A stretch of 64,000 bases of DNA from an uncultured Gammaproteobacteria bacterium (GTDB lineage: Bacteria; Patescibacteriota; Microgenomatia; Levybacterales; GWA1-39-11): the NCBI GenBank assembly GCA_964640435.1, contig CAZXFJ010000002.1, positions 4,175 to 68,174 on the forward strand, given 5' to 3'. Every line of letters begins with the position of its first letter. Positions within the stretch are counted from its first letter, which is position 1. Both the position numbers and the translations under genes were made by a program. The notes below the pieces were generated by a model. The model was given only the letters and a program-made list of their open reading frames with translations. It was not told the DNA's origin and searched no databases. Below, one piece after another: positions 1 through 64,000 of this stretch.

Positions 1-558
1 GTTAAAACATTAAATGATGAACTTATAAGTTTACTTAAAAGTCTTACGCCAACTGAAAACTGTATTAAACTTTATTGCAGTTTTGTTATGAAAGCATATA
101 GTGAGAAAATGACAAAGCTTAATAAGGCTAAAAGAATTGCCGACCAAGAAATAGAAAGGCTGAGTGGACTTAGACAAACATTGGTAGAGAAGAATTTAGC
201 AGGAATTTATTCAGATGATATTTTCCGAGAGCAAAACTTCATGATTGAGGAAAAACTAATAGCAGCTCACAATGCTAAGAATGATGAGATTATAGGTAAA
301 TATAATATAGATGCAATAATAGGATTTATTGAAAAAAAGATCTCAAATTTAGCAACGACATATAGAGAATCAAGCCTGAGTCAGTTGCGCTGCCTTCTCG
401 GTTCGATTTTCTTAAAAGGATTAGCATGGGACTATCCGGGGTGTTCGAACCAAGAGATTAGCCCGGTATATCAATCTATTCTCACTATTGAAAAGGCAGG
501 TGTACCTTTAGGTGACCCCATCGGAATTCGAATCCGAGTTTTCAGGATGAGAACCTGA
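1..558 (+). CDS. hypothetical protein, 5'-partial (reading frame open from window edge); coiled-coil-rich C-terminal region
   Basis: Frame 1 has no stop from nt 1 through the ATG at 88 to the stop at 558, so the CDS continues upstream. The last ~48 nt overlap tRNA-Glu on the opposite strand, so the true 3' end is doubtful. No catalytic motif recognised. Confidence 0.35.
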   Translation, partial: VKTLNDELISLLKSLTPTENCIKLYCSFVMKAYSEKMTKLNKAKRIADQEIERLSGLRQTLVEKNLAGIYSDDIFREQNFMIEEKLIAAHNAKNDEIIGKYNIDAIIGFIEKKISNLATTYRESSLSQLRCLLGSIFLKGLAWDYPGCSNQEISPVYQSILTIEKAGVPLGDPIGIRIRVFRMRT

Positions 559-584
559 TGTCCTAACCACTAGACTATGGGGCC
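511..584 (-). tRNA. tRNA-Glu (anticodon CUC)
   Basis: The reverse complement folds as a cloverleaf. Acceptor stem GGCCCCA/TGGGGTC has one G-U pair. D-stem is GTCT/GGAC. Anticodon stem is TCAGG/CCTGA with loop TTCTCAT, giving anticodon CTC. Variable loop is 4 nt. T-stem is TCGGA/TCCGA with the canonical TTCGAAT loop. Discriminator is A followed by CC; the CCA is not fully encoded. Length 74 nt. Confidence 0.85.
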
Positions 585-593
585 GAGGCATAT

Positions 594-623
594 ATTTTAC
601 CTTAAAACTAGCCTCAATCTCAA
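594..623 (-). promoter_or_regulatory. sigma70-like promoter for tRNA-Glu (TTGAGA-N18-TAAAAT, 9 nt before the mature 5' end)
   Basis: On the minus strand TTGAGA (plus 618-623) and TAAAAT (plus 594-599) are separated by 18 nt. The tRNA 5' end is at 584. Confidence 0.4.
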
Positions 624-626
624 GTT

Positions 627-635
627 TGATATAAT
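627..635 (+). promoter_or_regulatory. extended -10 (TGaTATAAT) 6 nt upstream of the ATG at 642; leaderless configuration
   Basis: TGATATAAT at 627-635, a 6-nt spacer, then ATG; no Shine-Dalgarno sequence. Confidence 0.4.
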
Positions 636-641
636 ATCTCT

Positions 642-1133
642 ATGAATACTGAAGAATATATCCGAGATGAATTGGTTTTTCATTTAACCCTTGGCCATGC
701 ACATATGCCGTTTGATGAGGCTATTCACGATTTTCCAACTTCAAAAATTAATGAAAAATTTCTCAATGAAGAATATACATTTTGGCATCTACTTGAACAC
801 ATAAGAAGAACGCAGGCAGATATCTTAAATTTTATGGTAAATCCAGATTATAAAGAGCCTGAATGGCCTAAAGATTATTGGCCAGAAAAGTCTGAAAAGG
901 CAAATCGTGTTCAGTGGGCAAAAACTATTCGGGATTTTAAGAAAGATCAGAAGGAACTAGTAAAACTTGTAAAAGATAATAAGATAGATCTGTATAAAAA
1001 AATTCCTAAAGGAACAGGGCAAACCGTATTTCGAGAAATATTTGTTGTAACAGATCATAATGCATATCACATCGGAGAATTTGCAATTATGAGACAAGCG
1101 CTCAATGCATGGGGAAAAAGCCACAAGAGTTAA
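642..1133 (+). CDS. DinB/YfiT-like (DinB_2) metal-dependent hydrolase-like protein
   Basis: 163 aa. His-rich four-helix-bundle signature: HLTLGHAH, WHLLEHIRRTQ and DHNAYHIGE. Confidence 0.6.
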   Translation: MNTEEYIRDELVFHLTLGHAHMPFDEAIHDFPTSKINEKFLNEEYTFWHLLEHIRRTQADILNFMVNPDYKEPEWPKDYWPEKSEKANRVQWAKTIRDFKKDQKELVKLVKDNKIDLYKKIPKGTGQTVFREIFVVTDHNAYHIGEFAIMRQALNAWGKSHKS

Positions 1134-1669
1134 ATAAAACTGTGAATTGGAGAATAGTAGAGAATAATTCCTAAAATACTTGCCAGGATAAAGCTTAAAA
1201 ACCCATTAATTTTTATAATTTTCGCCATAACTATCATTGAAATAAACACTATCCACGGAATTCCACTTATTAACACACTTTGGCCAATTGATGCAGTTGC
1301 TGAAAAAATAAGTCCAATTGATACAACAGTAATTCCTTTTATTAAATGATTTACAATCTCAACATCTTTAAATTTTTGATAGCCTTTCATCATTGGGATC
1401 ATTAATAATCCAGGAATAATAATAGAAATAGATGAAAGAACTGCTCCAAATGGTCCAAAAAGAAAATATCCAATTGCAGCAATATACAGGTTAACTTGTC
1501 CGGGTGTGACACGTGCTATTGCATATGCGTAAAGTAATTGGTCTTGAGTTATTGCATGATGATTTACAACCAGTGCTTGTTGTAGAAGAGGCAACATTAC
1601 GGGACCATTACCAAATGTGATAATGGTATCAAACATTAATGTCCAAAGAAGATCAATAAGGGAGATCAT
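1130..1669 (-). CDS. chrA: chromate transporter, short-chain ChrA half (CHR family)
   Basis: 179 aa, about 5 TM. Matches the ChrA-domain pattern (FGNGPVMLPLL, PGQVNLYIAAIGYFLFGP). Paired with the adjacent second half, as in SCHR pairs. Confidence 0.7.
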   Translation of the reverse strand: MISLIDLLWTLMFDTIITFGNGPVMLPLLQQALVVNHHAITQDQLLYAYAIARVTPGQVNLYIAAIGYFLFGPFGAVLSSISIIIPGLLMIPMMKGYQKFKDVEIVNHLIKGITVVSIGLIFSATASIGQSVLISGIPWIVFISMIVMAKIIKINGFLSFILASILGIILYYSPIHSFI

Positions 1670-2216
1670 GGCCCCCCTTTACTGTTGAGAAAATTATTAT
1701 TCCTAAAACTCCTCCAGCAATAATAACGAGTGCTACATTAATACTTAATACAAATGTAGCTATAAATGCAGCTGTTGCAAACGCAATTAAAAGAGGAGAG
1801 TGAAAAACATCTTTTCCCATGCTTATCGCTGAAATAAAAATAAGACCAACTGCAGCAGGTAGTACTGAATAATTAATAAGATCAAAGAAATGACTATCTT
1901 TAAGAACTGTATAGAATGCAGCCAAAATTAATGTTAAAGTAAAACCTGGTAACATTACTCCTAAAAGCGCTACTAGAATTCCAAAAAGGTTTTTATATTT
2001 GTATCCAATTCCAATAGCAAGGGCTGTGACCGTGCCACTTGGGACAATCCTTCCAACAGCAAAAAGAGACATAAATTCACTACGACTCATAAATTTATGT
2101 TTTTGAACGAGCTCATGCTCCATTGCAAAGACAACTGCAAGTCCTCCACCTAGGGCAAAACCAGCTTTCAAGAAAATAAAAAATAACTGCCTATATGTCA
2201 TTTCTTTTTTTGTCAT
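1653..2216 (-). CDS. chrA: chromate transporter, short-chain ChrA half (CHR family)
   Basis: ChrA N-domain pattern: FLKAGFALGGGLAVVFAMEHELV and GRIVPSGTVTAL. The ATG at 2216 (MTKKEM...) is preferred over the GTG at 2252 used by the ORF track. Overlaps its partner by 17 nt. Confidence 0.7.
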   Translation of the reverse strand: MTKKEMTYRQLFFIFLKAGFALGGGLAVVFAMEHELVQKHKFMSRSEFMSLFAVGRIVPSGTVTALAIGIGYKYKNLFGILVALLGVMLPGFTLTLILAAFYTVLKDSHFFDLINYSVLPAAVGLIFISAISMGKDVFHSPLLIAFATAAFIATFVLSINVALVIIAGGVLGIIIFSTVKGGHDLPY

Positions 2217-2282
2217 AGGAAAGACCAGGAAGAAGTAACGGGGATGTCTCACTCACAGGTCCAGTATATTATACAAAAAATT

Positions 2283-2291
2283 TGGTAAAAT
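2283..2291 (+). promoter_or_regulatory. extended -10 (TGgTAAAAT) 6 nt upstream of the ATG at 2298; leaderless configuration
   Basis: TGGTAAAAT at 2283-2291, then ttagag, then ATG. Confidence 0.35.
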
Positions 2292-2297
2292 TTAGAG

Positions 2298-3587
2298 ATG
2301 AATAATCCAGAGGTACCAACAGGACGAAGACCCCATGTGGTTGAGCTTCGATATTCTGAAGAGGGGTTAGATACAGAGCAGAAAAAACTTCTTGGAATAT
2401 ATAAGGATGTTGTTGTTGAAACTGGAAATGTTTGGGATTCCTTACTAAAAATTGGTGAGCAACCAGTAGGTTTTTCTCGTGATGAGTTAGCAGGTGTTAC
2501 TAAGCGAAACCCAGGATACAATTTTATATTTGAAGTTGATCAAGGTTCTCTTGGGGCAATGCCATACGAGCTTTTGCTCGCAAAACCTCTTGCTCCAATT
2601 TTGTCATCACTCTCTGAAGCAATTGAGGTGACAAGTGATCCTGATGAAAAAAGATATCTTGAGGGCACAATTGGCGCATTGAGAGACGGACAATATGAAG
2701 ATGGAATGCGTGAATGGATAAATAATAACCCAAAAATTGGACTTACTGTTGGGTATTTTCAATATAAAGATCGGTCTCGTACTGAACATGCTTTATCTGC
2801 ATGGGTTGGAATAAAAGATGATGATATGACTGAGTTAGCAACAAGAATTGGAGACATCTACAAAAGAACATATGGATCTAATGTTAAGGTTGTTAATCGC
2901 GCCGAAAGAAGTGTAATTTTTGGGGGAGACATAGCAGATGCCCCAACAATTCCTGGTGCTGGCGCATTACCAAACGAACAAGGATGGAGAGAAAGACATG
3001 GAACCAAGATAACATTCTTTTTAAATTCAACTGAAAAGACAAATGAGGAAAAGCTTCCAATAACTCGCTCAATATGGGATGAGGCCTCAGAATATACTGA
3101 CGACGAATTTAAGACACTCGGTTTTAAATTGCTTGCAGCGCATGAGAATATGCATCCTGCTACAAGGCATGACAATGACGAGGCAAGACTTACAAACAAC
3201 TTCACGTATATTAGTGAAACACTATGTGATGTTTTAGCGCAAAAATTATCCGGAGATTTAATTGACCAATTAATTTCTAAAAAAGAATTGAGAGCTGCAA
3301 TTCCATCCATTGTATCAACAGCGTTGACACTAAGACGGAAAGGAATGCCACTTAACTACCCGCACATGCAAGGATGGGCAACAATTACAAATTACATGAT
3401 TGAAAATGGCGGAGTAGAAATTGATAATCGAAAGTTAAAGCTAGGTTCAGACGAGCAAATGAGAAGTGCAATTCTTGGCTTAACAGAAAGACTCGAAGAT
3501 ATTATAAGACGCGGAAACAATGAAGACGCAAAAACATTACTTGAAGCTTATGGTGATGCGAGAGTTTTTGATAAGTTAATTAATTAA
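2298..3587 (+). CDS. hypothetical soluble protein with HExxH zinc-metallopeptidase-like motif (family unassigned)
   Basis: 429 aa with no TM. HENMH at residues ~282-286 (nt 3141-3155) and a Glu ~23 residues downstream (ISETL) give gluzincin-like spacing. No match to any peptidase family I can name with confidence. Confidence 0.4.
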   Translation: MNNPEVPTGRRPHVVELRYSEEGLDTEQKKLLGIYKDVVVETGNVWDSLLKIGEQPVGFSRDELAGVTKRNPGYNFIFEVDQGSLGAMPYELLLAKPLAPILSSLSEAIEVTSDPDEKRYLEGTIGALRDGQYEDGMREWINNNPKIGLTVGYFQYKDRSRTEHALSAWVGIKDDDMTELATRIGDIYKRTYGSNVKVVNRAERSVIFGGDIADAPTIPGAGALPNEQGWRERHGTKITFFLNSTEKTNEEKLPITRSIWDEASEYTDDEFKTLGFKLLAAHENMHPATRHDNDEARLTNNFTYISETLCDVLAQKLSGDLIDQLISKKELRAAIPSIVSTALTLRRKGMPLNYPHMQGWATITNYMIENGGVEIDNRKLKLGSDEQMRSAILGLTERLEDIIRRGNNEDAKTLLEAYGDARVFDKLIN

Positions 3588-4146
3588 CTTCGAGAAGATT
3601 CCCGTTGTCTTGAATTTCATATTTTTCTATAACTTCAATATTCGGCTCCATCGACATCGGTGCATTTTCTGGCCTATCCATATAGAAAAGCATGACAAGT
3701 CCATTTTTATATTTAGCTGAATCCTCTATGTTTAGAGATTTTATTTTAATTCTGTCTCCGAGTGGAATGAGCTGTGAATAAACAACTTTCCCATCGATTT
3801 TGGATGCAGTAACTAATGAATAAAAGGTTCCTGATCCACCGGGCGAATCAACAATTATAGCAGCTGCATGATTCCCATCAGGACTTGCTGTTGCATTCAT
3901 AATTAGAGCTACATGTTGCTTGTTGGAACTTTCATAAGCACCCCTTCTAAATGTTATTGGTTCTTCATTAATATTTATTGTAAAGTTATCAAAGCCAAAT
4001 GGTTTTTTCTGCATTGTTTGAATATCTGTTGGTGTTGGAGCAAATGAGTGTTTATGGGTTACAAAGTAACCAATAAGGACAAGTATTAGGAAGGTAATAA
4101 TGATCCAAAAGATTTTCATTTTCTTTTTATTTGTACTTTTTGCCAT
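3580..4146 (-). CDS. hypothetical membrane-anchored protein (N-terminal TM, extracytoplasmic domain)
   Basis: 188 aa. Lys-rich N-terminus followed by a single hydrophobic helix (IFWIIITFLILVLIGYFV). Converges on, and overlaps, the end of the upstream gene. Confidence 0.5.
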   Translation of the reverse strand: MAKSTNKKKMKIFWIIITFLILVLIGYFVTHKHSFAPTPTDIQTMQKKPFGFDNFTININEEPITFRRGAYESSNKQHVALIMNATASPDGNHAAAIIVDSPGGSGTFYSLVTASKIDGKVVYSQLIPLGDRIKIKSLNIEDSAKYKNGLVMLFYMDRPENAPMSMEPNIEVIEKYEIQDNGNLLEVN

Positions 4147-4185
4147 AGTATAAGTATCCTTTTAATTTCGTCTTTTTTCAAGTAT

Positions 4186-4191
4186 TATAAT
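4186..4191 (+). promoter_or_regulatory. -10 box TATAAT 7 nt upstream of the ATG at 4199; leaderless configuration
   Basis: TATAAT at 4186-4191, then ctttgaa, then ATG. Confidence 0.35.
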
Positions 4192-4198
4192 CTTTGAA

Positions 4199-4744
4199 AT
4201 GAGCAAGACTTCAGACCTTCAAAAGATTGCAGTTGATATTGAAAAATGTGAAATTTGTAAGAAAAATAAACATGGGAAAGCTGTCGTTGGTGAGGGAAAT
4301 CCAGATGCTGATGTAATATTTATAGGGGAAGCACCTGGTAGAAACGAAGCCTTAACAGGAAGACCTTTTATAGGAAGATCTGGAAGGTTGCTACGCGAAG
4401 CGATAACAGGTTTGGGATTGAAAGAAGAAGATGTATATATAACAAGTCCTGTTAAGTATCTTCCGGATTATGTTACACCTACAGATGAAGATATAGCCCA
4501 TGGAATGACCCATCTTTCAAAGCAAATTGAGGTTATTGATCCAAAAGTTTTAGTTCTGCTTGGTAGAGTTGCGGTTCGTGGAGTGCTCGGCGACAAAGTT
4601 ATGATTAGCAAGCTTCACGGGGAGTTTGTAAATAAAAATGGACGTACATACTTCATTTCGTATCATCCAGCTGCAGCAATTCGTTTTCAAAAGTTCAGGA
4701 AAGTCTTCTTAGATGATTTTCAAAAAATTAAGGAAGTTTTATGA
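4199..4744 (+). CDS. uracil-DNA glycosylase, family 4 (SPO1 DNA-polymerase-related type)
   Basis: GEGNPDADVIFIGEAPGRNE, PFIGRSGRLL and YHPAAAIR match the family-4 UDG motifs. Only the N-terminal CxxC pair of the usual Fe-S cysteines is evident by eye. Confidence 0.85.
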   Translation: MSKTSDLQKIAVDIEKCEICKKNKHGKAVVGEGNPDADVIFIGEAPGRNEALTGRPFIGRSGRLLREAITGLGLKEEDVYITSPVKYLPDYVTPTDEDIAHGMTHLSKQIEVIDPKVLVLLGRVAVRGVLGDKVMISKLHGEFVNKNGRTYFISYHPAAAIRFQKFRKVFLDDFQKIKEVL

Positions 4745-5802
4745 CATTTCAAGATATTCTTTCTCAAAGACTCGTAAACGAACAGCTTATTAAGACTAAA
4801 TTTAAAACAGCCCGAGATCTTGTCTCATGGTTCGGAGCAGTTCAGTCACAGGATTATCTAGGTGCAAAATGGGCTCTGGGACAACGACTTAACATAAAAG
4901 ATTCTGACATCGAAAAAGAATTTAATGATGGTCGAATCATAAGAACTCATGTAATGCGTCCTACTTGGCATTTTGTGGCTCCGGAGGATATTCTGTGGAT
5001 GCAAGAACTGACCTCTCCGCGTGTTAATAAGATAATGAATTATTACAACAAAAAACTGGGTTTAGATACTGAATTATTTAAAAAGACTAATAAACTTATT
5101 GAAAAAGTCCTAGCTGAAGGAAATTATTTAACAAAAATTGAGATAAAAGATCTCCTTGATAAAGAAAAAATACATACAAATACGCAAACACTTTCTCATG
5201 TTATTTCTACTGCTGAGCTTGAGGGAATTATTTGTAGTGGTCCACGTAAAGGAAATAAATTTACCTATGCATTAATTTCAGATAGGGCACCAAAGGCAAA
5301 AAAACTACCAAGAGAAGATGCGTTAAAAGAACTAGTTAAGCGATATTTTCAGAGTCATGGACCTGCAACGATAAGAGATTTTGTTTGGTGGTCAGGATTA
5401 ACCGTTCTTGATGCAAAGCTCGGAATAGAAGCGAATAAATTAAAATCAGAAACTTTGAAGGGTAAAACTTACTGGTTTTTTGAAATTGGAAAGGTAAATA
5501 TTCCATCTCCGGATTTATATTTACTTCCTAATTATGATGAATTCACTATAGCATATCAGGACCGTGATCCATTTTTAAAACCCGAAGCAATAGAGTATTT
5601 TAAAACACAAGGAAATGCTGCATTTTGGAATGCAGTTATATATAAAGGGGAAATTGCAGGTAAGTGGAAGAAGACAACAGGTAAAAATATATTAAACTTA
5701 CAAGTTAAATTATTTGATGAAGCTAAAAATGAGACAAATAAGCTTGAAAAGGAGATAGTAAAATTAGGAGATTTTTTTGAAGTTGAAATTAAATTTAACT
5801 AG
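4741..5802 (+). CDS. AlkZ/YcaQ-like winged-helix DNA glycosylase (HTH_42 family)
   Basis: 353 aa. N-terminal RLVNEQL and AVQSQDYLGAKWALGQRL carry a Q-x-Q catalytic-type motif. HVMRPTWHFV block. ATGA overlap with the UDG gene and an AGGAAG Shine-Dalgarno sequence upstream. Confidence 0.7.
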   Translation: MTFQDILSQRLVNEQLIKTKFKTARDLVSWFGAVQSQDYLGAKWALGQRLNIKDSDIEKEFNDGRIIRTHVMRPTWHFVAPEDILWMQELTSPRVNKIMNYYNKKLGLDTELFKKTNKLIEKVLAEGNYLTKIEIKDLLDKEKIHTNTQTLSHVISTAELEGIICSGPRKGNKFTYALISDRAPKAKKLPREDALKELVKRYFQSHGPATIRDFVWWSGLTVLDAKLGIEANKLKSETLKGKTYWFFEIGKVNIPSPDLYLLPNYDEFTIAYQDRDPFLKPEAIEYFKTQGNAAFWNAVIYKGEIAGKWKKTTGKNILNLQVKLFDEAKNETNKLEKEIVKLGDFFEVEIKFN

Positions 5803-6946
5803 TGAATCCGATTTCCTTCATGACTCTTTGTGCGCGGTTTAACAACTCTTCTCGATTATTTCCAAAATAAGTTATATGTCCTCTTTTTCTGGGAGGAAAT
5901 TGTTCGCGAGGCCCTTTATGGTACCAATGTACATATCCCCCTTCTGACTCGATGTATTCTTTATCTTCCTCGCTCATCTCTTTATAATCAACGCCTCCAT
6001 TAAGGTTATGCATTAATACTATCTCTCCTGGTTTAGCAACCTCCGCCCTTTCGGGCAAGTGGAGTCCTGCTGCAATTGAGACCATTGCATCAAATTGAGA
6101 AAAATTTGTTCCTTCAATGCTCCAGTGACCTGTATTATGAGTGCGTCCCGCGATTTCATTAATTCGTAACCCAAGGTTTGTATCAAAAATTTCAACTCCA
6201 TATAAACCTTCGCCTTCGAGTACATTAAGTAGCTTATTGCACATTTCAGCTATTTCTTTTTCAAGTTTTTCACCAGCTCCAGAGGGATAAAATGTATGTT
6301 CAAGCATTCCATTCTTATGAACTGATTCAACAGTTGGAAATATAATTCTTCCGCCATACGCATCTTTTCCAATAATTGTGGCGAGCTCTCGAATAAGGGG
6401 TAATCGTCTTTCAACAACCATATCTTGACCTTCAAATTCCTTCCATGCTTCATTTAGATCCTCTAGCGTTGTAACGTGTTTATTTCCGCGTCCATCGAAA
6501 CCACCTTCTGCGGTTTTGACTATCACATCATGATCGAAAACACTATAAGCATCTCTGAGTTCTTTACGACTTATTGCTGGTAGCCAAGGGGCAATTGGTA
6601 TTCCGGCTTCTCTTAATAATTCCTTTTGAGCAATTCTATTCTGGATTATTTTTGTATATTTAGGATTTGGAATTATTGGAATACCTCTTTCATCAAGCTC
6701 AACTAATCCATCAGTATTTATATGGTCGGTATCAAGATTTATAGATCTAACGTTCCCGCCAAATGATATTTGATCTGATTTATTGTTAGGGTCTCCTTCA
6801 AATATATCGGAGGCGAATGATGCTGGACTACCCTTTTTTCCTAAAACCAAAACGGGAATATTTCTGTCGTTTGCTGCCTGTGCAGTCATCAATGCAAGTT
6901 GTCCATCTGAAGCGATGCCTATTGGTTTTTCGGACTCTAAAGTCAT
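5795..6946 (-). CDS. purK: N5-carboxyaminoimidazole ribonucleotide synthase (PurK, ATP-grasp)
   Basis: TAEGGFDGRGN, RINEIAGRTHNTGHWSIEGTNFSQF and HWYHK...RKRGH align block-for-block with E. coli PurK. Confidence 0.85.
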   Translation of the reverse strand: MTLESEKPIGIASDGQLALMTAQAANDRNIPVLVLGKKGSPASFASDIFEGDPNNKSDQISFGGNVRSINLDTDHINTDGLVELDERGIPIIPNPKYTKIIQNRIAQKELLREAGIPIAPWLPAISRKELRDAYSVFDHDVIVKTAEGGFDGRGNKHVTTLEDLNEAWKEFEGQDMVVERRLPLIRELATIIGKDAYGGRIIFPTVESVHKNGMLEHTFYPSGAGEKLEKEIAEMCNKLLNVLEGEGLYGVEIFDTNLGLRINEIAGRTHNTGHWSIEGTNFSQFDAMVSIAAGLHLPERAEVAKPGEIVLMHNLNGGVDYKEMSEEDKEYIESEGGYVHWYHKGPREQFPPRKRGHITYFGNNREELLNRAQRVMKEIGFTS

Positions 6947-6965
6947 GAAGAAATAGTATCAGAAT

Positions 6966-7862
6966 TTATTGCATTGTCAATCTCTTTTGATTCTGTTTCC
7001 AATTGTTTTTGCATGAATCATCACAGAAGGCATATCGGGTTTCACTATCCAGACAATTATCGCAGCAAATATAATGTTTGTGGCATACATCATACATGCA
7101 ATTTACATATGATTCAGATGGTATTCCGCAAAAAGTGCATCTTCCAACGATCTCATGCTCAGGTGAATCAGTGTTAAACCCAATAGTTAAACGTTTATCA
7201 AATACATAAAGTTTCCCTTTAAAGTATTTATTTGGATACCTTTCCATAAATGTTTGTATGCCATCTTTAAGTTGGTATACGTCTTTGAAACCATTTTCAA
7301 CTAAAAAGCCTGATGCTTTTTCGCATCTAACTCCACCTGTGCAAACCGTAACTACAGTTTTTCCCTTTAAATGTGCTAAGCGTGGTAGAACTTCTTTAAG
7401 CTGAAAGAAATTTTTCATTCCCGAAGGAACAAATCCATCAAAATATCCTGACGCATATTCGTAATCATTTCTCATATCAACAATATAGAATTCTTTTTTA
7501 GACTCAAACCAATCAAATAGTTCGTCAGCTGTAAGATATTTTCCTGTAACCTTTGTTGGATTCGTATCAACTTTAGCAGTAACAATTTCAGGACGAACTC
7601 TTACACGAAGCTCAGGAAATGATTTCCCATCACTTTCGCTTCTTTTGTAATTAATCTTAGTAAGAAGAGGATTTTTTTCTGTTTCCCGAATATATTCTTC
7701 TGTTGCTTCAACTGTTCCTTCAAGAGTTCCATTGATTCCTTCATGCGCAACGATAATTCTTCCCATAAGGCCAAGCCTTTCGCAAAGTGCTTTTTGTTCA
7801 TCACGAACTTTAGCTGGATTATCAATATTCACATACTTGTAATAAAGTAAAACTTGAAACAT
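6966..7862 (-). CDS. trhO: tRNA uridine(34) hydroxylase TrhO (YceA/UPF0176, rhodanese domain)
   Basis: LYYKY...AHEGINGT N-terminus, rhodanese active-site CTGGVRCEKAS, and a C-terminal Cys-rich tail, as in YceA. Confidence 0.85.
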   Translation of the reverse strand: MFQVLLYYKYVNIDNPAKVRDEQKALCERLGLMGRIIVAHEGINGTLEGTVEATEEYIRETEKNPLLTKINYKRSESDGKSFPELRVRVRPEIVTAKVDTNPTKVTGKYLTADELFDWFESKKEFYIVDMRNDYEYASGYFDGFVPSGMKNFFQLKEVLPRLAHLKGKTVVTVCTGGVRCEKASGFLVENGFKDVYQLKDGIQTFMERYPNKYFKGKLYVFDKRLTIGFNTDSPEHEIVGRCTFCGIPSESYVNCMYDVCHKHYICCDNCLDSETRYAFCDDSCKNNWKQNQKRLTMQ

Positions 7863-7870
7863 AGAGTTTG

Positions 7871-7879
7871 ATTATACCA
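7871..7879 (-). promoter_or_regulatory. extended -10 (TGgTATAAT on minus strand) 8 nt upstream of the trhO ATG; leaderless configuration
   Basis: Plus-strand ATTATACCA at 7871-7879 reverse-complements to TGGTATAAT. An 8-nt spacer lies between it and the ATG complement at 7860-7862. Confidence 0.4.
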
Positions 7880-7921
7880 AATAGGTTCAATCTTGAATAT
7901 TGAATTAGCAAATTAGCTCGT

Positions 7922-7927
7922 TATAAT
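7922..7927 (+). promoter_or_regulatory. -10 box TATAAT 7 nt upstream of the purB ATG; leaderless configuration
   Basis: TATAAT at 7922-7927, then agcaatt, then the ATG at 7935. Confidence 0.35.
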
Positions 7928-7934
7928 AGCAATT

Positions 7935-9422
7935 ATGACAAACGAAAATGACCGCTCCTCAATTCCGTTCGAAGCAGGAATAAGTCCGAGAAGGAATTGG
8001 AATTGGTTTGAATATCATTCAGCGCTTTCTTATAGATATGCAAGTCCTGAAATGAAAAGGGTTTGGTCGGAAGGACATAAGGCAGAGCTTAGCGCAGATG
8101 TTTGGATTGCTGTAGCAAGTGCGCAAAATAAAGTCGGGTTAGTTACTGACGAGCAACTTGCAGATCTGCAAGAACACAAAAGAGATTTTGTAGCAGGAAT
8201 AGATGAGATGTTGAGCCGTGAAAGAGATAGAAGCAACCCCAATTATAGTGGTCACGATATTATTGCTGCTACATCATGGTATGGCGAGGTGGCAAAAATT
8301 GGAGGAGGTATTGTTCATCGTCCAATGACCTCTGAAGATCTTCTTTCAAATGTTGAAGCCCTTCAGATGAAAGAGGGAACAGCCTTAATTGATAAAAAAA
8401 TGCATTCTGTACTTAAGCATTTTGGCGAGAAGATAGACCAATATAAAGAGCTACCTGCCTTAGGGCAAACTCACATGCAGGCGGGAGAGCCAGTCACCTT
8501 AGGATTAAGATTGGCTGTTCATGCCGTTGATTTTCTTCTTGACTACCAAAAATTACAATTTGTAAATGAGAGAATTTTAGGAAAAGGAATAAAGGGACCG
8601 GTTGGTACTATGGCCGAGGTGGAAACACTCTTAGAAGGTATTGATATGGACCCATTTGAGCACGAAAAGTTAGTTATGGACGAGCTAGGCCTTAGAGCTT
8701 TTCCTGTAACAAATCAAACCTATCCCAGGAAAATGACAGCAGATGTGGTAGGTGCACTAGGAGACATTGGAGTATCGGTTCAGAGATTTGGTTTAAATAT
8801 GAGATTATATCAATCGTCATTGTTTGATGAACTAGCGGAACCCAGAAGCTCTCAGGATAGAGGATCTTCTGCTATGCCCCATAAAAGAAATCCAGTGGGT
8901 GCAGAAAATGCGATGGCATTGGGAAGGGGAATAAGATACAAGCATTCTGAGGCTCAGGAAATTGCAGCAAATGTTGTAATGGAAAGAGGTATTGATGATT
9001 CAGCCGGGAAAAGATCATTTCTACCAGAATCATTTTTAGCTTTGGATGAGGCACTGACTAGGGTCGATAGAATAGTTGCGGGATTAGTTGTGAACGAAAC
9101 CTCTATTTGGAGAAATCTACATACTTTTTCTGAATTTACTATAAGTGCGCCTATCATGGCACTCATGACACGTGAGGGTATAAGTCGTCAAGATGCTCAT
9201 GAAAAACTTGCTGTGCTTGCAGGTGAAGCTTTTGAAACATTTAGGTCAACTAATGTTAATGATTATGGAGATAGACTATTAAATGATCCACTAGTAATGC
9301 AATATGTTACTGCTGCAGAGATAAAGAGAATGATAGATATTGCAGAGAAGCATATTGGTCGGGCACCACAGATTTGTGAGGGATTCCTCAGCGAACACCT
9401 CTACCCAGCACTTGCAAAATAA
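7935..9422 (+). CDS. purB: adenylosuccinate lyase
   Basis: Fumarate-lyase signature GSSAMPHKRNP. N-terminal YRYASPEM block typical of PurB. 495 aa. Confidence 0.9.
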   Translation: MTNENDRSSIPFEAGISPRRNWNWFEYHSALSYRYASPEMKRVWSEGHKAELSADVWIAVASAQNKVGLVTDEQLADLQEHKRDFVAGIDEMLSRERDRSNPNYSGHDIIAATSWYGEVAKIGGGIVHRPMTSEDLLSNVEALQMKEGTALIDKKMHSVLKHFGEKIDQYKELPALGQTHMQAGEPVTLGLRLAVHAVDFLLDYQKLQFVNERILGKGIKGPVGTMAEVETLLEGIDMDPFEHEKLVMDELGLRAFPVTNQTYPRKMTADVVGALGDIGVSVQRFGLNMRLYQSSLFDELAEPRSSQDRGSSAMPHKRNPVGAENAMALGRGIRYKHSEAQEIAANVVMERGIDDSAGKRSFLPESFLALDEALTRVDRIVAGLVVNETSIWRNLHTFSEFTISAPIMALMTREGISRQDAHEKLAVLAGEAFETFRSTNVNDYGDRLLNDPLVMQYVTAAEIKRMIDIAEKHIGRAPQICEGFLSEHLYPALAK

Positions 9423-9451
9423 TTTCAAAACTAGTAAAACTCCTGTATAAT
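9423..9451 (+). promoter_or_regulatory. candidate promoter (TTTCAA-N17-TATAAT) ending 8 nt before the ATG at 9460; head of the glycosylation super-operon
   Basis: -35-like TTTCAA at 9423-9428. TATAAT at 9446-9451. No Shine-Dalgarno sequence. Confidence 0.35.
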
Positions 9452-9459
9452 CAATCCAT

Positions 9460-10206
9460 ATGAAAGTATCCGTTGTTATACCCTCATTTAATGAAATGGG
9501 TAATCTTCGCAAAGGAACTCTGGACCACGTAGAACACTTTTTAGCAAGACAAAAGTTTGATTACGATGTAATTATCGTTGATGATGGATCAAAAGATGGC
9601 TCTAGAGAGTTTGTAAAAAAGTTTGTCGAATCAAACAGGAAATTTAAGCTAATTGAGAATAATCATATGGGTAAAGCTGGGGCTGTAACTACAGGTGTAC
9701 TTGCAGCAAGGGGAGATTACATTTTATTTACTGATATGGATCAAGCAACCCCAATTGAAGAATTAAGCAACTTATTGCCTTTTGTGGAAGATGGATACGA
9801 TATTGCTATTGGTTCTCGGGGAAAAGTTCGTCGGGGAGCTCCCTGGACAAGGCGTTTTATGGGGCAGGGTATGATAGTTTTAAGATCAGTTCTTGTGGGA
9901 TTTCCTGAAATTAAAGACACACAGTGTGGATTTAAGATTTTCAAGAAAAAAGCTGCACATGAAATATTTGAAAAGATTAAAAAAATCCATAATGGATTCA
10001 GAACGATAAAAAGCTCATCTGTCGCAGCAGGTTTTGATGTAGAGCTTTTGTATATTGCTGACAAAATGAAGTTTAAAATAAAAGAGGTTCCAGTCGACTG
10101 GCTATACGTTGAGACAAGGAGAGTTTCTCCACTCAAAGACTCAGTTGAGAGTGTACTCGATTTAGTAAGAATAAGAAAAAATATTTTCAAAGGAACTTAT
10201 GATTAA
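9460..10206 (+). CDS. GT2 polyprenyl-phosphate sugar synthase (DPM1/GtrB/CsbB-like)
   Basis: VVIPSFNE...DDGSKDGS, GKAGA, DMDQATP, DTQCGFKIF and GFDVELLY: the DPM1-like GT2 pattern. 248 aa. Confidence 0.85.
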   Translation: MKVSVVIPSFNEMGNLRKGTLDHVEHFLARQKFDYDVIIVDDGSKDGSREFVKKFVESNRKFKLIENNHMGKAGAVTTGVLAARGDYILFTDMDQATPIEELSNLLPFVEDGYDIAIGSRGKVRRGAPWTRRFMGQGMIVLRSVLVGFPEIKDTQCGFKIFKKKAAHEIFEKIKKIHNGFRTIKSSSVAAGFDVELLYIADKMKFKIKEVPVDWLYVETRRVSPLKDSVESVLDLVRIRKNIFKGTYD

Positions 10207-11344
10207 AAGACTTTTACTTCCTCTCTGGATTTTAGTGGCAATCGCTCTTTTCCTTTATTCCTTCACTCAAGTTGATCTATCTTTGACGTTTTCAAGCGCA
10301 GGAATTTTCCAAACTGTTCAAAAATATTTCCAGTATGTAGGATGGTTTAATAGGCCATTATCTACATATATATATGTAGGTATACTAGTTGCTATTTTTG
10401 CTCTTTATGGAATAACGCTACATTTAATAAACACAAAGAAAATTGAAAGAAAAAAGCTATTAACAATAGTTTTTGCAGTAACAGCTGTTTTATTTTTGTC
10501 ATACTGTGCATTTTCTTATGACATCTTTAACTACATTTTTGATGCAAAAATAATTACTCACTACAACCAGAATCCTTATGAGCATAAAGCTCTAGATTAT
10601 GCCGGTGATCCTATGTTGTCATTTATGAGGTGGACCCACAGAGTTTATCCTTATGGACCTTTCTGGTTAGTATTAACAGTTCCATTGTCATATGTTGGTT
10701 TTGGCATTTTTAGTTTCACGTTTTATTTGTTTAAGCTTCTAATGCTTGCTTCATTTGTGGGGACGGTTTTGCTTATCGAAAGACTTGCTAAAAAGCTTGA
10801 TTTTGATCCCCTTTTTGCTGTAGCAGCTTTTGCGCTTAATCCATTAGTTTTAGTAGAATCATTAGTGTCTTCTCATAATGATATTGTCATGATGTTTTTT
10901 GGACTTCTTGCAATATATCTTTTTTATGAGAAGAGATATATTACATCGTACTTTAGTCTTCTTTTTTCTATTCTAATTAAATTTGCAACGGTACTTGAAA
11001 TCCCCGCAATTCTTGCAAAAAGTATATTTAAGCTCAAAGATGAAAAGTTTTTTTATCTACTCATATTATGTATGATTGGTGGGGCGTTACTTGCGACATT
11101 TAGAACACAGTTTCAGCCCTGGTATCTTATATATCCACTTACATTTGCAGCATTTGTGCAGAAAAAATATTTTATTGCAATTCCAGTGTTTATTATTTCA
11201 ATCGCAGCTCTAATGCAATATATACCATATCTGTATTTGGGTAATTGGGATCCCCCAGTACCTTTTATCCTTAACTCTATAATGCTCGCTTCCGTAGTCC
11301 TCTCCGTGATTGTTATTGGAGGATATAAATTAATTAGAAGATAG
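10199..11344 (+). CDS. polytopic GT-C-like membrane glycosyltransferase (GT87/DUF2029-like)
   Basis: 381 aa with ~9-10 TM. First-loop motif SYDIFNY, then GDPM...YPYGPFW and SSHNDIVMM. A paralog with the same motif order sits at 46596. Confidence 0.5.
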   Translation: MIKRLLLPLWILVAIALFLYSFTQVDLSLTFSSAGIFQTVQKYFQYVGWFNRPLSTYIYVGILVAIFALYGITLHLINTKKIERKKLLTIVFAVTAVLFLSYCAFSYDIFNYIFDAKIITHYNQNPYEHKALDYAGDPMLSFMRWTHRVYPYGPFWLVLTVPLSYVGFGIFSFTFYLFKLLMLASFVGTVLLIERLAKKLDFDPLFAVAAFALNPLVLVESLVSSHNDIVMMFFGLLAIYLFYEKRYITSYFSLLFSILIKFATVLEIPAILAKSIFKLKDEKFFYLLILCMIGGALLATFRTQFQPWYLIYPLTFAAFVQKKYFIAIPVFIISIAALMQYIPYLYLGNWDPPVPFILNSIMLASVVLSVIVIGGYKLIRR

Positions 11345-11357
11345 TCCCAAATTCAGG

Positions 11358-11363
11358 TATAAT
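11358..11363 (+). promoter_or_regulatory. -10 box TATAAT 6 nt upstream of the ATG at 11370 (internal promoter, leaderless configuration)
   Basis: TATAAT at 11358-11363, then ttaatt, then ATG. Confidence 0.35.
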
Positions 11364-11369
11364 TTAATT

Positions 11370-12920
11370 ATGAATTTAAAGAATAAAAAGCTTTTGTTTT
11401 TTGGAAGTGCAATCTTAATAACTGTTCTTTATTTCGCGCTACGTTTATTTCATTTAACCTCACTACCACTTTTTACAGATGAAGCAATCTATATTAGATG
11501 GTCTCAGATTGCTGCACAAGATGCTAACTGGAGATTTATTTCTCTTACTGATGGAAAACAGCCGATGTATGTTTGGATTGCAATGCTACTCTTGAAGATA
11601 TTTAATGATCCACTTTTTGCCGGACGTCTAGTTTCGGTGATCGCTGGTTTTGGAACAGTAATAGGTTTATTTTTCTTAGGAAATGAATTATTCCGTGAGA
11701 AGAAAGAAAAAATATTTTCATTCACACAAAAAACTGTAACTATTGGGTTATTATCGAGCCTGTTTTATGTTATATATCCTTTCGGGTTAGTGTATGACAG
11801 AATGGGTCTTTACGATAGCTTAGTAGGAATGTTTGCTGTTTGGGCTCTTTATCTACTTGTTTTGCTCGTTAGAACCCTGAGGCTCGATGTGGCACTTCTT
11901 GCTGGACTTGTAATCGGTGGTGGGGTTTTAACGAAAACAAATGCATTCTCTTCTATTTATTCTATGCCACTTCTTCTGCTTATTTTTGGTTGGGGTGGAA
12001 AAGGCTTAAAGAATAGGCTTATTAAATTCTTCCTCTTATGTTTAGTTGTTGTAGTTCTTTCAAATGTGATCTACTCAGTATTAAGACTATCTCCATTTTT
12101 CCACATAATTGCACAGAAAAACGCTTTGTTTTTCTATCCAATAGGTGAGTGGATAAAGCATCCATTTACTTATTTATTTAGCAATCTAAGCGCTCTAGTA
12201 AACTGGTTAATGATTTACTTTTCCGTTCCTTTACTTTTGGTCATTGGGTCATTCTTTATCAACAAAAAAGACTTTTTTATAAAGGCAATGTTAGTGCTTT
12301 GGTTCTTGGCACCATTTTCGTTCTTGGCATTTTTTGGAAATACCATTTATCCAAGATTCATATTATTTATGACCTTACCTTTAATTCCGCTCGTTGCTTA
12401 TTCAATCGTTGAGTTGTTTGCGAGATATAAATCAAACATAGTAAGAGGCCTAATATTAATTATTGCTTTTGGCTTCTATATATATTCTGACTTTTTTATA
12501 CTCACGAATTTCGCGGTTGCCCCAATACCAAGAGCTGACAGGATTCAGTATATGAACTCATGGAGTGCCGGAAATGGACTTGCTGAATCAGTTGAGTTCT
12601 TTAAAGAACAATCAAAAGACAAAAAAATATATATCGTTACACAAGGAACATTTGGTCTGATGCCTTTTGGTCTTGAAATGTATTTGGTTGATAACCCAAA
12701 TATCAAAATTAATGCCTTGTGGCCTGTGAATAATACACCACCTGATGAAATAACTGAGATGGCAAAAAAGCTTCCTACTTATGCGATATTTTATCAGCCA
12801 TGTTCTTCGTGTGGAATTAGTGCAGGTAAGTTGCCTCAAGGATGGAACGGAAAACTAATTAATACTTACAGACAAGGAATTTCAGAGGACTACTATAGTA
12901 TTTATCAAATCCTTCCATGA
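11370..12920 (+). CDS. GT-C membrane glycosyltransferase, PMT_2/GT39-GT83 (ArnT/PMT-like)
   Basis: 516 aa, polytopic. First-loop LFTDEAIY... acidic DE motif, and GRLVSVIAGFGTVIGLF, typical of ArnT/PMT-family enzymes. Confidence 0.7.
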   Translation: MNLKNKKLLFFGSAILITVLYFALRLFHLTSLPLFTDEAIYIRWSQIAAQDANWRFISLTDGKQPMYVWIAMLLLKIFNDPLFAGRLVSVIAGFGTVIGLFFLGNELFREKKEKIFSFTQKTVTIGLLSSLFYVIYPFGLVYDRMGLYDSLVGMFAVWALYLLVLLVRTLRLDVALLAGLVIGGGVLTKTNAFSSIYSMPLLLLIFGWGGKGLKNRLIKFFLLCLVVVVLSNVIYSVLRLSPFFHIIAQKNALFFYPIGEWIKHPFTYLFSNLSALVNWLMIYFSVPLLLVIGSFFINKKDFFIKAMLVLWFLAPFSFLAFFGNTIYPRFILFMTLPLIPLVAYSIVELFARYKSNIVRGLILIIAFGFYIYSDFFILTNFAVAPIPRADRIQYMNSWSAGNGLAESVEFFKEQSKDKKIYIVTQGTFGLMPFGLEMYLVDNPNIKINALWPVNNTPPDEITEMAKKLPTYAIFYQPCSSCGISAGKLPQGWNGKLINTYRQGISEDYYSIYQILP

Positions 12921-15313
12921 AGCAAAAAGTAATTATTGTCTTGTTATCCTGCTTCATTGTTTTGGCATTCTTCTATCAATTATTTCAGGGTAAAGTACCG
13001 TTTCCAGGTGACCTACTTGTAAATCAGGAGCCTTATAGATCTGAATCCATCGACGGGTTTGTAGCTGGATCTATTCCTAATAAAGCTCAAGGACCGGATG
13101 TTATTCATGAGCTTCTTCCGTGGAAAAAATTTACTATTGATTCATGGAAAAACTTGCAAATCCCTTTTTGGGATCCTTATAACTTTTCGGGTAATCCATT
13201 AATGGCAAATTATCAAAGTGGCGTTTTTTATCCGGGAAATATAATATTCTTTATTTTAGATTTTTCTGATGCATGGAGTATTTATATCTTTTTAACTCCA
13301 TTCCTTTCAATCCTTTTTACATACCTTTTCTTGAAAAGATTAAAACTGTCGGATGCAGCATCTTTATTTGGTGGCCTTGCTTTTTCGTTCTCTCTTTATA
13401 TGACAGTTTGGATGGAATACGGGAACATAGGGCATACATTTTTATGGCTTCCTCTTATACTTTATTTTACCGATAGATTTGTTGAAAGAAATAATAGAGT
13501 AGCTTTTTTGGGAATTGTATTGTCTTCATTTGCGGCAGCATTAGCTGGATACATTCAAGGCCTTTTCTATATTTATGCAATCACATTTATTTATTTTCTT
13601 TTAAAAAGTAATTCCCTAAAAAAGCCAAACTCACGTAAAATATTCATTTTCATTTCTTCTTTGGCATTACCAATATTTTTAACTGCGTTTCAAATGTTGC
13701 CAACGCTTGAGCTATTTGGTGAGTCAACAAGGGGAAATTATTCCCTGGATCAAATCCAGAAGATGCTTAATCCGCTTTACTATTTGATAACTATAGTTGC
13801 ACCTGATTTTTTTGGAAATCCTGCAAGCAGAAATTTCTGGTTTGATGGTACATATATTGAGAGAGTTTCCTATTTTGGTCTAATACCTTTTGCTTTTGCA
13901 ATACTTGCAATCGTTTCAGTATTTAAACGAGTAGAGGTTAAGGTTTTTTCAATTCTATTTATTTTTTCATTACTTATTTCAACTGATCTTTTCATAACTC
14001 GTTTTTTCTATTTAATACCTATTCCTGTTTTATCAACAACAGTTGCTACAAGAATACTTTCTGTATTTGCTTTTTCAGGTGCGATTCTTGCAGCATTTGG
14101 ATTTGAGCAAGTTTTACAGAGTAAGGATAAGAAGAAAATGTTTATGATTTTTGGATTATTACTTGCAGTAATAATTGTAGCCTTTGTGTTTACTCTTGCT
14201 TACCCAAAGACTTTAAGTGATTTGACAGTAATTTCTCAGCTTGCAACATCAAAGCGTAATTTAATTATTCCTTTAGCGACACTCATTATTTTTGGCGGGT
14301 TAACATTTGTTTTTTATAATTTGAATCTTTTTAAAAAGTATAAAAAGATGATTTACGTATTTGTTATTTTTGCAATAACTTTCGCAGAATTGTTTTATTA
14401 TTTTCAAAAAATTACACCGTTTGCTCCTAAAAATTATATGTACCCAGAAACACCCATTATGTCTTTCCTACAAAAAGATGCGGGTATAAATCGGTTTTGG
14501 GGATATGGTACTGCATATATCGAAAGCAATTTTCAAACTTTTGATAAAACATACTCACCTGAAGGAAATGACCCGCTCCATATAAAAACATATACCGAGC
14601 TTTTATCAGTTAGCAAAGATGGAAAAGTCCCCGCATTACTTCCGAGGCCGGATGCAAATATTGCAAGTGGATATGGTCAGGAAGATCTTTCAAATAACTC
14701 TTATAGACAAAAGATATTAAATATCGTTGGTATTAAGTACGTCCTTAATAGGAGCGAGATTCTAACAGGAGATTATTCTCCCGATACGGTAACTTTCCCA
14801 GAAGAAAAATATAAGCTGGCTTGGCAAAAAGGTCTATGGCAGGCATATGAGAACAAGAATATAACTCAACGAATTTTTATTACAAATAAATATAAAGTTG
14901 TGAATGAAGATAAAGCACTTCAGACTTTATTGAATAAGGACTTTAATGAAAAAGAGACTCTGGTGCTGTATGAAGATCCAAAGATCAAGCAGAGTGATTT
15001 AAAACAAAGTCTAAAAGTTGATTCATATACACCAAATAAAATTACTATTTCAGCAAAAACTTCCTCCGATGCGCTTCTTTATGTGTCAGACAATTATTAT
15101 CCCGGGTGGATTGCAAGTATTGATGGTCAAGACAACAAGATATATTTGGCAAATTATACTTTCCGTGCTGTTGTTGTACCAGCAGGTGACCATAAGGTAG
15201 TTTTTGAATTTAAGCCACAAAGCTTTTATTATGGAATATATATCGCACTTGCCGGTCTAGCGGGACTGGTAATAATGCTTATTATTATTGGTAAAAAAAA
15301 GAATGAAAAGTAA
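12917..15313 (+). CDS. YfhO-family membrane glycosyltransferase (GT-C), paralog 1
   Basis: 798 aa. WDPYNFSGNPLMANYQSGVFYP, the conserved APDFFGNP block and a C-terminal YYPGW motif. Shared with the ORFs at 24050 and 28539. Confidence 0.8.
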   Translation: MKQKVIIVLLSCFIVLAFFYQLFQGKVPFPGDLLVNQEPYRSESIDGFVAGSIPNKAQGPDVIHELLPWKKFTIDSWKNLQIPFWDPYNFSGNPLMANYQSGVFYPGNIIFFILDFSDAWSIYIFLTPFLSILFTYLFLKRLKLSDAASLFGGLAFSFSLYMTVWMEYGNIGHTFLWLPLILYFTDRFVERNNRVAFLGIVLSSFAAALAGYIQGLFYIYAITFIYFLLKSNSLKKPNSRKIFIFISSLALPIFLTAFQMLPTLELFGESTRGNYSLDQIQKMLNPLYYLITIVAPDFFGNPASRNFWFDGTYIERVSYFGLIPFAFAILAIVSVFKRVEVKVFSILFIFSLLISTDLFITRFFYLIPIPVLSTTVATRILSVFAFSGAILAAFGFEQVLQSKDKKKMFMIFGLLLAVIIVAFVFTLAYPKTLSDLTVISQLATSKRNLIIPLATLIIFGGLTFVFYNLNLFKKYKKMIYVFVIFAITFAELFYYFQKITPFAPKNYMYPETPIMSFLQKDAGINRFWGYGTAYIESNFQTFDKTYSPEGNDPLHIKTYTELLSVSKDGKVPALLPRPDANIASGYGQEDLSNNSYRQKILNIVGIKYVLNRSEILTGDYSPDTVTFPEEKYKLAWQKGLWQAYENKNITQRIFITNKYKVVNEDKALQTLLNKDFNEKETLVLYEDPKIKQSDLKQSLKVDSYTPNKITISAKTSSDALLYVSDNYYPGWIASIDGQDNKIYLANYTFRAVVVPAGDHKVVFEFKPQSFYYGIYIALAGLAGLVIMLIIIGKKKNEK

Positions 15314-16859
15314 ATATGTCTTGCTTATTATTTTGATACTTCTTGTTATTCCATCTTTTTGGTTTTTGATAAAACCAGGTTTTATTACAACCGACGATGG
15401 TAATTGGATGATTATCAGATTTTCGGCTTTCTATCAGGCCTTACGTGATGGTCAATTTCCTGTAAGAGTTTTGGATCGTTTAAATTTCGGCTATGGTTAT
15501 CCTGTTACAAACTTCTTATACCCAGGCTTCATGTATTTGGCAGTTCCATTTAAAGCTTTTGGCCTAAGCTTTGTCATGACGATTAAGCTAGTAATAGCTC
15601 TTTGCATGATCGGTTCTGGTGTTTTTATGTATCTTTGGTTGGGCCGACTATACAACAGCGTTTCAGCGTTCTTTGCATCCCTTTTTTACGTTTATGCACC
15701 ATATCATCTTTACGACTTAAGTAGGAGAGGGTCTGTCGGTGAGCTACTTTCATTAGCTGTTTTTCCTTTCACGATGTGGCAAATTGAAAGACAAAGCTTG
15801 TTCTTTTCAGCGATTGGTTTCGCTTTACTTATTATTTCACATAATACACTTGCGATAATGTTTTTGGCATTAATTATTTCGTACGCAGCTGTATCAATCT
15901 ATGCTTCTGAAAATCGTAAATTACTTATGGAGTTTTATTCAAGGTTAATAATTTTTGGACTTGGGATTTCTGCCTTTTTCTGGCTACCAGCCTTATTTGA
16001 ATTACAAAATACAGCTTTTTCTAAAACAAAAATTTCTGACTTCTCCAAATATTTTGCAGACTACAATCTTATTGGATTAACAACTATTTTGATTTTTGTT
16101 GGAACAATTATTGTTTTTATTATAAAGACAAGTTTAATAAAAAAAGAATACAAAACGATTTTAATGCTGACTTTGGGAATTGTTACAGCATTTTTAGCAA
16201 GTAATTTAAGTGAGGTGCTATGGCATGTTCTTCCGGTATCATTTATTCAATTTCCGTTTAGGATGCTTTCAGTAACAATTATTGCAGCATCTTTTGTACT
16301 TGCTTTCTGTCTCTCTCAAGTCGAGATGAGGATAAGAATAGCAGTTGGTATCGTTTTTATTGCTGTGACAATTGTTTTATCTTACAAACTTTTAATTCCA
16401 ACTTCTTTTAATTTAGAACAAGATGGTTTTTATTCCACAAATGAGGCAACGACAACAGTTCTTGATGAATATATGCCAGTTTGGGTTAAGGATAAGCCTT
16501 TGGGACATTTCGAAGAGAAAGTAAAAGTTATTCAAGGAGAAGGTGGAATACAAAATGTTTCCGCTAATTCAAAAAATATTTCATTTAATTTTGTATCAAA
16601 TTCTCCAGCAGTTGTGAGCGTATCAACTATTTATTATCCTGGATGGAAGGCATATGCAAATGGAAAAGAAAAGGCAATATTTTTTGATAACAGGAATGGG
16701 TTGATTGAGTTAAAACTTGAGGGAAGGAATCAAAAGGTAGAATTAAATTTTGGAGAAACTACAATGAGATTACTTGCAGATATTGTTTCTATTCTCTCTC
16801 TTATTTTGCTCTTCACTATAACTTTATACAAACCTGTTTTAAAATATATAAATAAATGA
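15303..16859 (+). CDS. short YfhO-related GT-C-like membrane protein (H-D-G motif family), member 1
   Basis: ATG at 15303 is preferred over the TTG at 15288. N-terminal TDDGNWMIIRF...FPVRVLDRLNFGYGYP motif and C-terminal YYPGWKAY. Confidence 0.6.
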   Translation: MKSKYVLLIILILLVIPSFWFLIKPGFITTDDGNWMIIRFSAFYQALRDGQFPVRVLDRLNFGYGYPVTNFLYPGFMYLAVPFKAFGLSFVMTIKLVIALCMIGSGVFMYLWLGRLYNSVSAFFASLFYVYAPYHLYDLSRRGSVGELLSLAVFPFTMWQIERQSLFFSAIGFALLIISHNTLAIMFLALIISYAAVSIYASENRKLLMEFYSRLIIFGLGISAFFWLPALFELQNTAFSKTKISDFSKYFADYNLIGLTTILIFVGTIIVFIIKTSLIKKEYKTILMLTLGIVTAFLASNLSEVLWHVLPVSFIQFPFRMLSVTIIAASFVLAFCLSQVEMRIRIAVGIVFIAVTIVLSYKLLIPTSFNLEQDGFYSTNEATTTVLDEYMPVWVKDKPLGHFEEKVKVIQGEGGIQNVSANSKNISFNFVSNSPAVVSVSTIYYPGWKAYANGKEKAIFFDNRNGLIELKLEGRNQKVELNFGETTMRLLADIVSILSLILLFTITLYKPVLKYINK

Positions 16860-18388
16860 AAAAAATTCTAACAAATAACTGGGCACTTATTGGCTTTTTT
16901 TTAATCTCAATTTTTTCTGTTTTACCATTTTTTCAAAGTGGCTTTTTTCAGATTCATGATGATGTTCAGGTCGCACGAGTCTATGAGATGGGAAAAAGTC
17001 TTTCTTTAGGAATGTTTCCTGTGAGATGGGTTATAGATCTTGGATATGGGTTTGGATACCCTATTTTTAATTTCTATTCGGTCCTACCATATTATTTAGG
17101 TGGTACATTAACGCTTTTTGGTTTTGATGCGCTTCTAGCTACTAAAATAATTTTTGTGATAGCCATCATTGGATCTGGTATATCCATGTACTATTTGGTT
17201 AATTCTTTTTTTGGTAAAGCTGCAGCACTTACATCTGCGCTTGTTTATCTTTATTTTCCTTACCACGCTGTAAACATTTATGTAAGAGGAGATTTGGCAG
17301 AGCTCTGGGCATATATGTTTTTGCCCTTGGTATTTTTAAGCTTTTTCAAAATTTACCAAGAAAAAAACTTATCAAAAAAATATATTGTTATTGGTGCATT
17401 ATCTATGGCAGCAGTTATTATTTGTCATAATCTATCTGCATTCATGCTTTTTATTTTCCTTGGTATTTTTTCGTTGTTTAGTTTACTAACTGGGACAAAC
17501 AAAAAAAATATATTTACTTCATGTGTACTTGTTTTTGGGTTAGCCTTTATGTTGTCTGCATTTTACGCAGTTCCAGCAACAATTGAGGCAAGTTTAACGA
17601 ATGTTTTAACTCAGGTTGGCGGTGGAGCAGATTTTGCTAAAAACTTTGTATGCATCAGACAGTTATGGGATGGTCCATGGGGATTTGGTGGGTCAGTTGC
17701 AGGATGTGTTGATGGCCTTAGTTTTAAACTTGGAAAATCAAATATTATTTTTGCCGTGATCGCCATTTTACTAGCAATTTTTTACTTCTCAAAATTAAAA
17801 GAGAACAGAGTAATAATTGTGTTTTCAATAGTCTTTTTAATTCTTTCTGTTTTTATGACTTTGCCAATATCAAATTTTATCTGGGAATTACCATTTATGG
17901 ACTTTTTGCAGTACCCTTGGAGATTCTTGAACTTTACGGGGGTATTTATAAGTATTGTAATAGGATCAGGGGTGTGGATTGTTTCTCAGCAATTTGAAAA
18001 GAAAGCTGAATATGTTGCTGTAATAGTAATAATACTTTCCACCTTATTTATAAACGGTAAGCTATTCGTGCCTCAAAGATACCTTGATCGAAGTTCTGAC
18101 TACTATACAAATAAAATGTATCTTAATTGGACAGCTTCAAAGATTTCTGATGAGTATCTTCCTAAAGGTTTTGTAAGACCTACATCTTACGAGCAAATCT
18201 CAAAATACAAACTGAACTATAATAATAGTCTGTATAAGGCTGAGCCTCTTCCAAAACCTCATTTTATGATGAATCAAACATTGGTTCAAAAGGTTTCAAA
18301 TGCGATTTCTCTTATTGGTGTTTTAGGTTTGATTACTGTTATAATAAGTAAATTCGGGAAGAAAGAAAAAAGTTCTAAAAATGGCTAA
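16856..18388 (+). CDS. short YfhO-related GT-C-like membrane protein (H-D-G motif family), member 2
   Basis: IHDDVQVARVYEM...FPVRWVIDLGYGFGYP. 510 aa, polytopic. ATGA overlap with the upstream gene. Confidence 0.6.
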   Translation: MKKILTNNWALIGFFLISIFSVLPFFQSGFFQIHDDVQVARVYEMGKSLSLGMFPVRWVIDLGYGFGYPIFNFYSVLPYYLGGTLTLFGFDALLATKIIFVIAIIGSGISMYYLVNSFFGKAAALTSALVYLYFPYHAVNIYVRGDLAELWAYMFLPLVFLSFFKIYQEKNLSKKYIVIGALSMAAVIICHNLSAFMLFIFLGIFSLFSLLTGTNKKNIFTSCVLVFGLAFMLSAFYAVPATIEASLTNVLTQVGGGADFAKNFVCIRQLWDGPWGFGGSVAGCVDGLSFKLGKSNIIFAVIAILLAIFYFSKLKENRVIIVFSIVFLILSVFMTLPISNFIWELPFMDFLQYPWRFLNFTGVFISIVIGSGVWIVSQQFEKKAEYVAVIVIILSTLFINGKLFVPQRYLDRSSDYYTNKMYLNWTASKISDEYLPKGFVRPTSYEQISKYKLNYNNSLYKAEPLPKPHFMMNQTLVQKVSNAISLIGVLGLITVIISKFGKKEKSSKNG

Positions 18389-19100
18389 AAAATTATCGGA
18401 ATTATCCATATTTTTCCCCTTCTGGAATGAAGAAAACAATATCCAAAAAGTAGTTTTGGATGCTATTCCTGTTGCAGAAAAATCAGCTGATAAGTGGGAG
18501 ATAATAATGGTTGATGATGGATCCAGTGACAGAACAGGTGAAATAGCTGAGGATTTAGTTAAGACAAACAAAAACCTAAAAGCGGTAAGACTCCACCCAA
18601 ACAGGGGGTATGGTGCTGCATTAAGATCGGGGTTTGAACACGCAAAATACAAATATGTTGTGTTTACTGATGGCGATCTCCAGTTTGATTTCTCAGAGCT
18701 AGATAGATTTATAGAAAAGATTGATGAAGCAGATATAGTTATAGGTTACAGAAAGACAAGGCGTGACGAGAAGATCTTTAAAAGATTGCTTCTCATGAAT
18801 CTCTTAAAAATTTGGGATTTCATTCTTTTTGGTTTCCATTTTAAGGATATAGATTGCGGATTTAAAATGTTCAAGCGTGAAGCTGTGAAGGAGTTAATGC
18901 CTCTTAGATCAGAAGGCGCTATGATAACAACTGAGATTTTGGCAAAAGCAAAAAAGAAAAAGCTAAAGATAGTTCAGGTTGGAGTTGAGCATTATCCACG
19001 CCAGCATGGAGTTCAAACAGGAGCAAACCTCTTTGTAATCATCAGGGCAGTTCTCGAAAGCCTTATACTCTGGTCTGATATTCACAATGGTCGAGTATAG
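18381..19100 (+). CDS. GT2 polyprenyl-phosphate sugar synthase (DPM1/GtrB-like)
   Basis: MVDDGSSDRT, NRGYGAALRSG, FTDGDLQFD and DIDCGFKMF. 239 aa. Confidence 0.85.
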   Translation: MAKKLSELSIFFPFWNEENNIQKVVLDAIPVAEKSADKWEIIMVDDGSSDRTGEIAEDLVKTNKNLKAVRLHPNRGYGAALRSGFEHAKYKYVVFTDGDLQFDFSELDRFIEKIDEADIVIGYRKTRRDEKIFKRLLLMNLLKIWDFILFGFHFKDIDCGFKMFKREAVKELMPLRSEGAMITTEILAKAKKKKLKIVQVGVEHYPRQHGVQTGANLFVIIRAVLESLILWSDIHNGRV

Positions 19101-19103
19101 TTT

Positions 19104-20561
19104 ATGGATGAGTTTAATTTTGAAGTTGTCGCTGTAAAGTCAATAAAAGGTGTTTTTGCTCTTTTTACTAGAACTTTCTTTATTCAAGTACTCTCGGTTG
19201 TAGCAAGTTTCATTTTAACCGTTTATCTATCTCCTGCAAACTACGGAGTTTTCTTCATAGTTTCATCAATAATTGTTTTCCTAACTTATTTTCAAGATAT
19301 AGGTCTTGCAGCGGCGCTTATTCAGAAAAAAGAAGAAGTTACAGTTGAAGAATTGAGAACAACGTTTACCCTTCAGCAGCTTTTAGTTGGTGGTTTGATA
19401 ATAATCGCACTTATTCTATCAAAACCAATAACCTCAATTTATCATTTGGACACACCGGGGTATATGCTGTTTTTAGCTCTGCTTTTTTCGTTTTTTATAA
19501 CTTCGCTTCGAACAATTCCCACGATCATGATGGAGAGGAAGCTGGACTACAAACGATTAGTAATACCTGAGATCGCTGAAAGTCTTACATACAACATTAT
19601 ATTAATTGTAATGGCTGTAGGTGGTTTTGGTTTGGCAACATTTACTTTTGCAGTTCTTGCTCGATGTGTTGTTGGGCTTATTGCAACTTATGTTGTTCAG
19701 CCTTGGCCGATTGGTATATCTTTTCATTTCAACTCAATCAAGAGACTATTTTCTTTTGGTGTGCCATATCAGGCAAATACATTTCTTGCGTTGTTTAAAG
19801 ACAATTTAATAACAATTTATATAGGAGGAATACTTCCAGCAGCTCAGGTTGGGTATATAGGTTTTGCTGAAAAATGGGCATATATGCCTTTACGACTTGT
19901 AATGGATAACGTTATTAGGATTGCGTTTCCTTCAATGAGTCGACTTCAACACGATAAGCCATCGCTTAGAACTGCTATTGAAAAATCTTTGTTTTTAGTA
20001 TCATTTTTCATTTTTCCTATTGTTGTTTGCATAATTCACTTCGCACCATTCTTGGTTGAATTTATTCCTCGTTACGGCAAATGGCAGCCAGCACTTCTAG
20101 CACTATCCTTTTATGCATTAAATACCGTTTTTTCATCTATCTCAACGCCTCTTACAAATTTCCTTACGGCAATAGGAAAAGTGAAGATAACTTTTTACTT
20201 TATGATTCTTTGGACGGTTGGAATTTGGGTATTAACTCCGCTTTTCATTATGAAATTTGGATTTAACGGAGTCGCTGCTGCATCGTTTATTGTTTCTACA
20301 TCTTCGATTCTGGTTTTTGTTGTTGCAAGGCGATACATAGAGTTTTCATTCACCAAACCAGTTTTAAGACAATTTTTAGCTGCAATTGTTATGTTTATCT
20401 TTATATATCTGACACGTGGCATGATAACTAATTTTCCGACCTTAATTGTTAATGCGTTGCTTGCGGCAGTTGTTTACGTAGGATTTTTAATCCTTATAGC
20501 ACGAGAGGAGCTTATAAAAACATTTTCATTTATAATTATAAGTATAAGAAAGAAGGCCTAA
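19104..20561 (+). CDS. Wzx-like oligosaccharide/polysaccharide flippase (MOP superfamily)
   Basis: 485 aa with ~12-14 TM. Typical polysaccharide-biosynthesis-protein N-terminus (LSPANYGVF...IQDIGLAAALIQ). Confidence 0.7.
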   Translation: MDEFNFEVVAVKSIKGVFALFTRTFFIQVLSVVASFILTVYLSPANYGVFFIVSSIIVFLTYFQDIGLAAALIQKKEEVTVEELRTTFTLQQLLVGGLIIIALILSKPITSIYHLDTPGYMLFLALLFSFFITSLRTIPTIMMERKLDYKRLVIPEIAESLTYNIILIVMAVGGFGLATFTFAVLARCVVGLIATYVVQPWPIGISFHFNSIKRLFSFGVPYQANTFLALFKDNLITIYIGGILPAAQVGYIGFAEKWAYMPLRLVMDNVIRIAFPSMSRLQHDKPSLRTAIEKSLFLVSFFIFPIVVCIIHFAPFLVEFIPRYGKWQPALLALSFYALNTVFSSISTPLTNFLTAIGKVKITFYFMILWTVGIWVLTPLFIMKFGFNGVAAASFIVSTSSILVFVVARRYIEFSFTKPVLRQFLAAIVMFIFIYLTRGMITNFPTLIVNALLAAVVYVGFLILIAREELIKTFSFIIISIRKKA

Positions 20562-21485
20562 ATGAATAAGTTATCTGTTGTTATTTCAGCATACAATGAA
20601 GAGAAAAATATTAAAGACTGCTTGGAATCTATTAAAGAATTAGCAGATGAAATTATAGTAGTTAATAATTCGTCAACTGATAAAACCGAGGAGATATCTA
20701 AAAAATACACTAAGAAAATTTTTAACCAAGAAAATAACCCATTAAAAATTGACCTCCAGAAGAATTTTGGTTTTTCTAAAGCAACTGGCGATTGGATATT
20801 AAGTCTTGATGCTGATGAAAGAGTAACATCTGAGCTTGCAGGTGAAATTAAAACTGTGATTGAGAATGACGCTAATGAAGGATATTGGATCCCTCGAAAA
20901 AATATGATTTTTGGGAAATGGATAAAAAGCGATATGTGGTGGCCAGATTATCAGCTTAAGTTATTCAAAAATGGAAAGGGTAAATTTGAAAAAAGTACCA
21001 TACATAAGGCTCTTCAAGTAGCTGGTCAAACAGAAAAATTGGAGAATTATCTTATCCACAACAATTATACTTCCGTTTCCCAATTTGTAATAAGACTTAA
21101 TAGTTACACAGATCTAGAAGCCGAGAATCGTGTATCGGATGGGTATCGCTTTAGTGCATTTGATGCCATACGCTTTCCTGTAGATGATTTTGTTAAAACA
21201 TACTTTTTACAGAAAGGTTACCAAGATGGATTACATGGACTTGTTCTTAGTATACTGCAGGCATTTTATATGGAGGTTGTATTTGCAAAATTATGGGAGA
21301 AAAAAGACTTTGAAGATGTATCTGATCCTGGTTTTACTAATGGTGTTCAGAAAGAATTTATTAATTCAGGAAATAAAGTGAAATACTGGGTTAAGACAAT
21401 CCTCATTGATAGTTCAAAAAATCCAGTGCGAAAAATTTTGCTTAAGACTTCACGAAAAATTACATCCTCTAAAATAAAAGAATAG
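20562..21485 (+). CDS. GT2 glycosyltransferase (WaaE-like subgroup)
   Basis: LSVVISAYNEEKNI...ADEIIVVNNSSTDKT and DADE acidic motif. Paralogs at 26387 and 44308. Confidence 0.8.
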   Translation: MNKLSVVISAYNEEKNIKDCLESIKELADEIIVVNNSSTDKTEEISKKYTKKIFNQENNPLKIDLQKNFGFSKATGDWILSLDADERVTSELAGEIKTVIENDANEGYWIPRKNMIFGKWIKSDMWWPDYQLKLFKNGKGKFEKSTIHKALQVAGQTEKLENYLIHNNYTSVSQFVIRLNSYTDLEAENRVSDGYRFSAFDAIRFPVDDFVKTYFLQKGYQDGLHGLVLSILQAFYMEVVFAKLWEKKDFEDVSDPGFTNGVQKEFINSGNKVKYWVKTILIDSSKNPVRKILLKTSRKITSSKIKE

Positions 21486-21486
21486 T

Positions 21487-22398
21487 ATGAAAAAAGTTTT
21501 TATAGTGGTTTTAAATTACAATGGATATAAGTCTACTATTGAATGTCTTGAATCATTAAATAGACTAAATAATAAAGGCATCGAGATAGAAACATTGGTA
21601 GTTGATAATGATTCACAGGATGGATCGGTAGAAAAAATAAGAGATAAGTTTCCAAAGCTTACAATAATTGAAAACCAAGAGAATCAGGGCTTTTCCGGAG
21701 GATGTAATGAAGGCATTCGTTATGCCCTTAAAGGAGATGCAAGTCACATAATGGTACTCAATAATGATACTAGGGTTGATGCTGATTTAATTATTAATCT
21801 TGTTGAGGCTTCAGAAGAAGAAGGGGTTGCAGGAGTAGTGCCCAAAATATATTTTGAAAAAGGATTTGAATTCCATAAGGATAAATATGATAAATCTGAT
21901 TTAGGTAAAGTTATTTGGTACGCAGGTGGAAAAATGGATTGGCAAAATTTGATTGGGAAAAATATTGGCGTTGATGAGGTTGATAATGGACAATTTGAGG
22001 AGAAGAGAAGGACTGAACTTGCAACTGGCTGTTGTTTTTTAATCAAAGCAGAAGTACTAAAAAAAATTGGATTGTTTGATCATAGATATTTTCTTTATTA
22101 TGAAGATGCTGATTTATCAGAAAGAATAAGAAAAGCAGGTTACTCAATAATATTTGAACCAAAAGCAGTTCTTTGGCATAAGAATGCTGAGTCAAGTGGA
22201 GGATCAGGATCTGGCTTGCAAGATTATTATATAAGTAGGAATCGTTTATTATTTGGAATGACATATGCTCCACTGAAGACAAGGCTAGCGCTCTTTCGAG
22301 AAAGCCTGGCATTGCTCAAAGGGGGAAGAGCATGGCAGAAAATTGGCGTTCGTGATTACTATATTAAGAAGTTTGGTAAGGGAAGCTATAAAAAATAA
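21487..22398 (+). CDS. GT2 glycosyltransferase (rhamnosyltransferase/WbbL-like)
   Basis: VVLNYNGYKST...VVDNDSQDGS, ENQGFSGGCN and YYEDADLSERI. Confidence 0.8.
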   Translation: MKKVFIVVLNYNGYKSTIECLESLNRLNNKGIEIETLVVDNDSQDGSVEKIRDKFPKLTIIENQENQGFSGGCNEGIRYALKGDASHIMVLNNDTRVDADLIINLVEASEEEGVAGVVPKIYFEKGFEFHKDKYDKSDLGKVIWYAGGKMDWQNLIGKNIGVDEVDNGQFEEKRRTELATGCCFLIKAEVLKKIGLFDHRYFLYYEDADLSERIRKAGYSIIFEPKAVLWHKNAESSGGSGSGLQDYYISRNRLLFGMTYAPLKTRLALFRESLALLKGGRAWQKIGVRDYYIKKFGKGSYKK

Positions 22399-22400
22399 AA

Positions 22401-24053
22401 ATGAAATTATTAAAATCGCAATGGGGATTGTTACTGGTTTTTTTTCTTTGTTTAATTCCTTTATATCCTTTGTTGCATTCGGGTTTACCCATAACTCATG
22501 ATGGGCAAGACCATGTGGCAAGAATTGCTAACTTTTACCAAAGCCTAATGGAAGGTGTTATCGTGCCTAGGTGGGCAGGAAACCTAAATTGGGGGTATGG
22601 ACATCCGATTTTGATGTTTTTATATCCGGCATCTTCATATTCTACCTCCCTAATACATTTACTCGGCTTCGGATTAGTTGATTCAGTAAAAATTACATTT
22701 GGTTTATCCTTCATTTTGAGCGGTGTTTTTATGTATTTATGGTTGCGAGAATATTTAAGCAATGAAGCTGCAGTAGTTGGGGCAATTTTATATAACTTTG
22801 CACCTTATAGATTTGTAGATCTATATGTTCGGGGTGCAATAGGGGAGCATGTAGCTTTTGTATTTTTGCCACTAGTTTTATTTTTTCTGTTAAAAATTTC
22901 AAGATCTGAGAACTTTAACAGGTTCTATTTTTCATTTGCATCAATTTCAATTGCAGGATTACTCCTCGCCCATAATGCTATAAGTATTATGTTTCTACCC
23001 TTTATATTAATTTATGCGATTTATCTTGTATACATTAATAAAAAAAGGCTTAAAGAATTATTGGCACAATATATAGGCGTATTAGCATTAGGATTTGGGC
23101 TATCTTCCTTTTTCCTTGTGCCAGCTTTTATAGAGGGAAAATATACATTAAGAGATATTGTTACCGGAAGTGATGCTTTAAAGCGCTTTATTGATTTTAA
23201 AGATATCATTTATAGCCCGTGGGGGTATGGTGTTAGTGGCAATTTTTCTGTTCAGCTTGGGATATTTCAATGGATTTCAGTTTTAGCTTTTCCTTTTGTT
23301 TTATATTTTTTACATAAGAAAAAGAACAAGGATTGGATTTTCTACTTAATAACTTTTGTATATTTTCTGGGAAGTATTTTCATTATGTTACCATTGTCGG
23401 ATTTTGTTTGGAGAATAATAACAACCCTTCAAAAGTTTCAGTTCCCATGGAGATTCCTATCTATCTCTGTATTTACCTCAGCAGTGTTGGGAGCATATTT
23501 AATTTTTATTCTTCCCCAAAGATTTGTAAAGCCAGTTGTGATTATATTTATATTACTAACATTGGGAATTAGCTATACGTATTGGCAACCAAAGGGATAT
23601 CTTGAGGAGCCCACAAGTTTTTATACGGGTATATATAAGGGTACAACAGACACGGGTGAAAGTGCCCCGATTTGGTCAGTAAGATTTATGGAGAAGCAAG
23701 CAAAGGCACCAATTGAGGTTATAAAAGGAAAAGCTAATATAAAACAAATCAGTAAGTCATCAACAAATCACGTCTATATTATTACCTCTGACGAAAAAGT
23801 TCAATTGAAAGAGAATACTTTGTATTTTCCTGGATGGAGAATTTATGTTGATGGCGTGCAAGATTCCAATGTTCAATTTCAAGATACAAACAATCGTGGA
23901 TTAATGACATTTTATGTTCCAGAAGGAAAGCATAATGTTGAAATTAAATTTGGTGATACCAGACTAAGAACGTTATCAAATTATTTGTCGCTTGCTTCTC
24001 TAATAATTTTATTTGGAGTCATCTTTAGTACGTTTAAAGTTTCTAAAAAATGA
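22401..24053 (+). CDS. short YfhO-related GT-C-like membrane protein (H-D-G motif family), member 3
   Basis: PITHDGQDHVARIANFY...PRWAGNLNWGYGHP and C-terminal YFPGWRIY. 550 aa. Confidence 0.6.
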   Translation: MKLLKSQWGLLLVFFLCLIPLYPLLHSGLPITHDGQDHVARIANFYQSLMEGVIVPRWAGNLNWGYGHPILMFLYPASSYSTSLIHLLGFGLVDSVKITFGLSFILSGVFMYLWLREYLSNEAAVVGAILYNFAPYRFVDLYVRGAIGEHVAFVFLPLVLFFLLKISRSENFNRFYFSFASISIAGLLLAHNAISIMFLPFILIYAIYLVYINKKRLKELLAQYIGVLALGFGLSSFFLVPAFIEGKYTLRDIVTGSDALKRFIDFKDIIYSPWGYGVSGNFSVQLGIFQWISVLAFPFVLYFLHKKKNKDWIFYLITFVYFLGSIFIMLPLSDFVWRIITTLQKFQFPWRFLSISVFTSAVLGAYLIFILPQRFVKPVVIIFILLTLGISYTYWQPKGYLEEPTSFYTGIYKGTTDTGESAPIWSVRFMEKQAKAPIEVIKGKANIKQISKSSTNHVYIITSDEKVQLKENTLYFPGWRIYVDGVQDSNVQFQDTNNRGLMTFYVPEGKHNVEIKFGDTRLRTLSNYLSLASLIILFGVIFSTFKVSKK

Positions 24054-26374
24054 AAAAAATACTTTTAGCTTTTTGGCCTGTTATTTTTATTTTCTTTATT
24101 TGGGGAATATTTGCATCACCCTATTTTTTAAAAAATGAAGTTCCTTTCCCATCAACATATTTAGTAACTAACTTTGGCCCATGGAATAACTATGTTGGAT
24201 ATTTAGGTCCTGTCAAAAATAGTGCAACACCTGATGTAATAAGTCAGATATTTCCGTGGAAAAATCTGGTGATAGAATCTTGGAAGAGTGGACAGGTACC
24301 TTTATGGAATACATATGTATTTTCGGGTACACCTCTTCTTGCTAACTATCAGTCAGCCGCATTAACTCCATCTAACTTGATCTATTTTATTCTTCCTTTT
24401 ATAGATGCATGGAGTCTGCAGGTGCTTTTTCAACCACTGCTTGCCGGACTATTTATGTATTTCTTTGTAAGGTCTTTGAAGCTTTCTCATTCGGCAAGTC
24501 TTATATCATCACTGGCATTTATGTTCTGTGGGTTCATAACAACTTGGGGCCTTTATGGGGCTTTAGGCTATGCAATTCTCTTTCTTCCTTTATCTCTTTT
24601 TGCTTTGGAGAAATTTTATCAAGAGAAAAAATGGTATTACCTAGTTCTTCTAGCACTTACTATTCCTTTATCTTTTTTTGCAGGTCATTTCCAAACAAGT
24701 CTGTATTTCCTTTTGATAGTTGGGGCTTACAGCATTTTCAAGTTAATTCAGGTAAAAGATATTAAAACTTTTTCTTACAGCATTTTCTCAATTATTTTCG
24801 GTTTGCTTCTATGTGCTCCTCAGCTACTCCCGTCGATTGAGTTCTATCAAGAATCTGTAAGAAGTGCGATATTTCAAAAAATTGAAGCAATTCAATGGAC
24901 TTATTTGCCATCTTTTATAGCCCCTGATTTTTTTGGAAATCCTGTTACCGCCAACAATTGGTTCGGACACTATGCTGAATGGAATTCATACATTGGAATA
25001 ATACCTTTTATTTTAGGATTTTACTCTCTACGAAAAAGAAGTATCTATGTCCTATTTTTTGGAATTGTAGCTTTAGTAAGCCTACTATTAGCATTTGATA
25101 CTCCGTTATTAAACTTATTGATAGCATTGAAGATACCAGTACTATCCACGAGTGCTGCGAGTAGGATTATTGTTTTATTTAGTTTATCAATGTCTGTTCT
25201 CGCGGGATTTGGATTTGATAAATTGATGGCTGATTTAGAAAATAAAAAAAATACGCCAATTGTTTCTCTAATTGCCATATTTGCAGTGGTGTTTGGAGTT
25301 ATTTGGTTTTGTTTGATAACGAAGGTGTTTATTGATCCAGAAAAAGTATCCATTTCTCTTTCTAATTTTCGTTTGCCAACAATAATCTTTGCTGTATTTG
25401 CCGCTTCAGTACTGGCAAATAAATTTGTAAAGAATAAAAAAATACTAATTGGGGTAGGAGCATTAATAATCCTTTTAACTGCATTCGATCTTTTAAGATT
25501 TACCACAAAGTGGTATCCATTCGAGTCAAGGGATTATGTCTATCCTAAAATATCTATATCAAATCAGCTGAATTCTATGGCAGGTTACAATAGGGAATTT
25601 GGAAACTTTGACCAACAGGCATCAGAGATGTATAAGATACCAAATCTGGAAGGTTACGATCCACTATATATTCAAAGATATGGAGAATTTCTAGCTGCAG
25701 GGAAAGACGGAAAATATCACACGCCAGAAAGATCTGTTGTTACTTTATCAAAAAACGGGGATTATACCGGAAAAATTTTAAACTTTCTTGGCGTTAAGTA
25801 TATTATTCACAAACTAGCCGATGGACAAAATGTGTGGGCATTTCCGTTTTGGGAGTATCCTGCTGACCAATTTAAGGAGATTTTTAAAGACAATGTGTAT
25901 CAGGTTTTTAATAACGATAAAGTACTTCCTCGTGCATTTATCGTGGGTGATGTAAAAGTTGTCGTAGATAAGCAAGATGCAATTAAAGAATTATTTAAAG
26001 ATAGCTTGGATTTTTCGAAAACAGTAGTATTGGAAGAAAATCCTGGGGATAATATTATAAATGGTGCTACAGGATCAGCATCAATAGTATCATATAGCCC
26101 AAATGAAATAAAAATAGATGTTTTATCGAGTGGTTCAGGAATTTTAATTCTTTCAGATCCTTATTATCCAGGTTGGAAAGCATATGTTGATGAAAAACAG
26201 ACTAAAATCTATCGATCTAATTATGCATTTCGTGGCATAGTAATTCCTGATGGAAAACACGCGGTAGTTTTTCGATATGAGCCTGATAGTTTTAGAAATG
26301 GTTTGATTATTGCTTTTGGTGGAGTTATTGGAATAGTAATATTAAGCTTGTATCTAAAGTTTGGTAAAAAGTAA
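24050..26374 (+). CDS. YfhO-family membrane glycosyltransferase (GT-C), paralog 2
   Basis: 774 aa. WNTYVFSGTPLLANYQSAAL, APDFFGNP and C-terminal YYPGWKAYVDEKQ. Confidence 0.8.
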   Translation: MKKILLAFWPVIFIFFIWGIFASPYFLKNEVPFPSTYLVTNFGPWNNYVGYLGPVKNSATPDVISQIFPWKNLVIESWKSGQVPLWNTYVFSGTPLLANYQSAALTPSNLIYFILPFIDAWSLQVLFQPLLAGLFMYFFVRSLKLSHSASLISSLAFMFCGFITTWGLYGALGYAILFLPLSLFALEKFYQEKKWYYLVLLALTIPLSFFAGHFQTSLYFLLIVGAYSIFKLIQVKDIKTFSYSIFSIIFGLLLCAPQLLPSIEFYQESVRSAIFQKIEAIQWTYLPSFIAPDFFGNPVTANNWFGHYAEWNSYIGIIPFILGFYSLRKRSIYVLFFGIVALVSLLLAFDTPLLNLLIALKIPVLSTSAASRIIVLFSLSMSVLAGFGFDKLMADLENKKNTPIVSLIAIFAVVFGVIWFCLITKVFIDPEKVSISLSNFRLPTIIFAVFAASVLANKFVKNKKILIGVGALIILLTAFDLLRFTTKWYPFESRDYVYPKISISNQLNSMAGYNREFGNFDQQASEMYKIPNLEGYDPLYIQRYGEFLAAGKDGKYHTPERSVVTLSKNGDYTGKILNFLGVKYIIHKLADGQNVWAFPFWEYPADQFKEIFKDNVYQVFNNDKVLPRAFIVGDVKVVVDKQDAIKELFKDSLDFSKTVVLEENPGDNIINGATGSASIVSYSPNEIKIDVLSSGSGILILSDPYYPGWKAYVDEKQTKIYRSNYAFRGIVIPDGKHAVVFRYEPDSFRNGLIIAFGGVIGIVILSLYLKFGKK

Positions 26375-26380
26375 TATAAT
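26375..26380 (+). promoter_or_regulatory. -10 box TATAAT 6 nt upstream of the ATG at 26387 (internal promoter, leaderless configuration)
   Basis: TATAAT at 26375-26380, then ttaaag, then ATG. Confidence 0.35.
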
Positions 26381-26386
26381 TTAAAG

Positions 26387-27151
26387 ATGGATAAAATTTC
26401 AGTTCTTATAATTACAAAAAATGAAGAGGATGTTATAGGTGATTGTATAAAATCAGTTAAAGATTTTGCATCAGAGGTTATAGTTATAGATGGCGGTTCA
26501 ACTGATAATACAATAAAAATAGCTGATAAGCTTGGTGCAAAGGTTATTAAGAATCCATTTAAAAATTTCTCCGATCAGCGAAACTTAGCACTCTCAGCCG
26601 CACATGAAAAATGGATTTTTTATATTGACTCAGATGAGCGAGCAAGCGATGAATTTGCTGCGGAGTTAAAAGAAAAGATTGCATTATTCGATGATCAAGA
26701 TGATGTCGCGGGTTTTTGGGTGGAAAGAAAAACTTTTTATTTAGGTCGCGATTGGCATCTTAAAGATCGGGTTCAAAGGGTTTTTAAAAAGGACAAGTTA
26801 AAAGAATGGCATGGAGTTGTACATGAAACACCAGATGTTAATGGTAAATTATTTGAGATAGCTTCACCAATTCTTCATTATACCCATCGAAATATCGAGC
26901 AAATGTTAGCGAAAACAAATGAATGGTCAGAATATGAGGCAGAATTAAGATTTCGTGCTGGACATCCAAAAATGAGCTGGTGGCGTTTTCCACGAGTAAT
27001 GATCAGTGCCTTCTTTGGATCGTACCTTCTAAATAATGGTTTTAGAAACGGTACAGCGGGATTAATTGAAGCTATATTTCAAAGCTACTCAATGTATATA
27101 ACATATGCAAAGCTTTGGGAACTTCAAAACGGTAGAACTTCAAGTAGATAA
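26387..27151 (+). CDS. GT2 glycosyltransferase (WaaE-like subgroup)
   Basis: ISVLIITKNEEDVI...VIVIDGGSTDNT and DSDE motif. 254 aa. Confidence 0.8.
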   Translation: MDKISVLIITKNEEDVIGDCIKSVKDFASEVIVIDGGSTDNTIKIADKLGAKVIKNPFKNFSDQRNLALSAAHEKWIFYIDSDERASDEFAAELKEKIALFDDQDDVAGFWVERKTFYLGRDWHLKDRVQRVFKKDKLKEWHGVVHETPDVNGKLFEIASPILHYTHRNIEQMLAKTNEWSEYEAELRFRAGHPKMSWWRFPRVMISAFFGSYLLNNGFRNGTAGLIEAIFQSYSMYITYAKLWELQNGRTSSR

Positions 27152-27156
27152 TTTGC

Positions 27157-27390
27157 CTACTTACTTGGCATCCAGGATTTAATTTCTTTTACTGTTAGAG
27201 GTTTTGTAGCGAACTTAAATAAGTATATGATTTCAAGGATGCCAACAGTATTTAATACTAAAATTGCTATAAACCAATTACGTTGTTTAAGATGAGCAGA
27301 TCGCCATAGAGCAAAACCTTTCCACAGAAGAGACCAAATATACAAGATTAAAAAGAGATAGGGTGAATTTAATACAAAGTTACCATCCAT
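27157..27390 (-). CDS. small 2-TM membrane protein of unknown function
   Basis: 77 aa. Two hydrophobic helices flanking WKGFALWRSAHLKQRNW. Only minus-strand gene inside the glycosylation block. Confidence 0.5.
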   Translation of the reverse strand: MDGNFVLNSPYLFLILYIWSLLWKGFALWRSAHLKQRNWFIAILVLNTVGILEIIYLFKFATKPLTVKEIKSWMPSK

Positions 27391-27396
27391 AAGGAC

Positions 27397-27405
27397 AATA
27401 TATCA
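27397..27405 (-). promoter_or_regulatory. extended -10 (TGaTATATT on minus strand) 6 nt upstream of the small-protein ATG; leaderless configuration
   Basis: Plus-strand AATATATCA at 27397-27405 reverse-complements to TGATATATT. Confidence 0.35.
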
Positions 27406-27418
27406 CAATAAACCTTAA

Positions 27419-27460
27419 TTTAACAACTATTTAGGTTGTTATGCAGTACTTTAGTTGTTA
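27419..27460. promoter_or_regulatory. operator-like repeat set between divergent promoters
   Basis: TAACAACTA at 27421-27429 is the exact reverse complement of TAGTTGTTA at 27452-27460. A third near-copy, TAGGTTGTTA, lies at 27432-27441. The distal half-site overlaps the -10 box of the downstream operon. Confidence 0.4.
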
Positions 27461-27464
27461 GAAT
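27456..27464 (+). promoter_or_regulatory. extended -10 (TGtTAGAAT) 8 nt upstream of the ATG at 27473; leaderless configuration
   Basis: TGTTAGAAT at 27456-27464, then taaatatc, then ATG. Confidence 0.35.
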
Positions 27465-27472
27465 TAAATATC

Positions 27473-28534
27473 ATGCGTATTGGAATATTTGACCCATATT
27501 TAGACGATCTTGGGGGTGGAGAAAAATATATGATGACAGTGGCATCATGCTTATCTCAAAATAATGATGTTACGGTATTTTGGAATAGTAAAGAGGATGT
27601 TGATGCTGTTTCAAAGCGATTTTCTTTGGATTTATCCAAAGTTAATGTTTCTGCAAATATTTTTTCACCCCATGTTAGCTTTATTAAGCGAATGATGGTA
27701 TCAAAAAATTATGACGTAATAATATATTTATCAGATGGAAGTGTTCCAACCGTTCTTTCTAGGAAATTATTTCTACACATACAGCAACCACTTACTAATA
27801 TTCATCCCAATATTAAATTGCGCCTTAAAATGAAAAAGGTCAACAAAATATTTGTAAATTCATTCTTTACAAAAGACTTTGTTGATAAGGAGTTCGGAAC
27901 TAATAGCGTTGTGGTATATCCGCCTGTAGAAATACATCATAAAAAAATTAAAAAAGAAAATTTCATATTACATGTTGGAAGGTTCAGGATTAAAGGATTT
28001 ACCAACTTTAAAAAGCAAGACGTTTTAGTTGAGCAATTTAAGAAATTAGAGAAAGACGGGCTTAAGAACTGGAAGCTACTAATGGCTGTTTCTGTAAATC
28101 CTGGTGACGAAGAGTTATTTGAAGAGTTTAGAAAGAGTGCTAATGGGGGCAATATTGAATTTCTTGTTAATAAGACAAACACGGAGCTATGGGAAATATA
28201 TTCTGCCTCAAAAATATATTGGCATGCATCTGGTTTTGGCGAAGATCTAGATAAAAATCCCGAGATGGCTGAGCATTTTGGAATTTCAACTGTTGAAGCA
28301 ATGGGATCAGGTTGTGTTCCTGTTGTTATTAACGCAGGTGGACAAAAAGAAATTGTCGAGGATAATGTTACAGGATTTTTATGGAACACGCTGGAAGAGT
28401 TACGCGAGAAAACACTTTTGCTTACAAATGAGGATAAAATCCGAGAGACCATGGCCGAAGAGGGGATAAAGCGCGCAAAGGATTTTTCAGATAAACGTTT
28501 TTATGAAGATATCGATAATCTGGTAGGAAGATAA
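27473..28534 (+). CDS. GT4 (GT-B) glycosyltransferase
   Basis: EHFGISTVEAMGSGCVPVVINAGGQKEIVEDNVTGFLW matches the GT4 E-x7-E region. ATG at 27473 is preferred over the TTG at 27455. Confidence 0.8.
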   Translation: MRIGIFDPYLDDLGGGEKYMMTVASCLSQNNDVTVFWNSKEDVDAVSKRFSLDLSKVNVSANIFSPHVSFIKRMMVSKNYDVIIYLSDGSVPTVLSRKLFLHIQQPLTNIHPNIKLRLKMKKVNKIFVNSFFTKDFVDKEFGTNSVVVYPPVEIHHKKIKKENFILHVGRFRIKGFTNFKKQDVLVEQFKKLEKDGLKNWKLLMAVSVNPGDEELFEEFRKSANGGNIEFLVNKTNTELWEIYSASKIYWHASGFGEDLDKNPEMAEHFGISTVEAMGSGCVPVVINAGGQKEIVEDNVTGFLWNTLEELREKTLLLTNEDKIRETMAEEGIKRAKDFSDKRFYEDIDNLVGR

Positions 28535-28538
28535 ATGT

Positions 28539-30809
28539 ATGGAATTTATTAAAAGGAATGTTTTTCTAATTGTATTAGTAGTTTTATGTCTAGCGTTTTT
28601 CAATAAGACAATTTTGTCAGGCCTTTTACCAATACCTGCTGATACGATTGTTGGACTGTATTATCCTTTTCGCGACAATTATGTTAAAACAAATCCAAAC
28701 GGATTACCATACAAAAATTTTTTAATAACAGATCCCGTTAGGCAAACCTATCCTTGGAAGAATTTATCTATTAATTTAATTAAGAAAGCGCAACTGCCTT
28801 TATGGAATCCTTATAATTTTTCAGGAACACCGTTACTAGCTAATTTCCAATCATCAGTTTTTTATCCATTTAATCTTCTCCTCCTTATCCTGCCATTTTC
28901 CATGGGTTGGGGTACATTAATCATTTTACAGCCTATTTTAGGGGGAATATTCATGTTCTTATACTTGAAGAATTTGAGATTAAAAAATGAATCAAGCTTC
29001 TTGGGTTCAATTGTGTTTTCTTTTAGCGGGTTTTCAATAGCATGGCTTGAATGGGGAACTATATTTCAGACCGCCCTCTGGTTGCCATTAATACTTCTAT
29101 CTGTTGATAAGATTATAAATAGAGAAGAAAAAATAAAAATAAAAGACTTAATAGTTTGGACTACAATATTAACTCTTTCACTTTCCTTTTCATTTTTTGC
29201 AGGTCATCTTCAAACATTCTTTTATATATTTATTATTTCTGTCGCGTATATACTTTTCCGTTCCTTTGAACAAAAAAGTAAATTCAAATCATTACTATTT
29301 TTCATAATCCCATATCTACTATTTGTTTTACTAACTTTTATTCAGTGGTATCCTACATTACAGTTTATTTTACTCTCGGCAAGAGATGCTGACCTTGTTT
29401 CATATAAAACTGTCGGATGGTTTATTCCTCTGCAGAATATTATTCAATTTATCGCACCAGACTTTTTTGGTAATCCATCAACATTAAATTACTTTGGTGA
29501 ATGGAATTATGGTGAGTTTATTGGATATGTTGGCATCATTCCCCTTATATTTGCTTTGTTTGCTATAGCTTTTAATAAAACAAAAGAGACACTTTTTTTC
29601 TTGATAGTACTTTTAATTGCTTTAATTTTTGCTTTTCCAAATCCAGCTTCACAGATCCCCTTTATGCTAAATTTACCTTTTATTTCTACTGCTCAACCTA
29701 CAAGGTTAATATTTTTAGCTGATTTTGCATTAGCAATTCTTGCCGCGGTTGGATTGGAAGAATATCTTAAAAGAAGTCGAAAAATTATTTTTATTCTTCC
29801 TATTTTTATTTTAATTATTGCATGTCTTTGGGGTTTTACTCTAGCTCAAGGATTTGGTTTAGTTACAGCAGAAAATTTACAGGTAATAAAACAAAATTTA
29901 AAACTTCCAACTTTACTTGTATTTGCTTCAGTACTTATTCTTACTCTTCCAGTTATTAAAATTATCAATAAAGAAAAAAAGATATTGACTTTATTAGTAG
30001 TTGCTATTCTAGCAATATCAATATTTGATCTTTTCAGATTTGGTTGGAAATTTGAATCTTTCTCTCCAGCTAGCTATCTTTTTCCCAATACCAAAGTAAT
30101 ATCATATATACAAAACCAGCCTGGTATTTATCGAACAATGTCTACAGACAGTAGAATATTTCCTCCTAATTTTTCTGTTATGTACAATATATATTCTCCA
30201 GACGGTTATGATCCTTTATATCTCAGACGGTACGGTGAATTAATCGCAGCATATGCTCGGAATAAGCCGGATATTGCAACACCTCTTGGTTTTAACAGAA
30301 TAGTTACACTTCAAAATCCTGATTCAAGGATAGTCGATCTTTTAGGAATAAAATATGTTTTATCATTCGATGACCCACAGGTATCAAAACTATCAAAAGT
30401 CTACTCTGACGGAATTGTAAGCGTTTATCAGAATAATAGTGCACTCGAAAGAATATTCTTTGTTCCAACAACTAAGTTTGTGAATACTAATCAGGAAGCC
30501 ATTGCTGAAATGTTTGATATTAACTATTCATTTGACAAAAGAGCAATTGTCCAAGGTATGAGAACCCAAAACTATAAAAATAATTGGGATGTAGGAAAAG
30601 TGAAGATTAATGACTATACTCCCAATAAGGTTAATATAGCCACCAGCAATAAAGGAGATGGATTCCTTGTCTTAACAGACGCCTATTATCCTACATGGAG
30701 TGCAACGATCGATGGAGAGCCAGCTCAAATATTTATAACAGACTATGCATTTAGGGGAATAATTGTGCCAAAGGGTAATCATATAATAGAATTTATTAAT
30801 GGTCTATGA
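28539..30809 (+). CDS. YfhO-family membrane glycosyltransferase (GT-C), paralog 3
   Basis: 756 aa. WNPYNFSGTPLLANFQSSVFYP, APDFFGNP and C-terminal YYPTWSATIDGE. AGGAAG Shine-Dalgarno sequence 9 nt upstream. Confidence 0.8.
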   Translation: MEFIKRNVFLIVLVVLCLAFFNKTILSGLLPIPADTIVGLYYPFRDNYVKTNPNGLPYKNFLITDPVRQTYPWKNLSINLIKKAQLPLWNPYNFSGTPLLANFQSSVFYPFNLLLLILPFSMGWGTLIILQPILGGIFMFLYLKNLRLKNESSFLGSIVFSFSGFSIAWLEWGTIFQTALWLPLILLSVDKIINREEKIKIKDLIVWTTILTLSLSFSFFAGHLQTFFYIFIISVAYILFRSFEQKSKFKSLLFFIIPYLLFVLLTFIQWYPTLQFILLSARDADLVSYKTVGWFIPLQNIIQFIAPDFFGNPSTLNYFGEWNYGEFIGYVGIIPLIFALFAIAFNKTKETLFFLIVLLIALIFAFPNPASQIPFMLNLPFISTAQPTRLIFLADFALAILAAVGLEEYLKRSRKIIFILPIFILIIACLWGFTLAQGFGLVTAENLQVIKQNLKLPTLLVFASVLILTLPVIKIINKEKKILTLLVVAILAISIFDLFRFGWKFESFSPASYLFPNTKVISYIQNQPGIYRTMSTDSRIFPPNFSVMYNIYSPDGYDPLYLRRYGELIAAYARNKPDIATPLGFNRIVTLQNPDSRIVDLLGIKYVLSFDDPQVSKLSKVYSDGIVSVYQNNSALERIFFVPTTKFVNTNQEAIAEMFDINYSFDKRAIVQGMRTQNYKNNWDVGKVKINDYTPNKVNIATSNKGDGFLVLTDAYYPTWSATIDGEPAQIFITDYAFRGIIVPKGNHIIEFINGL

Positions 30810-31771
30810 AAATTGATATAGTAATTCCTAATTATAATGGAGCAGAGCTAATTAAAAAAAATCTTCCGGATCTAATAGATGCTGTCGAAAAATATGATAT
30901 TGGCAAGATAATTATAAGTGATGATTGTTCTCATGCAGAGGATTTTAAAAACCTTTCTGAATTTTTAAATATAGTTCGTCAAAAGACAAAAATAAAAATA
31001 GAGTTAATTGAAAATCTTAGAAATGTTGGTTTCTCTTCAAATGTAAATGTAGGTGTATCAAAGACCACAGCGGATTTTGTACTATTACTAAATACAGACG
31101 TATCTGCTAACGCTAAATTCCTGGATGCTGCATTAAAAGATCTTGAGAATAATGAAAACTTATTTGGCGTTGGACTTATGGACAAGAGTGAAGAGAGAGG
31201 TAAAGTTGTTTTAAGGGGAAGAGGTTTAGCAACATGGAAAAGAGGGTTTTTAGTTCATAGAAGGGGTGAGGTTGATTCGAAAGATACCTTCTGGATTAGC
31301 GGTGGAAGTTGTATATTTAGAAGAGAATTGTTCATAAGGCTTGGGGGATTTGACCAAAGCTATAACCCATTCTATTGGGAAGATATCGATTTGTCATACA
31401 GGGCGAGAAAATCAGGTTATGAGGTAATGTTTGAGCCCGAAAGCGAAGTAATTCATAGGCATGAAGAGGGAACTATTAAGAGACATTTTAAGTCATCCCA
31501 TATCAAAAAAATTGCATATCGAAATCAATTTGTTTTTGTTTGGAAAAATATAACAGACATAAAGCTTTTAATTTCGCACTTTTTCTGGCTTCCCGTCCAT
31601 TTGATAAAAGCGATTTTACGAATGGACCTTGCTTTCATAGCTGGATTTTTTGCTGCAATTAATAAAATTCCTGCTATAATCGGAAAACGAAGAAAGCAAA
31701 AAAAACTATACAAGAAAAAAGACGTAGAAATTATCCCAAATGAAATTATCAATACTAATTCCGGTATATAA
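30806..31771 (+). CDS. GT2 glycosyltransferase
   Basis: [35 protein letters not shown] and [11 protein letters not shown]. 321 aa. Confidence 0.75.
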
Positions 31772-32453
31772 CGAAGAAAAAACTATTAAAGCTGTATTAA
31801 AAAGTGTAGCAAAAGTAGAAATAAAAAAAACTCCTATAGAAATTGTAATTGTTGATGATGGATCATCAGATAAAACAGTTTCCTATATTAAAAAAATATT
31901 ACCAAAGCTTAAGAGAGCTAAATTGATAATTCACCCAAAGAATAAAGGAAAAGGTTCTGCCTTAAGGACGGGAATTAAAAAGGCTCGAGGAGACTATATT
32001 ATTATTCAAGATGCTGACTTAGAGTACGATCCAAAATATATTCCAGAGCTTTTTAAGAACATAAAAACACGAGAAGAGGTAATTTACGGCACTCGGTTAA
32101 ATAGAATGCCTCATTTTGATAATGAAGAAAGAAGAGCTCAATTTCTTTTACACTATATTGGAAACAGGTTTTTAAGTTTAGTAACAAGCATTTTGTATGG
32201 GCAATGGTTAACTGATATTGAGACATGTTATAAGCTCTTCCCCAAAAAAGCTGTGCTAAAGATTAAAATAAGAGCTAAGGGATTTGAATTTGAACCTGAA
32301 ATTACTGCTAAACTTATTAAACAGGGATATAGAATTAAAGAAGTACCAATAACTACTAAACCGCGTGGTTATGATGAAGGTAAAAAATTACAAACAGTAC
32401 GAGATGGCTATAAAGCTCTTTATTCTCTAATAAAGTACAGGTTTACAGACTAA
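31740..32453 (+). CDS. GT2 polyprenyl-phosphate sugar synthase (DPM1/GtrB-like)
   Basis: [32 protein letters not shown] and DADLEYDP. Overlaps the upstream gene by 32 nt. Confidence 0.8.
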
Positions 32454-32467
32454 AAAACTTATTTTAT

Positions 32468-32473
32468 TATAAT
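32468..32473 (+). promoter_or_regulatory. -10-like TATAAT 15 nt upstream of the ATG at 32489
   Basis: TATAAT at 32468-32473 in an AT-rich spacer. Confidence 0.25.
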
Positions 32474-32488
32474 AATCGATAACAAAAA

Positions 32489-34423
32489 ATGAATTTATTA
32501 AGTGTCGATTTTATTGCATCATTTTTTTATTTTTTACTAGCTATTTTTATCTCTTTTTATCTTCCTGGCTTTTTCTTTATCTCAAGGTTAAATTTACATA
32601 AATCTCAAGAAGTAATATTAAGCATAACTACCGGCATGGTTTTGTTTGCTTTTCAGGGATTTATATTTGGGTACTTAAACTTACGTTTATTAACTTATGT
32701 ATATCTTCTCCTATTCATTGGGCTATATATTTGGAAAAAAAGAGCTAAAAAAATTTCTCTACCTTCACTGGATATAAAAAATGCAGACTATTTATTATTA
32801 TTTATTTTGTTTGCCGGGGTTTTAACTCAAATTTTTTCAGTTTGGTTTAATGGGATAAAAATTTCGGAAGGACTTTATTTTTGTTGTGGATCAGTTCAGG
32901 ATAGTGTTCTTCATCTTGCAATCACAGATGAAATAGTTAAGAGATTTCCTCCAAATGAACCCGGCATGTATGGACAACTGCTTACAAATTATCATTATTG
33001 GGGGAGTTTGGTTATCGGAGAACTGATAAGAATATTTAAGTTACCTCTAATATCAACAAACTATCAGTTTATGACAATATTTGTCTCCTTGATGCTTGGT
33101 TTAAATGCTTTGGTTTTTGCAAGTGTACTCAAAATAGGTAAGGGATTCGGTAGATGGTTATTATTCTTTCTTTATTTTGGATCGGATTTCATATGGGGTA
33201 TTGTTGCAATTTTTAATAGAGATTCAATTTTCTTTATGCGTCCACTTGAAAGTGGAGCACAGTTTTTAGAGAATTTACCTCGAGCATTTGCTGTTGTTGT
33301 TTTCTTCGCAGCATTTTCATTATTTTTGATATGGATAAAGAAAAAGGATTTGTATGTTGGACTTATTATGTCATTTCTTTTAGCAAGTCTTTTAGTTTTT
33401 AAAGTAAATATTGGAGTATTTGCATTTTCTGGTTTGGCATTTTTGGGAATATACTACCTTTACAAAAGAGAGTACAAGATGTTGATACCACTGATCGTCG
33501 CTGTAATAATAGGTGCGATTATTTATTTGCCAACAAACTCATCGTCAGGAGGTCTTTATTATACGGGCTTTTGGAGATTTGAGAATTTCGTTGTACAGCC
33601 ATCGTTTAAATTGGATAGATTAGAATTAGCACGTTTAATTTATCTGCAACATGGAAATACACTTCGAGTGATTCAGTACGAGCTAATGTACATTTTCATC
33701 TTTATATTGGCTGTGTTTGGGACAAAGTTATTAGGATTTATTCAAACAAAAAAGTCTTTATCTCTTTTTCCAATCCAAATACATATAGTTTTTATACCAG
33801 CAATAATCATTAGTTTTATTGCTGGAGCATTTTTTTCGCAGACGTCAGGAGGTTCTAATAGTTTTAACTTTATAGTCTCCGTTTATATTCTTGGTTCTAT
33901 ATATACCGCTCTTGCATGTTTTTATTGGCTAAAAGGAAGAAATTTAATAAAAATATTACTAATAGTTTTGATTGTTGGATTAACACTCACGAGAAGTGTA
34001 GTTCAAACATATTCATATATAGACGATATTTTGAATAAACGTGGCTATTTAATAAAAAATGAAGAACTAGCCGCTATAAACTATTTTTCATCTTTACCTT
34101 CAGGTTTAGTGATTGTAGATCCTAATCTTGAAATTGATAAGAATAGCCCGTACTTAACTTTTTTAACAGGGCACAGGATGTATTTATCAGGAATTATTAA
34201 TGAGCTTGAGGCACACAATATAGACTATAAAGATAGGTTAACAATTAGAGATGAAATTTTTAAGTCAAAAAATCCTGACAAAGTTGCTGATTTAATTGCT
34301 GAGAATGATATAAGATATATATATCTTAAAAATAAAACAAAGCTTACAGCAACTGACTCGGCTAAGTTTTTGCCTGTAATTTTTCATAACGATATGATAA
34401 AAATTTTGGAGTTTAAAAAGTAA
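32489..34423 (+). CDS. large polytopic membrane protein, unassigned family (candidate GT-C-like), C-terminal soluble domain
   Basis: 644 aa with ~13 TM, followed by a ~170-aa hydrophilic C-terminal domain. No motif I can assign. Confidence 0.45.
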   Translation: MNLLSVDFIASFFYFLLAIFISFYLPGFFFISRLNLHKSQEVILSITTGMVLFAFQGFIFGYLNLRLLTYVYLLLFIGLYIWKKRAKKISLPSLDIKNADYLLLFILFAGVLTQIFSVWFNGIKISEGLYFCCGSVQDSVLHLAITDEIVKRFPPNEPGMYGQLLTNYHYWGSLVIGELIRIFKLPLISTNYQFMTIFVSLMLGLNALVFASVLKIGKGFGRWLLFFLYFGSDFIWGIVAIFNRDSIFFMRPLESGAQFLENLPRAFAVVVFFAAFSLFLIWIKKKDLYVGLIMSFLLASLLVFKVNIGVFAFSGLAFLGIYYLYKREYKMLIPLIVAVIIGAIIYLPTNSSSGGLYYTGFWRFENFVVQPSFKLDRLELARLIYLQHGNTLRVIQYELMYIFIFILAVFGTKLLGFIQTKKSLSLFPIQIHIVFIPAIIISFIAGAFFSQTSGGSNSFNFIVSVYILGSIYTALACFYWLKGRNLIKILLIVLIVGLTLTRSVVQTYSYIDDILNKRGYLIKNEELAAINYFSSLPSGLVIVDPNLEIDKNSPYLTFLTGHRMYLSGIINELEAHNIDYKDRLTIRDEIFKSKNPDKVADLIAENDIRYIYLKNKTKLTATDSAKFLPVIFHNDMIKILEFKK

Positions 34424-36066
34424 TGAAAAAATACTTAAAACCAAGTCTAATATTATTACTAATTTTCTTTCTAGGTTTATTTTTAAGGCTTTATCAATTA
34501 GGAACTACCCCTGCAGGATTTCATGCGGATGAAGCTGCATTTGGTTACAATGCATATTCGATTATCGAAACAGGTAAAGATGAATATGGGAAAACATTGC
34601 CATTAGTGCTTAAGTCATTTGGTGATTATAAAGGGGCACTATATGCATATTTATCAATTCCTTTTGTCTTGTTATTTGGTTTAAATCCATTTGGAGTCAG
34701 ATTTGCTTCTGCAATTATTTCTGCTCTAACAATAGTAGTTATCTACTTATTCGCCAAAAAGCTTTTTAATAACACAACCATCTCACTAGTTTCGGCATTT
34801 TTGTTTGCTATATCCCCCTGGGATATTATTATTTCAAGGGTAACCGGTGATGTAGAAGTAGGACTTTTTTTCACCCTCCTAATGTCCTATCTTCTTTTAT
34901 TTTTAAATGAAAAAAAGAGTAGTTTTTATTTTGTACTTGCTTTACTTTTTGGATTTCTTGCAACCATATCTTATGCCCCATATAGATTCTATGTAATTTT
35001 AATACCACTTATTTTCTTAGTGTTCTCAGCGGAGAAGATAAAAGGAAAAATAAATTTTAACAAAAAAGTATTATTTTTTATCATCTCAATAATTCTAGTT
35101 GGAATAATATATAGTTTTATTGCTCCTACAGAAAGACTTTCTCAGATTTCTATATTTACTAATCAAAATACTCAGTTAGTTTTAGATGAGCAGGTAAGGG
35201 AGGATGCAACCTCTCAAACATATGTGACTAGAATATTTCATAACAAAGTTGTTAATTACACTAGAACATTACTTGAGAATGCTGGACAATATTTTACTCT
35301 TGACTACCTTTTCCTAAATGGTGGTTTTCCATTAAGAGAAAGAATTCCTGCCAGTGGGCTTTTTTATATTTGGCAGTCTCCATTTTTGTTGTTTGGTTTG
35401 TATTTGATAATCCGAAAGAAAGAAAGAAGTGGATTTATTCTAATTGCGTGGTGGATTATTTTACTAATCCCTACAATTTTTACTTTTGATGAAATCCCAA
35501 ACGTACATAGAAATTTAATAATAAACCCTGCGATTCTTTTAATAATCTCGATAGGTATAGCGGATTTCCTAAAAATAAGAAAAGAAGTAATAGGAAAAAT
35601 TGCGTTAGGAGTTCTTATTGTTGTTGGATTATTTGAGTTTGCGTATTTCTTTCATCAATATTTCGCACACCAAAATGTTCATAGACCTTGGTATAGAGGA
35701 TTTGCATACGAAGAACTCGTTAGCGAGGTTAACAAAATATCGGGAGATTACAAAAAAGTTATCGTAACAAAAGGAAATCAAAGTCCATATATTTACTTCT
35801 TATTCTACTCAAAATACTCGCCTGTTGAATATCAGAAACAAGGTTCACCACGAGATCTTGATTATAAAGGCTTTGATAAATATACATTCGTTCCCTTGGG
35901 TTGTCCTCCTGTGGTAAAAGAAAAAGATATCGCCACAATTAAGGGAGATAAGGACACTTTGTATATTGATATGGGTACATGCGATTTGCCAGCCAATGCA
36001 AAAATAATTAAAACTATTAACTGGCAAGATGGTTCATCTGCATTTAAGATAATTGATTTTAGATAG
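34423..36066 (+). CDS. GT-C membrane glycosyltransferase, PMT_2/GT39-like, tandem paralog A
   Basis: GFHADEAAFGYNAYSI...GKDEYGKTLPLV..FGDYKGALYAYL aligns along its N-terminus with the ORFs at 38119 and 39774. Confidence 0.75.
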   Translation: MKKYLKPSLILLLIFFLGLFLRLYQLGTTPAGFHADEAAFGYNAYSIIETGKDEYGKTLPLVLKSFGDYKGALYAYLSIPFVLLFGLNPFGVRFASAIISALTIVVIYLFAKKLFNNTTISLVSAFLFAISPWDIIISRVTGDVEVGLFFTLLMSYLLLFLNEKKSSFYFVLALLFGFLATISYAPYRFYVILIPLIFLVFSAEKIKGKINFNKKVLFFIISIILVGIIYSFIAPTERLSQISIFTNQNTQLVLDEQVREDATSQTYVTRIFHNKVVNYTRTLLENAGQYFTLDYLFLNGGFPLRERIPASGLFYIWQSPFLLFGLYLIIRKKERSGFILIAWWIILLIPTIFTFDEIPNVHRNLIINPAILLIISIGIADFLKIRKEVIGKIALGVLIVVGLFEFAYFFHQYFAHQNVHRPWYRGFAYEELVSEVNKISGDYKKVIVTKGNQSPYIYFLFYSKYSPVEYQKQGSPRDLDYKGFDKYTFVPLGCPPVVKEKDIATIKGDKDTLYIDMGTCDLPANAKIIKTINWQDGSSAFKIIDFR

Positions 36067-36075
36067 ATCTGATGG

Positions 36076-36084
36076 TGTTATAAT
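36076..36084 (+). promoter_or_regulatory. extended -10 (TGtTATAAT) 6 nt upstream of the ATG at 36091; leaderless configuration
   Basis: TGTTATAAT at 36076-36084, then catcta, then ATG. Confidence 0.4.
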
Positions 36085-36090
36085 CATCTA

Positions 36091-38097
36091 ATGCGTTTTC
36101 GAAGTCTACTCTTTGGTGCGTTTTTTCTATTATTATCGGCAAGTAATGTTTTTGCTGATAACTCCTACATAACAATCGTAAATCCTGTAAGAATTTCAGA
36201 ATATACGAAAGATATAGTAGTCAACCTTAAGACCCAATACGAAGAATTAAATAAAAGAGAACTTCCAGCAACTTGGTTACTGACCTATGAAGTAATTACA
36301 AAAAAAGAAGCAGTTGAAGCAATAAAAAAATTTAATAAAAGACAAGAAGTAGGGGTATTTCTTGAAATAACTCCAGAAATATCTAAGGCTTCTGGGGTTT
36401 CTTACAATGAAACTAATGCTTGGCATAGGGCAACCTCAATTTTTTTATCAGGTTACACACAAAAAGATAGAAGAAAACTGATTGACACATTTTTTTCAGC
36501 ATTCAAAGATAAATTTGGATATTATCCAAAGTCGGTAGGATCCTGGTGGACAGATGCATATTCGCTTTCCTACATGAAAGAAAAATACAATATTACAGGA
36601 ACGCTTGGAGTGTCTGATCAGTATGATTTAGATGGGTATCAGGTTTGGGGTACATTTTGGAGTGTACCATATTACCCATCGAAGGTTAATGCAGGTATGC
36701 CAGCTCAAGCGGCTGAAGATAAAATAAATGTTGTCACCTTTAGATGGGCTGCAAGAGATCCTATTAATGGATACGCGAGCCCTTCTGATAAAGAAGCAAG
36801 TCTATATAGTACACAAGATTATTCTTCATTTGGTTTAGTTAATGATTATTACAATTATCTTATTGAGACATTTTCAATGCAAAACGAATTTAATAAATTT
36901 GGACAAATAACTCTTGGTCTTGAGGCAGATTATGCACCAGAAACATATACATCACAATTCGCAGAGTGGCTAGATATTGTTAAGAATAGAGAAGCTGAAG
37001 GGGAAAAAATAACAAACATGTCAGAGTTCTCTGATTGGTATATTAATGAGTTTAAATCTATTTCCCCACAGCAAATCATAGTATCGGATGATTATTTAGG
37101 GACAGGAAAGAAAGTGTATTGGATAAATAACTCCAGGTATAGAGTGGGTCTAGTCGATGACGGAAAAAATACAGCAATGATTGATTTTCGGACCTATCCT
37201 GAAAATTTTATTGAGCCATTTTATGTTGCACCAAACAAGCAATACAATTTATCTATAAACCTTCCATATGTAATTGATTCGCATATAAACAAAAAAAGTT
37301 CTTGGATTCTATCAAGCGAAAGTATTGAATCAGTTGAAAGCACTTTAGGAAATTTATCTGTGAAGTTAAAAAAAGGAAGCTTATTATTCTCTCCTAATTC
37401 AATTACAGTTCGTGATATTAAAATTCCTATTGCAATTGGCAAGAGCACTTATTTAAAAGTTGAAAAAAATGAAAATCATCAAATTATTTATCCAATCAAA
37501 AACGACCCGATCAGTCCAGATGGAATACTTTATAGCGAATACTCTTTAAGACTCCCTTTTACCATAGAAAGAAGAATAGACCCTATAAAAGTGTTTATTT
37601 ATCCGACTGCAATTATTTTAATCTGCATAATTTCAACCCTATTAATTATTAGATTTAAAAGAAGAGGAGTATTAATTTTGTTTTCATTAGCCATAATTTT
37701 AGTAATATTTTTCGTTGTTCGTGGACAAGCAAAATATTACATAAGTCAAACAGAAATGGATGCGTTATCCGTGCTGAGTGATTTGCCTCAGGGGAGAGTA
37801 CTCGTTTATGAGAAGGATTGTTTAAAATGTACATTTCAAACAATAAGGCCAGCAGCAGCCGCAGGAAGAAAGGGATACGTTGAAAAGTACGGTAAGCAAA
37901 AAATGTTACTTGATCTAAATTTCCAAATAGCTGCAAGTAGTAAGCTTGGCGCAGAGATGTTAAAAGAAAGAAAAGTTAAATATATTTACTTAAGTAAATA
38001 TGAAGACTATATTGAAACACTTCCGTATTTGCCTCAAGATTTAGGCTTAAAGCGAGTATATGAAAATGCTAACGCTCAAATTTGGGAAGTGTTGTAG
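36091..38097 (+). CDS. exported/membrane-anchored hypothetical protein (signal peptide, large extracytoplasmic domain, two C-proximal TM helices, short cytoplasmic tail domain)
   Basis: 668 aa. Signal-peptide-like N-terminus (MRFRSLLFGAFFLLLSASNVFA). TM helices near residues 510-560. Inserted between GT39-like paralogs. Confidence 0.5.
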   Translation: MRFRSLLFGAFFLLLSASNVFADNSYITIVNPVRISEYTKDIVVNLKTQYEELNKRELPATWLLTYEVITKKEAVEAIKKFNKRQEVGVFLEITPEISKASGVSYNETNAWHRATSIFLSGYTQKDRRKLIDTFFSAFKDKFGYYPKSVGSWWTDAYSLSYMKEKYNITGTLGVSDQYDLDGYQVWGTFWSVPYYPSKVNAGMPAQAAEDKINVVTFRWAARDPINGYASPSDKEASLYSTQDYSSFGLVNDYYNYLIETFSMQNEFNKFGQITLGLEADYAPETYTSQFAEWLDIVKNREAEGEKITNMSEFSDWYINEFKSISPQQIIVSDDYLGTGKKVYWINNSRYRVGLVDDGKNTAMIDFRTYPENFIEPFYVAPNKQYNLSINLPYVIDSHINKKSSWILSSESIESVESTLGNLSVKLKKGSLLFSPNSITVRDIKIPIAIGKSTYLKVEKNENHQIIYPIKNDPISPDGILYSEYSLRLPFTIERRIDPIKVFIYPTAIILICIISTLLIIRFKRRGVLILFSLAIILVIFFVVRGQAKYYISQTEMDALSVLSDLPQGRVLVYEKDCLKCTFQTIRPAAAAGRKGYVEKYGKQKMLLDLNFQIAASSKLGAEMLKERKVKYIYLSKYEDYIETLPYLPQDLGLKRVYENANAQIWEVL

Positions 38098-38104
38098 AAT
38101 AATA

Positions 38105-38110
38105 TATAAT
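38105..38110 (+). promoter_or_regulatory. -10 box TATAAT 8 nt upstream of the ATG at 38119; leaderless configuration
   Basis: TATAAT at 38105-38110, then cttaagaa, then ATG. Confidence 0.35.
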
Positions 38111-38118
38111 CTTAAGAA

Positions 38119-39771
38119 ATGAGCAAAAAGGTTTTATTCTCGTTACTATCTCTTATTGTCCTCCTTGCAGCATTTCTCCGTTTCTATAAAATAGGTACAA
38201 ATCCTTCTTCTCTCACCTGGGATGAGGTTGCTTGGGGTTACAATTCATACACTCTTGGGATTGATGGTAAAGATGAATTTGGAAGATTTCTTCCAATCAC
38301 ATATCTTGAATCATTCGGTGATTTTAAACCACCTGTTTATGCATATCTGGGAGTATTGCCAGTTAAGATATTTGGCTTAAACGAGTTTGCAACGAGATTT
38401 CCATCTGCTTTTTTTGGGACTTTGACAGTGTTACTAACATTCTTCTTAGTTAAGCGCATCTTTTGGCAGAAGAAAGAGGCAGAGGTTGTGGGTCTTTTAG
38501 CTGCATTTTTCCTAGCCATATCTCCATGGCATATTATGCTCTCGAGAGCTGCTTTTGAAGCAAATGTCTCCACGTTTTTTGTTGTTGCAGGAGTATTAAC
38601 ATTTCTCGCTGGGGTACAGGATAAAAAATGGTTTTTAATTCTTTCTGCGATATCTTTTACTCTTTCAATGTATACATTCAACACTGCAAGAATTGTAAGT
38701 CCGATTCTTGTTTTAATTCTTGCTTTCGCTTTTCGTGACAAGCTTCTTAAGATTAAAAAAGAAGTAATTATTGCAGCAATTGTTGGTTTAATAATAATGC
38801 TCCCTGCTATCCCATTTCTTCTTTCTCCGCAGGCAAGTCTTCGTTTTAAAGAAGTTAATATTTTTTCTGACCCTGAAGTTGTTAAGTTGGCAAATCAGCA
38901 AATTGAAAATGATAACAATGCTGTATGGTCAAAGATTCTCCACAATAGAAGAGTCCTTTATGGACTTGAGTATATAAAGCATTATTTTGATAACTTAAGC
39001 CCGAGCTTTCTATTTATAAAAGGAGATGGGAATCCAAAGTTTTCGACACAAAATGTTGGTCAAATGTATATCTTTGACATCGTATTTTTAGTTAGTGGTT
39101 TATTGCTATTAATAAGGAAACGTGATGGTAATTGGTGGCTTATACCAATATGGATATTAGTTGGAATAATTCCTGCGGCAACGGCACGAGAAACACCTCA
39201 TGCATTGAGAATTGAGACAACTTTACCCATGTTTCAAATCCTAACTGCTTATGGCGCATATTGGATAGGTAAATGGGTATTGGGTATTAGGAAAAAAATT
39301 GTTGGTGTTAAGTTAGGCCCAGCTGTAATTGGATTAGCAAGCCTATTGTTACTCTTTAATTTTGTTTACTTCTGGCATGATTTAATGGGTAATTACAATT
39401 ATCTTTATTCCTCGCAGTGGCAATATGGATACAAGGATTCAATCGATTATGTAAATGCGAACGCTGATAAGTATGATAGAGTTCAGATAACTCAGCAGTT
39501 GGGAAGACCGTACATTTACTACCTTTTCTACAATAAAACAAATCCTGAAGAATTCAGAAATACAGCAAAAATACATCGGGATTCATTTGGATTTGTAGAT
39601 ATTGAAGGATTTGGAAAATACACATTTCCTAAAGATTATCAGGTAGATAAGAAGGATGGGGAAAAGGTTTTGTATATTGCTACACCGTATCATCTCCCTG
39701 AAGGAGCAAAAATTTTAAAAACATTTAAATTGCTTAATGGAGAAGCTGTTTTTGTTGCATATACTATATAA
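38119..39771 (+). CDS. GT-C membrane glycosyltransferase, PMT_2/GT39-like, tandem paralog B
   Basis: LTWDEVAWGYNSYTL..GKDEFGRFLPI..FGDFKPPVYAYL. 550 aa. Confidence 0.75.
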   Translation: MSKKVLFSLLSLIVLLAAFLRFYKIGTNPSSLTWDEVAWGYNSYTLGIDGKDEFGRFLPITYLESFGDFKPPVYAYLGVLPVKIFGLNEFATRFPSAFFGTLTVLLTFFLVKRIFWQKKEAEVVGLLAAFFLAISPWHIMLSRAAFEANVSTFFVVAGVLTFLAGVQDKKWFLILSAISFTLSMYTFNTARIVSPILVLILAFAFRDKLLKIKKEVIIAAIVGLIIMLPAIPFLLSPQASLRFKEVNIFSDPEVVKLANQQIENDNNAVWSKILHNRRVLYGLEYIKHYFDNLSPSFLFIKGDGNPKFSTQNVGQMYIFDIVFLVSGLLLLIRKRDGNWWLIPIWILVGIIPAATARETPHALRIETTLPMFQILTAYGAYWIGKWVLGIRKKIVGVKLGPAVIGLASLLLLFNFVYFWHDLMGNYNYLYSSQWQYGYKDSIDYVNANADKYDRVQITQQLGRPYIYYLFYNKTNPEEFRNTAKIHRDSFGFVDIEGFGKYTFPKDYQVDKKDGEKVLYIATPYHLPEGAKILKTFKLLNGEAVFVAYTI

Positions 39772-39773
39772 AC

Positions 39774-41429
39774 ATGTTCAAAAATAAGAAAACACTTTGG
39801 ATAATTTTAGGACTAATTATTGCACTTGCTGCAATCTTGAGGTTGTGGCAGCTCGGTAATATCCCTCCATCTCCAGATTGGGATGAGGCGGCTTTAGGGT
39901 ATGATGCTTATTCGTTAATGACGACGGGTAAGGATGAATTCGGTAAGTTTCTACCTGTTGTATTGAGGTCTTTTGATGATTATAAGCCGGCGCTTTATGC
40001 ATATCTTGCAATACCATCTGTTGCTATTTTTGGCTTAAACACATTTGCCGTAAGGCTTCCCTCGGCTATTTCAGGAATCTTAATGGTTCTAGTTGTGTTT
40101 TATTTAATTCGTGAATTGTTTAAGGATTATAAATATAGGGATTATTTATCTCTTGCGGGAGCCTTTCTGTATGCAATTTCCCCCTGGTCAATTCAATTCT
40201 CGCGAGTCGCATTTGAGTCAAATGTGGGAGTTTTTCTAAATGCTCTAACTGTGTTGTTTTTTGTTAAAGGTTTAAAGCGCCCATGGATGTTAATGCTTTC
40301 TGCAGTCTTTGCTGCTCTTGGACCTTATGTATATCAAAGTGAAAAAGTCTTTACACCTCTTTTAGTATTAGTGCTTGTTTTAATTTATTGGAAGCAATTA
40401 TTTAAACTTCCAAAATTAAACATAATCATGGCCGTTATCGCTGGAATTATTGTAATTGCACCAATGGCATTTTATATATTGACGGATCAAGGAGCATTGC
40501 TTCGCGTAAAGGGTACGAGTATTTTTTCCTATCAAACAGAACTGCTTAAGGATAATACCATTAAGCTTGAGAGGGATAGAGAGGTAGGGGATAAATTAGG
40601 CTTAGTCCTTGATAATAGAAGATTAGTTTATCTTAAAACAGTTATAGGGGGTTATCTTTCTCATTTTGATCTGAATTGGTTATTTACGAGAGGTGATATA
40701 GCTCGTCACCATGCGCCTGGTATGGGTTTGCTTTACTTATTTGAACTTCCTTTGATTCTTGTCGGTATTTATAAACTTATTTTTGGAGAATTTAAATTAC
40801 AGTCGAAGTTAACAATATTTGGATGGTTTTTAATTGCTGCTATTCCTGCATCGGTAACTACAGGAGTTCCACATGCTGTTCGTACACTTAACTTTCTACC
40901 AACGTATCAAATAATTGGTGGGTTGGGTTTGGTGATAATACTAATTTGGTTATCTAGGATAAAAATGAACTTGTTCAAATATACTGCGCTTTTCATAATT
41001 GGTGTTTTTGTTTTATTCAATTTTGTTTACTATCTAAATCAATACTTTGTTCAATACAATTACTATGATTCTGAAGATTGGCAATATGGTTATGAGCAGG
41101 CTGCAAATTACACAATTGAGAATAGTCATAAGTATGACAAAATAATAGTTTCTGATAGGCAGCCTATGGATAAATCTTACATGTTTTTCTTGTTCTATTT
41201 AAAATATCCACCAGAAAAATATCAAGAGATTGGTAAGAATAGTTCTGGTAGCTTTGTATCGCATCATTCATTTGATAAATATGAGTTTAGGCCAATAGAC
41301 TGGAGTAAGGATTCATCAACTCCAAATGTTTTATATATCGGTACTCAGGATGAAATACCATCTAGAGTTTCTAAAAAAACTATAAATAACCTAGATGGTA
41401 CACCAGCAATTAGAATTGCTGGAACATGA
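39774..41429 (+). CDS. GT-C membrane glycosyltransferase, PMT_2/GT39-like, tandem paralog C
   Basis: PDWDEAALGYDAYSL..GKDEFGKFLPV..FDDYKPALYAYL. 551 aa. Confidence 0.75.
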   Translation: MFKNKKTLWIILGLIIALAAILRLWQLGNIPPSPDWDEAALGYDAYSLMTTGKDEFGKFLPVVLRSFDDYKPALYAYLAIPSVAIFGLNTFAVRLPSAISGILMVLVVFYLIRELFKDYKYRDYLSLAGAFLYAISPWSIQFSRVAFESNVGVFLNALTVLFFVKGLKRPWMLMLSAVFAALGPYVYQSEKVFTPLLVLVLVLIYWKQLFKLPKLNIIMAVIAGIIVIAPMAFYILTDQGALLRVKGTSIFSYQTELLKDNTIKLERDREVGDKLGLVLDNRRLVYLKTVIGGYLSHFDLNWLFTRGDIARHHAPGMGLLYLFELPLILVGIYKLIFGEFKLQSKLTIFGWFLIAAIPASVTTGVPHAVRTLNFLPTYQIIGGLGLVIILIWLSRIKMNLFKYTALFIIGVFVLFNFVYYLNQYFVQYNYYDSEDWQYGYEQAANYTIENSHKYDKIIVSDRQPMDKSYMFFLFYLKYPPEKYQEIGKNSSGSFVSHHSFDKYEFRPIDWSKDSSTPNVLYIGTQDEIPSRVSKKTINNLDGTPAIRIAGT

Positions 41430-41437
41430 GTTGAAAA

Positions 41438-42958
41438 ATGAAGAAAAAGAAGTTTAAGTTTTCGAATTTATTCACGCCAACACTTATAATACTTTACGTA
41501 TTAATTATCATAGGGTCCTATTTAAGACTCGAAGGTATTTTCGACAATTCTTTTGCCTTTACTTACGATGTGGGACGCGATCTAATAGCCGTTGGCGATA
41601 TAGTTACAGGACAAAAACTTTCTTTAATTGGTCCAACTTCAGGTTTACCAGGAGTATTTTATGGACCCTGGTGGTATTTAATGCTTGCTCCATTTTTTGT
41701 TTTATCTTCTGGAAATCCACAAGGAATTGCATTTTTTATGAGTTTACTGGGAATTTTATTAATCCCCTTATCATTTTATTTTGGTAAAAGACTTAATGGT
41801 GATTTTTTAGCTCTAAGCCTTGCAGGACTTGCAGCAGTTTCACCATCATTAATTTCCTTATCTTCTCAAATTTGGAGTCCTAATATCGCACCTGTCTTCG
41901 TTTTACTTTCATTTATTTTGCTCTACAAGATTTACTCCGGAAAAGATAATCCAATAATATATTTTTTACTAGGTTTTGTTACATTCTTAAATTCTGAAGC
42001 AGAAATAATATTTGGAGTTCTGTTTACTGGTGGAGTTGTTATATCAGTAATTTTAATTAAAAAATTAACATTAAAGCCAATTTCAGTTATCGCCTTTTTA
42101 CTAGGTACGGTTATTGTTATCTCACCAAAAATACTTTTTGAAGTTAAGCACAATTTCTTGATGACTCAATCATTTATAAAATATTTTCAGTCAGGTGCAG
42201 AGAAAGATATGGTGAGTGGAGGAGTTGTAGATATATTAATAAATCGATTAGACATATTTATAAATGAATTTTCATATGCTGTTGCATTTGGCAATAAGGT
42301 AGCTGGAATAATTTTACTAGTCGCCACAATTATCTCAATTATCTATTTCTATAAAAGAATATCTTCAAATGAAAAAAAATTGATAATTACCTCGACTATT
42401 ATTTTAATAGTATTTTTCGCAGGAACTCTATTTTTTGCGCACAATATTTGGCCTCATTATTTAGTTGGGCTTCCTATAATATATATATTGTTGGTTTCTA
42501 TTGCCTTAGCAAATTTGAAATTTAAACTTAAGTCTTATACGATTTCGTATATAGTTTTATTTCTTTTAATTGTTATTAATCTTAATCCTATTTCAGTTTA
42601 TCAATCATTTAGTACCAGCTGGGAAGGAAATGCGGCAGTTTATAGAAATCAGCTAAATGTAGTCGACAGTATTTATGCTCAAACTAAAAACAAAAGATTT
42701 AAATATGTTGTTTATACACCACCACTTCACGATTATACGTATAGATATCTTTTTGAATGGAGAGGAAAGAAGTATAACATGAAGCCATCTATCCAAGCAG
42801 ACACGGCATACTTTATTTTAGAGCCAGATCCAGAGGACCCATCAAGGCTTACTAGATGGCTACAAGAAAGAGCAGGAGATGGTAAAATTAAAAAAAGTAA
42901 GAAATACGATGGTGGAATCATTGTTCAAGAAAGATTTGTAGGAAATGAAAAAAACTAA
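41438..42958 (+). CDS. polytopic GT-C-like membrane protein (ArnT-like), pair member 1
   Basis: 506 aa. First-loop FTYDVGRDLIAVGDIVTGQKL...GPWWY mirrors the next ORF (FGYDQVDNAWAAKNIVADGRYPL...GPLYYY). Confidence 0.5.
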   Translation: MKKKKFKFSNLFTPTLIILYVLIIIGSYLRLEGIFDNSFAFTYDVGRDLIAVGDIVTGQKLSLIGPTSGLPGVFYGPWWYLMLAPFFVLSSGNPQGIAFFMSLLGILLIPLSFYFGKRLNGDFLALSLAGLAAVSPSLISLSSQIWSPNIAPVFVLLSFILLYKIYSGKDNPIIYFLLGFVTFLNSEAEIIFGVLFTGGVVISVILIKKLTLKPISVIAFLLGTVIVISPKILFEVKHNFLMTQSFIKYFQSGAEKDMVSGGVVDILINRLDIFINEFSYAVAFGNKVAGIILLVATIISIIYFYKRISSNEKKLIITSTIILIVFFAGTLFFAHNIWPHYLVGLPIIYILLVSIALANLKFKLKSYTISYIVLFLLIVINLNPISVYQSFSTSWEGNAAVYRNQLNVVDSIYAQTKNKRFKYVVYTPPLHDYTYRYLFEWRGKKYNMKPSIQADTAYFILEPDPEDPSRLTRWLQERAGDGKIKKSKKYDGGIIVQERFVGNEKN

Positions 42959-44273
42959 TAAAAACAAACATAAGGCTAAAAAGTTTAATTTACTTCTGTG
43001 GATTAAGAATAATAAGTTTCTAATATTGGCGTTTGCAGTTTTTTTAGTAATGCTCTTTACCAGATTTTACCAACCAGAAATTAAAAATCCTTTCGGTTAT
43101 GATCAGGTTGATAACGCATGGGCTGCAAAAAATATTGTCGCTGATGGAAGATACCCACTTGTTGGAATGGTTGCAAAAGGGAACTCAGGAATATATATAG
43201 GTCCTCTATATTATTACTTCGCTGCATTTTTCTATTTCCTTTCAGGACTTGATCCTATTGCTTCAGTAATGATTGCTGGGGTAAGCGCAATAATAAGCTT
43301 TTGGATTATTTATTTCTTTACTAAAAAACTATTTAACGAGTATGTTGCATTAATAGCAGTTGTAATAAATACATTTGCTCTACCTGCGATAATATTTGAC
43401 AGAATACAGTGGCCCGTTGATTTTATTCCTGCATTTTCTCTTGTTATATTCTACCTTTTGTATAAAGTTATTACTGGTGAGGTTAAAAAACTTTTATGGC
43501 TGGCCGTTGTAGTTGGCTTAATGTTCAATATTCATTTTACTGCAATCTTTTTTCCCTTGATAGTTCTTTTTTGCTTACCATTATTCCCTAGAACCCGGGA
43601 AACTATTAAATATATATTATTCGCAATCCCATTGTTTATTATTTTCATCATTCCGAATGCAATATATATGTTAACTTCAAAGTCTTCTGGTTCAAATATT
43701 TCTTACCTTGATAGTAACTTTCATGGTTTTCATTTACGACGAATGATGCAGCTGGTCGGGGATGCTTTTATTCAGTTCGATCCATATGTAGTATTTGACT
43801 GGCTTAAAAAAATAAAAATTTTCATCCCTCTAATTTTTGTTGTTATATATTTATGGCAAACCGCTGATAAAAATAAGTATAAATTTATTTATCTTGTTGC
43901 ACTTTTTTTTATGATACCCTGGATAGTATTTACTACTTATTCTGGAGAAATAAGCGATTACTATTTCGCAGTTAACCGCTACATTGTTCTATTTATAATT
44001 TCTTATCTTTTTTATTCTGTTGGAAAAATTAGTTTTAAAAATAAAATACTAAATGTAGTACCTAAGATATTCGTTGTATTGGTATTGGCCTATTATTGTA
44101 TATATAACTTAACGAACTTTTTACCATATAAAGATGTTGGACTTAAAAAAAGATTTGAAAATGCTCAGCCTTCTGTCGATCATAATGTTCGTATTGAATT
44201 TCAAATGGGTGTTCCAGAGTCATATATCTATTATTATTTAATGCTTAAAAAGACTGGAAAAGACGTTTATTAG
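42945..44273 (+). CDS. polytopic GT-C-like membrane protein (ArnT-like), pair member 2
   Basis: 442 aa. Paralogous N-terminal architecture to the ORF at 41438. Confidence 0.5.
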   Translation: MKKTNKNKHKAKKFNLLLWIKNNKFLILAFAVFLVMLFTRFYQPEIKNPFGYDQVDNAWAAKNIVADGRYPLVGMVAKGNSGIYIGPLYYYFAAFFYFLSGLDPIASVMIAGVSAIISFWIIYFFTKKLFNEYVALIAVVINTFALPAIIFDRIQWPVDFIPAFSLVIFYLLYKVITGEVKKLLWLAVVVGLMFNIHFTAIFFPLIVLFCLPLFPRTRETIKYILFAIPLFIIFIIPNAIYMLTSKSSGSNISYLDSNFHGFHLRRMMQLVGDAFIQFDPYVVFDWLKKIKIFIPLIFVVIYLWQTADKNKYKFIYLVALFFMIPWIVFTTYSGEISDYYFAVNRYIVLFIISYLFYSVGKISFKNKILNVVPKIFVVLVLAYYCIYNLTNFLPYKDVGLKKRFENAQPSVDHNVRIEFQMGVPESYIYYYLMLKKTGKDVY

Positions 44274-44293
44274 TCGTAAAATCAAGCAATTTG

Positions 44294-44302
44294 TGTTAGT
44301 AT
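44294..44302 (+). promoter_or_regulatory. extended -10-like (TGtTAGTAT) 5 nt upstream of the ATG at 44308
   Basis: TGTTAGTAT at 44294-44302. The spacer is slightly short. Confidence 0.3.
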
Positions 44303-44307
44303 AAATT

Positions 44308-45096
44308 ATGAAAAAACAAACTGTTTCGGTTGTTTTAGCAACCTATAATGAAGAAAAAAACTTAGCGAAATGTTTGGAGACAGTAAAAGATATCGCTGAT
44401 GAAATTGTTATAGTAGATGGAACTTCTACAGATAGAACGCGTGAAATTGCAAAAGAATTTGGAGCAAGAGTAATTAAAACCACGAATAAGCCAAATTTCC
44501 ACATAAATAAGCAGATGGGGATCGAAGCCGCAAAATGCGATTGGATCCTTCAAATGGATGCTGACGAGCATGTTTCACCAGCTCTTGCAAAGGAAATAGA
44601 AGAAAAAATTAATGATCCGAAGCTTGATTTCGACGGATACTGGATGCCTAGGAAGAACTACTTTTTAGGTCGTTTTCTTATGAAGGGTGGTCAGTATCCT
44701 GATTATACGCTAAGACTTTATAAAAATGGTAAAGGAAGGCTACCTATGAAAGATGTTCATGAGCAGGCAGTTGTTGAAGGTAAGGTTGGTTATCTTAAAG
44801 AAGCATTATTGCATTATCCCTACGAAGACTTTGCTTTTTATCTTAAAAAGTGGGATAGATATAATACATTTATAGCGGGGCAGATAAGAGACGACCTGAA
44901 ACATAAAGGAAAATTAAGAAGAGGGGTTTTTGGTGCCGAATATCTTGTTTTCAGGCCAGCACATTGGCTTCTTACAACATATGGCCGACACAAGGGCTTT
45001 ATGGATTCTTGGCAAGGGTTTACTTTTTCACTTTTTTCAGCTCTTCGATTTCCGGTTTCTTATATCAAATATTTGAAAGGTGAAGACAAGAAATGA
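44308..45096 (+). CDS. GT2 glycosyltransferase (WaaE-like subgroup)
   Basis: VSVVLATYNEEKNL...ADEIVIVDGTSTDRT and MDADE motif. 262 aa. Confidence 0.8.
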   Translation: MKKQTVSVVLATYNEEKNLAKCLETVKDIADEIVIVDGTSTDRTREIAKEFGARVIKTTNKPNFHINKQMGIEAAKCDWILQMDADEHVSPALAKEIEEKINDPKLDFDGYWMPRKNYFLGRFLMKGGQYPDYTLRLYKNGKGRLPMKDVHEQAVVEGKVGYLKEALLHYPYEDFAFYLKKWDRYNTFIAGQIRDDLKHKGKLRRGVFGAEYLVFRPAHWLLTTYGRHKGFMDSWQGFTFSLFSALRFPVSYIKYLKGEDKK

Positions 45097-46064
45097 CAGT
45101 TTTAGTTACAGGTGGAGCAGGATACATTGGAAGCTTCATGACTCGCGCACTCCTTGATCGAGGATACGATGTTATTGTATTTGATAATCTAAAAAGAGGA
45201 CACCAAGACTATATTGATAGCCGTGCAAAATTTGTAAAAGGGGATCTAGCAATTATTGAGGATTTAAATAAATTATTCGAAGAAAATAAGATTGATGCTG
45301 TTTTGCATTTTGCTGGTCTTATTGCAGTCGGGGAGTCAGAAAAAGAGCCTGAGCTATACTATAAAAATAATGTGGATGGATCTAAAAACTTGTTCAAGAC
45401 TGCAAATAAAAATGGAGTTAGGAAATACATTTTCTCTTCAACAGCAGCGGTATACGGAAACCCTCAGCAAATTCCAATCCCTGAAGACCATGCGAAAAAC
45501 CCTACAAGTGAATATGGAAAGAATAAGCTAGATATAGAGCATTTGCTTGAGAATTTAGCTAAGGAAAATGATGCAATTAGTTTTGCAGCTTTAAGATATT
45601 TTAATGCTTCAGGTGCAGCGCTCGATGGGTCATTCGGAGAAAATCATGATCCTGAAACACATATTATTCCACTAGCGATGAAGGCCGTTATAAATGACTC
45701 AGAATTTGGTCTTTTTGGAGCTGATTATGATACTCCTGATGGAACATGCATTCGTGATTATATTCATGTACTGGATTTAGTCGAGGCACATATCTTGGCA
45801 CTTAACAAAATTGAAAATGAAAATGGTGGATTTGTATACAATGTAGGTACTGGAAATGGGTATTCTAATCGCGAGGTTATAGCAGAAATTGAAAAGATAA
45901 GTGGTAAAAAAATAAATGTTGTAGAAAAACCTCGTCGCGAGGGGGATGCGGATAGACTTGTTGCAGACGCAAGTAAAATAATGAATGATTTAGGTTTTTC
46001 TCCCAAATATTCCGATCTAACCTCAATAGTAAAAAGCGCTTGGGCCTGGCATAGTAAGCAATAA
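45093..46064 (+). CDS. galE: UDP-glucose 4-epimerase
   Basis: VLVTGGAGYIGSF Rossmann motif, conserved S...YGKNK (YxxxK) block and FGADYDTPDGTCIRDYIHV, as in GalE. ATGA overlap with the upstream GT2. Confidence 0.85.
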   Translation: MTVLVTGGAGYIGSFMTRALLDRGYDVIVFDNLKRGHQDYIDSRAKFVKGDLAIIEDLNKLFEENKIDAVLHFAGLIAVGESEKEPELYYKNNVDGSKNLFKTANKNGVRKYIFSSTAAVYGNPQQIPIPEDHAKNPTSEYGKNKLDIEHLLENLAKENDAISFAALRYFNASGAALDGSFGENHDPETHIIPLAMKAVINDSEFGLFGADYDTPDGTCIRDYIHVLDLVEAHILALNKIENENGGFVYNVGTGNGYSNREVIAEIEKISGKKINVVEKPRREGDADRLVADASKIMNDLGFSPKYSDLTSIVKSAWAWHSKQ

Positions 46065-46080
46065 ATCTGAATTTATCCAA

Positions 46081-46599
46081 ATGAGAATTTATTTTGTTAG
46101 TCTTATATTAATTCTCTTTTTTGTTTTTCCTTCAAAAGCCCTCGCGGAATCACCTTACGTATTACCATATCCCCAAACAATGCCTGGTAGCACATGGTAT
46201 AAGCTAGACTTGATAAAAGAAGAATTGATGAGATATTGGTATTTCGGTGATTTTGGGCAATTTGAATTCGCCCTAAAGGAGTCAGATAAATATTTGGTAG
46301 AGGCTAAAACCCTTTTTGAATACAAGCAATATCTACTAGGTTCTAGCGCACTGCAAAAGTCAGATAGTTATTTTAAAAAGGCTTGGCCAGCTCTTATAAG
46401 AGCTGAGAAAAATGGAAAAAATATTGAAGAGAATAAAATAATTTTAAAAAATGCCTCTGAAAAGCATATAGAGATACTAAACGAGTTAAAGAATAAAGTA
46501 CCAAAAGAATTTAATTGGACACCTGAAAAATCTAGTCCTAGTAATCTTAAATTGGGAGACTCAATTATTAGATCCATAAATATAAGGGCGCATTTATGA
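46081..46599 (+). CDS. secreted hypothetical protein (signal peptide)
   Basis: 172 aa. N-terminal hydrophobic segment ending ...SKALA-ES. Hydrophilic, helical remainder. Confidence 0.45.
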   Translation: MRIYFVSLILILFFVFPSKALAESPYVLPYPQTMPGSTWYKLDLIKEELMRYWYFGDFGQFEFALKESDKYLVEAKTLFEYKQYLLGSSALQKSDSYFKKAWPALIRAEKNGKNIEENKIILKNASEKHIEILNELKNKVPKEFNWTPEKSSPSNLKLGDSIIRSINIRAHL

Positions 46600-47708
46600 A
46601 AAAGATTCTATTAATATACTCCTCATTTTTTATACTATTTTCCTTTATTTCATTTTTTTACATAGATCAGAACTTTATATATCTCAATTTTTTATATACT
46701 GGTTTCTCTTTAAATTTCAGAATTTTATCTGCGATTCTTTATTTTCTTTTTATAACTGTATTCTTCGTAATTTACTATTTCTTATTAACCCAAAAAGATA
46801 TCGATATAAAAAAATTAAGATGGTATCTTTTAGTTCCATGTGTCGGGTTGTTTGCATACCCTGCGATACTATCGTTTGACATCTTTAATTACGTGACAAC
46901 TTCTAAAGTTGCTTTTCACTATCTTGAAAATCCATATATTATTATGCCAATAGATTTTCAGGGGGATCCAGTCTTGATGTTTACTCGTGCCGCAAATAAA
47001 ACAGCACTTTACGGTCCTTTATGGGTGGGATTAACTTCGGTGCCATTTTATTTATCCTTGGGTAATTATCTTTTTTCAATAGTTCTTTTTAAGTTGTTGG
47101 TCGCTTTTTTCTATTTTGGAATTTTATATATTATTTGGAAAAGTACCAAGACTCCATTCAATGTTGTATTTTTTGCGGCAAGTCCATTAGTACTTATTGA
47201 AACGTTTATTTCTGGTCACAATGATGTGGTAATGATGTTCTTGGCAGTTGCTTCAATTTTTGCATTAAGACGAAAAAGAATTTTTATTGCAATTTCTCTT
47301 TTAATTATGTCGGTATTAATAAAATACGCCACAATATTTTTAGTTCCACTTTTCATTTACTACTTCTATTTGAGGTTTAAAAATAAACAAATTGACTGGG
47401 ATAGTGTTTATTTTACTGGCTTTATATTGATGACAATAATATTTTTTCTTTCAGCTTTCAGAGAAGAGATATATCCGTGGTATGCTATATGGCCCTTAGC
47501 ATTTATCTCTTTTATCGCAGATAAAAAGAAATATTTGAGATTATTTGTCATTTTTTTCTCATATTGTCTTATGTTGAGATATCTTCCATTTATGGCTACT
47601 GGAAATTATTTTGGAATAACTCCTGCGATTAAGATTGTAATAACATTTATATTCCCAGGTATTTTTATATTTATTCTTTTTCTTAGAAAGAATTTTAAGG
47701 TAAAATGA
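46596..47708 (+). CDS. polytopic GT-C-like membrane glycosyltransferase (GT87/DUF2029-like), paralog of the ORF at 10199
   Basis: SFDIFNY, GDPVLMF...LYGPLW and SGHNDVVMMF in the same order as in the ORF at 10199. 370 aa. Confidence 0.5.
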   Translation: MKKILLIYSSFFILFSFISFFYIDQNFIYLNFLYTGFSLNFRILSAILYFLFITVFFVIYYFLLTQKDIDIKKLRWYLLVPCVGLFAYPAILSFDIFNYVTTSKVAFHYLENPYIIMPIDFQGDPVLMFTRAANKTALYGPLWVGLTSVPFYLSLGNYLFSIVLFKLLVAFFYFGILYIIWKSTKTPFNVVFFAASPLVLIETFISGHNDVVMMFLAVASIFALRRKRIFIAISLLIMSVLIKYATIFLVPLFIYYFYLRFKNKQIDWDSVYFTGFILMTIIFFLSAFREEIYPWYAIWPLAFISFIADKKKYLRLFVIFFSYCLMLRYLPFMATGNYFGITPAIKIVITFIFPGIFIFILFLRKNFKVK

Positions 47709-49513
47709 TTGGATTCCTTTATTTAGTATCTGTCCTCTTCGTAGGTGCAATAGCTCACGAATTATTTATTGACAAAAAATTCATAATAAATAAGTTTGCA
47801 AGCTCATTTTTGCTTGGATCATTGATTAGCGTGACAATATGCTTTGTTTTGCTATTAATCTTACGAAATCTTAGTTCAGCCTTGTTGGTATATTTTGTAT
47901 TAGTCATACTTTCCTCACCATTTATCTACAAACGAATTAGAGTCTCATTTACCAAGAATACAATCTTCACTGTTGCTATTTTGGCGTTTTCTTTTTTATT
48001 GTTTCAAAAAGCATTTAATTACAATACAGTGGAAAATGTTTTTTTAATTCAAACTAACTTGTATCAAGATATGGGCGCACATATTCCTTTCATAAGATAC
48101 TTCTCAGACGGTGGAATCTTTCCAGAAGCACCTTTTTTTGCAGGTAAAAACTTGTTTTATCATTTTATGTTTGATTTCTATGCTTCAATACTTGAATATT
48201 TAGGATTAAGAATAAATATAGCATTTAATCTCATAAGTGCGCTTACTTTAACATCTCTATTTTTGACTATTAATTCATTATCAAAATTTCTTTTTAAAAA
48301 TAAATATGTAGGAATTTTAGCGTGCATAATGCTACTGTTTAATAGTGACTTGTCCTTTATTGATTTATTTCGTTCATATGGTATTTCTCCTGGTGGGCTG
48401 CTATCAATTTACCATCACAATGCATACCCAATAGGCAACATTTTTAATCTGCAAGTAAGTCAAAACTTCTTAAATATTAATGTGTATTTAAATCAAAGAC
48501 AGTTGATATTCGGTTTGCTTTGGTTTTTTTATCTAATTTATTTGTTCTTATATTCAAATGGGAAAATTAGTTTGAGTTTAGGATTGTTAATTATTTTTTC
48601 AATTTGTGCTTTTCCATTTTGGAATTTACCTATCTTGATTTCGTTTTATATTGTGTTGGTAGGTATTATTACCTTGTTTAAAGAATATAGAAAGAGTGGA
48701 GCTGCTTTAGTAATTTTGTCATTACCTTTTGTTGGCATTCAGGTTTTATTAATTAAGCTTAATTCATTAAACAATATTATATTTCATCCAGGGTTTGTAC
48801 TTGCTGAAAAATTAAGTTTAATAAACTTTTCGCTTTTCTGGATTTGGAATCTTGGAATAATTATTCCACTTCTTATATATGCTTTTATAAAATCAAATAT
48901 TTATCAAAGAAAAATCTTTTTAGTTTTTGTAAGTATTTTTATAATAGCTAATTTATTTCAATTCTCTCGAGATCCATTTGATAATCATAAGTTCTTTAAT
49001 GTTTGGATAGTTTTAGCCAATATTTATGCAGGATATTCACTTTTGCAAATTTTTAAAATAGGCAAATGGGGAAGAGTGGCAGCAGTAATATTATTTTTCC
49101 TAGCAACACTCTCAGGCATGTTGCATTTTTTAGTAGTTAAAAATGATCTTTATGCGAAAATTTCTGACTCATCCAAATTTAATATTTATGGATGGATAGA
49201 GAATAATACAAAAAAAGAAGATATATTTTTAACTAACGGTGAAATATATGATCCTGTAGGCATAATGGGCCGAAGAATATTCTTAGGAAGACCTCAGTAT
49301 GTATATTTATATGGAAATGACCCATCTGGACGTCTAAGAATCAAAGAAAGCGTACTTAAAGGTGAAATTAAAAGTGAAAAGAAGCAATTAAGCTATATTA
49401 TAATTTATAAAGATAATAAGCTGCCAAATATTTATAAAGCTGATACTAAGAAACTTGGCAGTTTATATAAAAAAGTTTATGAAGACAATTTCGGCATTAT
49501 TTACAAACTATAA
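47705..49513 (+). CDS. large polytopic membrane protein, unassigned family (candidate GT-C-like)
   Basis: 602 aa with ~14 TM and a C-terminal ~110-aa hydrophilic domain. No assignable motif. Confidence 0.45.
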   Translation: MIGFLYLVSVLFVGAIAHELFIDKKFIINKFASSFLLGSLISVTICFVLLLILRNLSSALLVYFVLVILSSPFIYKRIRVSFTKNTIFTVAILAFSFLLFQKAFNYNTVENVFLIQTNLYQDMGAHIPFIRYFSDGGIFPEAPFFAGKNLFYHFMFDFYASILEYLGLRINIAFNLISALTLTSLFLTINSLSKFLFKNKYVGILACIMLLFNSDLSFIDLFRSYGISPGGLLSIYHHNAYPIGNIFNLQVSQNFLNINVYLNQRQLIFGLLWFFYLIYLFLYSNGKISLSLGLLIIFSICAFPFWNLPILISFYIVLVGIITLFKEYRKSGAALVILSLPFVGIQVLLIKLNSLNNIIFHPGFVLAEKLSLINFSLFWIWNLGIIIPLLIYAFIKSNIYQRKIFLVFVSIFIIANLFQFSRDPFDNHKFFNVWIVLANIYAGYSLLQIFKIGKWGRVAAVILFFLATLSGMLHFLVVKNDLYAKISDSSKFNIYGWIENNTKKEDIFLTNGEIYDPVGIMGRRIFLGRPQYVYLYGNDPSGRLRIKESVLKGEIKSEKKQLSYIIIYKDNKLPNIYKADTKKLGSLYKKVYEDNFGIIYKL

Positions 49514-51143
49514 GTATTTAATTGTAGTTATATTATTTTCTGTTTTAGGATCTTTGGATCTTTTGCATTACGGCATCCCGCCTACTCATGATGGCGAATA
49601 CCACATAATGCGTTTTTGGCAATTTTATGAAACATTAAGCTCAGGTGTATTATACCCACGTTGGGCGCCAGATTTTAACAATGGGTTTGGGATACCAATA
49701 TTTAGTTATGTATATCCTCTTCCAAATTATGCTGCTTCATTATTTCATTTTATGGGCTTCAGTTATATAGAGTCTCTTAAGTTAAACATGGCAGTAGCAT
49801 CCATAGTTGGAGCATTTTTTTTCTATTTATGGAGTAGGCGTTACTGGGGTGAGCTTGGGGGAGTTGTTTCATCTGTATTCTATACCTTTGCGCCATATCA
49901 CTTTTTGGATATTTATGTCCGTGGGTCTGTAGGAGAAGTTTGGAGTCTGGCAATTGCACCCGGTTTATTATGGGCGTATTTAGCTTTTACACAAAACAAT
50001 AAAAAGTTATATTTTAGTTTGTCATGCTTGCTGCTTGGTTTACTTGTCTTCGCACATAATATTTTAGCTTTAGTTTTCTTTTCATTTTTTATTCTCTATT
50101 CGGTATTCATTATTTTAGAATCTAAAGATAAAAAGTATTTAATTGTTAACACTTTACTTATTTGTATTCTTGGTCTTGGTTTATCGGCGCCTTTCTGGTT
50201 GCCTGCAATTATTGAAACAAAATATGTTCAAGGCCTTCAGATATTCAATCCTACGGCATACTTTCCAAAATTATATCAACTCATTTATTCCTCATGGGGA
50301 TATGGTTTTGCTGGTGTTGATCCTAAACCTGGTGAGGGACAAATGTCATTTCAAATTGGTATACCAAATTTAATTGTAACTTCAATTGTATTTTTATTTT
50401 TAGTATTTAGTAAAAAATTAAAGTACAAAAAGATTATTATTTTCTCAGTTGCATTACTTTTGTTTTTTGTATTTTTAATAACGCCTTTTTCTGAAATTTT
50501 TTGGAAAATTGTTCCAGGAGTTTCATTTATTCAGTTTCCCTGGAGACTACTCAGTGTAGTAATTTTAATCTGCGCATTTTTAGCAGGAAGCATTATAGAA
50601 GATTCTTTATTTAAGGGAAAAAAGAAACTTCAGCTTGTTGTTTCGCTAATCATGATTCTAATCGTTGTGATATATGGAATTAGATACGCCAGAGAACCTT
50701 TTTATCATAAACGACCGGATAACCATTACTTATCGCGGTCTAATTTTACAGATGGAACAAATAGTCCCGGTGATGTTTTTAATACTAAATGGTTAAAATC
50801 TATTCCCCCTAAAGCGCGACAAAAAATTGAAATAATAAAAGGACAGGGTAAAATAGAGAACGTTTACCAGTATCCGCAGCAAGTTAAATTTAGTGCGATC
50901 ATTGAGAAAAAATCAAAAATTCTAGTCAATATTGCATATTTTCCGGGATGGACAGCTACTTCGAACAACAAAAATATTCGAGTAGAAAATTATAACGGAA
51001 AGATAAGTTTGAGGCTCAATAACGGTAAACAAAATATAAACTTATATTTAGCTAACACTCTGATTCAGAATTGGTCTTATGTCTATTTTTTGATAGCTAT
51101 TTTGGCTATAATTTATTATAAACCTTATGAAGATCGCAGTTGA
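49479..51143 (+). CDS. short YfhO-related GT-C-like membrane protein (H-D-G motif family), member 4
   Basis: ATG at 49479 is preferred over the TTG at 49455. PPTHDGEYHIMRFWQFY...PRWAPDFNNGFGIP and C-terminal YFPGW. Confidence 0.6.
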   Translation: MKTISALFTNYKYLIVVILFSVLGSLDLLHYGIPPTHDGEYHIMRFWQFYETLSSGVLYPRWAPDFNNGFGIPIFSYVYPLPNYAASLFHFMGFSYIESLKLNMAVASIVGAFFFYLWSRRYWGELGGVVSSVFYTFAPYHFLDIYVRGSVGEVWSLAIAPGLLWAYLAFTQNNKKLYFSLSCLLLGLLVFAHNILALVFFSFFILYSVFIILESKDKKYLIVNTLLICILGLGLSAPFWLPAIIETKYVQGLQIFNPTAYFPKLYQLIYSSWGYGFAGVDPKPGEGQMSFQIGIPNLIVTSIVFLFLVFSKKLKYKKIIIFSVALLLFFVFLITPFSEIFWKIVPGVSFIQFPWRLLSVVILICAFLAGSIIEDSLFKGKKKLQLVVSLIMILIVVIYGIRYAREPFYHKRPDNHYLSRSNFTDGTNSPGDVFNTKWLKSIPPKARQKIEIIKGQGKIENVYQYPQQVKFSAIIEKKSKILVNIAYFPGWTATSNNKNIRVENYNGKISLRLNNGKQNINLYLANTLIQNWSYVYFLIAILAIIYYKPYEDRS

Positions 51144-52170
51144 CATATCTCCAATTAGTAAGGGTTCAACGTCCGCACACAAAGTTCGCGGTGTGGGTGC
51201 ATACATTAATATGCTCGTTAATAATCTTTCTGAGATAGATACAAAAAACGAATATAAATTTGTAGAAAATAATGAATTTGCTGATGCTGATTTAGTTCAT
51301 TTTCCATACTTTGATCCTTTTTTCCGCACGCTTCCATTTGGTTTGAATAAAAAGTTTGTCGTAACTGTGCATGATTTAACACCGTTGGTTTTTCCTAACC
51401 ATTTCCCTGCAGGAGTAAAAGGCAAAGTTAATTGGCAGTTTCAGAAACTGAATTTAAAAAAAGCTTCAAAGGTAGTCGTTGACTCTAATTGTTCGGCAAA
51501 AGATGTACAGAGAATTGCTGGTGTTGATAAAGATAAAATTGTAACAGTTTATCTTTCAGCCTCAGAAAGTTTTAAAAAATTGATGTCTGGTTCGTGGGAA
51601 AAAGAGACAATCAAGAAGTATAATTTACCAGATAACTTCCTTTTGTATGTGGGCGATGCTACTTGGAATAAAAATTTACCAAGACTTATTGAGGCTGTAA
51701 AAAATACTAACCATAAGATTGTTATGGTAGGAAAAGTTTGGGAAACAGAAATTATAAGTGATAACCCATGGAATGATGATCTAAAACATGTAATGCTTGA
51801 GATAGATAAAAATCCTCAATTTATTAATTTAGGATTTGTTGATGATGATGATGTAGTTAGGCTTTATAATTTAGCAACTGCGCTTGTTATGCCCTCCTTA
51901 TATGAGGGTTTTGGTTTACCCGTACTAGAGGCGATGAAATGTGCTTGTCCGGTAATTTCCTCAAAAGGAGGCTCATTGCCAGAAATTGGTGGGGACGCTG
52001 TTGAGTATATCGATGAATATAATATAGAGAGTATTGTTGAAGCTATAAATCGTGTTATGGCATCAAAAAGCCTACAGGAAAGTTTGTCAAAAAAAGGTCT
52101 TTTGCAAGCAAAAAATTTTACTGTCGAAAAAAGTATTAACGATCTTGTTGCCGTCTATAATTCAATTTAA
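51127..52170 (+). CDS. GT4 (GT-B) glycosyltransferase
   Basis: YEGFGLPVLEAMKCACPVISSKGGSLPEIGGDAVEY GT4 signature. 347 aa. Confidence 0.8.
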   Translation: MKIAVDISPISKGSTSAHKVRGVGAYINMLVNNLSEIDTKNEYKFVENNEFADADLVHFPYFDPFFRTLPFGLNKKFVVTVHDLTPLVFPNHFPAGVKGKVNWQFQKLNLKKASKVVVDSNCSAKDVQRIAGVDKDKIVTVYLSASESFKKLMSGSWEKETIKKYNLPDNFLLYVGDATWNKNLPRLIEAVKNTNHKIVMVGKVWETEIISDNPWNDDLKHVMLEIDKNPQFINLGFVDDDDVVRLYNLATALVMPSLYEGFGLPVLEAMKCACPVISSKGGSLPEIGGDAVEYIDEYNIESIVEAINRVMASKSLQESLSKKGLLQAKNFTVEKSINDLVAVYNSI

Positions 52171-53429
52171 TGAAAAAGGCTTTATCTTTACTCAAAAACA
52201 ATAATTTCCTATCTGCTTCTTTTTGGGTTTTTCTAGGAACTGGTTTTCTAAATTTTGGAAGTTATCTTTACCACTTGATGATGGGAAGATTATTGGGTCC
52301 CTCTTCATATGGTGCTCTAGAGGGTGCAATTTCTGTGTTATATATCCTATTCGTTCCGACCGCAACTTTATCTTTGATAGTTGTGAAATTTGTCTCATCA
52401 TATCTTGGTAAAAAAGATTATAAAAAAATCAATGAAATCTATAATTATCTTTTTAGTAAAGTATTAATTTTTGGAGCAGCTATAACAATAATTTTACTTT
52501 TAATTTCTCCTTTGCTAACTAAGTTTTTGAGATTTCCAAATATTTATATTTCGATATTTATAGCAATCACATTTTTAGTCAATCTGTTCTATATCCTGGA
52601 CAAAAGTGTGGTTCAAGGTTTAACAAAGTTTTTTAAATTCTCATTTCTAAATGTTATTGAAACATCTGTAAAGTTGTTTCTAGGTATTACTCTTGTATAT
52701 TTAGGTTTTTCAGTTGATGGAGCATTTGCAGGAGTTGGAATTGGTTTGCTGGCAGCACTCTTTGTCTCACAAGTATTTGTAAAGCAATCAGTTAAGGTAA
52801 AGCTAAATTTGAAAGCAGATTTTTCTGAAAAAAAAGAATTATGGAAGTTTGCGATCCCAACATTTATTACAACGCTTGCATTAACATCTATTTTTACAAC
52901 AGATATTATTCTGGTTAGACATTTCTTCCATGGCGCAGAGTCAGGATACTATTCCGCGATTTCCGTACTCGGAAAAGTAATATATTTTGCAGCATCTCCA
53001 GTTATTTTTGTCGTCTTTCCTTTGGCATCAGAATTTCATGCAAAAGGTGGAAAATTTGAGAAATTTTTGTACCAAGGAGTGGCACTAGCTGGTTTTGTAT
53101 GTATTTTAATAACATCAATATACTTTTTAGTGCCAAACTTAATGGTTTCACTACTTTTCGGTCCATCTTATCTTCCTATAGTTTCATATCTTGGGATTTT
53201 TGGCGTTTTTATTTCTCTGTATACGATTTGTGCTTTGATCGCCAATTTCTATCTTTCAATTCATAAAACAACATCATCATATTTAGTTCTTTTTGCAGCA
53301 ATATTACAAATAGTATTAATTATTTTATTCCATAACTCATTAACTGAAGTTATTTATGTTTCGATACTTTCTTGTATTGTGCTTCTAATTTCCCTTTTGC
53401 TATACTATCCGCATGCAAAAAGAAGATAA
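52170..53429 (+). CDS. Wzx-like oligosaccharide flippase (MOP superfamily)
   Basis: 419 aa with ~12 TM. LGPSSYGALEGAISVLYI polysaccharide-biosynthesis-protein N-terminus. Confidence 0.7.
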   Translation: MKKALSLLKNNNFLSASFWVFLGTGFLNFGSYLYHLMMGRLLGPSSYGALEGAISVLYILFVPTATLSLIVVKFVSSYLGKKDYKKINEIYNYLFSKVLIFGAAITIILLLISPLLTKFLRFPNIYISIFIAITFLVNLFYILDKSVVQGLTKFFKFSFLNVIETSVKLFLGITLVYLGFSVDGAFAGVGIGLLAALFVSQVFVKQSVKVKLNLKADFSEKKELWKFAIPTFITTLALTSIFTTDIILVRHFFHGAESGYYSAISVLGKVIYFAASPVIFVVFPLASEFHAKGGKFEKFLYQGVALAGFVCILITSIYFLVPNLMVSLLFGPSYLPIVSYLGIFGVFISLYTICALIANFYLSIHKTTSSYLVLFAAILQIVLIILFHNSLTEVIYVSILSCIVLLISLLLYYPHAKRR

Positions 53430-54192
53430 AATCAAACTAATTTCTCTGGTTGTTCCGGCATATAAACAACAAAAAACAATATTAAAAAATGTTGAAGTTT
53501 TAATGGATGAGCTGTCAAAATTGCCTTATAAATCTGAGTTACTGATTGTTATAGATGGAAATCTCGATAATACGTCACAAAAACTTGAAAAATTAAAGAA
53601 AAAAAACATATTTGTATATCAGTATGAAAGGAATGAAGGAAAAGGATATGCAGTTCGCTATGGAGTATTAAGAGCAAAAGGGGATTTAATAGGGTTTATT
53701 GATGCGGGTATGGATCTTGATCCTTCGGAAATATCCTTGATGATTGATACCATGCTATGGAAGGATGCAGATGTCGTTGTAGGAAGCAAGCTACATCCAG
53801 ATTCGAAAGTAAATTATCCATATGTGAGAAAAATTTTGTCTTGGGGTTATAGAACATTCACGCATTTACTTTTTGGCTTTTCAGTTAGAGATACACAAGT
53901 TGGTTTAAAATTTTTTAGGAGGCAAGTTGCTAAAGATGTATTCCCAAGATTACTAGTTAAACGATTTGCATTTGATGTAGAAGTTTTAGCTCTTGCTTAT
54001 GCACTTGGCTATAAGAAAATTTATGAGTCTCCCGTAAAGTTAAGGTTTAGAAATAACAGTACCATTACTTCAAAGAGTTTCTGGAAAGAAATTTCAAATA
54101 TGCTTTGGGATACGGCGGCAGTTTTTTATAGAGTTAGAATTCTAAAATACTATAGAAGAAGTAATAAAGAAAATTGGCTTAATATAGAATGA
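53413..54192 (+). CDS. GT2 polyprenyl-phosphate sugar synthase (DPM1/GtrB/ArnC-like)
   Basis: NEGKGYAVRYG, GFIDAGMDLDP, DTQVGLKFF and AFDVEVLALA. 259 aa. Confidence 0.8.
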   Translation: MQKEDKIKLISLVVPAYKQQKTILKNVEVLMDELSKLPYKSELLIVIDGNLDNTSQKLEKLKKKNIFVYQYERNEGKGYAVRYGVLRAKGDLIGFIDAGMDLDPSEISLMIDTMLWKDADVVVGSKLHPDSKVNYPYVRKILSWGYRTFTHLLFGFSVRDTQVGLKFFRRQVAKDVFPRLLVKRFAFDVEVLALAYALGYKKIYESPVKLRFRNNSTITSKSFWKEISNMLWDTAAVFYRVRILKYYRRSNKENWLNIE

Positions 54193-55289
54193 ACATATTA
54201 ATTTTAAATTGGCGGGATATAAAACACCCGCTTGCTGGTGGTGCCGAAATCTCACTTTTTGAACATGCTAAAAAATGGAAGGAGAGTGGTGCAAATGTTA
54301 TCTGGTTTTCATCTGCCTTTTCATACTACAAAAAGGAGGAGGAGATTGACGGAATCAAGTTTATTAGATCAGGCAGCCAAATAACTGTGCATATAACTGC
54401 TTTTTTTGTCTTTTTGTTTGGAAAACTTGGTAGGCCTGATATTGTTATAGACTCGTTTCATTTTCTTCCATTCTTTTCGCCATTATATATTTTTAAAGCA
54501 AAGAAAATAGCACTTATAAATGAGGTGGCCGGTAAACTTTGGTTTTCAAATATAATTTTTCCTATTTCACTGATTGGATTTTTTCTTGAAAAAATTTCAT
54601 TTATTTTTTATAAAAAAAGTACATTTATTACAGCATCAAAATCAACTGAAAATGACCTTTTAAAAATAGGAATCGATAAGAAGCGGGTTCACACCATTTT
54701 GAATGGAGTAACATTGGTTAAATTAAAGAAGAGAGTAGAAAAAGAAAAAAATCCTACCATTATTTTCCTGGGGAGAATCTCTGATGACAAAGGGATAAAA
54801 GATGCATTTAAAGCATTCGAACAAGTTTATATATCAAATAATAAAGTTGAATTTTTTATAGCAGGCAAAGAAGAAAAAAAGGGTATTATAGATAATTTAA
54901 TAAATTCATTAGATAAATCATGTCGTAGGAACGTTAAATATTTTGGGTTTGTTAGTGAAGAAAAAAAATTTGAACTGTTGCGAAAGGCTTGGATACTTAT
55001 TCATCCTTCAATGAAAGAAGGGTGGGGGTTAAATGTTATAGAGGCTGCATCTCAACAGACTCCGACGGTTGGTTACGATGTAGAGGGTTTAAGAGATTCT
55101 ATCATTGATTCCAAAACTGGTATACTTTCACAACCAAATTCGTTATCACTTGCAGAAGATATTATGAAAATACTAAATGATGACAAATTAAGATACAAAT
55201 TAAGTAAAAATGCACAAGAATGGTCAAAAAATTTTAATTGGGAAAAAAGTGCTACCAAGAGTTGGAAAGTGATAACTTCAGATGAATAG
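54189..55289 (+). CDS. GT4 (GT-B) glycosyltransferase
   Basis: PLAGGAEISLFE N-terminus and EGWGLNVIEAASQQTPTVGYDVEGLRD GT4 signature. Confidence 0.8.
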   Translation: MNILILNWRDIKHPLAGGAEISLFEHAKKWKESGANVIWFSSAFSYYKKEEEIDGIKFIRSGSQITVHITAFFVFLFGKLGRPDIVIDSFHFLPFFSPLYIFKAKKIALINEVAGKLWFSNIIFPISLIGFFLEKISFIFYKKSTFITASKSTENDLLKIGIDKKRVHTILNGVTLVKLKKRVEKEKNPTIIFLGRISDDKGIKDAFKAFEQVYISNNKVEFFIAGKEEKKGIIDNLINSLDKSCRRNVKYFGFVSEEKKFELLRKAWILIHPSMKEGWGLNVIEAASQQTPTVGYDVEGLRDSIIDSKTGILSQPNSLSLAEDIMKILNDDKLRYKLSKNAQEWSKNFNWEKSATKSWKVITSDE

Positions 55290-56133
55290 TATAAAGAATA
55301 AAAAGCATATACTGTCCGTCGATTTTGAGTCCTGGATTTTCTCAAAAAAAATAAATAGTCAGAACTTGTCAATTTCAGATCTTAAAAAGCTTGATGCTGG
55401 TTATTCTCCTAAAGCGTTGAAAACAATGCTAAAAGCTCTCAAAAAAAATAATCAAAAAATTACTTTCTTTGTTGTAAGCAAGCTTGAACAAATATACCCA
55501 GGAATTATTGAAACAATACTTGAGGATGGACATGAAGTGGGATGGCACTCCCATACTCACGTTGTAATGCATGAGCTTGACACTTTAAAAAAAGAACTGG
55601 ATATGGGAAGTGAGATAATTACTAAATACAAGATGAAAGGATTCCAGGCGCCAAATATCGTTTTCATGAAAAAAGGCTATAAATATTTAAAGGACTACGG
55701 TTTCACATATTCTTCATCGATATATGGCAATAGTAATAAGATTTATAAATTCAATGATGTTTTTGAAATACCTGTTACCTCACATAAGAAAGATCAGTCT
55801 CATGCGGAAATCGAATTTCCGACTACGCTTTTAAGAAGCTTACTAAAAAGAGAAGTTCCTTTGGGTTCAAGTTTCTTTTGGGGTTTACTAGGAGGCAAGT
55901 TTTATCATAAGAAGTTATCTTCCTTAAGAAATAAAGGGGAGATAATAAATATGTTTATTCATGACTGGCAAATCTTAACACCAAAATCTGAAATTTATAA
56001 AAAGGATGTTGGATTTTTTTGGAACCCCCTCTTTCTTCCCTACAAAATAAACGTTAGAAAGATGTTTGAAGAACTTGTGTCAAAACATGAATTCACAAGA
56101 TTTGATAAATTTATAAAAGATTTTAATAAGTGA
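55282..56133 (+). CDS. polysaccharide deacetylase-like (CE4) protein
   Basis: DGHEVGWHSHTH (H-S-x-x-H metal motif). 283 aa with a divergent NodB-type arrangement. Confidence 0.55.
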   Translation: MNSIKNKKHILSVDFESWIFSKKINSQNLSISDLKKLDAGYSPKALKTMLKALKKNNQKITFFVVSKLEQIYPGIIETILEDGHEVGWHSHTHVVMHELDTLKKELDMGSEIITKYKMKGFQAPNIVFMKKGYKYLKDYGFTYSSSIYGNSNKIYKFNDVFEIPVTSHKKDQSHAEIEFPTTLLRSLLKREVPLGSSFFWGLLGGKFYHKKLSSLRNKGEIINMFIHDWQILTPKSEIYKKDVGFFWNPLFLPYKINVRKMFEELVSKHEFTRFDKFIKDFNK

Positions 56134-56945
56134 AAAGAAAATTAAGAATTTATTGTATTCTCGCTGACGAAAATTTATTCCATCCTCATTATTTTAATGG
56201 AATAATAAAGGGGCTTAGTAAAAAAGGTTATAAGGTTGTTGGTTTAACACTTGCGCTGGATAAATATAAAAGGGGTTTTGCAAATGCTGTATTTGAACAA
56301 ATATACTTATGGGGCTTATTACCATTTGCATTTATTGCTACAAACTCATTAGTCAGAACCGGTCTCTTTCGGTTAGGTTTATTAAGGCATAAGACTGTTC
56401 GTGGAGTCGCTTTACTACATAATATACCTGTTTACGAAACTTTTAATGTAAATGATAAGACGCACCTCTCTTATCTATCCAAAAAAAATATAGATATCAT
56501 TATTTCTTCAAATGGACAAATTTTTAAGAAAGATTTACTTAAGCTTCCTAAAGTTGCTGCAATAAATAGGCACTCTGCATTGTTACCCTCTTATGGAGGG
56601 GTATTGCCAATCTTTTGGGCTATGAAAAAAAAGGAGAAAAAGCTTGGAACTAGTGTACATTATATGGTTGAAAAGATAGATAAAGGTGATATTCTAGCAC
56701 AATATTCGTTTGAGAACGAAAAGGGGAGTTCACTATTCGAGAACTATATGTACGCATTCAATTTAAGTATTCCTGCGACTATCGATGCAATTGAAAATAT
56801 TTTAAACAAGAAAACGATAAAAAAGTTTAGACACAATAAGAATGAATATTTTTCTTTTCCAGAGAGAAAAATGATAAAAATGTTTAAGAAAACCAACAAG
56901 CCTTTTAGACTGAAAGATGTTATGAAATTTTATACAATATATTAA
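56130..56945 (+). CDS. sugar N-formyltransferase (Fmt/ArnA-FT-like formyl_trans_N domain)
   Basis: NRHSALLPSYGG...HYMVEKIDKGDILAQ matches the N-x-H...SLLP-x-Y-R-G...H...D-x-G catalytic core. GTG start overlapping the upstream stop. Confidence 0.7.
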   Translation: MKRKLRIYCILADENLFHPHYFNGIIKGLSKKGYKVVGLTLALDKYKRGFANAVFEQIYLWGLLPFAFIATNSLVRTGLFRLGLLRHKTVRGVALLHNIPVYETFNVNDKTHLSYLSKKNIDIIISSNGQIFKKDLLKLPKVAAINRHSALLPSYGGVLPIFWAMKKKEKKLGTSVHYMVEKIDKGDILAQYSFENEKGSSLFENYMYAFNLSIPATIDAIENILNKKTIKKFRHNKNEYFSFPERKMIKMFKKTNKPFRLKDVMKFYTIY

Positions 56946-58273
56946 TGCTTAAACTTATCCGTACTAATGTATACCTGTTGTTACTTCTTGCTATACTTGC
57001 TCTAGGCTTGATGCTTAGGACAAATAACTTGTATACCTGGCCAAGACTTGGGGCAACATTTGATGAATACGCTTGGACTTGGCAAGGAATGAATATTATA
57101 CAAAAAGGAGTTCCTATCTCTTGGTCACCACATCCTCAATATAAAAATGCAAAAGATATAATTTATCAACGAACTCATTTCAGAATTGTTACACCATTTT
57201 TAGAACACCCGCCAATATTTGGTTTAGTTGCAGGATCGTTTGCAATTATTAATGGAGCGGACGACATGTATCATTTAACTATCGAAAATATTCGGCCTCT
57301 TGCGGTTATTCTTGGCCTCTTATCAATATTAATGGTGTTTCTCTTAACGTCTGAAGTATATGACAAAAAAACTGGTCTAATCGCCTCACTTATTTACACG
57401 ATTATTCCAACGATTGCTGTAGGTTCGCGAATTGTTCAGAATGAAAACTTTTTTATTCCTTTTTGGCTTCTCTCTCTTTGGCTAATTGTTAAATATATAA
57501 AAAATAAAAGGTCTCTCTATATGTATTTTGCTGCAATAATCTGCGCATTACTTGTTCTTGCAAAGATACCCTGGATTGCCGCTGCTGGATCTATATTTTT
57601 AATCTTTATGTACTTGAAGCAATACAAAAACGCATTTATCTTTTTCATGATTCCTATTATCTCGCTCGTCATGTTTGTCATATACGGCTTCTATTTTGAT
57701 AAAGACGTTTTTATTAATCTATGGGCACTTCAATTAAATCGATACGATATAGCTTTTAATAGCATTTTTGCTCTTTTTACTGAGCCTTTTTTGGCAGATA
57801 GATATACAGTTGATGGGTGGATCTATTTTGGATGGTTTGCCTTCATTTTATTACTCGTATCTGATTTTAAGAAAAATTATCCCGTTATTTTGGGGCTACT
57901 CGCGTACTTTTCAATCTTTATCTTCGCCATCCCCAATGAAGCTGGACATGGTTGGTATAGATATCCGTTTTATCCCTTCCTTGCTATTTCGCTAGCAATT
58001 TTTCTGAAAGAGTATTACAAGAAAAACATTCTACTTACGTTCTTTTTTATTGTTTTTGTTGTAACTTCGCTTTTACAACTTTCATATGGTGTAAGCGTGG
58101 GCTTCTCATTTAAAATTTTTAGAGTTTTTCTACTATCTACAACTCTTATACTTCTCCCTCTGTTCTTTACGAATAAAAATTTAGTTAAACTCTCGCATTT
58201 ATATTGTAATGCAATGCTTGGTGTAATTTTACTGTTAAGTATTTGGTCAATTCTAAACTATAATGAGCAATAA
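56945..58273 (+). CDS. GT-C membrane glycosyltransferase, GT39/GT83 (ArnT/PMT-like)
   Basis: 442 aa, polytopic. First-loop TFDEYAWTWQG acidic DE motif. Confidence 0.6.
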   Translation: MLKLIRTNVYLLLLLAILALGLMLRTNNLYTWPRLGATFDEYAWTWQGMNIIQKGVPISWSPHPQYKNAKDIIYQRTHFRIVTPFLEHPPIFGLVAGSFAIINGADDMYHLTIENIRPLAVILGLLSILMVFLLTSEVYDKKTGLIASLIYTIIPTIAVGSRIVQNENFFIPFWLLSLWLIVKYIKNKRSLYMYFAAIICALLVLAKIPWIAAAGSIFLIFMYLKQYKNAFIFFMIPIISLVMFVIYGFYFDKDVFINLWALQLNRYDIAFNSIFALFTEPFLADRYTVDGWIYFGWFAFILLLVSDFKKNYPVILGLLAYFSIFIFAIPNEAGHGWYRYPFYPFLAISLAIFLKEYYKKNILLTFFFIVFVVTSLLQLSYGVSVGFSFKIFRVFLLSTTLILLPLFFTNKNLVKLSHLYCNAMLGVILLLSIWSILNYNEQ

Positions 58274-59114
58274 TATGAAAATATTAATTACAGGTGGGGA
58301 TGGTCAATTGGCAAAATCTATAGCTGGATTTTATCCAGATGAAAATCTTGTTCTTGTAAGTAAAAAAGATCTTGATGTTACTGATAGGGATGGTGTTTTT
58401 CAAAAAATATCTGAACAAAAACCTGATATAGTATTTCATTTTGCATCACTTACTCGAGGGGATGAATGCACTAAAAATCCTGAGCTGGCGCATAAAATAA
58501 ATGTTGTGGGCACGGAAAATGTTGTAAAGGCAGTAAAGAGGTTAGGTATTGAACTGGTTTTTGTAAGTACTAACGAAGTTTTTGACGGGGAGAAAAAAGA
58601 TCCTTATACTGAAGATGATTCACCAAATCCAATAACCGTTGTTGGTGAAACGAAATATGATGCTGAAAAGAAAATTAGGGAAAATTTGGAAAAGTACTAC
58701 ATTATTAGAACTTCCTGGCTATTTAGTAAATGGAGTAACAATTTTCTCCAGGCCATATTTAAAAAAGCAAAAGATAAGAAAAGGGTGGAGCTTGTCGTAG
58801 ATGAAGTAAGTTCACCTACATATTCAATAGATCTTGCAAAAGCTATTAAAGAGCTTGTTGATACAGGTAAATATGGGATATATAACCTGGCAAATTCGGG
58901 ACAAGCATCACGCCTTGAGTTTGCAAAAAAAGCATTTGAGTTAAAAGGACTATCTGATGTTGAAATTAATCCTTTACCTTTAGCCTCTTTTAATAGGTTA
59001 TCAAAGCCACCTCTTTTTACTCCGTTGTCTATTAAGAAGGCAAACGGCTTAGGTATTAATATCAGAGACTGGGAAAGTGCATTAGCTGAATTTCTTTCAG
59101 AGAACAATATATGA
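58263..59114 (+). CDS. dTDP-4-dehydrorhamnose reductase-like (RmlD-type) nucleotide-sugar reductase
   Basis: ILITGGDGQLAK Rossmann motif. Catalytic block TKYDAEKK (Y-x3-K) and STNEVFDG. The alternative start at 58275 gives MKILITGG. Confidence 0.7.
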   Translation: MSNNMKILITGGDGQLAKSIAGFYPDENLVLVSKKDLDVTDRDGVFQKISEQKPDIVFHFASLTRGDECTKNPELAHKINVVGTENVVKAVKRLGIELVFVSTNEVFDGEKKDPYTEDDSPNPITVVGETKYDAEKKIRENLEKYYIIRTSWLFSKWSNNFLQAIFKKAKDKKRVELVVDEVSSPTYSIDLAKAIKELVDTGKYGIYNLANSGQASRLEFAKKAFELKGLSDVEINPLPLASFNRLSKPPLFTPLSIKKANGLGINIRDWESALAEFLSENNI

Positions 59115-59956
59115 AAAAAAATAAATTAATTTCTATTGTTATTCCTACTCGAAATTCTGCAATAGTTTTGGAGAATTGTCTCAAAAGCATAAAAGAGCAA
59201 AATTATAAACCCGTAGAAGTGATTATTGCTGATGGTAGATCCACTGATAATGTTCGTGAACTTGCTGAAAAATATAATTGTCGATATTTTAAGTACAAAA
59301 CACACTTACGTGAAGTCTATTTTGATGCGCCTCACAAAATTAATTTTGGTGCGTCCAAAGCCAGGGGAGATTATATATATTGGTTAGATGCTGATATGGA
59401 ATTAACCCCCAATCTTCTCGCAGAAGCGGTAAGGCTTTGTGAAGAGGGGGCTGGTGCTGTAATTTTACCTGAAGATTCATTCGGAGAAGGGATTTGGGCA
59501 AAAGCGAAACAACTTGAAAGAAGATGTTATTGGGGTGATGATTCTGTAGAATCTCCAAGATTTTTCAAAAAAAGTGTCTGGGAGGAGATTGGTGGATTTG
59601 ATTTATCCCTTGGTGCTGGAGGAAATGACTGGGATCTACATATACAAGTTCTTGAACATGGATACAAAGTTGCTCGAACAAAAAATATTGTACGACATAA
59701 TGAAGGAAATTTAAATCTAATAAAACTTTTTAAAAAAAGATTTATGTATGGTAGAGAAGCAGTTAAGTATATTGGTAAAAGACCCAAAGCGAGTTTTGCC
59801 AACTTCTTTCCGATAAGGTATTCCTATATTAAAAACTGGAGAAGTTTCGCCAAGCAGCCAATAACTACTGGCGCTTTTGTAGTAATGCGTACGGTTGAGT
59901 ATACTGGAGGATTTTTGGGAATTGTTACTAATTCAATGGAGAAGAAGAAAAAATAA
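59111..59956 (+). CDS. GT2 glycosyltransferase
   Basis: ISIVIPTRNSA...IIADGRSTDN and LDADMELTP. 281 aa. Confidence 0.75.
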   Translation: MKKNKLISIVIPTRNSAIVLENCLKSIKEQNYKPVEVIIADGRSTDNVRELAEKYNCRYFKYKTHLREVYFDAPHKINFGASKARGDYIYWLDADMELTPNLLAEAVRLCEEGAGAVILPEDSFGEGIWAKAKQLERRCYWGDDSVESPRFFKKSVWEEIGGFDLSLGAGGNDWDLHIQVLEHGYKVARTKNIVRHNEGNLNLIKLFKKRFMYGREAVKYIGKRPKASFANFFPIRYSYIKNWRSFAKQPITTGAFVVMRTVEYTGGFLGIVTNSMEKKKK

Positions 59957-60034
59957 AAAGCTCAATGTTGCTTTTTAATAAATTTTGAATATAATTTTAT
60001 ACGTAATAGTGGTATTTTATCTTATTATACCGCT

Positions 60035-60040
60035 ATAATA
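60035..60040 (+). promoter_or_regulatory. -10-like TATAAT in the AT-rich 99-nt gap upstream of the GME-like gene
   Basis: TATAAT at 60035-60040, 15 nt before the ATG at 60056. This is the only sizeable intergenic gap in the right half of the locus. Confidence 0.3.
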
Positions 60041-60055
60041 GTTAGTTATTCTTAT

Positions 60056-61057
60056 ATGATAAAGAAAACAAAAAAAACTATAAAATCGAGAGGTAAAACA
60101 GCGCTAGTTTTAGGTGCCGGAGGTTTTATAGGTAACCACTTAGTAAAAAGGCTTAAATCCGAAGGGTACTTTGTTAGAGGAGCTGATATCAGAAAACCAG
60201 AATACGGAAAAAGTCTTGCCGATGAATTTATGATTGTTGATCTTCGAAGGCAAAAAAGCTTTGAGAAGGTTATGGATAAGCCATTTGATGAGGTATATCA
60301 GCTTGCAGCAGATATGGGTGGGGCTGGTTATATTTTCACTGGTGAACATGATGCAGATGTAATGCATAATTCTGCATTAATTAATCTAAATGCTCTTCAG
60401 TATGGACAAAAAGCAGGAATAAGGAAAATATTTTTCTCCTCATCTGCATGTATATATCCTGAACACAATCAAGTTGATCCTGATAATCCAAACTGCGAAG
60501 AATCTTCAGCTTACCCAGCAAATCCGGATAGTGAATATGGTTGGGAGAAGTTGTTTAGCGAGAGAATGTTTCTTGCATATCATAGAAATTATGGCATGAA
60601 TATTAGAATAGCAAGATTCCATAATATTTTTGGTCCAGAGGGAGCTTGGAATAATGGTAAAGAAAAGTCACCAGCAGCAATATGCAGGAAAATTGCGCAA
60701 GCACCTGATGGTGGAACAATTGAGATGTGGGGTGACGGCGAACAAACACGCACATACCTATATATAGATGAGTGCCTGGAAGGTGTAAGACGATTAATGG
60801 ACTCAGACTTTACAGGACCAGTTAACTTAGGTTCAGATGAAATGGTAAGTCTTAACGAGCTTGCTGAAATGGTAATGAAGATTGCAGGCAAAAAAGTTAA
60901 AATTAAACACATTAAGGGGCCCTTAGGTGTGAGAGGTAGAACTTCTGATAATAAGCTAATTAAAAAGAAATTAGGTTGGAAACCTAAGCAACCACTTGTT
61001 GACGGTATGACAAAGACATATGAGTGGATAAATGAACAAGTTAGGAAAGCAAAATAA
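60056..61057 (+). CDS. GDP-mannose 3,5-epimerase-like NAD-dependent nucleotide-sugar epimerase
   Basis: LAADMGGAGYI, FSSSACIYPE, RFHNIFGP, SPAAICRK, MWGDGEQTR, YIDECLEGV and GSDEMVSLNE reproduce the block order of plant GME. Confidence 0.8.
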   Translation: MIKKTKKTIKSRGKTALVLGAGGFIGNHLVKRLKSEGYFVRGADIRKPEYGKSLADEFMIVDLRRQKSFEKVMDKPFDEVYQLAADMGGAGYIFTGEHDADVMHNSALINLNALQYGQKAGIRKIFFSSSACIYPEHNQVDPDNPNCEESSAYPANPDSEYGWEKLFSERMFLAYHRNYGMNIRIARFHNIFGPEGAWNNGKEKSPAAICRKIAQAPDGGTIEMWGDGEQTRTYLYIDECLEGVRRLMDSDFTGPVNLGSDEMVSLNELAEMVMKIAGKKVKIKHIKGPLGVRGRTSDNKLIKKKLGWKPKQPLVDGMTKTYEWINEQVRKAK

Positions 61058-61059
61058 AT

Positions 61060-61872
61060 ATGATTAAAAATTTGGTAATTGGTTCTGATGGATTTATTGG
61101 TAAACCTTTTTGTGAGTATCTATCACAAAAAGGGGAAGAAGTTATTCGTTTTGACATTAAGCGAAACAGTAAGGAAGATGGTAGAAGCTATAAATTTGAT
61201 CTTAAAAAAATAGACAGGGTATATTTTTTAGCTTGGGATGTTGGGGGTTCAAAATACTTATACGATAAAAAACTTCAAATGGGGCAACTTAAGTGGAACC
61301 TCGACTTAATGCGTAATGTGTTTGACGCAATAGAGAAAGAGAAAAAAGATTTCCTTTTTGTTTCTAGTCAATTGGCTGAGGAATGTGACACAGTATACGG
61401 CGTAACTAAAAGACTTGGCGAAGTATGGACTAGTGAACTTGGAGGAGTTTGTGTTAGGGTTTGGAATGCGTATGGTTATATGGAGCCAAACGATGTTAAA
61501 AGTCATGTGATATCCGATTTTGTTCATCAAGCTCTCACCACAAAAAAAATAAAAATGATGACAAAAGGAGAGGAGTCAAGACAGTTTACTCATATAAATG
61601 ATCTCTCAAAATCATTTCATATGGCACTTTCTTTGAAAAATCGTACTCGAACAGTATTTGACGCAAGTAGCTACGAGTGGGCTAGGATTATAGATATTGC
61701 AAATATAATAGCAGAATTAACAGGTGCAAAAGTAATTCAAGGAAAGAGTAATGGGCATGATCCATTACCTTCAAAAAACATGGGTAGAGTTCCCGGATGG
61801 CTTCCCGGTATCACCCTGCGCGATGGAATAAGCGCGATGATTGATCAGGCCAAAAGTATAAATAATGGCTAG
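61060..61872 (+). CDS. short SDR-family NAD(P)-dependent epimerase/reductase
   Basis: IGSDGFIG glycine-rich loop and YGVTK (Y-x3-K). 270 aa. Confidence 0.55.
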   Translation: MIKNLVIGSDGFIGKPFCEYLSQKGEEVIRFDIKRNSKEDGRSYKFDLKKIDRVYFLAWDVGGSKYLYDKKLQMGQLKWNLDLMRNVFDAIEKEKKDFLFVSSQLAEECDTVYGVTKRLGEVWTSELGGVCVRVWNAYGYMEPNDVKSHVISDFVHQALTTKKIKMMTKGEESRQFTHINDLSKSFHMALSLKNRTRTVFDASSYEWARIIDIANIIAELTGAKVIQGKSNGHDPLPSKNMGRVPGWLPGITLRDGISAMIDQAKSINNG

Positions 61873-63103
61873 CAAAGTTAATAACCCTCTTTCAAAGAAT
61901 TCAACTATCCTCTTCTTAACATTTTCAAGATGGGTTGATGGAAAGCGTCTTCCTACAACAGGTAGTCTTGATCCCTTAAGAGATTATTTGGTTCCTAAAA
62001 TTAAAAAACTAGTGATTATTGACCAGGTTCATCCAGGGAGTGATAGGGTAATGCCAATAATTGAGGAGTATAAAGATCAAAGTGGAAAGGTTAAGCTTCA
62101 CAAGTCTTCATGGGTAGTATATTTATTAAAACCATTCTTGCCTTTAAATGGAACTCAGAAGACCCAAATTTCATATAAGTTAAGAGATTTTCTTTCAGTA
62201 ATAGATTGGTCTTTCCGAGATAAAACCAAATTCGATTACTATATCTGCCTTGAAAGTATTAATGCCATAGCAGCTATTTTGATGAGAAAAATGGGAAGAG
62301 TAAAAAAAGTAGTTTATTATGTTTCTGATTACTCCCCTAAAAGATATCCAAGTAAATGGTTTAATTACGTATATCTAATGCTCGATCGATTTGCAGCAAT
62401 GCATTCTGATTACATATGGGATGTATCACCAGCAATGCAGAAAGCACGTATTAGCATAGGACTTGATCCTAAAAAATCTGCTCCAGTGATCGATGTTCCT
62501 AATGGTTTATATCCTGCACAGATTGAAGCAAATCCTATTTCTAAAATTGATAAACACTCTTTTATATATATGGGTACAGTCGGAGCTGAGAATGGACCTG
62601 ATATTGCTATAAAAGCTTTGGCAATTGTTAGAAAAAAATTTAAAGATGCAAAACTTCATATAATTGGAGGTACAGAAAAAGATTTTGAGTGGCTTGCAAA
62701 ACTTGTAAAAAAATTAAAACTTGAAAAAGCAGTAATTTCACATGGTTTTGTTGAAGATGGACTTGAAATGTCTAGAATCATAAGATCTTGTGCGATAGGA
62801 GTTGCTCCGTATCGTGATATTCCTGGTTCAATAAGGCACTATGCAGATGCTGGTAAAATTAGAGCATATTGTGCATCAGGTTTGCCAGTCGTAAGTTCCC
62901 ATGTTCCTCCGCTTGGCTTAGAAGTTGCAAAAAAGGGAGCAGCAATCGTTGTTAAAGATACTCCGGAGGAATTTGCAGATGCAATAATGGATATTTTTTC
63001 AAATAATTCTTTGTATTTAAAATTAAGGAAAAATGCTATTCTTTTTGGTAAAAATAACACATGGAATAATACATTTAAAAATGCATTCTCAAAAATGAAA
63101 TGA
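61865..63103 (+). CDS. GT-B glycosyltransferase (GT4-like)
   Basis: 412 aa. C-terminal Rossmann domain with IYMGTVGAENG...HIIGGTE and VAPY...ASGLPVV. TGA stop. Confidence 0.6.
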   Translation: MASKVNNPLSKNSTILFLTFSRWVDGKRLPTTGSLDPLRDYLVPKIKKLVIIDQVHPGSDRVMPIIEEYKDQSGKVKLHKSSWVVYLLKPFLPLNGTQKTQISYKLRDFLSVIDWSFRDKTKFDYYICLESINAIAAILMRKMGRVKKVVYYVSDYSPKRYPSKWFNYVYLMLDRFAAMHSDYIWDVSPAMQKARISIGLDPKKSAPVIDVPNGLYPAQIEANPISKIDKHSFIYMGTVGAENGPDIAIKALAIVRKKFKDAKLHIIGGTEKDFEWLAKLVKKLKLEKAVISHGFVEDGLEMSRIIRSCAIGVAPYRDIPGSIRHYADAGKIRAYCASGLPVVSSHVPPLGLEVAKKGAAIVVKDTPEEFADAIMDIFSNNSLYLKLRKNAILFGKNNTWNNTFKNAFSKMK

Positions 63104-63999
63104 AGAAATCTATCAAGAAGCAACAAGGCGGACACGATTTTAACTATGAAGAAGTTATTATGGGTGTGTTTCAGGGGAGAAAAAAAGGTTTTGCAAAGGA
63201 GATTTACCAGAAAAAACCTGAACTTCGAAGAGTTGTGGATATGGTCAAAATTAAAAAAGGAAGATTACTTGATATTGGTTGTGGAGGAGGGTATGTTACA
63301 GAGTGTCTTCCAAAATATTACCCAAAAGTAAAAATATATGGTTGTGATGTAAGTGCCACAGCAATAAAATATGCGAAGAAGTTTGGAACAGGCAAAGTAT
63401 CATACAAAGTTATGCAAAAAAAGCTTCCATACCCCTCCAATTATTTTGACGCAATAACTTGTCTTGATGTTCTGGAGCATATTCCAGACGTTGATTTTTT
63501 TATTCGTGAGGTAAGAAGAGTATTGAAAAAAGATGGTGTATTTTTCGGTGCAATTCCATGTGAAGGACAACCATTTACATTTAGTTGGTTTTTTAGAAAA
63601 GTAGGTTTTTGGGGTGATCTAACATATAAACATGTTGGGCACATTCATCCCGAGTTTACTCATAAGTACGTCATGGATCTTTTCACAAAAAAAGGTTTTG
63701 AAGTTGTTGATAAAAGATATGCAGAGAGACTTCCCGTACAATTTCTCCGATATTTCCAATTCATGATTCCTAAAGAAATTTTCGAACTTTTCGTAGGTGA
63801 GAAAAAGGCTTCTGCATATTACGACAGAAGCATTGCTGTGAGTAAAGTTGTAAAAAAAGATCCTTTTATGTTTTTGAGAAATTCATGTTATAAAATTCGC
63901 GACTACACAAAAATAATTGATGATATTGATGCCGAGAAATTTAAAAATTCCTCTTTTGGGGCTTGGAAAATAAACTTACTCGTATCTGTTAAAAAATAA
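63100..63999 (+). CDS. class I SAM-dependent methyltransferase
   Basis: LDIGCGGGYVT motif I, YGCDVS and LDVLEHIPD. 299 aa. Confidence 0.8.
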   Translation: MKKSIKKQQGGHDFNYEEVIMGVFQGRKKGFAKEIYQKKPELRRVVDMVKIKKGRLLDIGCGGGYVTECLPKYYPKVKIYGCDVSATAIKYAKKFGTGKVSYKVMQKKLPYPSNYFDAITCLDVLEHIPDVDFFIREVRRVLKKDGVFFGAIPCEGQPFTFSWFFRKVGFWGDLTYKHVGHIHPEFTHKYVMDLFTKKGFEVVDKRYAERLPVQFLRYFQFMIPKEIFELFVGEKKASAYYDRSIAVSKVVKKDPFMFLRNSCYKIRDYTKIIDDIDAEKFKNSSFGAWKINLLVSVKK

Positions 64000-64000
64000 G

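Follow-up and report, generated by a model that had tools for sequence, protein, structure and literature searches.

Most operon-first genes in the DNA analysed here, and in its relatives, carry a -10 box 6-8 nt before the ATG, an arrangement in which the mRNA probably starts at the start codon. The window, as we call the whole 64,000-nucleotide stretch, comes from a member of the Patescibacteria (CPR) with a small genome. We consider it very likely that these boxes belong to sigma-70 promoters placed for leaderless transcription of first cistrons, the position of the transcription start site and the mode of translation being what we infer from the sequence. Promoters of this sigma-70 type, often with an extended -10 element (TGnTATAAT) and with a weak TTGaaa -35 element at 17 nt, would have RNA polymerase initiate at the first base of the ATG or no more than 1-2 nt away, giving an mRNA that would have neither a 5′ UTR nor a Shine-Dalgarno (SD) sequence. 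The first cistron would then be translated by leaderless initiation, with the ribosome and fMet-tRNA on the 5′-terminal AUG, and later cistrons would use stop/start coupling at ATGA overlaps or weak AAGGA-type SD sites.

The window has a GC content of 33%, and its long ORFs read cleanly in genetic code 11, with TGA as a stop. Searching it against Rfam revealed one tRNA and no rRNA, and a PurB search of the genome contigs returned three distant loci only, at 38-40% identity.

Position of the -10 box relative to the start codon

The initial annotation had listed 13 hexamers with their ATGs, and all 13 are present at spacers of 5-8 nt; nine are exact TATAAT and the rest are TAAAAT, TAGAAT, TAGTAT and TATATT. 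Its count of seven canonical TGnTAnAAT elements holds for the TGn, which stands upstream of seven hexamers, but only five fit the strict motif, the sites at 44297 (TAGTAT) and 27397 on the minus strand (TATATT) having a TGn and departing from TGnTAnAAT. Seven further sites lie ahead of purK at 6946(-) and of the starts at 4146(-), 39774, 51127, 52170, 53413 and 56945. All are given below by coordinates, strand, arrangement and gene.

627..644, plus: TGaTATAAT-N6-ATG, DinB-like gene 642-1133
2283..2300, plus: TGgTAAAAT-N6-ATG, gene 2298-3587; the L005 ortholog has TGgTAGAAT-N7-ATG
4144..4181, minus: TTGAAA-N17-GATACT-N6-ATG, gene 3580-4146(-); weaker leaderless-type candidate promoter, newly added; the L005 ortholog has TGgAATACT-N6-ATG
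4184..4201, plus: TATAAT-N7-ATG, UDG gene 4199-4744; the box belongs to the palindrome ATTATAAT (4184-4191) and reads TATAAT from either strand; L005 has a spacer of 6 and gains a TGt
6944..6980, minus: TTGACA-N16-TGaTACTAT-N6-ATG, purK 5795-6946(-); newly added
7860..7879, minus: TGgTATAAT-N8-ATG, trhO 6966-7862(-); box in 52/75 orthologs, with TGn in 38 of those 52
7900..7937, plus: TTGAAT-N16-TATAAT-N7-ATG, purB 7935-9422; box kept in the L004, L006 and L008 orthologs
9424..9462, plus: TTCAAA-N16-TATAAT-N8-ATG, GT2 gene 9460-10206
11358..11372, plus: TATAAT-N6-ATG, PMT_2 gene 11370-12920; gap of 25 nt; putative internal promoter, box conserved in the L004 ortholog (TATAAT-N6)
26375..26389, plus: TATAAT-N6-ATG, GT2 gene 26387-27151; the site exactly fills the 12-nt gap and the box adjoins the TAA stop of the preceding gene; putative internal promoter
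27388..27405, minus: TGaTATATT-N6-ATG, DUF5652 gene 27157-27390(-)
27436..27475, plus: TTGTTA-N17-(TGt)TAGAAT-N8-ATG, GT1 gene with its start at 27473
36076..36093, plus: TGtTATAAT-N6-ATG, gene 36091-38097; gap of 24 nt; putative internal promoter
38082..38121, plus: TTGGGA-N17-TATAAT-N8-ATG, PMT_2 gene 38119-39771; gap of 21 nt; putative internal promoter
39760..39776, plus: TATACT-N8-ATG, gene 39774-41429; candidate internal promoter within the 3′ end of the preceding gene
44294..44310, plus: TGtTAGTAT-N5-ATG, GT2 gene 44308-45096; weakest of the sites listed earlier
51090..51129, plus: TTGATA-N18-TATTAT-N7-ATG, gene 51127-52170; candidate internal promoter
52156..52172, plus: TATAAT-N8-ATG, gene 52170-53429; candidate internal promoter
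53398..53415, plus: TGcTATACT-N6-ATG, gene 53413-54192; candidate internal promoter
56933..56947, plus: TACAAT-N6-ATG, gene 56945-58273; candidate internal promoter

For counting, a -10-like hexamer was defined as TAnnnT with at most one mismatch from TATAAT. Ahead of 55 starts in the window such hexamers occur 8, 3 and 6 times at spacers of 6, 7 and 8 nt, and 0-3 times at each remaining spacer in the range 0-49. A hexamer stands 6-8 nt upstream of 17/54 starts as compared to 39/2150 non-start ATGs (1.8%; binomial P = 6e-17), a frequency well in excess of chance. Moreover, 9 of the 46 plus-strand copies of TATAAT stand 6-8 nt ahead of a gene start, and the hexamer is depleted in the window overall (96 observed vs 134 +/- 12 expected under a second-order Markov model). 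In 60 kb, generic -35/-10 pairs do not exceed their numbers in dinucleotide shuffles (66 vs 75.7, 81 vs 90.8 and 93 vs 94), and neither do terminators in the same 60 kb (10 vs 11.9, 9 vs 10.7 and 7 vs 9.5). What carries the argument is therefore where the hexamers lie relative to the ATG, and not how many promoter-like sites there are.

The same positional peak recurs in close and distant relatives. In an annotation-free ORF scan of a related metagenome set (80 loci, 709 kb, 811 ORFs), spacers of 6, 7, 8 and 9 nt were found 84, 33, 29 and 25 times, as compared to about 8-10 elsewhere. In archaeal leaderless genes of group D the TATA box lies some 26 nt ahead of the start (PMC6028130), and an archaeal-type box at -26 was rejected here, as neither the window profile nor the 709 kb of related loci has a peak at spacers of 20-30 nt.

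For a promoter of the sigma-70 type, the modal spacer of 6 would make the A of the ATG position +1. The spacers of 8-9 nt may leave a leader of 1-2 nt, and their frequency in the related loci speaks for an alternative in which the promoters are real and the transcripts have very short leaders, of 1-5 nt or, where the spacer is 19, of about 12 nt, translated by some short-leader initiation mechanism. TATAAT at 19 nt in two genes of the window and at 11 nt in two L006 genes points the same way. Set against this, the mode lies at the spacer that gives a canonical +1 on the A, and a discriminator of 6-8 nt is nothing unusual in a sigma-70 promoter. We regard this alternative as unlikely, and it refines the leaderless explanation more than it opposes it; in studies of Mycobacterium, a 5′ UTR of up to about 5 nt is usually counted as leaderless. 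The spacer of 5 at 44308 is short, which counts against the leaderless reading.

Gene class, promoter elements and SD use

To compare gene classes, the 19 genes of the window whose upstream gap measures 12 nt or more (gap genes) were set against 35 internal genes. The hexamer precedes 12/19 gap genes and 5/35 internal genes (Fisher P = 5e-4), and with three weaker sites included the gap genes with a box rise to 15/19. Additional promoter elements go with the boxes at starts: a TGn accompanies 7/17 start sites vs 40/860 other hexamers (P = 1e-5), and a -35 match is found for 8/17 vs 111/860 (P = 8e-4). A matrix pooled from 55 sites, of which 53 have ATG and 2 have GTG as the start codon, contains T36/G27 at -3/-2, with TGn in 22/55 sites, and TTGaaa at -23 to -18. 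The pyrimidine expected at -1 of a favoured transcription start site was not significantly enriched (35/55 vs 33/64, P = 0.2).

Genes inside operons had been said in the initial annotation to use ATGA overlaps or SD sequences. Twelve ATGA overlaps are indeed present and many internal genes depend on overlaps instead of SD, but SD use is weaker than was implied: a core of 4 nt or more precedes 11/35 internal genes vs a 14% background (P = 0.006), which is a weak enrichment. One of its two SD examples, 4731-4736, reads AGGAAG as given; the other, 28524-28529, reads TAGGAA, with AGGAAG one base further on (28525-28530).

Low SD use bears on a second alternative, namely that the hexamer serves translation as an AT-rich non-SD signal, such as a ribosome standby site or enhancer in leadered mRNAs, similar to that of GeneMarkS-2 group B genomes, Bacteroidota among them, and is not a promoter. 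It would fit the overall figures, a 4-nt SD core preceding 21% of ORFs here vs 71-79% in the phage control, and also the A-rich upstream regions without SD at many internal genes. However, the group B motif is found ahead of all genes, internal ones included (PMC6028130), and a signal of this kind should therefore not be confined largely to gap genes; on these grounds a group B non-SD ribosome binding site was rejected. Furthermore, the motif reproduces the Pribnow consensus exactly, its flanks include TGn at -3/-2 and TTGaaa 17 nt upstream, and neither TGn nor a -35 element serves to bind ribosomes. The regions between divergent genes measure only 52-82 nt, so there is little space for additional promoters plus leaders. 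A non-SD translation signal is thus very unlikely, and leaderless promoters would account for these features.

The pattern fails at three or four gap genes. Two of them, 32489 and 60056, have TATAAT at 19 nt upstream and are without SD, 46081 has neither box nor SD, and the first chrA is leadered.

Start positions and conservation of the box

The starts in the window fall at the same positions in independent gene calls, for example at 642 (the DinB-like gene) and 2298, and N-terminal conservation fixes them. In the case of trhO the start cannot be moved, because the conserved core of the protein starts at residue 3 and the -10 box contains a TAA in frame. Similarly, the GT1 gene starts at 27473 and not at the TTG at 27455, since the box lies downstream of that TTG. 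Misannotated starts were therefore rejected as an explanation, as both lines of evidence agree.

Relatives whose PurB is 90%, 67% and 49% identical show the pattern too. In orthologous upstream regions the box and the ATG are kept and the flanks diverge, with a spacer that varies only between 6 and 7. Outgroup trhO orthologs have GGAGG in place of the box, and the relatives contain clear cases of GGAGG at internal genes. As a control, Staphylococcus phage K (100 kb at 29-32% GC) was analysed by an identical method, and the hexamer was found at 0/95 ORFs. A chance outcome of AT-rich DNA, or an artefact arising from start-codon choice, to which the low GC content of the window and the ordinary number of -35/-10 pairs might lend some weight, is accordingly rejected as next to impossible by the enrichment over other ATGs, the sharp peak in the annotation-free scans of related loci, the absence of the signal from the phage and the checks on starts. 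Indeed, each computational test able to tell the leaderless-promoter reading proposed in the initial annotation from AT-rich chance or from a non-SD ribosome site favoured that reading, and it stands as a prediction from the DNA.

Relation to known leaderless systems

The architecture appears to match GeneMarkS-2 group C, in which a Pribnow-type TANNNT lies 6-8 nt from the start of operon-first genes and other genes are without it (PMC6028130). This would be a strategy known from Actinobacteria, Deinococcus and Mycoplasma, here in a Patescibacteria lineage. As in Mycobacterium tuberculosis, Streptomyces and Deinococcus deserti, the box is 6-8 nt from operon-first starts and the start codons are ATG or GTG. 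Unlike the high-GC Actinobacteria and Deinococcus-Thermus of this group, the present organism belongs to the Patescibacteria and combines code 11 with low GC, and its box is near the full TATAAT and often has a TGn, as compared to TANNNT in mycobacteria. The share of gap genes with a box is about 63-79%, from only 19 genes, which equals or exceeds the 25-50% given for bacteria of group C.

Code-11 genomes of group C are almost all high-GC, and in low-GC group C Mycoplasma, which use code 4, leaderless transcripts are predicted for 30-60% of genes (MetaGeneMark-2 preprint, 10.1101/2022.07.25.500264). The present organism resembles Mycoplasma in its low GC, in its reduced genome and in the short, unimodal distance of the promoter box from starts; it differs in phylum and in genetic code. 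The sites also resemble extended -10 sigma-70 promoters, with a TG set one base ahead of the hexamer and a weak or partly matched -35. That class has no set distance to the start codon, and the fixed 6-8 nt is an extra feature here. Archaeal group D shares operon-first genes without a 5′ UTR, as predicted here, and differs in that the signal in our window is at -10 and of bacterial type. Our literature search on leaderless Patescibacteria, CPR, Saccharibacteria and Microgenomates found no description of this architecture, and some CPR genome may previously have been classed in group C.

If the leaderless reading is correct, gene starts in CPR metagenome bins need a leaderless model, and SD-based callers would misplace starts, as with the TTG at 27455 vs the ATG at 27473. 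It would also become possible to read promoters and operon boundaries of uncultured members straight from the sequence; for example, a gap of 12-37 nt with TATAAT would mark the start of a transcription unit within what appears to be a single 55-kb operon. The lineage would also break clearly with the link between high GC and leaderless transcription in code-11 bacteria, and would tie an ancient, SD-independent mode of initiation to reduced ribosomes. More tentatively, and with somewhat less than even confidence, we propose that leaderless initiation is the default at operon-first genes throughout a large low-GC, code-11 clade of Patescibacteria, a Microgenomates-like lineage sharing this TrhO; that its share of ~65-80% of operon heads exceeds that reported for any other bacterial phylum; and that it evolved alongside the reduced CPR ribosome and weak SD use, which would make CPR a natural system for 5′-AUG-dependent initiation. 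On the practical side, the compact TGnTATAAT-N6-ATG arrangement would suit expression cassettes for Patescibacteria, whose genetics is now emerging.

A -10-like hexamer ahead of start codons

The window (33% GC, about 54 protein genes and one tRNA) had been described in the initial annotation as carrying leaderless promoters at 13 or more genes, and each of the 13 coordinates listed indeed shows a -10-like hexamer 5-8 nt 5′ of an ATG, with exact TATAAT in nine cases and TAAAAT, TAGAAT, TAGTAT or TATATT in the rest. Seven had been called canonical extended -10 elements (TGnTAnAAT); TG does stand one base 5′ of the hexamer in seven, but only five match the strict motif. Of the two Shine-Dalgarno (SD) examples cited, AGGAAG was found in place at 4731-4736, while the other was off by one base and really occupies 28525-28530.

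Counting as a -10-like hexamer, by a rule set beforehand, any TAnnnT that departs from TATAAT at no more than one position, and defining the spacer as the nucleotides between hexamer and start codon, we found 8, 3 and 6 hexamers at spacers 6, 7 and 8 of 55 gene starts, compared with 0-3 at each other spacer in the range 0-49. A hexamer lay at spacer 6-8 for 17/54 starts versus 39/2150 (1.8%) of the remaining ATG trinucleotides of the two strands (binomial P = 6e-17), and 9 of the 46 plus-strand copies of TATAAT were located 6-8 nt 5′ of a gene start. As an AT-rich control we used 100 kb of Staphylococcus phage K (29-32% GC), where no hexamer was found at 6-8 nt in any of 95 ORFs; the same annotation-free ORF procedure recovered it in 16/58 ORFs of the window. 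By that procedure an SD core preceded 71-79% of phage K ORFs versus 21% of window ORFs. AT-richness therefore fails to account for the pattern, judging by the start enrichment, the spacer profile, the TATAAT counts and the phage control. Window-wide, TATAAT is scarcer than expected (96 copies counting both strands versus 134 +/- 12 in second-order Markov simulations), consistent with selection against spurious promoters.

Promoter versus ribosome signal

Four observations point to the start-associated hexamers being a promoter rather than a ribosome signal. They precede 12/19 gap genes (those with 12 nt or more free upstream) versus 5/35 internal genes, which touch or overlap the gene before them (Fisher P = 5e-4), and weaker versions occur at three further gap genes:

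Weaker boxes at gap genes
6946, minus strand (purK): TTGACA-N16-TGaTACTAT-N6-ATG
44308, plus strand: TGtTAGTAT-N5
4146, minus strand: TTGAAA-N17-GATACT-N6; TGgAATACT-N6 in the ortholog on the related contig L005

Their flanks also resemble those of promoters: TGn accompanies 7/17 start-associated hexamers versus 40/860 of the remaining hexamers in the window (P = 1e-5), and 8/17 versus 111/860 match TTGACA in four or more of its six bases at 16-18 nt (P = 8e-4). When 55 sites of the window and three relatives are pooled in one matrix, T and G prevail at positions -3/-2 (36/55 and 27/55) and TTGaaa stands at -23 to -18, giving the 17-nt spacer of sigma-70 geometry. Finally, divergent gene pairs are separated by merely 52-82 nt with a box adjoining each ATG, which leaves scant space for further promoters plus leaders. 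Counting seven bases on from the hexamer gives the canonical +1, which at the commonest spacer (6 nt) would be the A of the ATG.

The start codons themselves appear well placed. Gene calls made independently on identical public contigs picked the same ATGs at 642, 2298, 4199, 6946(-), 7862(-), 7935, 9460 and 11370, and starts were ATG at all window sites (53 ATG and 2 GTG in the pooled set). For trhO (6966-7862, minus strand) the start is fixed both ways, since the -10 box upstream contains an in-frame TAA and, with 30 homologs aligned, the conserved QVLLYYKY core starts as early as residue 3 of the window protein; several homologs begin at the same position as that protein. Close PurB homologs likewise agree in length and N-terminus. 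The leaderless-promoter reading is thus supported by every computational line (position, gene class, promoter flanks, starts and relatives), with the transcription start sites and leaderless mRNAs being predictions.

SD pairing does occur in this lineage, with AAGGA 5′ of 4741, 10199 and 4146(-), and is weak overall: a core of 4 nt or longer precedes 11/35 non-leaderless genes versus a 14% background (P = 0.006). Twelve internal genes have ATGA overlaps, consistent with translational coupling. Among gap genes, 32489 and 60056 are exceptions, with exact TATAAT 19 nt 5′ of the ATG and no SD (regions 32464-32491 and 60031-60058), a geometry that implies leaders of ~12 nt without a recognisable ribosome signal; at 46081 no box was found upstream. 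Genes 14705 and 16973 of the related locus L006 have near-identical TATAATAAGGTTTGCCTATG / TATAATAAAGTTTGTCTATG in common, with an 11-nt spacer.

The chromate transporter (1130-2252, minus strand) consists of two adjacent half-size chrA genes with a 17-nt overlap. The second has GGGGGG 5′ of its start (AAAGGGGGG), and chrA orthologs have GGAGG in L005 and L006 and AAAGGAGG in L008. Comparison with L005 suggests that the first, called from GTG, probably starts at an ATG 17 codons downstream, and it probably has a leader from TATAAT at 2268-2273(-) ahead of that ATG, which makes it another exception among the gap genes.

Lineage and spread among relatives

The best named matches of PurB and TrhO were "Patescibacteria group bacterium" (66-70% identity) and Candidatus Levybacteria, identity to Roizmanbacteria and Daviesbacteria was 41-42%, and DUF5652 and DUF5667 genes are found in the window. 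We take the source organism to be a member of CPR/Patescibacteria and probably Microgenomates-like, its class-level placement being tentative. The box arrangement recurs at most gap genes of relatives at 90% (L004/L005), 67% (L006/L007; GCA_035545675.1) and 49% (L008; GCA_964409875.1, 43% GC) PurB identity. In orthologous upstream regions the box and ATG are conserved and the flanks divergent; for example, a 1-nt indel among orthologs of the UDG gene (4199-4744) merely shifts the spacer between 6 and 7.

Scanning metagenomes with the TrhO alignment yielded 80 loci (709 kb). Among their 811 ORFs with 100 codons or more, hexamers numbered 84, 33, 29 and 25 at spacers 6, 7, 8 and 9 versus ~8-10 per other position, and 18% of ORFs had one versus a 3.1% background. 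Scored 5-9 nt before the nearest ATG 5′ of the conserved core, a box precedes 52/75 trhO orthologs, 38 of those 52 with TGn; outgroup orthologs in L046 and L052 (both 61% GC) and in L035, L067 and L085 have a GGAGG-type SD instead. Since the signal is absent from some loci (e.g., L028, L072, L087 and L091) and weaker in L010 and the sampled Daviesbacteria locus L009, the trait is clade-level and non-uniform over CPR. Two MAG contigs labelled "uncultured Gammaproteobacteria" (L002, CAYOZJ010000002.1; L003, CAZGFG010000006.1; 39% GC, PurB 38% identical) have -10-like hexamers 6-9 nt before 4/20 and 2/19 ORF starts; they are either mislabelled or from another low-GC lineage sharing the architecture.

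The architecture corresponds to group C of GeneMarkS-2, a group common in Actinobacteria and Deinococcus-Thermus in which operons' first genes have a Pribnow box at 6-8 nt from their starts (PMC6028130). Nearly all code-11 genomes of this group are high-GC, its low-GC members being code-4 Mycoplasma (MetaGeneMark-2 preprint), whereas the present host is a 33% GC, code-11 Patescibacterium and therefore an unusual host of a known strategy. The literature searched contained no account of leaderless genes in Patescibacteria/CPR, and some CPR genome may already have been classed as group C; the nearest published statement is that the anti-SD motif is missing in some Parcubacteria (PMC9297842).

Other features of the window

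Within the 52-nt region between divergent genes 3580-4146(-) and 4199-4744(+), the 8-bp palindrome ATTATAAT (4184-4191) reads TATAAT on either strand. The minus-strand copy would add to the weaker, leaderless-type promoter of 4146(-) (GATACT-N6-ATG) a ~31-nt leadered transcript with the AAGGA SD. Downstream of purB (7935-9422), ~55 kb of plus-strand genes (9460-63999) form a glycosylation super-cluster with numerous GT2 and GT1/GT4 transferases, repeated paralogs of big membrane GT-C-like proteins (PMT_2, YfhO, PTPS_related, MptA_B), two Polysacc_synt flippases, an epimerase, a deacetylase and a formyltransferase; several of its large proteins (32489-34423, 41438-42958 and 46596-49513) lack a Pfam match. 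Intrinsic-terminator-like hairpins in the window were not above shuffles, which suggests that canonical hairpin-plus-T-tract terminators are not the main means of termination. The unannotated ORF 88-558(+) is doubtful because it overlaps the tRNA gene and lacks both a Pfam match and a start signal. That gene, tRNA-Glu(CTC) (511-584, minus strand), is the exact point at which public contigs L011 and L012 break. Upstream of it stands TTGAGA-N18-TAAAAT (623-594, minus); only 9 nt separate this -10 box from the 5′ end of the mature tRNA, which predicts a precursor with a ~2-3 nt 5′ leader.

Follow-up and report, generated by a model that had tools for sequence, protein, structure and literature searches.

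Gene content and layout of the locus

The window, the whole 64,000-nucleotide stretch of DNA analysed here, belongs to a member of the Levybacteria (Microgenomates, Candidate Phyla Radiation), an uncultured bacterium of groundwater type with a tiny genome. Its positions 9460-63999 contain 44 genes and are about 99% coding (Table 1). All genes lie on the plus strand except a single 77-aa ORF, whereas the 11 genes upstream of 9460 are divided into 6 plus and 5 minus. An earlier note on this DNA had described just such a single-strand block of about 45 genes, with one gap of about 100 nt; that gap (59957-60055) measures 99 nt and is the only one near this size on the plus strand. The twelve ATGA overlaps counted there become 11 certain 4-nt start/stop overlaps (10 ATGA and one GTGA) and one possible. 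GC content is uniform (0.30-0.36 over 10001-64000), and the cluster runs beyond the window end, with its downstream genes seen in locus L001. No description of this cluster was found in the literature searched.

Families were assigned by Pfam gathering scores, NCBIfam cut-offs, PDB sequence matches, hhalign and AlphaFold models. The census comprises 10 GT2 and 4 GT4 glycosyltransferases, 2 Wzx-type flippases and 18 GT-C-fold membrane glycosyltransferases, together with GalE, RmlD, two SDRs, a formyltransferase, a CE4 deacetylase and a methyltransferase. Pfam, NCBIfam and PDB agree with the numbers given earlier for GT2 (four of them DPM1/GtrB-like), GT4 and flippases. GalE and RmlD pass their NCBIfam cut-offs; the other sugar enzymes are assigned at family level.

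Table 1. Genes of the glycan cluster (positions in the window)
Gene	Position	Strand	Assignment	Evidence
g12	9460..10206	+	soluble GT2, DPM1/ArnC/PgfS-type candidate polyprenyl-phosphate-sugar synthase	Pfam Glycos_transf_2 99 bits; 0 TM; NCBIfam sub-threshold PgfS/ArnC/PpgS/dolichyl-P hexose transferase
g13	10199..11344	+	10-TM GT-C, MptA_B family (polyprenol-P-mannose mannosyltransferase-like)	PF26314 MptA_B_family, precomputed on identical protein; NCBIfam MptA 59, MptB 35.4 bits, both under cut-off
g14	11370..12920	+	GT-C, PMT_2 (ArnT/PMT-like)	Pfam PMT_2 46.1 bits, cut-off 26.1; invariant D37-E38 after TM1
g15	12917..15313	+	GT-C, YfhO family	Pfam YfhO 89.1 bits; 30-34% identity to g23, g27
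g16	15288..16859	+	GT-C, PTPS_related	Pfam 32 bits, cut-off 26.4; conserved D36-D37 in loop 1; hhalign 98.8% to YfhO family
g17	16856..18388	+	GT-C, PTPS_related	Pfam 59.8 bits; conserved D35-D36
g18	18381..19100	+	soluble GT2, polyprenyl-phosphate glycosyltransferase type	PDB; NCBIfam sub-threshold PgfS/AglJ/ArnC
g19	19104..20561	+	Wzx/MOP-type flippase	Pfam Polysacc_synt_3 157.7 bits; 12 TM; NCBIfam sub-threshold MOP flippase/O-glycosylation flippase/TuaB
g20	20562..21485	+	GT2, cytoplasmic glycan-building type	Pfam Glycos_transf_2 84.8 bits; paralogue of g24, g37
g21	21487..22398	+	GT2, rhamnosyltransferase/EpsD-like	Pfam; NCBIfam rhamnosyltransferase subfamily 68.5 bits, sub-threshold
g22	22401..24053	+	GT-C, PTPS_related	Pfam 42.9 bits
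g23	24050..26374	+	GT-C, YfhO family	Pfam YfhO 82.1 bits
g24	26387..27151	+	GT2	Pfam 79.4 bits
g25	27157..27390	-	77-aa two-TM DUF5652 protein	Pfam DUF5652 81.1 bits, E 4.8e-23
g26	27455..28534	+	GT4	Pfam Glycos_transf_1 79.5 bits
g27	28539..30809	+	GT-C, YfhO family	Pfam YfhO 105 bits
g28	30806..31771	+	GT2, EpsD/rhamnosyltransferase-like	Pfam; NCBIfam sub-threshold
g29	31740..32453	+	soluble GT2, AglJ/DPM1-type; end of conserved block A	Pfam 129.4 bits; NCBIfam AglJ 117 bits (cut-off 325), PgfS, dolichyl-P hexose transferase
g30	32489..34423	+	13-TM, uncurated GT-C-fold family, C-terminal alpha/beta domain; start of variable cassette	predicted fold
g31	34423..36066	+	GT-C, PMT_2/PMT	Pfam; invariant D36-E37
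g32	36091..38097	+	secreted/anchored protein: signal peptide, DUF3863-like domain, 2 TM	weak DUF3863; PDB 3lm3
g33	38119..39771	+	GT-C, PMT/PMT_2	Pfam
g34	39774..41429	+	GT-C, PMT_2	Pfam
g35	41438..42958	+	GT-C, divergent PMT_2 relative	no Pfam match; hhalign 99.4% to g36, 97.3% to g34
g36	42945..44273	+	GT-C, PMT_2	Pfam 36.3 bits
g37	44308..45096	+	GT2; start of conserved block B	Pfam; same position in L085, L086, L087
g38	45093..46064	+	UDP-glucose 4-epimerase GalE	NCBIfam TIGR01179 402.9 bits, cut-off 262.3
g39	46081..46599	+	small DUF5667-like protein	Pfam DUF5667 26.7 bits, just below cut-off 27
g40	46596..47708	+	GT-C, MptA_B/GT87-like	33% identical to g13, hhalign 99.8%; weak GT87; counterparts in L085, L086, L087 carry PF26314
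g41	47705..49513	+	second g30-superfamily member, GT-C fold	predicted fold
g42	49455..51143	+	GT-C, PTPS_related	Pfam 40.1 bits
g43	51127..52170	+	GT4	Pfam 111.4 bits
g44	52170..53429	+	Wzx/MOP-type flippase	Pfam Polysacc_synt_3 73.8 bits; 11 TM
g45	53413..54192	+	soluble GT2, DPM1/ArnC/PpgS-type	Pfam; NCBIfam sub-threshold PpgS/ArnC/PgfS
g46	54189..55289	+	GT4	Pfam 120.2 bits
g47	55282..56133	+	CE4 polysaccharide deacetylase family	Pfam Polysacc_deac_1; PDB matches generic CE4 only
g48	56130..56945	+	formyltransferase	Pfam Formyl_trans_N
g49	56945..58273	+	GT-C, PMT_2, ArnT-like size (442 aa)	Pfam PMT_2 51.6 bits; D40-E41 after TM1
g50	58263..59114	+	dTDP-4-dehydrorhamnose reductase RmlD	NCBIfam TIGR01214 232.3 bits, cut-off 224.05
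g51	59111..59956	+	GT2	Pfam 87.2 bits
g52	60056..61057	+	SDR epimerase/reductase, GDP-fucose-synthase-like	Pfam Epimerase; NCBIfam Fcl 112 bits, below cut-off
g53	61060..61872	+	short SDR epimerase-family protein	Pfam Epimerase 66.9 bits
g54	61865..63103	+	GT4	Pfam Glyco_trans_1_4/Glycos_transf_1
g55	63100..63999	+	class I SAM methyltransferase	Pfam Methyltransf_11

Families of glycosyltransferases and accompanying proteins

The GT-C enzymes fall into about five families, namely PMT_2, YfhO, PTPS_related, MptA_B and a new family formed by g30 and g41. All 18 polytopic candidates, the approximate number proposed earlier, are GT-C: 13 score above the Pfam gathering score (six PMT_2, g14, g31, g33, g34, g36 and g49; three YfhO; four PTPS_related), three are placed by profile or family links and two by fold only. 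Acidic pairs about 10 residues past TM1 are conserved in the PMT_2 and PTPS_related families, and the N-termini are short and K/R-bearing. Pfam, NCBIfam, hhalign and the models move no polytopic protein to transporters or other non-GT families besides the two Wzx, and the content is indeed almost purely glycan machinery. To our knowledge, the density of GT-C enzymes exceeds that of described loci.

High-confidence AlphaFold models of g30 and g41 match STT3/AglB/PglB, DPY19, ALG12, AftA and ArnT, and these predicted structures identify both proteins as GT-C. Oligosaccharyltransferase catalytic subunits and DPY19 are among the best matches. The earlier statement that no GT-C enzyme resembles an oligosaccharyltransferase thus holds at the sequence level, where no canonical one was found in the window, but not at the level of modelled structure. 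A g41 homologue in Gottesmanbacteria shares 28% identity. The C-terminal domain of g32 resembles the g30 C-terminus (hhalign 79%), and no counterpart of g32 was found in the relatives' loci. The g39 protein, whose N-terminus has a single hydrophobic stretch (a TM helix or a signal peptide), is a conserved partner of g40/g41, its position being kept in Levybacteria and Gottesmanbacteria relatives.

The four small DPM1/ArnC/GtrB-type GT2 proteins (g12, g18, g29 and their paralogue g45) fall well short of all NCBIfam equivalog cut-offs. For g18, the top PDB sequence matches are ArnC (2e-18), GtrB sll0501 and Pyrococcus DPMS, spanning the whole catalytic domain, and median identity to its relatives is 64%. 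Each of the four genes adjoins GT-C genes, and two also adjoin a Wzx.

Among the sugar-modifying enzymes, g48 is a candidate sugar N-formyltransferase from its sequence matches, which include Fmt, the ArnA N-domain and GDP-perosamine formyltransferase in the PDB and ArnA (68.6 bits) in NCBIfam. Assignment as Fmt was rejected (NCBIfam fmt 71.5 bits, cut-off 201.5). The adjacent g47 is possibly an ArnD-like lipid-sugar deformylase/deacetylase.

Nativeness and conservation among relatives

Window positions 512-15268 and 53100-64000 are recovered at no less than 99.99% identity in independent Logan assemblies from other runs. In the closest relative, the whole cluster lies collinearly along 51 kb or more of a 650-kb contig. 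The cluster is native to the Levybacteria genome rather than chimeric; a chimeric or misassembled contig was named in the earlier note as what would overturn its reading.

Comparison was anchored on the YfhO protein g23, which has 173 relatives in GTDB species genomes; the 80 loci kept are nearly all titled Levybacteria, Gottesmanbacteria, Microgenomates, Patescibacteria or a placeholder, with one Pacearchaeota. The question whether the block is conserved or hypervariable is answered by two large blocks (about 11370-32453, and 44308-55289 onward) whose order is shared by about 80 genomes of Levybacteria/Gottesmanbacteria at species level, although protein identity is only 42-59%. Almost every locus shows the order PTPS-PTPS-GT2-Wzx-GT2-GT2-(PTPS or GT2)-YfhO-(GT2)-GT4-YfhO-GT2-GT2. 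The GT-C gene directly upstream of GT4 is g23, and that directly downstream is g27, in 74/74 loci each. Block B is kept in Gottesmanbacteria as well as in a second genome of the Levybacteria; the relatives' loci L085, L086 and L087 have counterparts of g37 and g40 at the same positions. Paralogues are position-specific orthologues in 74/74 and 59/65 loci, while no two within the window exceed 36% identity; by these comparisons, the paralogues are ancient and fixed in position. Only the PMT_2-rich middle cassette (32489-44273) varies between species.

A proposed envelope-glycan assembly system

We judge it reasonably probable that the cluster is a native, lineage-conserved, fixed, multi-step system for extracytoplasmic assembly of envelope glycan in Levybacteria. 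The four small GT2 enzymes would load monosaccharides onto polyprenyl phosphate, and the other GT2 and GT4 enzymes probably build a lipid-linked oligosaccharide. The Wzx proteins would flip the lipid-linked sugars and this probable oligosaccharide, and the GT-C enzymes, outside the membrane, would use lipid-linked sugars to elongate, branch and complete one or a few conserved glycans, with a lipoglycan, a wall polymer or a surface protein as candidate acceptor. A logic of donor synthase, Wzx and GT-C is an established type of system (review PMC8035078), exemplified by GacI/J/K/L (10.1101/180810). A point against this scheme, which the earlier note had remarked for the priming transferase and Wzy, is that Pfam finds no priming phosphoglycosyltransferase, Wzy/polymerase, ligase or LCP transferase in the window or 9 kb beyond.

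The cluster was previously interpreted as parallel modules, each coupling a monosaccharide donor to GT-C decoration. The four donor-synthase-like GT2 genes beside GT-C genes bear out that pairing, but the presence of ten more GT2/GT4 enzymes speaks for the additional assembly of a lipid-linked glycan in the cytoplasm. Separate GT2 and GT-C modules instead of one assembly line fit the adjacency equally well, and conserved gene order is a constraint and not proof of a single pathway. Against interchangeable modules, gene order and paralogue positions are fixed across the class, which argues that the steps are non-redundant, like those of the lumenal ALG enzymes or of the GT-C enzymes for mycobacterial lipomannan/arabinogalactan. 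The further suggestion of a combinatorial diversifier of surface glycans is not supported: besides the order-conserved blocks and position-specific, divergent paralogues described above, the cluster contains no simple-sequence, homopolymer or long inverted or direct repeats able to drive switching.

The block thus reads as a fixed line for building the envelope and not as a kit for variable decoration. A tiny-genome bacterium invests in it, at about 55-63 kb on one strand, likely around 7% of its genome. Species-level variation of the glycan may come from the middle cassette.

Composition and extent of the cluster

The mechanical ORF list and junction table place 44 genes, 43 on the plus strand, in 9460-63999, at a coding density of about 99%; the 11 housekeeping genes upstream lie on both strands (6 plus, 5 minus). 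Neighboring genes share 4-nt overlaps at 11 certain junctions (10 ATGA and one GTGA) and at one possible one, and the only plus-strand gap near 100 nt lies at 59957-60055. The lone minus-strand ORF encodes a genuine DUF5652 protein (Pfam, E 4.8e-23). The earlier note had described a co-directional glycan block with its tally of genes, its overlaps and its single minus-strand ORF, and the ORF list, junction table and Pfam assignments confirm that description. GC content is even across 10001-64000 (0.30-0.36). The cluster runs on beyond 64000 in an overlapping Logan contig (L001), whose positions 10904-19744 correspond to about 64003-72843, which brings the full unit to about 63 kb or more. Promoter and terminator scans gave results at or below shuffle expectation.

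Main features of the cluster and its flanks
Feature	Position	Strand	Description
Upstream genes	1-9422	+/-	adenylosuccinate-lyase-like, rhodanese, PurK-like, AlkZ-like and UDG glycosylases, chromate transporter halves
g12	9460	+	small GT2
g13	10199-11344	+	MptA_B-type GT-C
Block A	11370-32453		conserved block
g18	18381	+	small GT2
Wzx	19104	+	Polysacc_synt_3
YfhO protein	24050-26374	+	query for the search of relatives
g25	27157-27390	-	DUF5652 protein, 2 TM
g29	31740	+	small GT2
Middle cassette	32489-44273		variable, rich in PMT_2
g30	32489-34423	+	GT-C fold, uncurated family
g32	36091-38097	+	668 aa, signal peptide, two TM helices
Divergent PMT_2	41438-42958	+	hhalign 99.4% to its neighbor
Block B	44308-55289 onward		conserved block
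g39	46081-46599	+	DUF5667-like protein, 1 TM
g40	46596-47708	+	paralogue of g13
g41	47705-49513	+	homologue of g30
Wzx	52170	+	Polysacc_synt_3
g45	53413	+	small GT2
g46	54189	+	GT4
g48	56130	+	formyltransferase
Hexapeptide acetyltransferase	past window end (L001)
Two paralogous 13-TM proteins	past window end (L001)		748 and 783 aa, each followed by a paralogous 5-6-TM protein
Two paralogous 5-6-TM proteins	past window end (L001)		336 and 315 aa, 27% identical
GDSL lipase	past window end (L001)	-
Second methyltransferase	past window end (L001)

A Pfam scan of every gene identified 10 GT2 and 4 GT4 glycosyltransferases and two Polysacc_synt_3 (Wzx/MOP) proteins, the latter being the only transporters and the candidate flippases of the cluster. 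Pfam gathering scores are passed by 13 polytopic proteins: six PMT_2, three YfhO and four PTPS_related. Five polytopic proteins without a significant Pfam match were placed by profile, precomputed annotation or predicted fold. Among them is a divergent PMT_2 relative, and PF26314 (MptA_B_family) is recorded in precomputed annotation for a protein identical to g13, while positional counterparts of its paralogue g40 in relatives bear the same model. The NCBIfam scores are sub-threshold for both MptA (59 bits, cut-off 439) and MptB (35.4 bits, cut-off 40), so that g13 and g40 are superfamily members, not equivalogs. Taken together, the Pfam, profile and fold assignments place all 18 polytopic proteins of this kind in the GT-C fold, and every polytopic protein is thereby accounted for as GT-C or Wzx. 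The two 13-TM proteins past the window end matched no Pfam family and show no relation, by profile, to the GT-C families in the window. GalE and RmlD score above the NCBIfam equivalog cut-offs, and a CE4 protein, two SDRs and a methyltransferase are assigned at family level. With 71.5 bits where the Fmt cut-off is 201.5, the formyltransferase is not Fmt; its likeness is to the ArnA N-domain and to sugar formyltransferases.

The earlier note had allowed that the contig might be chimeric or misassembled, or that most of its polytopic proteins might turn out to be transporters. Such an artefact is of practically negligible probability: independent assemblies of four sequencing runs reproduce window 512-15268 and 53100-64000 at 99.99% or better, gene order is collinear in relatives, and the assignments to GT-C cover all 18 proteins.

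Proteins of the PMT_2 and PTPS_related families conserve a DE or DD pair about 10 residues past TM1, and their short N-termini bear K/R. To judge from hydropathy and charge, these features agree with an N-in topology that would place the catalytic loop on the outer side, and such an acidic first-loop motif is characteristic of the GT-C of multi-component transmembrane glycosylation. A common C-terminal acceptor-binding domain throughout the cluster is unsupported; the C-terminal domains form separate groups, namely PTPS with YfhO, the PMT_2 proteins, and g30 with g41 and g32. Searches of PDB sequences with g13, g27, g32, g33, g41 and the g30 profile returned nothing useful.

Four of the GT2 proteins (g12, g18, g29 and g45) form one paralogue group of soluble proteins 237-259 amino acids long. 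The best PDB sequence matches of g18, over the whole catalytic domain, are ArnC, GtrB and the Pyrococcus dolichol-P-mannose synthase. The best NCBIfam names for the group are PgfS (top for g12 and g18), AglJ (best for g29, at 117 bits), ArnC, PpgS and dolichyl-P hexose transferase, all far below equivalog cut-offs. By this membership, at family level, in the DPM1/GtrB/CsbB/ArnC type, the four proteins are credible candidates for polyprenyl-phosphate-sugar synthases. Each adjoins GT-C genes, and two adjoin a Wzx.

Several components of other surface-glycan pathways were looked for by Pfam. Neither Bac_transf/WbaP nor MraY/WecA was matched in the 55 window genes or the 5 downstream genes (about 9 kb beyond), and the same range holds no match to TagF/LtaS or STT3. 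Wzy_C/O-antigen ligase, EpsG, Wzz and LCP (LytR_cpsA_psr) likewise have no match in the window or the roughly 9 kb beyond it, no GtrA-type protein occurs among the genes scanned, and no PI-mannoside or lipid A genes are found in or near the cluster. The initiating phosphoglycosyltransferase of a Wzx/Wzy-dependent O-antigen or capsule pathway is thus missing from the window and the 5 downstream genes, and so are the polymerase, chain-length regulator and ligase. The remark in the earlier note that no primer and no Wzy is evident holds for the window and extends to the 9 kb beyond it.

Conservation of gene order among relatives

Relatives were collected by searching the YfhO protein at 24050 against one genome per GTDB species; 173 were found and the best 80 were kept. 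These 80 share 42-59% identity with the query and come nearly all from MAGs titled Levybacteria/Levyibacteriota, Gottesmanbacteria, Microgenomates or Patescibacteria, the remaining titles being uninformative or placeholders ('uncultured Gammaproteobacteria' on TPA assemblies) and one Pacearchaeota. ORFs of the relatives' loci were labelled by their best match to window proteins.

Block A is found in almost every locus in the order (PMT_2, YfhO or MptA_B)-PTPS-PTPS-GT2(DPM1-type)-Wzx-GT2-GT2-(PTPS or GT2)-YfhO-(GT2)-GT4-YfhO-GT2-GT2(DPM1-type). Not only the families but also the individual paralogues keep their positions: the GT-C upstream of the GT4 is of the 24050 type in 74 of 74 loci and that downstream of the 28539 type in 74 of 74, and the three genes before Wzx are of the 15288 type, the 16856 type and the DPM1-type GT2 in 59 of 65. 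Block B has the order GT2-GalE-DUF5667-MptA_B-g41-like-PTPS-GT4-Wzx-GT2-GT4 and is found again in three genomes, those of the closest relative, a further Levybacteria member and a Gottesmanbacteria member; the last is without the GalE-type epimerase, and its g41 homologue is only 28% identical. Three relatives were examined for both blocks, on the same contig or nearby, and in all three the blocks are linked and co-oriented.

The closest relative, GCA_964452165.1, has three overlapping loci that together cover at least 51 kb of a 650-kb contig and keep the same overall order, except that the CE4/formyltransferase pair has moved. Its upstream flank (positions 1-9080 of locus L084) carries Lon protease, LigD, Ku and DUF72 and is completely unlike the window flank with its PurK-like, rhodanese and adenylosuccinate-lyase-like genes; the cluster has therefore been kept as a unit while its surroundings were rearranged. 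Species differ in how many PMT_2, YfhO, g30-like and methyltransferase genes the middle cassette contains, of what type, and in which orientation.

Paralogues within the window are only 26-36% identical, so that recent tandem duplication is rejected as the origin of the redundancy. No simple-sequence repeats, homopolymer tracts or long direct or inverted repeats were found, and phase variation or a shufflon is rejected on this ground. A horizontally acquired island is likewise rejected, as GC shows no break and the cluster is class-conserved. From the fixed order, the ancient paralogues, the lack of repeats and the matching assemblies it follows that the cluster is native, ancient and under an order-preserving constraint. 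Comparison with relatives thus shows conserved blocks A and B, and the cluster is not a hypervariable or combinatorial locus except in its middle cassette.

Some irregularities were encountered among the relatives' records. Dozens of TPA MAGs (loci L004, L005, L012 and many others) are titled 'uncultured Gammaproteobacteria bacterium' and bear a Microgenomates-type cluster; these titles are evidently placeholder or mistaken names in public records. A contig of a Candidatus Pacearchaeota archaeon (locus L016, JAWAAV010000009.1) carries a bacterial GT2-GT2-YfhO-GT4-YfhO-GT2-GT2 block at 49% identity, and this block in a DPANN-binned contig reflects either mis-binning or inter-domain transfer. 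In the Gottesmanbacteria locus L086, genes for an AAA ATPase (DUF4143) and a bAvd/23S_rRNA_IVP-family protein (15042-16199 and 18347-18718) are inserted inside the conserved block B; bAvd is an accessory protein type of diversity-generating retroelements.

The g30/g41 family and oligosaccharyltransferases

The proteins g30 and g41 are homologous to each other over their full length (hhalign 99%). Their families are uncurated, labelled only 'hypothetical protein' and without a Pfam model; a set of 1.84 billion clusters contains 1,562 of their representatives at E <= 1e-3. They were seen here only in Levybacteria/Gottesmanbacteria-type (Patescibacteria) genomes and in unnamed metagenome contigs. 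AlphaFold models of g30 and g41 reach pLDDT 89.9 and 91.7 and pTM 0.91 and 0.93, respectively. The predicted GT-C fold is robust, with about 13 TM helices and a C-terminal extracytoplasmic domain, as in oligosaccharyltransferases. With Foldseek, the only significant matches of g30 (E <= 1e-5) are DPY19 and the oligosaccharyltransferases AglB, STT3 and PglB, at TM-scores of just 0.38-0.48, and the matches of g41 are, in order, ALG12, AftA, AglB, STT3B and ArnT.

The WWDxG motif is absent from every cluster protein and from the invariant columns of the two family alignments (A1 and A2); none of 85 family members matches Pfam STT3 (PF02516) even at E <= 1, and the family profile finds no oligosaccharyltransferase among PDB sequences. 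Membership of g30 and g41 among true oligosaccharyltransferases is rejected on the missing motif and profile match, leaving a functional analogy of low probability. Weak matches occur to Pfam Dpy19 (PF10034) in 4 of 44 g41-family members and to DUF6541 in 10 of 41 g30-family members. An affinity to the peptide-directed STT3/DPY19 branch is possible but unproven.

The protein g32 has a domain weakly similar to DUF3863, and its C-terminal domain shares about 25% identity with the one that lies outside the membrane in the g30 family (hhalign 79%). No counterpart of g32 was found at the loci of the relatives.

Possible assembly pathways and known systems

Every component of the cluster is of a known superfamily, and the logic of donor synthase, flippase and GT-C is established. 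In the multi-component transmembrane glycosylation systems of Gram-positive bacteria (CsbB/GtcA/YfhO, GtlA/GtlB, GacI/GacJ/GacK/GacL; PMC8035078; PMC5836110; 10.1101/180810), which share this logic with the cluster, a GT-A/GT2 produces the C55-P-sugar that a flippase then moves, and the sugar is transferred outside by a GT-C with an acidic first-outer-loop motif. The YfhO and PMT_2 families are common to both. The arrangement here matches the Gac-type variant, in which a non-membrane GT-A (GT2) acts with a Wzx-type flippase and a GT-C (PMC8035078; 10.1101/180810). Known systems, however, have one GT-C per module and few, scattered modules per genome, whereas the cluster unites 18 GT-C (more past the window), 4 donor synthases and 2 Wzx in one direction, with no GtrA-type flippase and no acceptor-polymer backbone genes in the window and 9 kb downstream.

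Mycobacterial and corynebacterial assembly of lipomannan, LAM and arabinogalactan (Ppm1, PimE, MptA, MptB, MptC, AftA-D, EmbA-C; for PimE, PMC12041525) is similar in its many non-redundant GT-C acting in series outside the membrane on polyprenyl-P-sugars from DPM1-type GT2. The pair g12 and g13 mimics Ppm1 and MptB, although the MptA/MptB scores lie below the cut-offs and no sign of phosphatidylinositol anchors, arabinose donors (DprE/UbiA) or a mycolate-type envelope is found. In mycobacteria the genes lie scattered across a genome of 4.4 Mb, and no more than about five GT-C genes are known from the emb/aft region. Eukaryotic ALG and archaeal Agl pathways (DPM1/ALG5/AglJ/AglD, RFT1/AglR, ALG3/9/12/6/8/10/AglS, STT3/AglB) resemble the cluster in leading from cytoplasmic GT2/GT4 through a MOP-type flippase to several GT-C steps fed by lipid-P-sugars, and the top structural matches of g30/g41 include ALG12, ALG9, STT3B and AglB; the cluster differs from them in its bacterial host and in lacking a canonical STT3/AglB.

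The Arn pathway (ArnA formyltransferase domain, ArnC, ArnD, ArnE/F, ArnT) is echoed in g45-g49, which unite an ArnC-like GT2, a CE4, a formyltransferase and a PMT_2/ArnT-like GT-C, together with the GT4 g46. No score reaches an equivalog cut-off, the closest relative does not keep this gene order, and the ArnB aminotransferase, the ArnA decarboxylase domain and an EamA-type ArnE/F were not found; the stretch 53413-58273 is not an Arn pathway, and lipid A is not expected in the Levybacteria lineage. By analogy, g45-g49 may be a self-contained Arn-like aminosugar module. Finally, streptococcal Pgf/GtrB-dependent protein O-glycosylation (10.1101/2022.10.10.511621; PMC11092751) modifies surface proteins with similar components, a GtrB/PgfS-type GT2, an epimerase and a GT-C, but comprises four genes against 44, and the PgfS scores of the cluster are far below the cut-off.

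The enzyme families, their order and their conservation are shown; for the mechanism, a scheme can be proposed. Nucleotide sugars (UDP-Gal/Glc via GalE, dTDP-rhamnose via RmlD, a formylated amino sugar, and 6-deoxyhexose via SDRs) would supply two sets of enzymes in the cytoplasm: the four DPM1-type GT2, which would make polyprenyl-P-monosaccharides, and the six other GT2 with the four GT4, whose most plausible product is a lipid-linked oligosaccharide. Lipid-linked intermediates would be carried across by the two Wzx proteins, after which the 18 GT-C enzymes would attach residues on the outer side of the membrane. Since each GT-C paralogue is ancient and positionally fixed, these enzymes are read as catalyzing non-redundant sequential or branching steps toward one or a few conserved glycoconjugates, for which the mycobacterial Ppm1 and PimE/MptA/MptB/Aft/Emb series and the lumenal ALG series are the nearest analogies. 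The gene for the glycan primer may be located in another part of the genome; alternatively, an AglJ-like GT2 may start the glycan on polyprenyl monophosphate, as happens in Haloferax.

The earlier note had instead proposed parallel modules of lipid-linked monosaccharide donor and GT-C decoration that generate combinatorial glycan diversity, which under this reading would be fast-changing. Its account of the composition and of the donor plus GT-C logic stands. Its model is favored by the position of the four DPM1/ArnC-type GT2 beside GT-C genes (9460/10199; 15288-19100, with a Wzx; 28539-32453; 49455-54192, with a Wzx), by the Arn-like features of g45-g49 and by the differences between species past 32453, which extend even to the strand of PMT_2/YfhO/g30-like genes. 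Its claims of combinatorial diversification and of more than one pathway are not supported for the conserved blocks, whose order and paralogue positions are fixed across genomes at just 42-59% protein identity. The window has no recent duplicates, and neither phase-variation tracts, cassettes nor invertible repeats were found; monosaccharide decoration also leaves ten other GT2/GT4 enzymes unexplained, and this reading is quite unlikely. Several unrelated envelope pathways might otherwise lie side by side, for example a lipomannan-like Ppm1 and MptB pair, teichoic-acid-type YfhO glycosylation and an Arn-like aminosugar module, each with its own acceptor and clustered through genome streamlining and co-transcription. 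Elsewhere the acceptors of these families do differ, being lipomannan for MptA/B, lipid A for ArnT and proteins for PMT. YfhO acts on LTA/WTA (PMC5836110). The variable cassette between the two conserved blocks and the displaced CE4/formyltransferase pair fit such an arrangement, but the linkage and common orientation of blocks A and B in the three relatives and the missing TagF/LtaS, PI-mannoside and lipid A genes make it unlikely.

General protein glycosylation of the archaeal Agl or eukaryotic ALG type is also conceivable. An AglJ/DPM1-like GT2 would start the glycan on polyprenyl monophosphate, so that no phosphoglycosyltransferase would be needed, GT2/GT4 would extend it, a Wzx (AglR/RFT1-like) would flip it, the GT-C would add lipid-P-sugar residues outside, and g30/g41 would act as OST- or DPY19-like transferases to protein. 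The AglJ match of g29, the missing phosphoglycosyltransferase, the structural matches of g30, the weak Dpy19 matches and the presence of protein O-mannosyltransferases among PMT_2 relatives point this way, as does the methyltransferase, a component also of the Haloferax pathway. Against it stand the low TM-scores, the lack of WWDxG, of any STT3 match and of any OST among the PDB sequences found with the profile, and the location of g30 in the variable cassette, where it is missing at that position in many relatives; the reading is quite improbable. It is slightly less probable still that g30/g41 form a bacterial branch of the STT3/AglB/DPY19 clade of peptide-directed GT-C and the cluster an ALG/Agl-like lipid-linked glycan pathway, running from DPM1-type primers and donors through a MOP flippase and outward-facing GT-C extension to surface proteins. 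If this were so, ultrasmall episymbiotic bacteria would be heavily coated with glycoproteins by a pathway organized like that of the eukaryotic ER, and the whole ALG/Agl-like logic could be dissected in a prokaryotic gene cluster.

What is new is that a single co-directional cluster, conserved across the class, unites at least 18 GT-C from five or more families with 4 donor synthases, 2 flippases and 10 further glycosyltransferases, and that one or more of the GT-C families are uncurated. Members of the Candidate Phyla Radiation have genomes smaller than 1 Mb, from which most biosynthesis is missing. That a cluster of no less than 55 kb, some 7-8% of a sub-megabase genome (about 8% of the contig in the closest relative), has been kept all the same suggests that the cell surface is a central, conserved investment of these presumed episymbionts, possibly for attachment, host recognition or protection from phage and predators. 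No description of GT-C clusters, YfhO/PMT_2 or oligosaccharyltransferases in Patescibacteria was found in the open-access literature searched; a Microgenomates genome is described with only a count of 29 glycosyltransferase genes (PMC7143001), and glycosylation in Saccharibacteria is called 'unexplored' (PMC11623550). Glycosylation in this phylum is essentially unstudied. For glycobiology, the cluster offers a compact natural set of about 20 GT-C, including an uncurated family with an OST/DPY19-like predicted fold, and since these genes lie next to likely donor synthases, the pairing of donors and acceptors is experimentally approachable. Read from homology, it is striking to a glycobiologist or CPR specialist and accessible to experiment.

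The DUF5652 and DUF5667-like proteins belong to families seen here only in CPR-type genomes. The latter is encoded directly upstream of the MptA_B and g41-like pair, a position conserved in Levybacteria and Gottesmanbacteria, and by analogy these small membrane proteins could be accessory subunits like GacJ. In the upstream flank, two adjoining half-size Chromate_transp genes (1130-2252, minus strand) are weak paralogues of one another. A 429-aa ORF (2298-3587, plus strand), with no Pfam family at E <= 0.01, neighbors the DNA-repair glycosylase genes UDG (4199-4744) and AlkZ-like (4741-5802).

Follow-up and report, generated by a model that had tools for sequence, protein, structure and literature searches.

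The window analysed here, a stretch of 64,000 nucleotides to which all positions refer, carries four short GT2 glycosyltransferase genes (9460, 18381, 31740 and 53413) dispersed among numerous GT-C-fold glycosyltransferase genes, and raises the question of whether each short GT2 supplies its own set of GT-C enzymes or all four feed a common pool. A single conserved, co-directional surface-glycan cluster with a shared donor pool, rather than four self-contained donor-plus-acceptor modules, is the favoured reading, with a probability of roughly 0.6. It would be an unusually large form of an established extracytoplasmic route to surface sugars.

The cluster spans at least 54.5 kb as a plus-strand run from 9460 to beyond 64000, with its 3' part lying past the end of the window, and incorporates four short GT2 enzymes, eighteen GT-C enzymes (18/43 genes; 10199 to 58273) and two Wzx/MOP flippases. 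All genes named in a first-pass annotation were found in place as long plus-strand open reading frames (ORFs), and belong by Pfam to the families assigned there or to close ones. Further genes encode ordinary GT2 enzymes (20562-21485 and 21487-22398, both outside the DPM1-like group, 26387..27151, 30806..31771 and 44308-45096), GT4 enzymes recognised by profile match (27455..28534 and 51127..52170), a GalE UDP-glucose 4-epimerase (45093-46064; 403 bits versus a cutoff of 262) and a DUF5667 single-TM protein (46081-46599). The cluster tail (58263..63999) opens with RmlD (58263; 232 bits versus a cutoff of 224) and also includes a GT2 (59111), two SDR sugar-nucleotide enzymes (60056 and 61060), a GT4 (61865) and a SAM methyltransferase (63100). 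The concentration of eighteen GT-C enzymes and four donor-synthase-like GT2s in one co-directional run is far beyond chance, as is the collinear conservation of this run among relatives. Related Patescibacteria genomes keep the gene order of the entire cluster, starting at its first gene; the upstream neighbour is not kept (PurB here, NDK in relative L152). The nearest homologues carry Levybacteria or Patescibacteria names, and the source is taken to be an ultra-small, uncultured member of the Patescibacteria (CPR), probably Levybacteria/Microgenomates-like.

The GT-C enzymes fall into at least seven sequence families, their count resting on Pfam, profile-profile links, two AF2 models, the MptA/B link and acidic EL1 motifs; many of the genes retain an acidic motif after TM1 (EL1). 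These include PMT_2 proteins at 11370..12920 (with a DE motif after TM1), 34423..36066 (PMT_2/PMT), 38119-39771, 39774-41429, 42945..44273 and 56945..58273, as well as a protein related to the PMT_2 group by profile only (41438..42958; hhalign 95 %, 14 hydrophobic segments). YfhO proteins are encoded at 12917..15313 (PF09586, 89 bits), 24050..26374 and 28539..30809, and short YfhO-like PTPS_related proteins at 15288..16859 and 16856..18388 (both PF10131), 22401..24053 and 49455..51143, the PTPS_related group matching YfhO with an hhalign probability of 99 %. An MptA/MptB (GT87)-like enzyme (10199..11344) gives a weak Pfam match and NCBIfam scores of 59 bits (MptA) and 35 bits (MptB), with its orthologues of 60 % identity carrying PF26314 (MptA_B_family), while its paralogue at 46596..47708 (33 % identity, E 2.5e-43) matches GT87 with an E value of 0.0018. 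The AF2 models of 32489..34423 (pLDDT 90), for which no Pfam or NCBIfam match was found, and of 47705..49513 (pLDDT 91.5) confirm, at the level of predicted structure, that both are GT-C proteins, of two families without a Pfam model. The Foldseek matches of the former comprise DPY19, STT3/PglB/AglB and AftA (E 6e-8 to 6e-5), and those of the latter DPY19, STT3, AglB, AftA (TM-score 0.52), PglB, ArnT and Pmt4. The likeness of the two families to oligosaccharyltransferases is as great as that to monosaccharide transferases, a point against the favoured reading. The 32489 family numbers 685 representatives (E<=1e-30); its distant homologues stand alone with no adjacent GT2, which was counted against the favoured reading. 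The protein at 36091..38097 is not a GT-C. Its signal peptide precedes a DUF3863-like domain of about 480 aa predicted to lie outside the cytoplasm; TM segment(s) are also present, and its C-terminal domain recurs in the 32489 GT-C.

In the shared-pool reading, the four short GT2s would move single sugars from nucleotide sugars, supplied by the GalE, RmlD and other SDR enzymes of the cluster, onto polyprenyl phosphate at the cytoplasmic face, while the ordinary GT2 and GT4 enzymes, ten in all, may assemble a lipid-linked oligosaccharide or polymer primer. The cargo of the two MOP/Wzx proteins would be the polyprenyl-P-monosaccharides, a role proposed for GacK, or the lipid-linked oligosaccharide, or both kinds of lipid. 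Outside the membrane the eighteen GT-C enzymes could use the lipid-P-sugars to extend, branch or decorate surface glycopolymers and/or surface proteins. GT2 9460 and GT-C 10199 are the clearest putative donor/user pair, resembling mycobacterial Ppm1 with MptA/B. The analysis directly shows the genes present, their folds, their family relations and their synteny; the lipid acceptor, the sugars, the flipping step and the final acceptors are inferred.

Profile searches of the 64 kb detected neither GtrA-family (PF04138) nor GacJ-family (DUF2304) proteins, in agreement with the first-pass annotation, which had noted the missing GtrA and proposed that the Wzx proteins take its role. Both Wzx genes may indeed do so: one (19104..20561; Polysacc_synt_3 158 bits, NCBIfam MOP 130 bits) lies directly 3' of GT2 18381 and the other (52170..53429; Polysacc_synt_3 74 bits, MatE 26 bits) directly 5' of GT2 53413, an adjacency of both to a short GT2 that has a P value of 0.03 in the window. 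The 18381/19104 adjacency is kept in 3/3 relatives (L149, L150, L151/L152), and that of 52170/53413 is immediate in 25/34 related metagenome loci and within three ORFs in 33/34. Such a replacement is no new idea, since a flippase standing in for GtrA has been described for GacK (PMC8035078, 10.1101/180810), as has a MATE flippase in this role (PMC11127046). Described cases of a Wzx or MATE flippase acting in place of GtrA include GacK and ORF14.

Alternatively, though this is rather unlikely, the Wzx proteins flip only lipid-PP-oligosaccharides, and the polyprenyl-P-monosaccharides cross by means of a protein encoded elsewhere, DUF5652 or the GT-C enzymes themselves. A Wzx flanked by GT2 and GT4 genes looks like an ordinary Wzx-dependent repeat-unit locus, a likeness that counts against the favoured reading; Wzx 19104 scores highest on a WzxC-type MOP model, the ten ordinary cytoplasmic glycosyltransferases require an export route, and a conserved small membrane gene is available within the cluster. 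However, Pfam and profile searches of the window detected no initiating phosphoglycosyltransferase, Wzy or WaaL/PglL-type ligase, each Wzx adjoins a short GT2 in a conserved manner, and MOP-family flippases of lipid-P-monosaccharides have precedents. The lack of a phosphoglycosyltransferase, Wzy, GtrA and GacJ in the window was likewise counted against the shared-pool reading. The small membrane gene (27157-27390, minus strand), absent from the gene list of the first-pass annotation, encodes a 77 aa, 2-TM DUF5652 protein (PF18893, 81 bits) and runs against the other genes, filling the one gap of any size between them. Six related loci, belonging to five different relatives (L083/L084, L008, L150, L003 and L005), have it in this position too, with 47-61 % identity.

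The first-pass annotation had parsed the locus as a module repeated four times, in which a short GT2 comes first and feeds its own downstream GT-C run; this arrangement is improbable. A short GT2 is directly followed by a GT-C in two of the four cases (P(>=2) = 0.56; 100,000 label permutations), as expected by chance where GT-C genes make up 18 of the 43. The parse also leaves out thirteen genes (26387, 27455, 28539, 30806, 36091 and the eight genes of 44308-52170); the last stretch includes three GT-C genes (46596-51143) without a preceding GT2 of the short type. Promoter-like sites precede two of the proposed module heads, 9460 (TTCAAA-16-TATAAT, ending 8 nt upstream of the ATG) and 53413 (TATACT, 6 nt upstream), in favour of modules. 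No promoter-like box was found upstream of 18381 or 31740, however, and these overlap their upstream genes, a GT-C and a GT2, by 8 and 32 nt, respectively. Boxes also precede the ATG of GT-C 11370 and GT2 26387 (TATAAT, 6 nt upstream), GT-C 38119 and 39774 (a -10 box each, 8 nt) and Wzx 52170 (TATAAT, 8 nt). Also in favour of modules, the 9460/10199 pair, overlapping by 8 nt, is conserved at the cluster start, with the 9460 GT2 also the first cluster gene in L152, and the 31740-to-32489 adjacency is retained in close relatives. In relatives, however, 18381 comes last, after five GT-C genes whose succession is conserved, the 32489-like GT-C precedes the 31740-like GT2 in L004 and L005, and the GT2/GT-C order is also swapped in L006. 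The solitary distant homologues of 32489 speak against modules as well.

The shared-pool reading further requires that the short GT2s load lipid carriers. They are encoded at 9460..10206 (248 aa; a putative polyprenyl-phosphate hexose synthase), 18381..19100 (239 aa), 31740..32453 (237 aa) and 53413..54192 (259 aa), all match PF00535 and, as mutual best hits with 27-31 % identity, form one paralogue group set apart from the six other GT2s of the cluster (20562, 21487, 26387, 30806, 44308 and 59111). Among solved structures their best matches are PfDPMS, GtrB and ArnC, with alignments that cover chiefly the catalytic domain (between 166 and about 230 residues, out of 237-259): PfDPMS (1e-16) and GtrB (1e-14) for 9460, ArnC (2e-18) followed by GtrB and PfDPMS for 18381, and PfDPMS for both 31740 (1e-17, residues 1-233) and 53413 (3e-10, residues 10-225). 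Long matches link them to the NCBIfam models AglJ, PgfS, ArnC, PpgS and Dol-P hexose transferase, extending over at least about 200 residues in 18381 and 31740 (117 bits against AglJ for the latter) and, for several models, in 9460 and 53413 as well, but over 133-170 residues for the best-scoring models of 9460; matches of the six other GT2s cover only about 100 N-terminal residues. None of the four reaches an NCBIfam equivalog cutoff, all being far below, and the lipid acceptor and sugar of each are thus putative. All four share a D-x-x-[G/C]-[F/Y/L]-K segment downstream of the DxD, which we take to be typical of the DPM1 group. Their length is conserved, TM helices are absent from all, and a C-terminal amphipathic segment occurs in three (muH about 0.5). 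The designation "DPM1/GtrB/CsbB-like" in the first-pass annotation thus holds for a real GT2 subgroup related to DPM, GtrB and ArnC, and is imprecise in its GtrB/CsbB part: the C-terminal membrane hairpin of those proteins is missing from all four, which are of the GacI/PpgS/DPM1 type in lacking TM helices. The general donor-synthase/GT-C logic proposed there is supported by the structural relatives of the GT2s and the acidic motifs of the GT-C enzymes.

That the short GT2s are instead ordinary soluble enzymes acting on a lipid-linked glycan or other acceptor, with the GT-C donors made by synthases encoded elsewhere, seems doubtful at best. The low equivalog scores and missing TM anchors would fit this, as would 53413, the most divergent of the four, which is always paired with Wzx and GT4 and has D-A-G-x-[D/E], invariant in 53 homologues, in place of the canonical DxD; the missing DxD was also counted against the shared-pool reading. 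Against it, non-lipid GT2 structures align with the nucleotide-binding half only, whereas every one of the top matches with a solved structure is a polyprenyl-P glycosyltransferase, the D-x-x-[G/C]-[F/Y/L]-K segment is common to all four, and the eighteen GT-C enzymes require lipid-linked donors. Furthermore, the TM-less GacI and PpgS are proven lipid-P-sugar synthases, and GacI, which makes Und-P-GlcNAc, is membrane-bound without a partner (10.1101/180810). GT2 18381 is 69-89 % identical to its counterparts in over 100 protein clusters from Patescibacteria.

Downstream of GT2 53413 lie its conserved GT4 partner (54189..55289), a CE4 deacetylase-like gene (55282-56133), a formyltransferase (56130-56945) and GT-C 56945. 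An Arn-like scheme, in which a formylated amino sugar is loaded onto lipid, deformylated and transferred outside, is very improbable: while 53413, 55282, 56130 and 56945 correspond in enzyme type to ArnC, ArnD, the ArnA N-terminal part (ArnA-N) and ArnT, with 69 bits for the formyltransferase on the ArnA model and 39 bits for 53413 on ArnC, the CE4 best matches an XrtA-type deacetylase and not ArnD, the score of the formyltransferase on Fmt equals that on ArnA, neither an aminotransferase nor ArnE/F was found in the window, and CE4 and formyltransferase have no counterpart in any of 61 related loci. The two genes thus represent a lineage-specific insertion. GT-C 56945 lies at most three ORFs 3' of the 53413-like GT2 in twelve relatives, in several directly after the GT4. 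At the CE4/formyltransferase site, relatives have DegT, FdtA-like and C-methyltransferase genes instead, a gene set of the kind usual in variable regions for the tailoring of nucleotide sugars and a further point against the Arn-like scheme.

From position 7935 to the end of the window, all long open reading frames (ORFs) lie on the plus strand and are tightly packed or overlapping, while the G+C content remains at about 33 % along the whole stretch. Upstream of the glycan cluster, positions 1-7900 hold housekeeping genes on both strands, including a tRNA (513-584, minus strand), two adjoining chromate-transporter half genes (1130-2252, minus strand; 179 and 199 aa, with a 17-nt overlap) and genes for UDG, an AlkZ-like protein, PurK, a rhodanese-domain protein (UPF0176) and PurB. 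The first gene of the glycan cluster lies at 9460, and the window end truncates the cluster on its right side. Forty-three plus-strand genes, here named by their start coordinates, are encoded from 9460 onward, eighteen of which have the GT-C fold. The left boundary is kept in the related locus L152, where the cluster likewise opens with a GT2 (251 aa) overlapping an MptA_B-family GT-C, as 9460 overlaps 10199 by 8 nt in the window, although the gene upstream encodes NDK in L152 and PurB in the window. In thirteen of 44 genes (the 43 cluster genes and PurB, scanned upstream of start codons over positions 7922-56938), a TATAAT-like box ends 4-11 nt upstream of the start codon, against 2.4 expected, and the exact TATAAT precedes 7935, 9460, 11370, 26387, 36091, 38119 and 52170. 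This position-specific test was the only promoter-type scan to give a signal; generic sigma-70 promoter and terminator scans yielded counts no higher than those in shuffled sequence and were uninformative. Shine-Dalgarno motifs are scarce in the cluster, which, taken with the -10 boxes, suggests leaderless transcripts that may start at many promoters internal to the cluster.

The first-pass annotation had divided this array into four modules, each headed by a short GT2 gene (9460, 18381, 31740 and 53413) that makes a lipid-linked sugar for the GT-C enzymes encoded behind it. The gene content on which it was built is sound, and GT-C and synthase genes are linked as in Gtr-type systems, with all eighteen GT-C genes in the same run. 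Three tests, however, argue against the modular layout. Permutation of the 43 gene labels showed that a short GT2 gene is followed by a GT-C gene no more often than expected by chance (two of the four cases; P = 0.56). A -10 box is present at 9460 and 53413 and absent at 18381 and 31740, with the latter two overlapping the preceding gene by 8 and 32 nt, respectively. Finally, the gene order in relatives (MptA/B-like, PMT_2, YfhO, PTPS_related, PTPS_related, the 18381 GT2, Wzx, GT2, GT2) is collinear with that in the window, at 43-72 % protein identity, and 18381 thus ends a GT-C run instead of heading one. In loci L004 and L005 a GT-C related to 32489 comes ahead of the 31740-like GT2, while more distant homologues of 32489 stand alone, beside pilus genes or BacA. 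A polytopic neighbour occurs next to the 31740-like GT2 in 26 of 66 loci from many phyla, a frequent pairing, though not a fixed one. Instead of four modules, the cluster constitutes a single shared system that is conserved; the general logic of lipid-phosphate sugars feeding GT-C enzymes is retained as the best explanation, with each mechanistic step drawn from homology and gene context.

Pfam comparison distinguished ten GT2 genes in the cluster, rather than four, with PF00535 present in all four short ones. The short enzymes are nevertheless a genuine subgroup, as the earlier selection implied, being mutual best BLAST matches (27-31 % identity), while the remaining six are split among separate groups. 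The best solved structure is the Pyrococcus dolichyl-P-mannose synthase (PfDPMS) for 9460, 31740 and 53413 and ArnC for 18381; GtrB and ArnC are the next-best solved relatives for three of the four, with GtrB not among the matches of 53413. These PDB matches span 166 to ~230 residues. Non-lipid GT2 enzymes (chondroitin synthase, teichoic-acid enzymes) align with the short GT2s over the first 100-125 residues only, and the six other cluster GT2s match just the N-terminal half of the lipid-phosphate GT2 models in NCBIfam. Models matched by the short enzymes include AglJ, PgfS, ArnC, PpgS and a haloarchaeal Dol-P hexose transferase; no NCBIfam equivalog cutoff was approached by any of the four, and thus their sugar cannot be named. 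Their relationship to CsbB, GtrB, ArnC, DPM1 and GacI is based on NCBIfam and PDB bit-score profiles, which do not predict sugar specificity. Matches across the catalytic domain place all four in the polyprenyl-phosphate GT2 group (DPM1, GtrB, CsbB, ArnC, GacI, PpgS), making them putative polyprenyl-P-sugar synthases and candidate donor enzymes.

Alignment of the four short GT2s showed a VDDGS-D-T motif and, common to all, a D-x-x-[G/C]-[F/Y/L]-K segment. The DxD motif normal for GT-A enzymes is found in three of them (DMD in 9460, DGD in 18381 and DAD in 31740), and at its position 53413 carries D-A-G-M-D, part of a D-A-G-x-[D/E] motif that is invariant in 53 homologues (L088-L141). All four lack any hydrophobic segment, including the C-terminal pair of TM helices that defines the GtrB/CsbB/ArnC subtype; their lengths (237-259 aa) are kept in relatives, and an amphipathic segment closes three of the four. 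On these features they are predicted to be of the TM-less type represented by GacI, PpgS and human DPM1, and their earlier typing as GtrB-like or CsbB-like has been replaced accordingly with GacI/PpgS-type donors. GacI is catalytically active and membrane-bound without a partner, with GacJ merely stimulating it (10.1101/180810). Across more than 100 protein clusters, all of ~239 aa, the 18381 GT2 keeps 69-89 % identity, while its neighbours reach 45-65 %, a difference that suggests a core role.

No match to the GtrA family (PF04138) occurs in any ORF of the 64-kb window, as first noted, and a GtrA-family gene could be present elsewhere in the genome. The GacJ-type DUF2304 small membrane activator is likewise without a match in the 64-kb window. 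Each of the two Wzx genes (19104 and 52170) adjoins a short GT2 (P = 0.03, label permutation), and among 34 metagenome loci the 52170-like Wzx gene directly precedes the 53413-like GT2 in 25 and is within three ORFs of it in 33. This conserved adjacency fits the suggestion that the Wzx proteins take the role of GtrA. It fits equally well with routine export of a lipid-PP-oligosaccharide that the ten remaining GT2 and GT4 enzymes would assemble. Neither an initiating phosphoglycosyltransferase nor a Wzy is encoded in the window (no matches to Bac_transf, Glycos_transf_4 or Wzy_C), but the cluster continues past 64000 and the genome may encode them elsewhere. The substitution of Wzx for GtrA is an already known variant, with the Wzx protein GacK (PMC8035078; 10.1101/180810) and the MATE protein ORF14 (PMC11127046) both proposed, as yet without proof, to flip polyprenyl-P-monosaccharides. 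The trio typical of GacIJKL, a TM-less GT-A synthase, a Wzx-family protein and a GT-C in one cluster, is present in the window. The only real gap of the cluster is filled by a DUF5652 gene (27157-27390, minus strand) encoding a 77-aa protein with two TM segments. This is the only small membrane gene in the cluster, is unrelated to DUF2304 by Pfam, and recurs with the same syntenic placement in six related loci, which come from five distinct relatives (47-61 % identity). A literature search on DUF5652 found nothing relevant.

A GT4 like 54189 follows the 53413-like GT2 in 23 of 46 loci, and a GT-C like 56945 occurs within three ORFs of it in twelve loci. The CE4 (55282) and formyltransferase (56130) genes are absent from all 61 related loci (L088-L148), with DegT aminotransferases, an RmlC-like protein, a cupin (FdtA-like) and a C-methyltransferase encoded by relatives in this region. 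Positions 55282-56945 thus look like a variable sugar-tailoring region, a serotype-like variable zone. An Arn-like reading of 53413-56945, in which the CE4 and formyltransferase would act with the GT2 and GT-C, is weak and has largely been rejected: the CE4 matches an XrtA-type deacetylase and not ArnD, it and the formyltransferase are missing in those 61 relatives, and no aminotransferase (ArnB) or ArnE/F is encoded in the window.

All eighteen GT-C proteins are polytopic and carry a family signature or the fold. Thirteen score above the Pfam cutoffs for PMT_2/PMT, YfhO or PTPS_related, families which are joined by profile-profile comparison with hhalign (YfhO-PTPS_related, 99 %; YfhO-PMT_2, 95-97 %), and 41438 is attached to the GT-C families by the same method at 95 %. 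Two more, 10199 and its paralogue 46596, are linked to MptA/B: 10199 scores 59 bits against the NCBIfam MptA model and 35 bits against MptB, far under the equivalog cutoffs, and its 60 %-identical orthologues carry the Pfam MptA_B_family (PF26314). The remaining two, 32489 and 47705, have no Pfam or NCBIfam match, and every homologue of theirs is a Patescibacteria protein without a name. Searching PDB sequences with a 32489-family profile retrieved nothing meaningful, and structure prediction was thus needed to assess the fold. Alignments of 42 sequences gave confident AlphaFold models for both (pLDDT 90.3 for 32489 and 91.5 for 47705), and in Foldseek these matched GT-C enzymes only (DPY19, STT3/PglB/AglB, AftA, ArnT and Pmt4; E-values 6e-8 to 6e-3, probability 1.0). 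On the predicted structures, 32489 and 47705 represent two GT-C-fold families without a Pfam model, with about 700 and about 70 known relatives, respectively (685 representatives at E<=1e-30 among 1.84 billion for the former). An acidic residue after TM1, a candidate catalytic position in the first extracytoplasmic loop, is kept in most of the eighteen, as judged from the sequence rather than from superposition on solved active sites: DE in five PMT_2 proteins, [T/H]-D-[D/G] in four PTPS_related proteins, an acidic D in two of three YfhO proteins, and an invariant D138 and D122 in the 32489 and 47705 families. Recent tandem duplication as the origin of the GT-C array is ruled out, with paralogues just 26-36 % identical. 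In a distant relative (L087, 12116-12970) a stand-alone 32489-family GT-C adjoins BacA (undecaprenyl-diphosphatase), with a GT87 gene near, a setting compatible with use of a polyprenyl carrier. The gene 36091 (36091-38097), skipped in the first-pass annotation, does not encode a GT-C; its product, secreted or membrane-inserted, combines a signal peptide with a large DUF3863-like domain outside the cytoplasm (PDB 3lm3, E 2e-4). At the C-terminus, ~120 aa of it are similar to the C-terminal domain of 32489 (hhalign probability 60 %), 32489 also resembles the C-terminus of 47705 (32 %), and 36091 itself has no match to 47705. Homologues of 36091 occur directly 3' of the 53413-like GT2 in three loci (L126-L128).

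The donor-synthase, flippase and GT-C logic proposed here is shared with GtrA/GtrB/GtrC of Shigella and Salmonella, CsbB/GtcA/YfhO of Bacillus and Listeria, and CsdAB/CD/EF with CflA of Lactococcus, where several GT2 and GT-C pairs share one flippase. YfhO-family enzymes are likewise present in the classical systems. The window differs in that its GT2s have no C-terminal membrane hairpin, no GtrA-family protein is encoded, GT-C and donor synthase genes stand at 18:4 rather than 1:1, and a single cluster replaces scattered pairs. In the assembly of mycobacterial and corynebacterial lipomannan, LAM and arabinogalactan (Ppm1, PpgS/Rv3632/Rv3779, MptA, MptB, Emb, Aft), an extramembrane polymer is built by many kinds of GT-C enzyme from a small number of polyprenyl-P-sugar donors, with a TM-less synthase of the Ppm1/PpgS type, as proposed for the window. 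This comparison draws on NCBIfam and Pfam names; 10199 has MptA_B_family orthologues and is itself matched by the MptA and MptB models, although at scores well below equivalog level. Unlike the mycobacterial genes, those in the window form a single operon-like run dominated by YfhO and PTPS_related families, and no arabinose (DPA) pathway genes are found in the cluster.

The Gac system, which adds the side chain of the streptococcal group A carbohydrate and has been described as a variant 'multi-component transmembrane glycosylation system' (PMC8035078; 10.1101/180810), is similar in several respects. As with GacI/GacJ/GacK/GacL, a TM-less GT-A related to GtrB would make the polyprenyl-P-sugar, a Wzx-family protein is proposed as flippase in place of GtrA, a GT-C would transfer the sugar outside the membrane, and a single polysaccharide cluster encodes these components along with rhamnose genes. 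In contrast to Gac, the window has no GacJ/DUF2304 partner, ABC exporter or initiating transferase, encodes four synthase-like GT2s and eighteen GT-Cs instead of one each, and belongs to a Patescibacteria organism. In the pentofuranose three-component systems (PMC11127046), too, a MOP-superfamily transporter was given the role of GtrA from genetic context and new GT-C families were recognised via predicted structure; however, the donor synthase there is of the phosphoribosyltransferase type, in single three-gene units decorating O antigens, whereas the candidate donor synthases here are GT2s. What is new is the scale (eighteen GT-Cs and four candidate donor synthases), the host lineage, the two GT-C families without a Pfam model and the conserved DUF5652 gene.

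A large fraction of bacterial diversity falls in the Patescibacteria, most of which seem to live in attachment to host cells. To our knowledge, almost nothing is known of their surface chemistry, and the literature searched contained no paper linking them to GT-C enzymes, YfhO or PMT_2. Contigs of relatives (0.59-0.95 Mb) suggest genomes near 1 Mb, of which a cluster of at least 54.5 kb would take up at least ~5 %. The number of GT-Cs in the whole Mycobacterium tuberculosis genome is about that of this one cluster. So many GT-Cs in a tiny genome point to heavy investment in extramembrane glycans built from lipid-linked sugars. In the fullest reading, given a probability of roughly one in four, Levybacteria-like Patescibacteria with genomes under ~1 Mb would devote at least 5 % of them to a mycobacteria-style extramembrane assembly line, in which few polyprenyl-P-sugar donors feed eighteen GT-Cs, including two previously unrecognised families, to produce an elaborate coat of surface glycan or glycoprotein that would probably be the interface with the host cell, with DUF5652 as the missing small membrane partner (flippase or synthase anchor). 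The four candidate donor synthases, the two GT-C families without a Pfam model and the DUF5652 mini-protein are offered as targets, and the Wzx proteins paired with TM-less synthases could serve to test the unproven flipping of polyprenyl-P-monosaccharides by the MOP family.

The organism is assigned to its lineage from named homologues: the closest loci and homologues carry the names Patescibacteria, Paceibacterota, Levybacteria/Levyibacteriota or Gottesmanbacteria, with the 18381 GT2 sharing 78 % identity with a Levybacteria protein, and the window sequence recurs in independent assemblies. The same Patescibacteria-type cluster is held by three MAGs titled 'uncultured Gammaproteobacteria' (L003, L006 and L008; contigs of 0.04-0.95 Mb). 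A fourth with this title (L007) is a 3.2-kb fragment encoding only a GT2 and two PMT_2 proteins, and the Gammaproteobacteria labels on all four are probably wrong.
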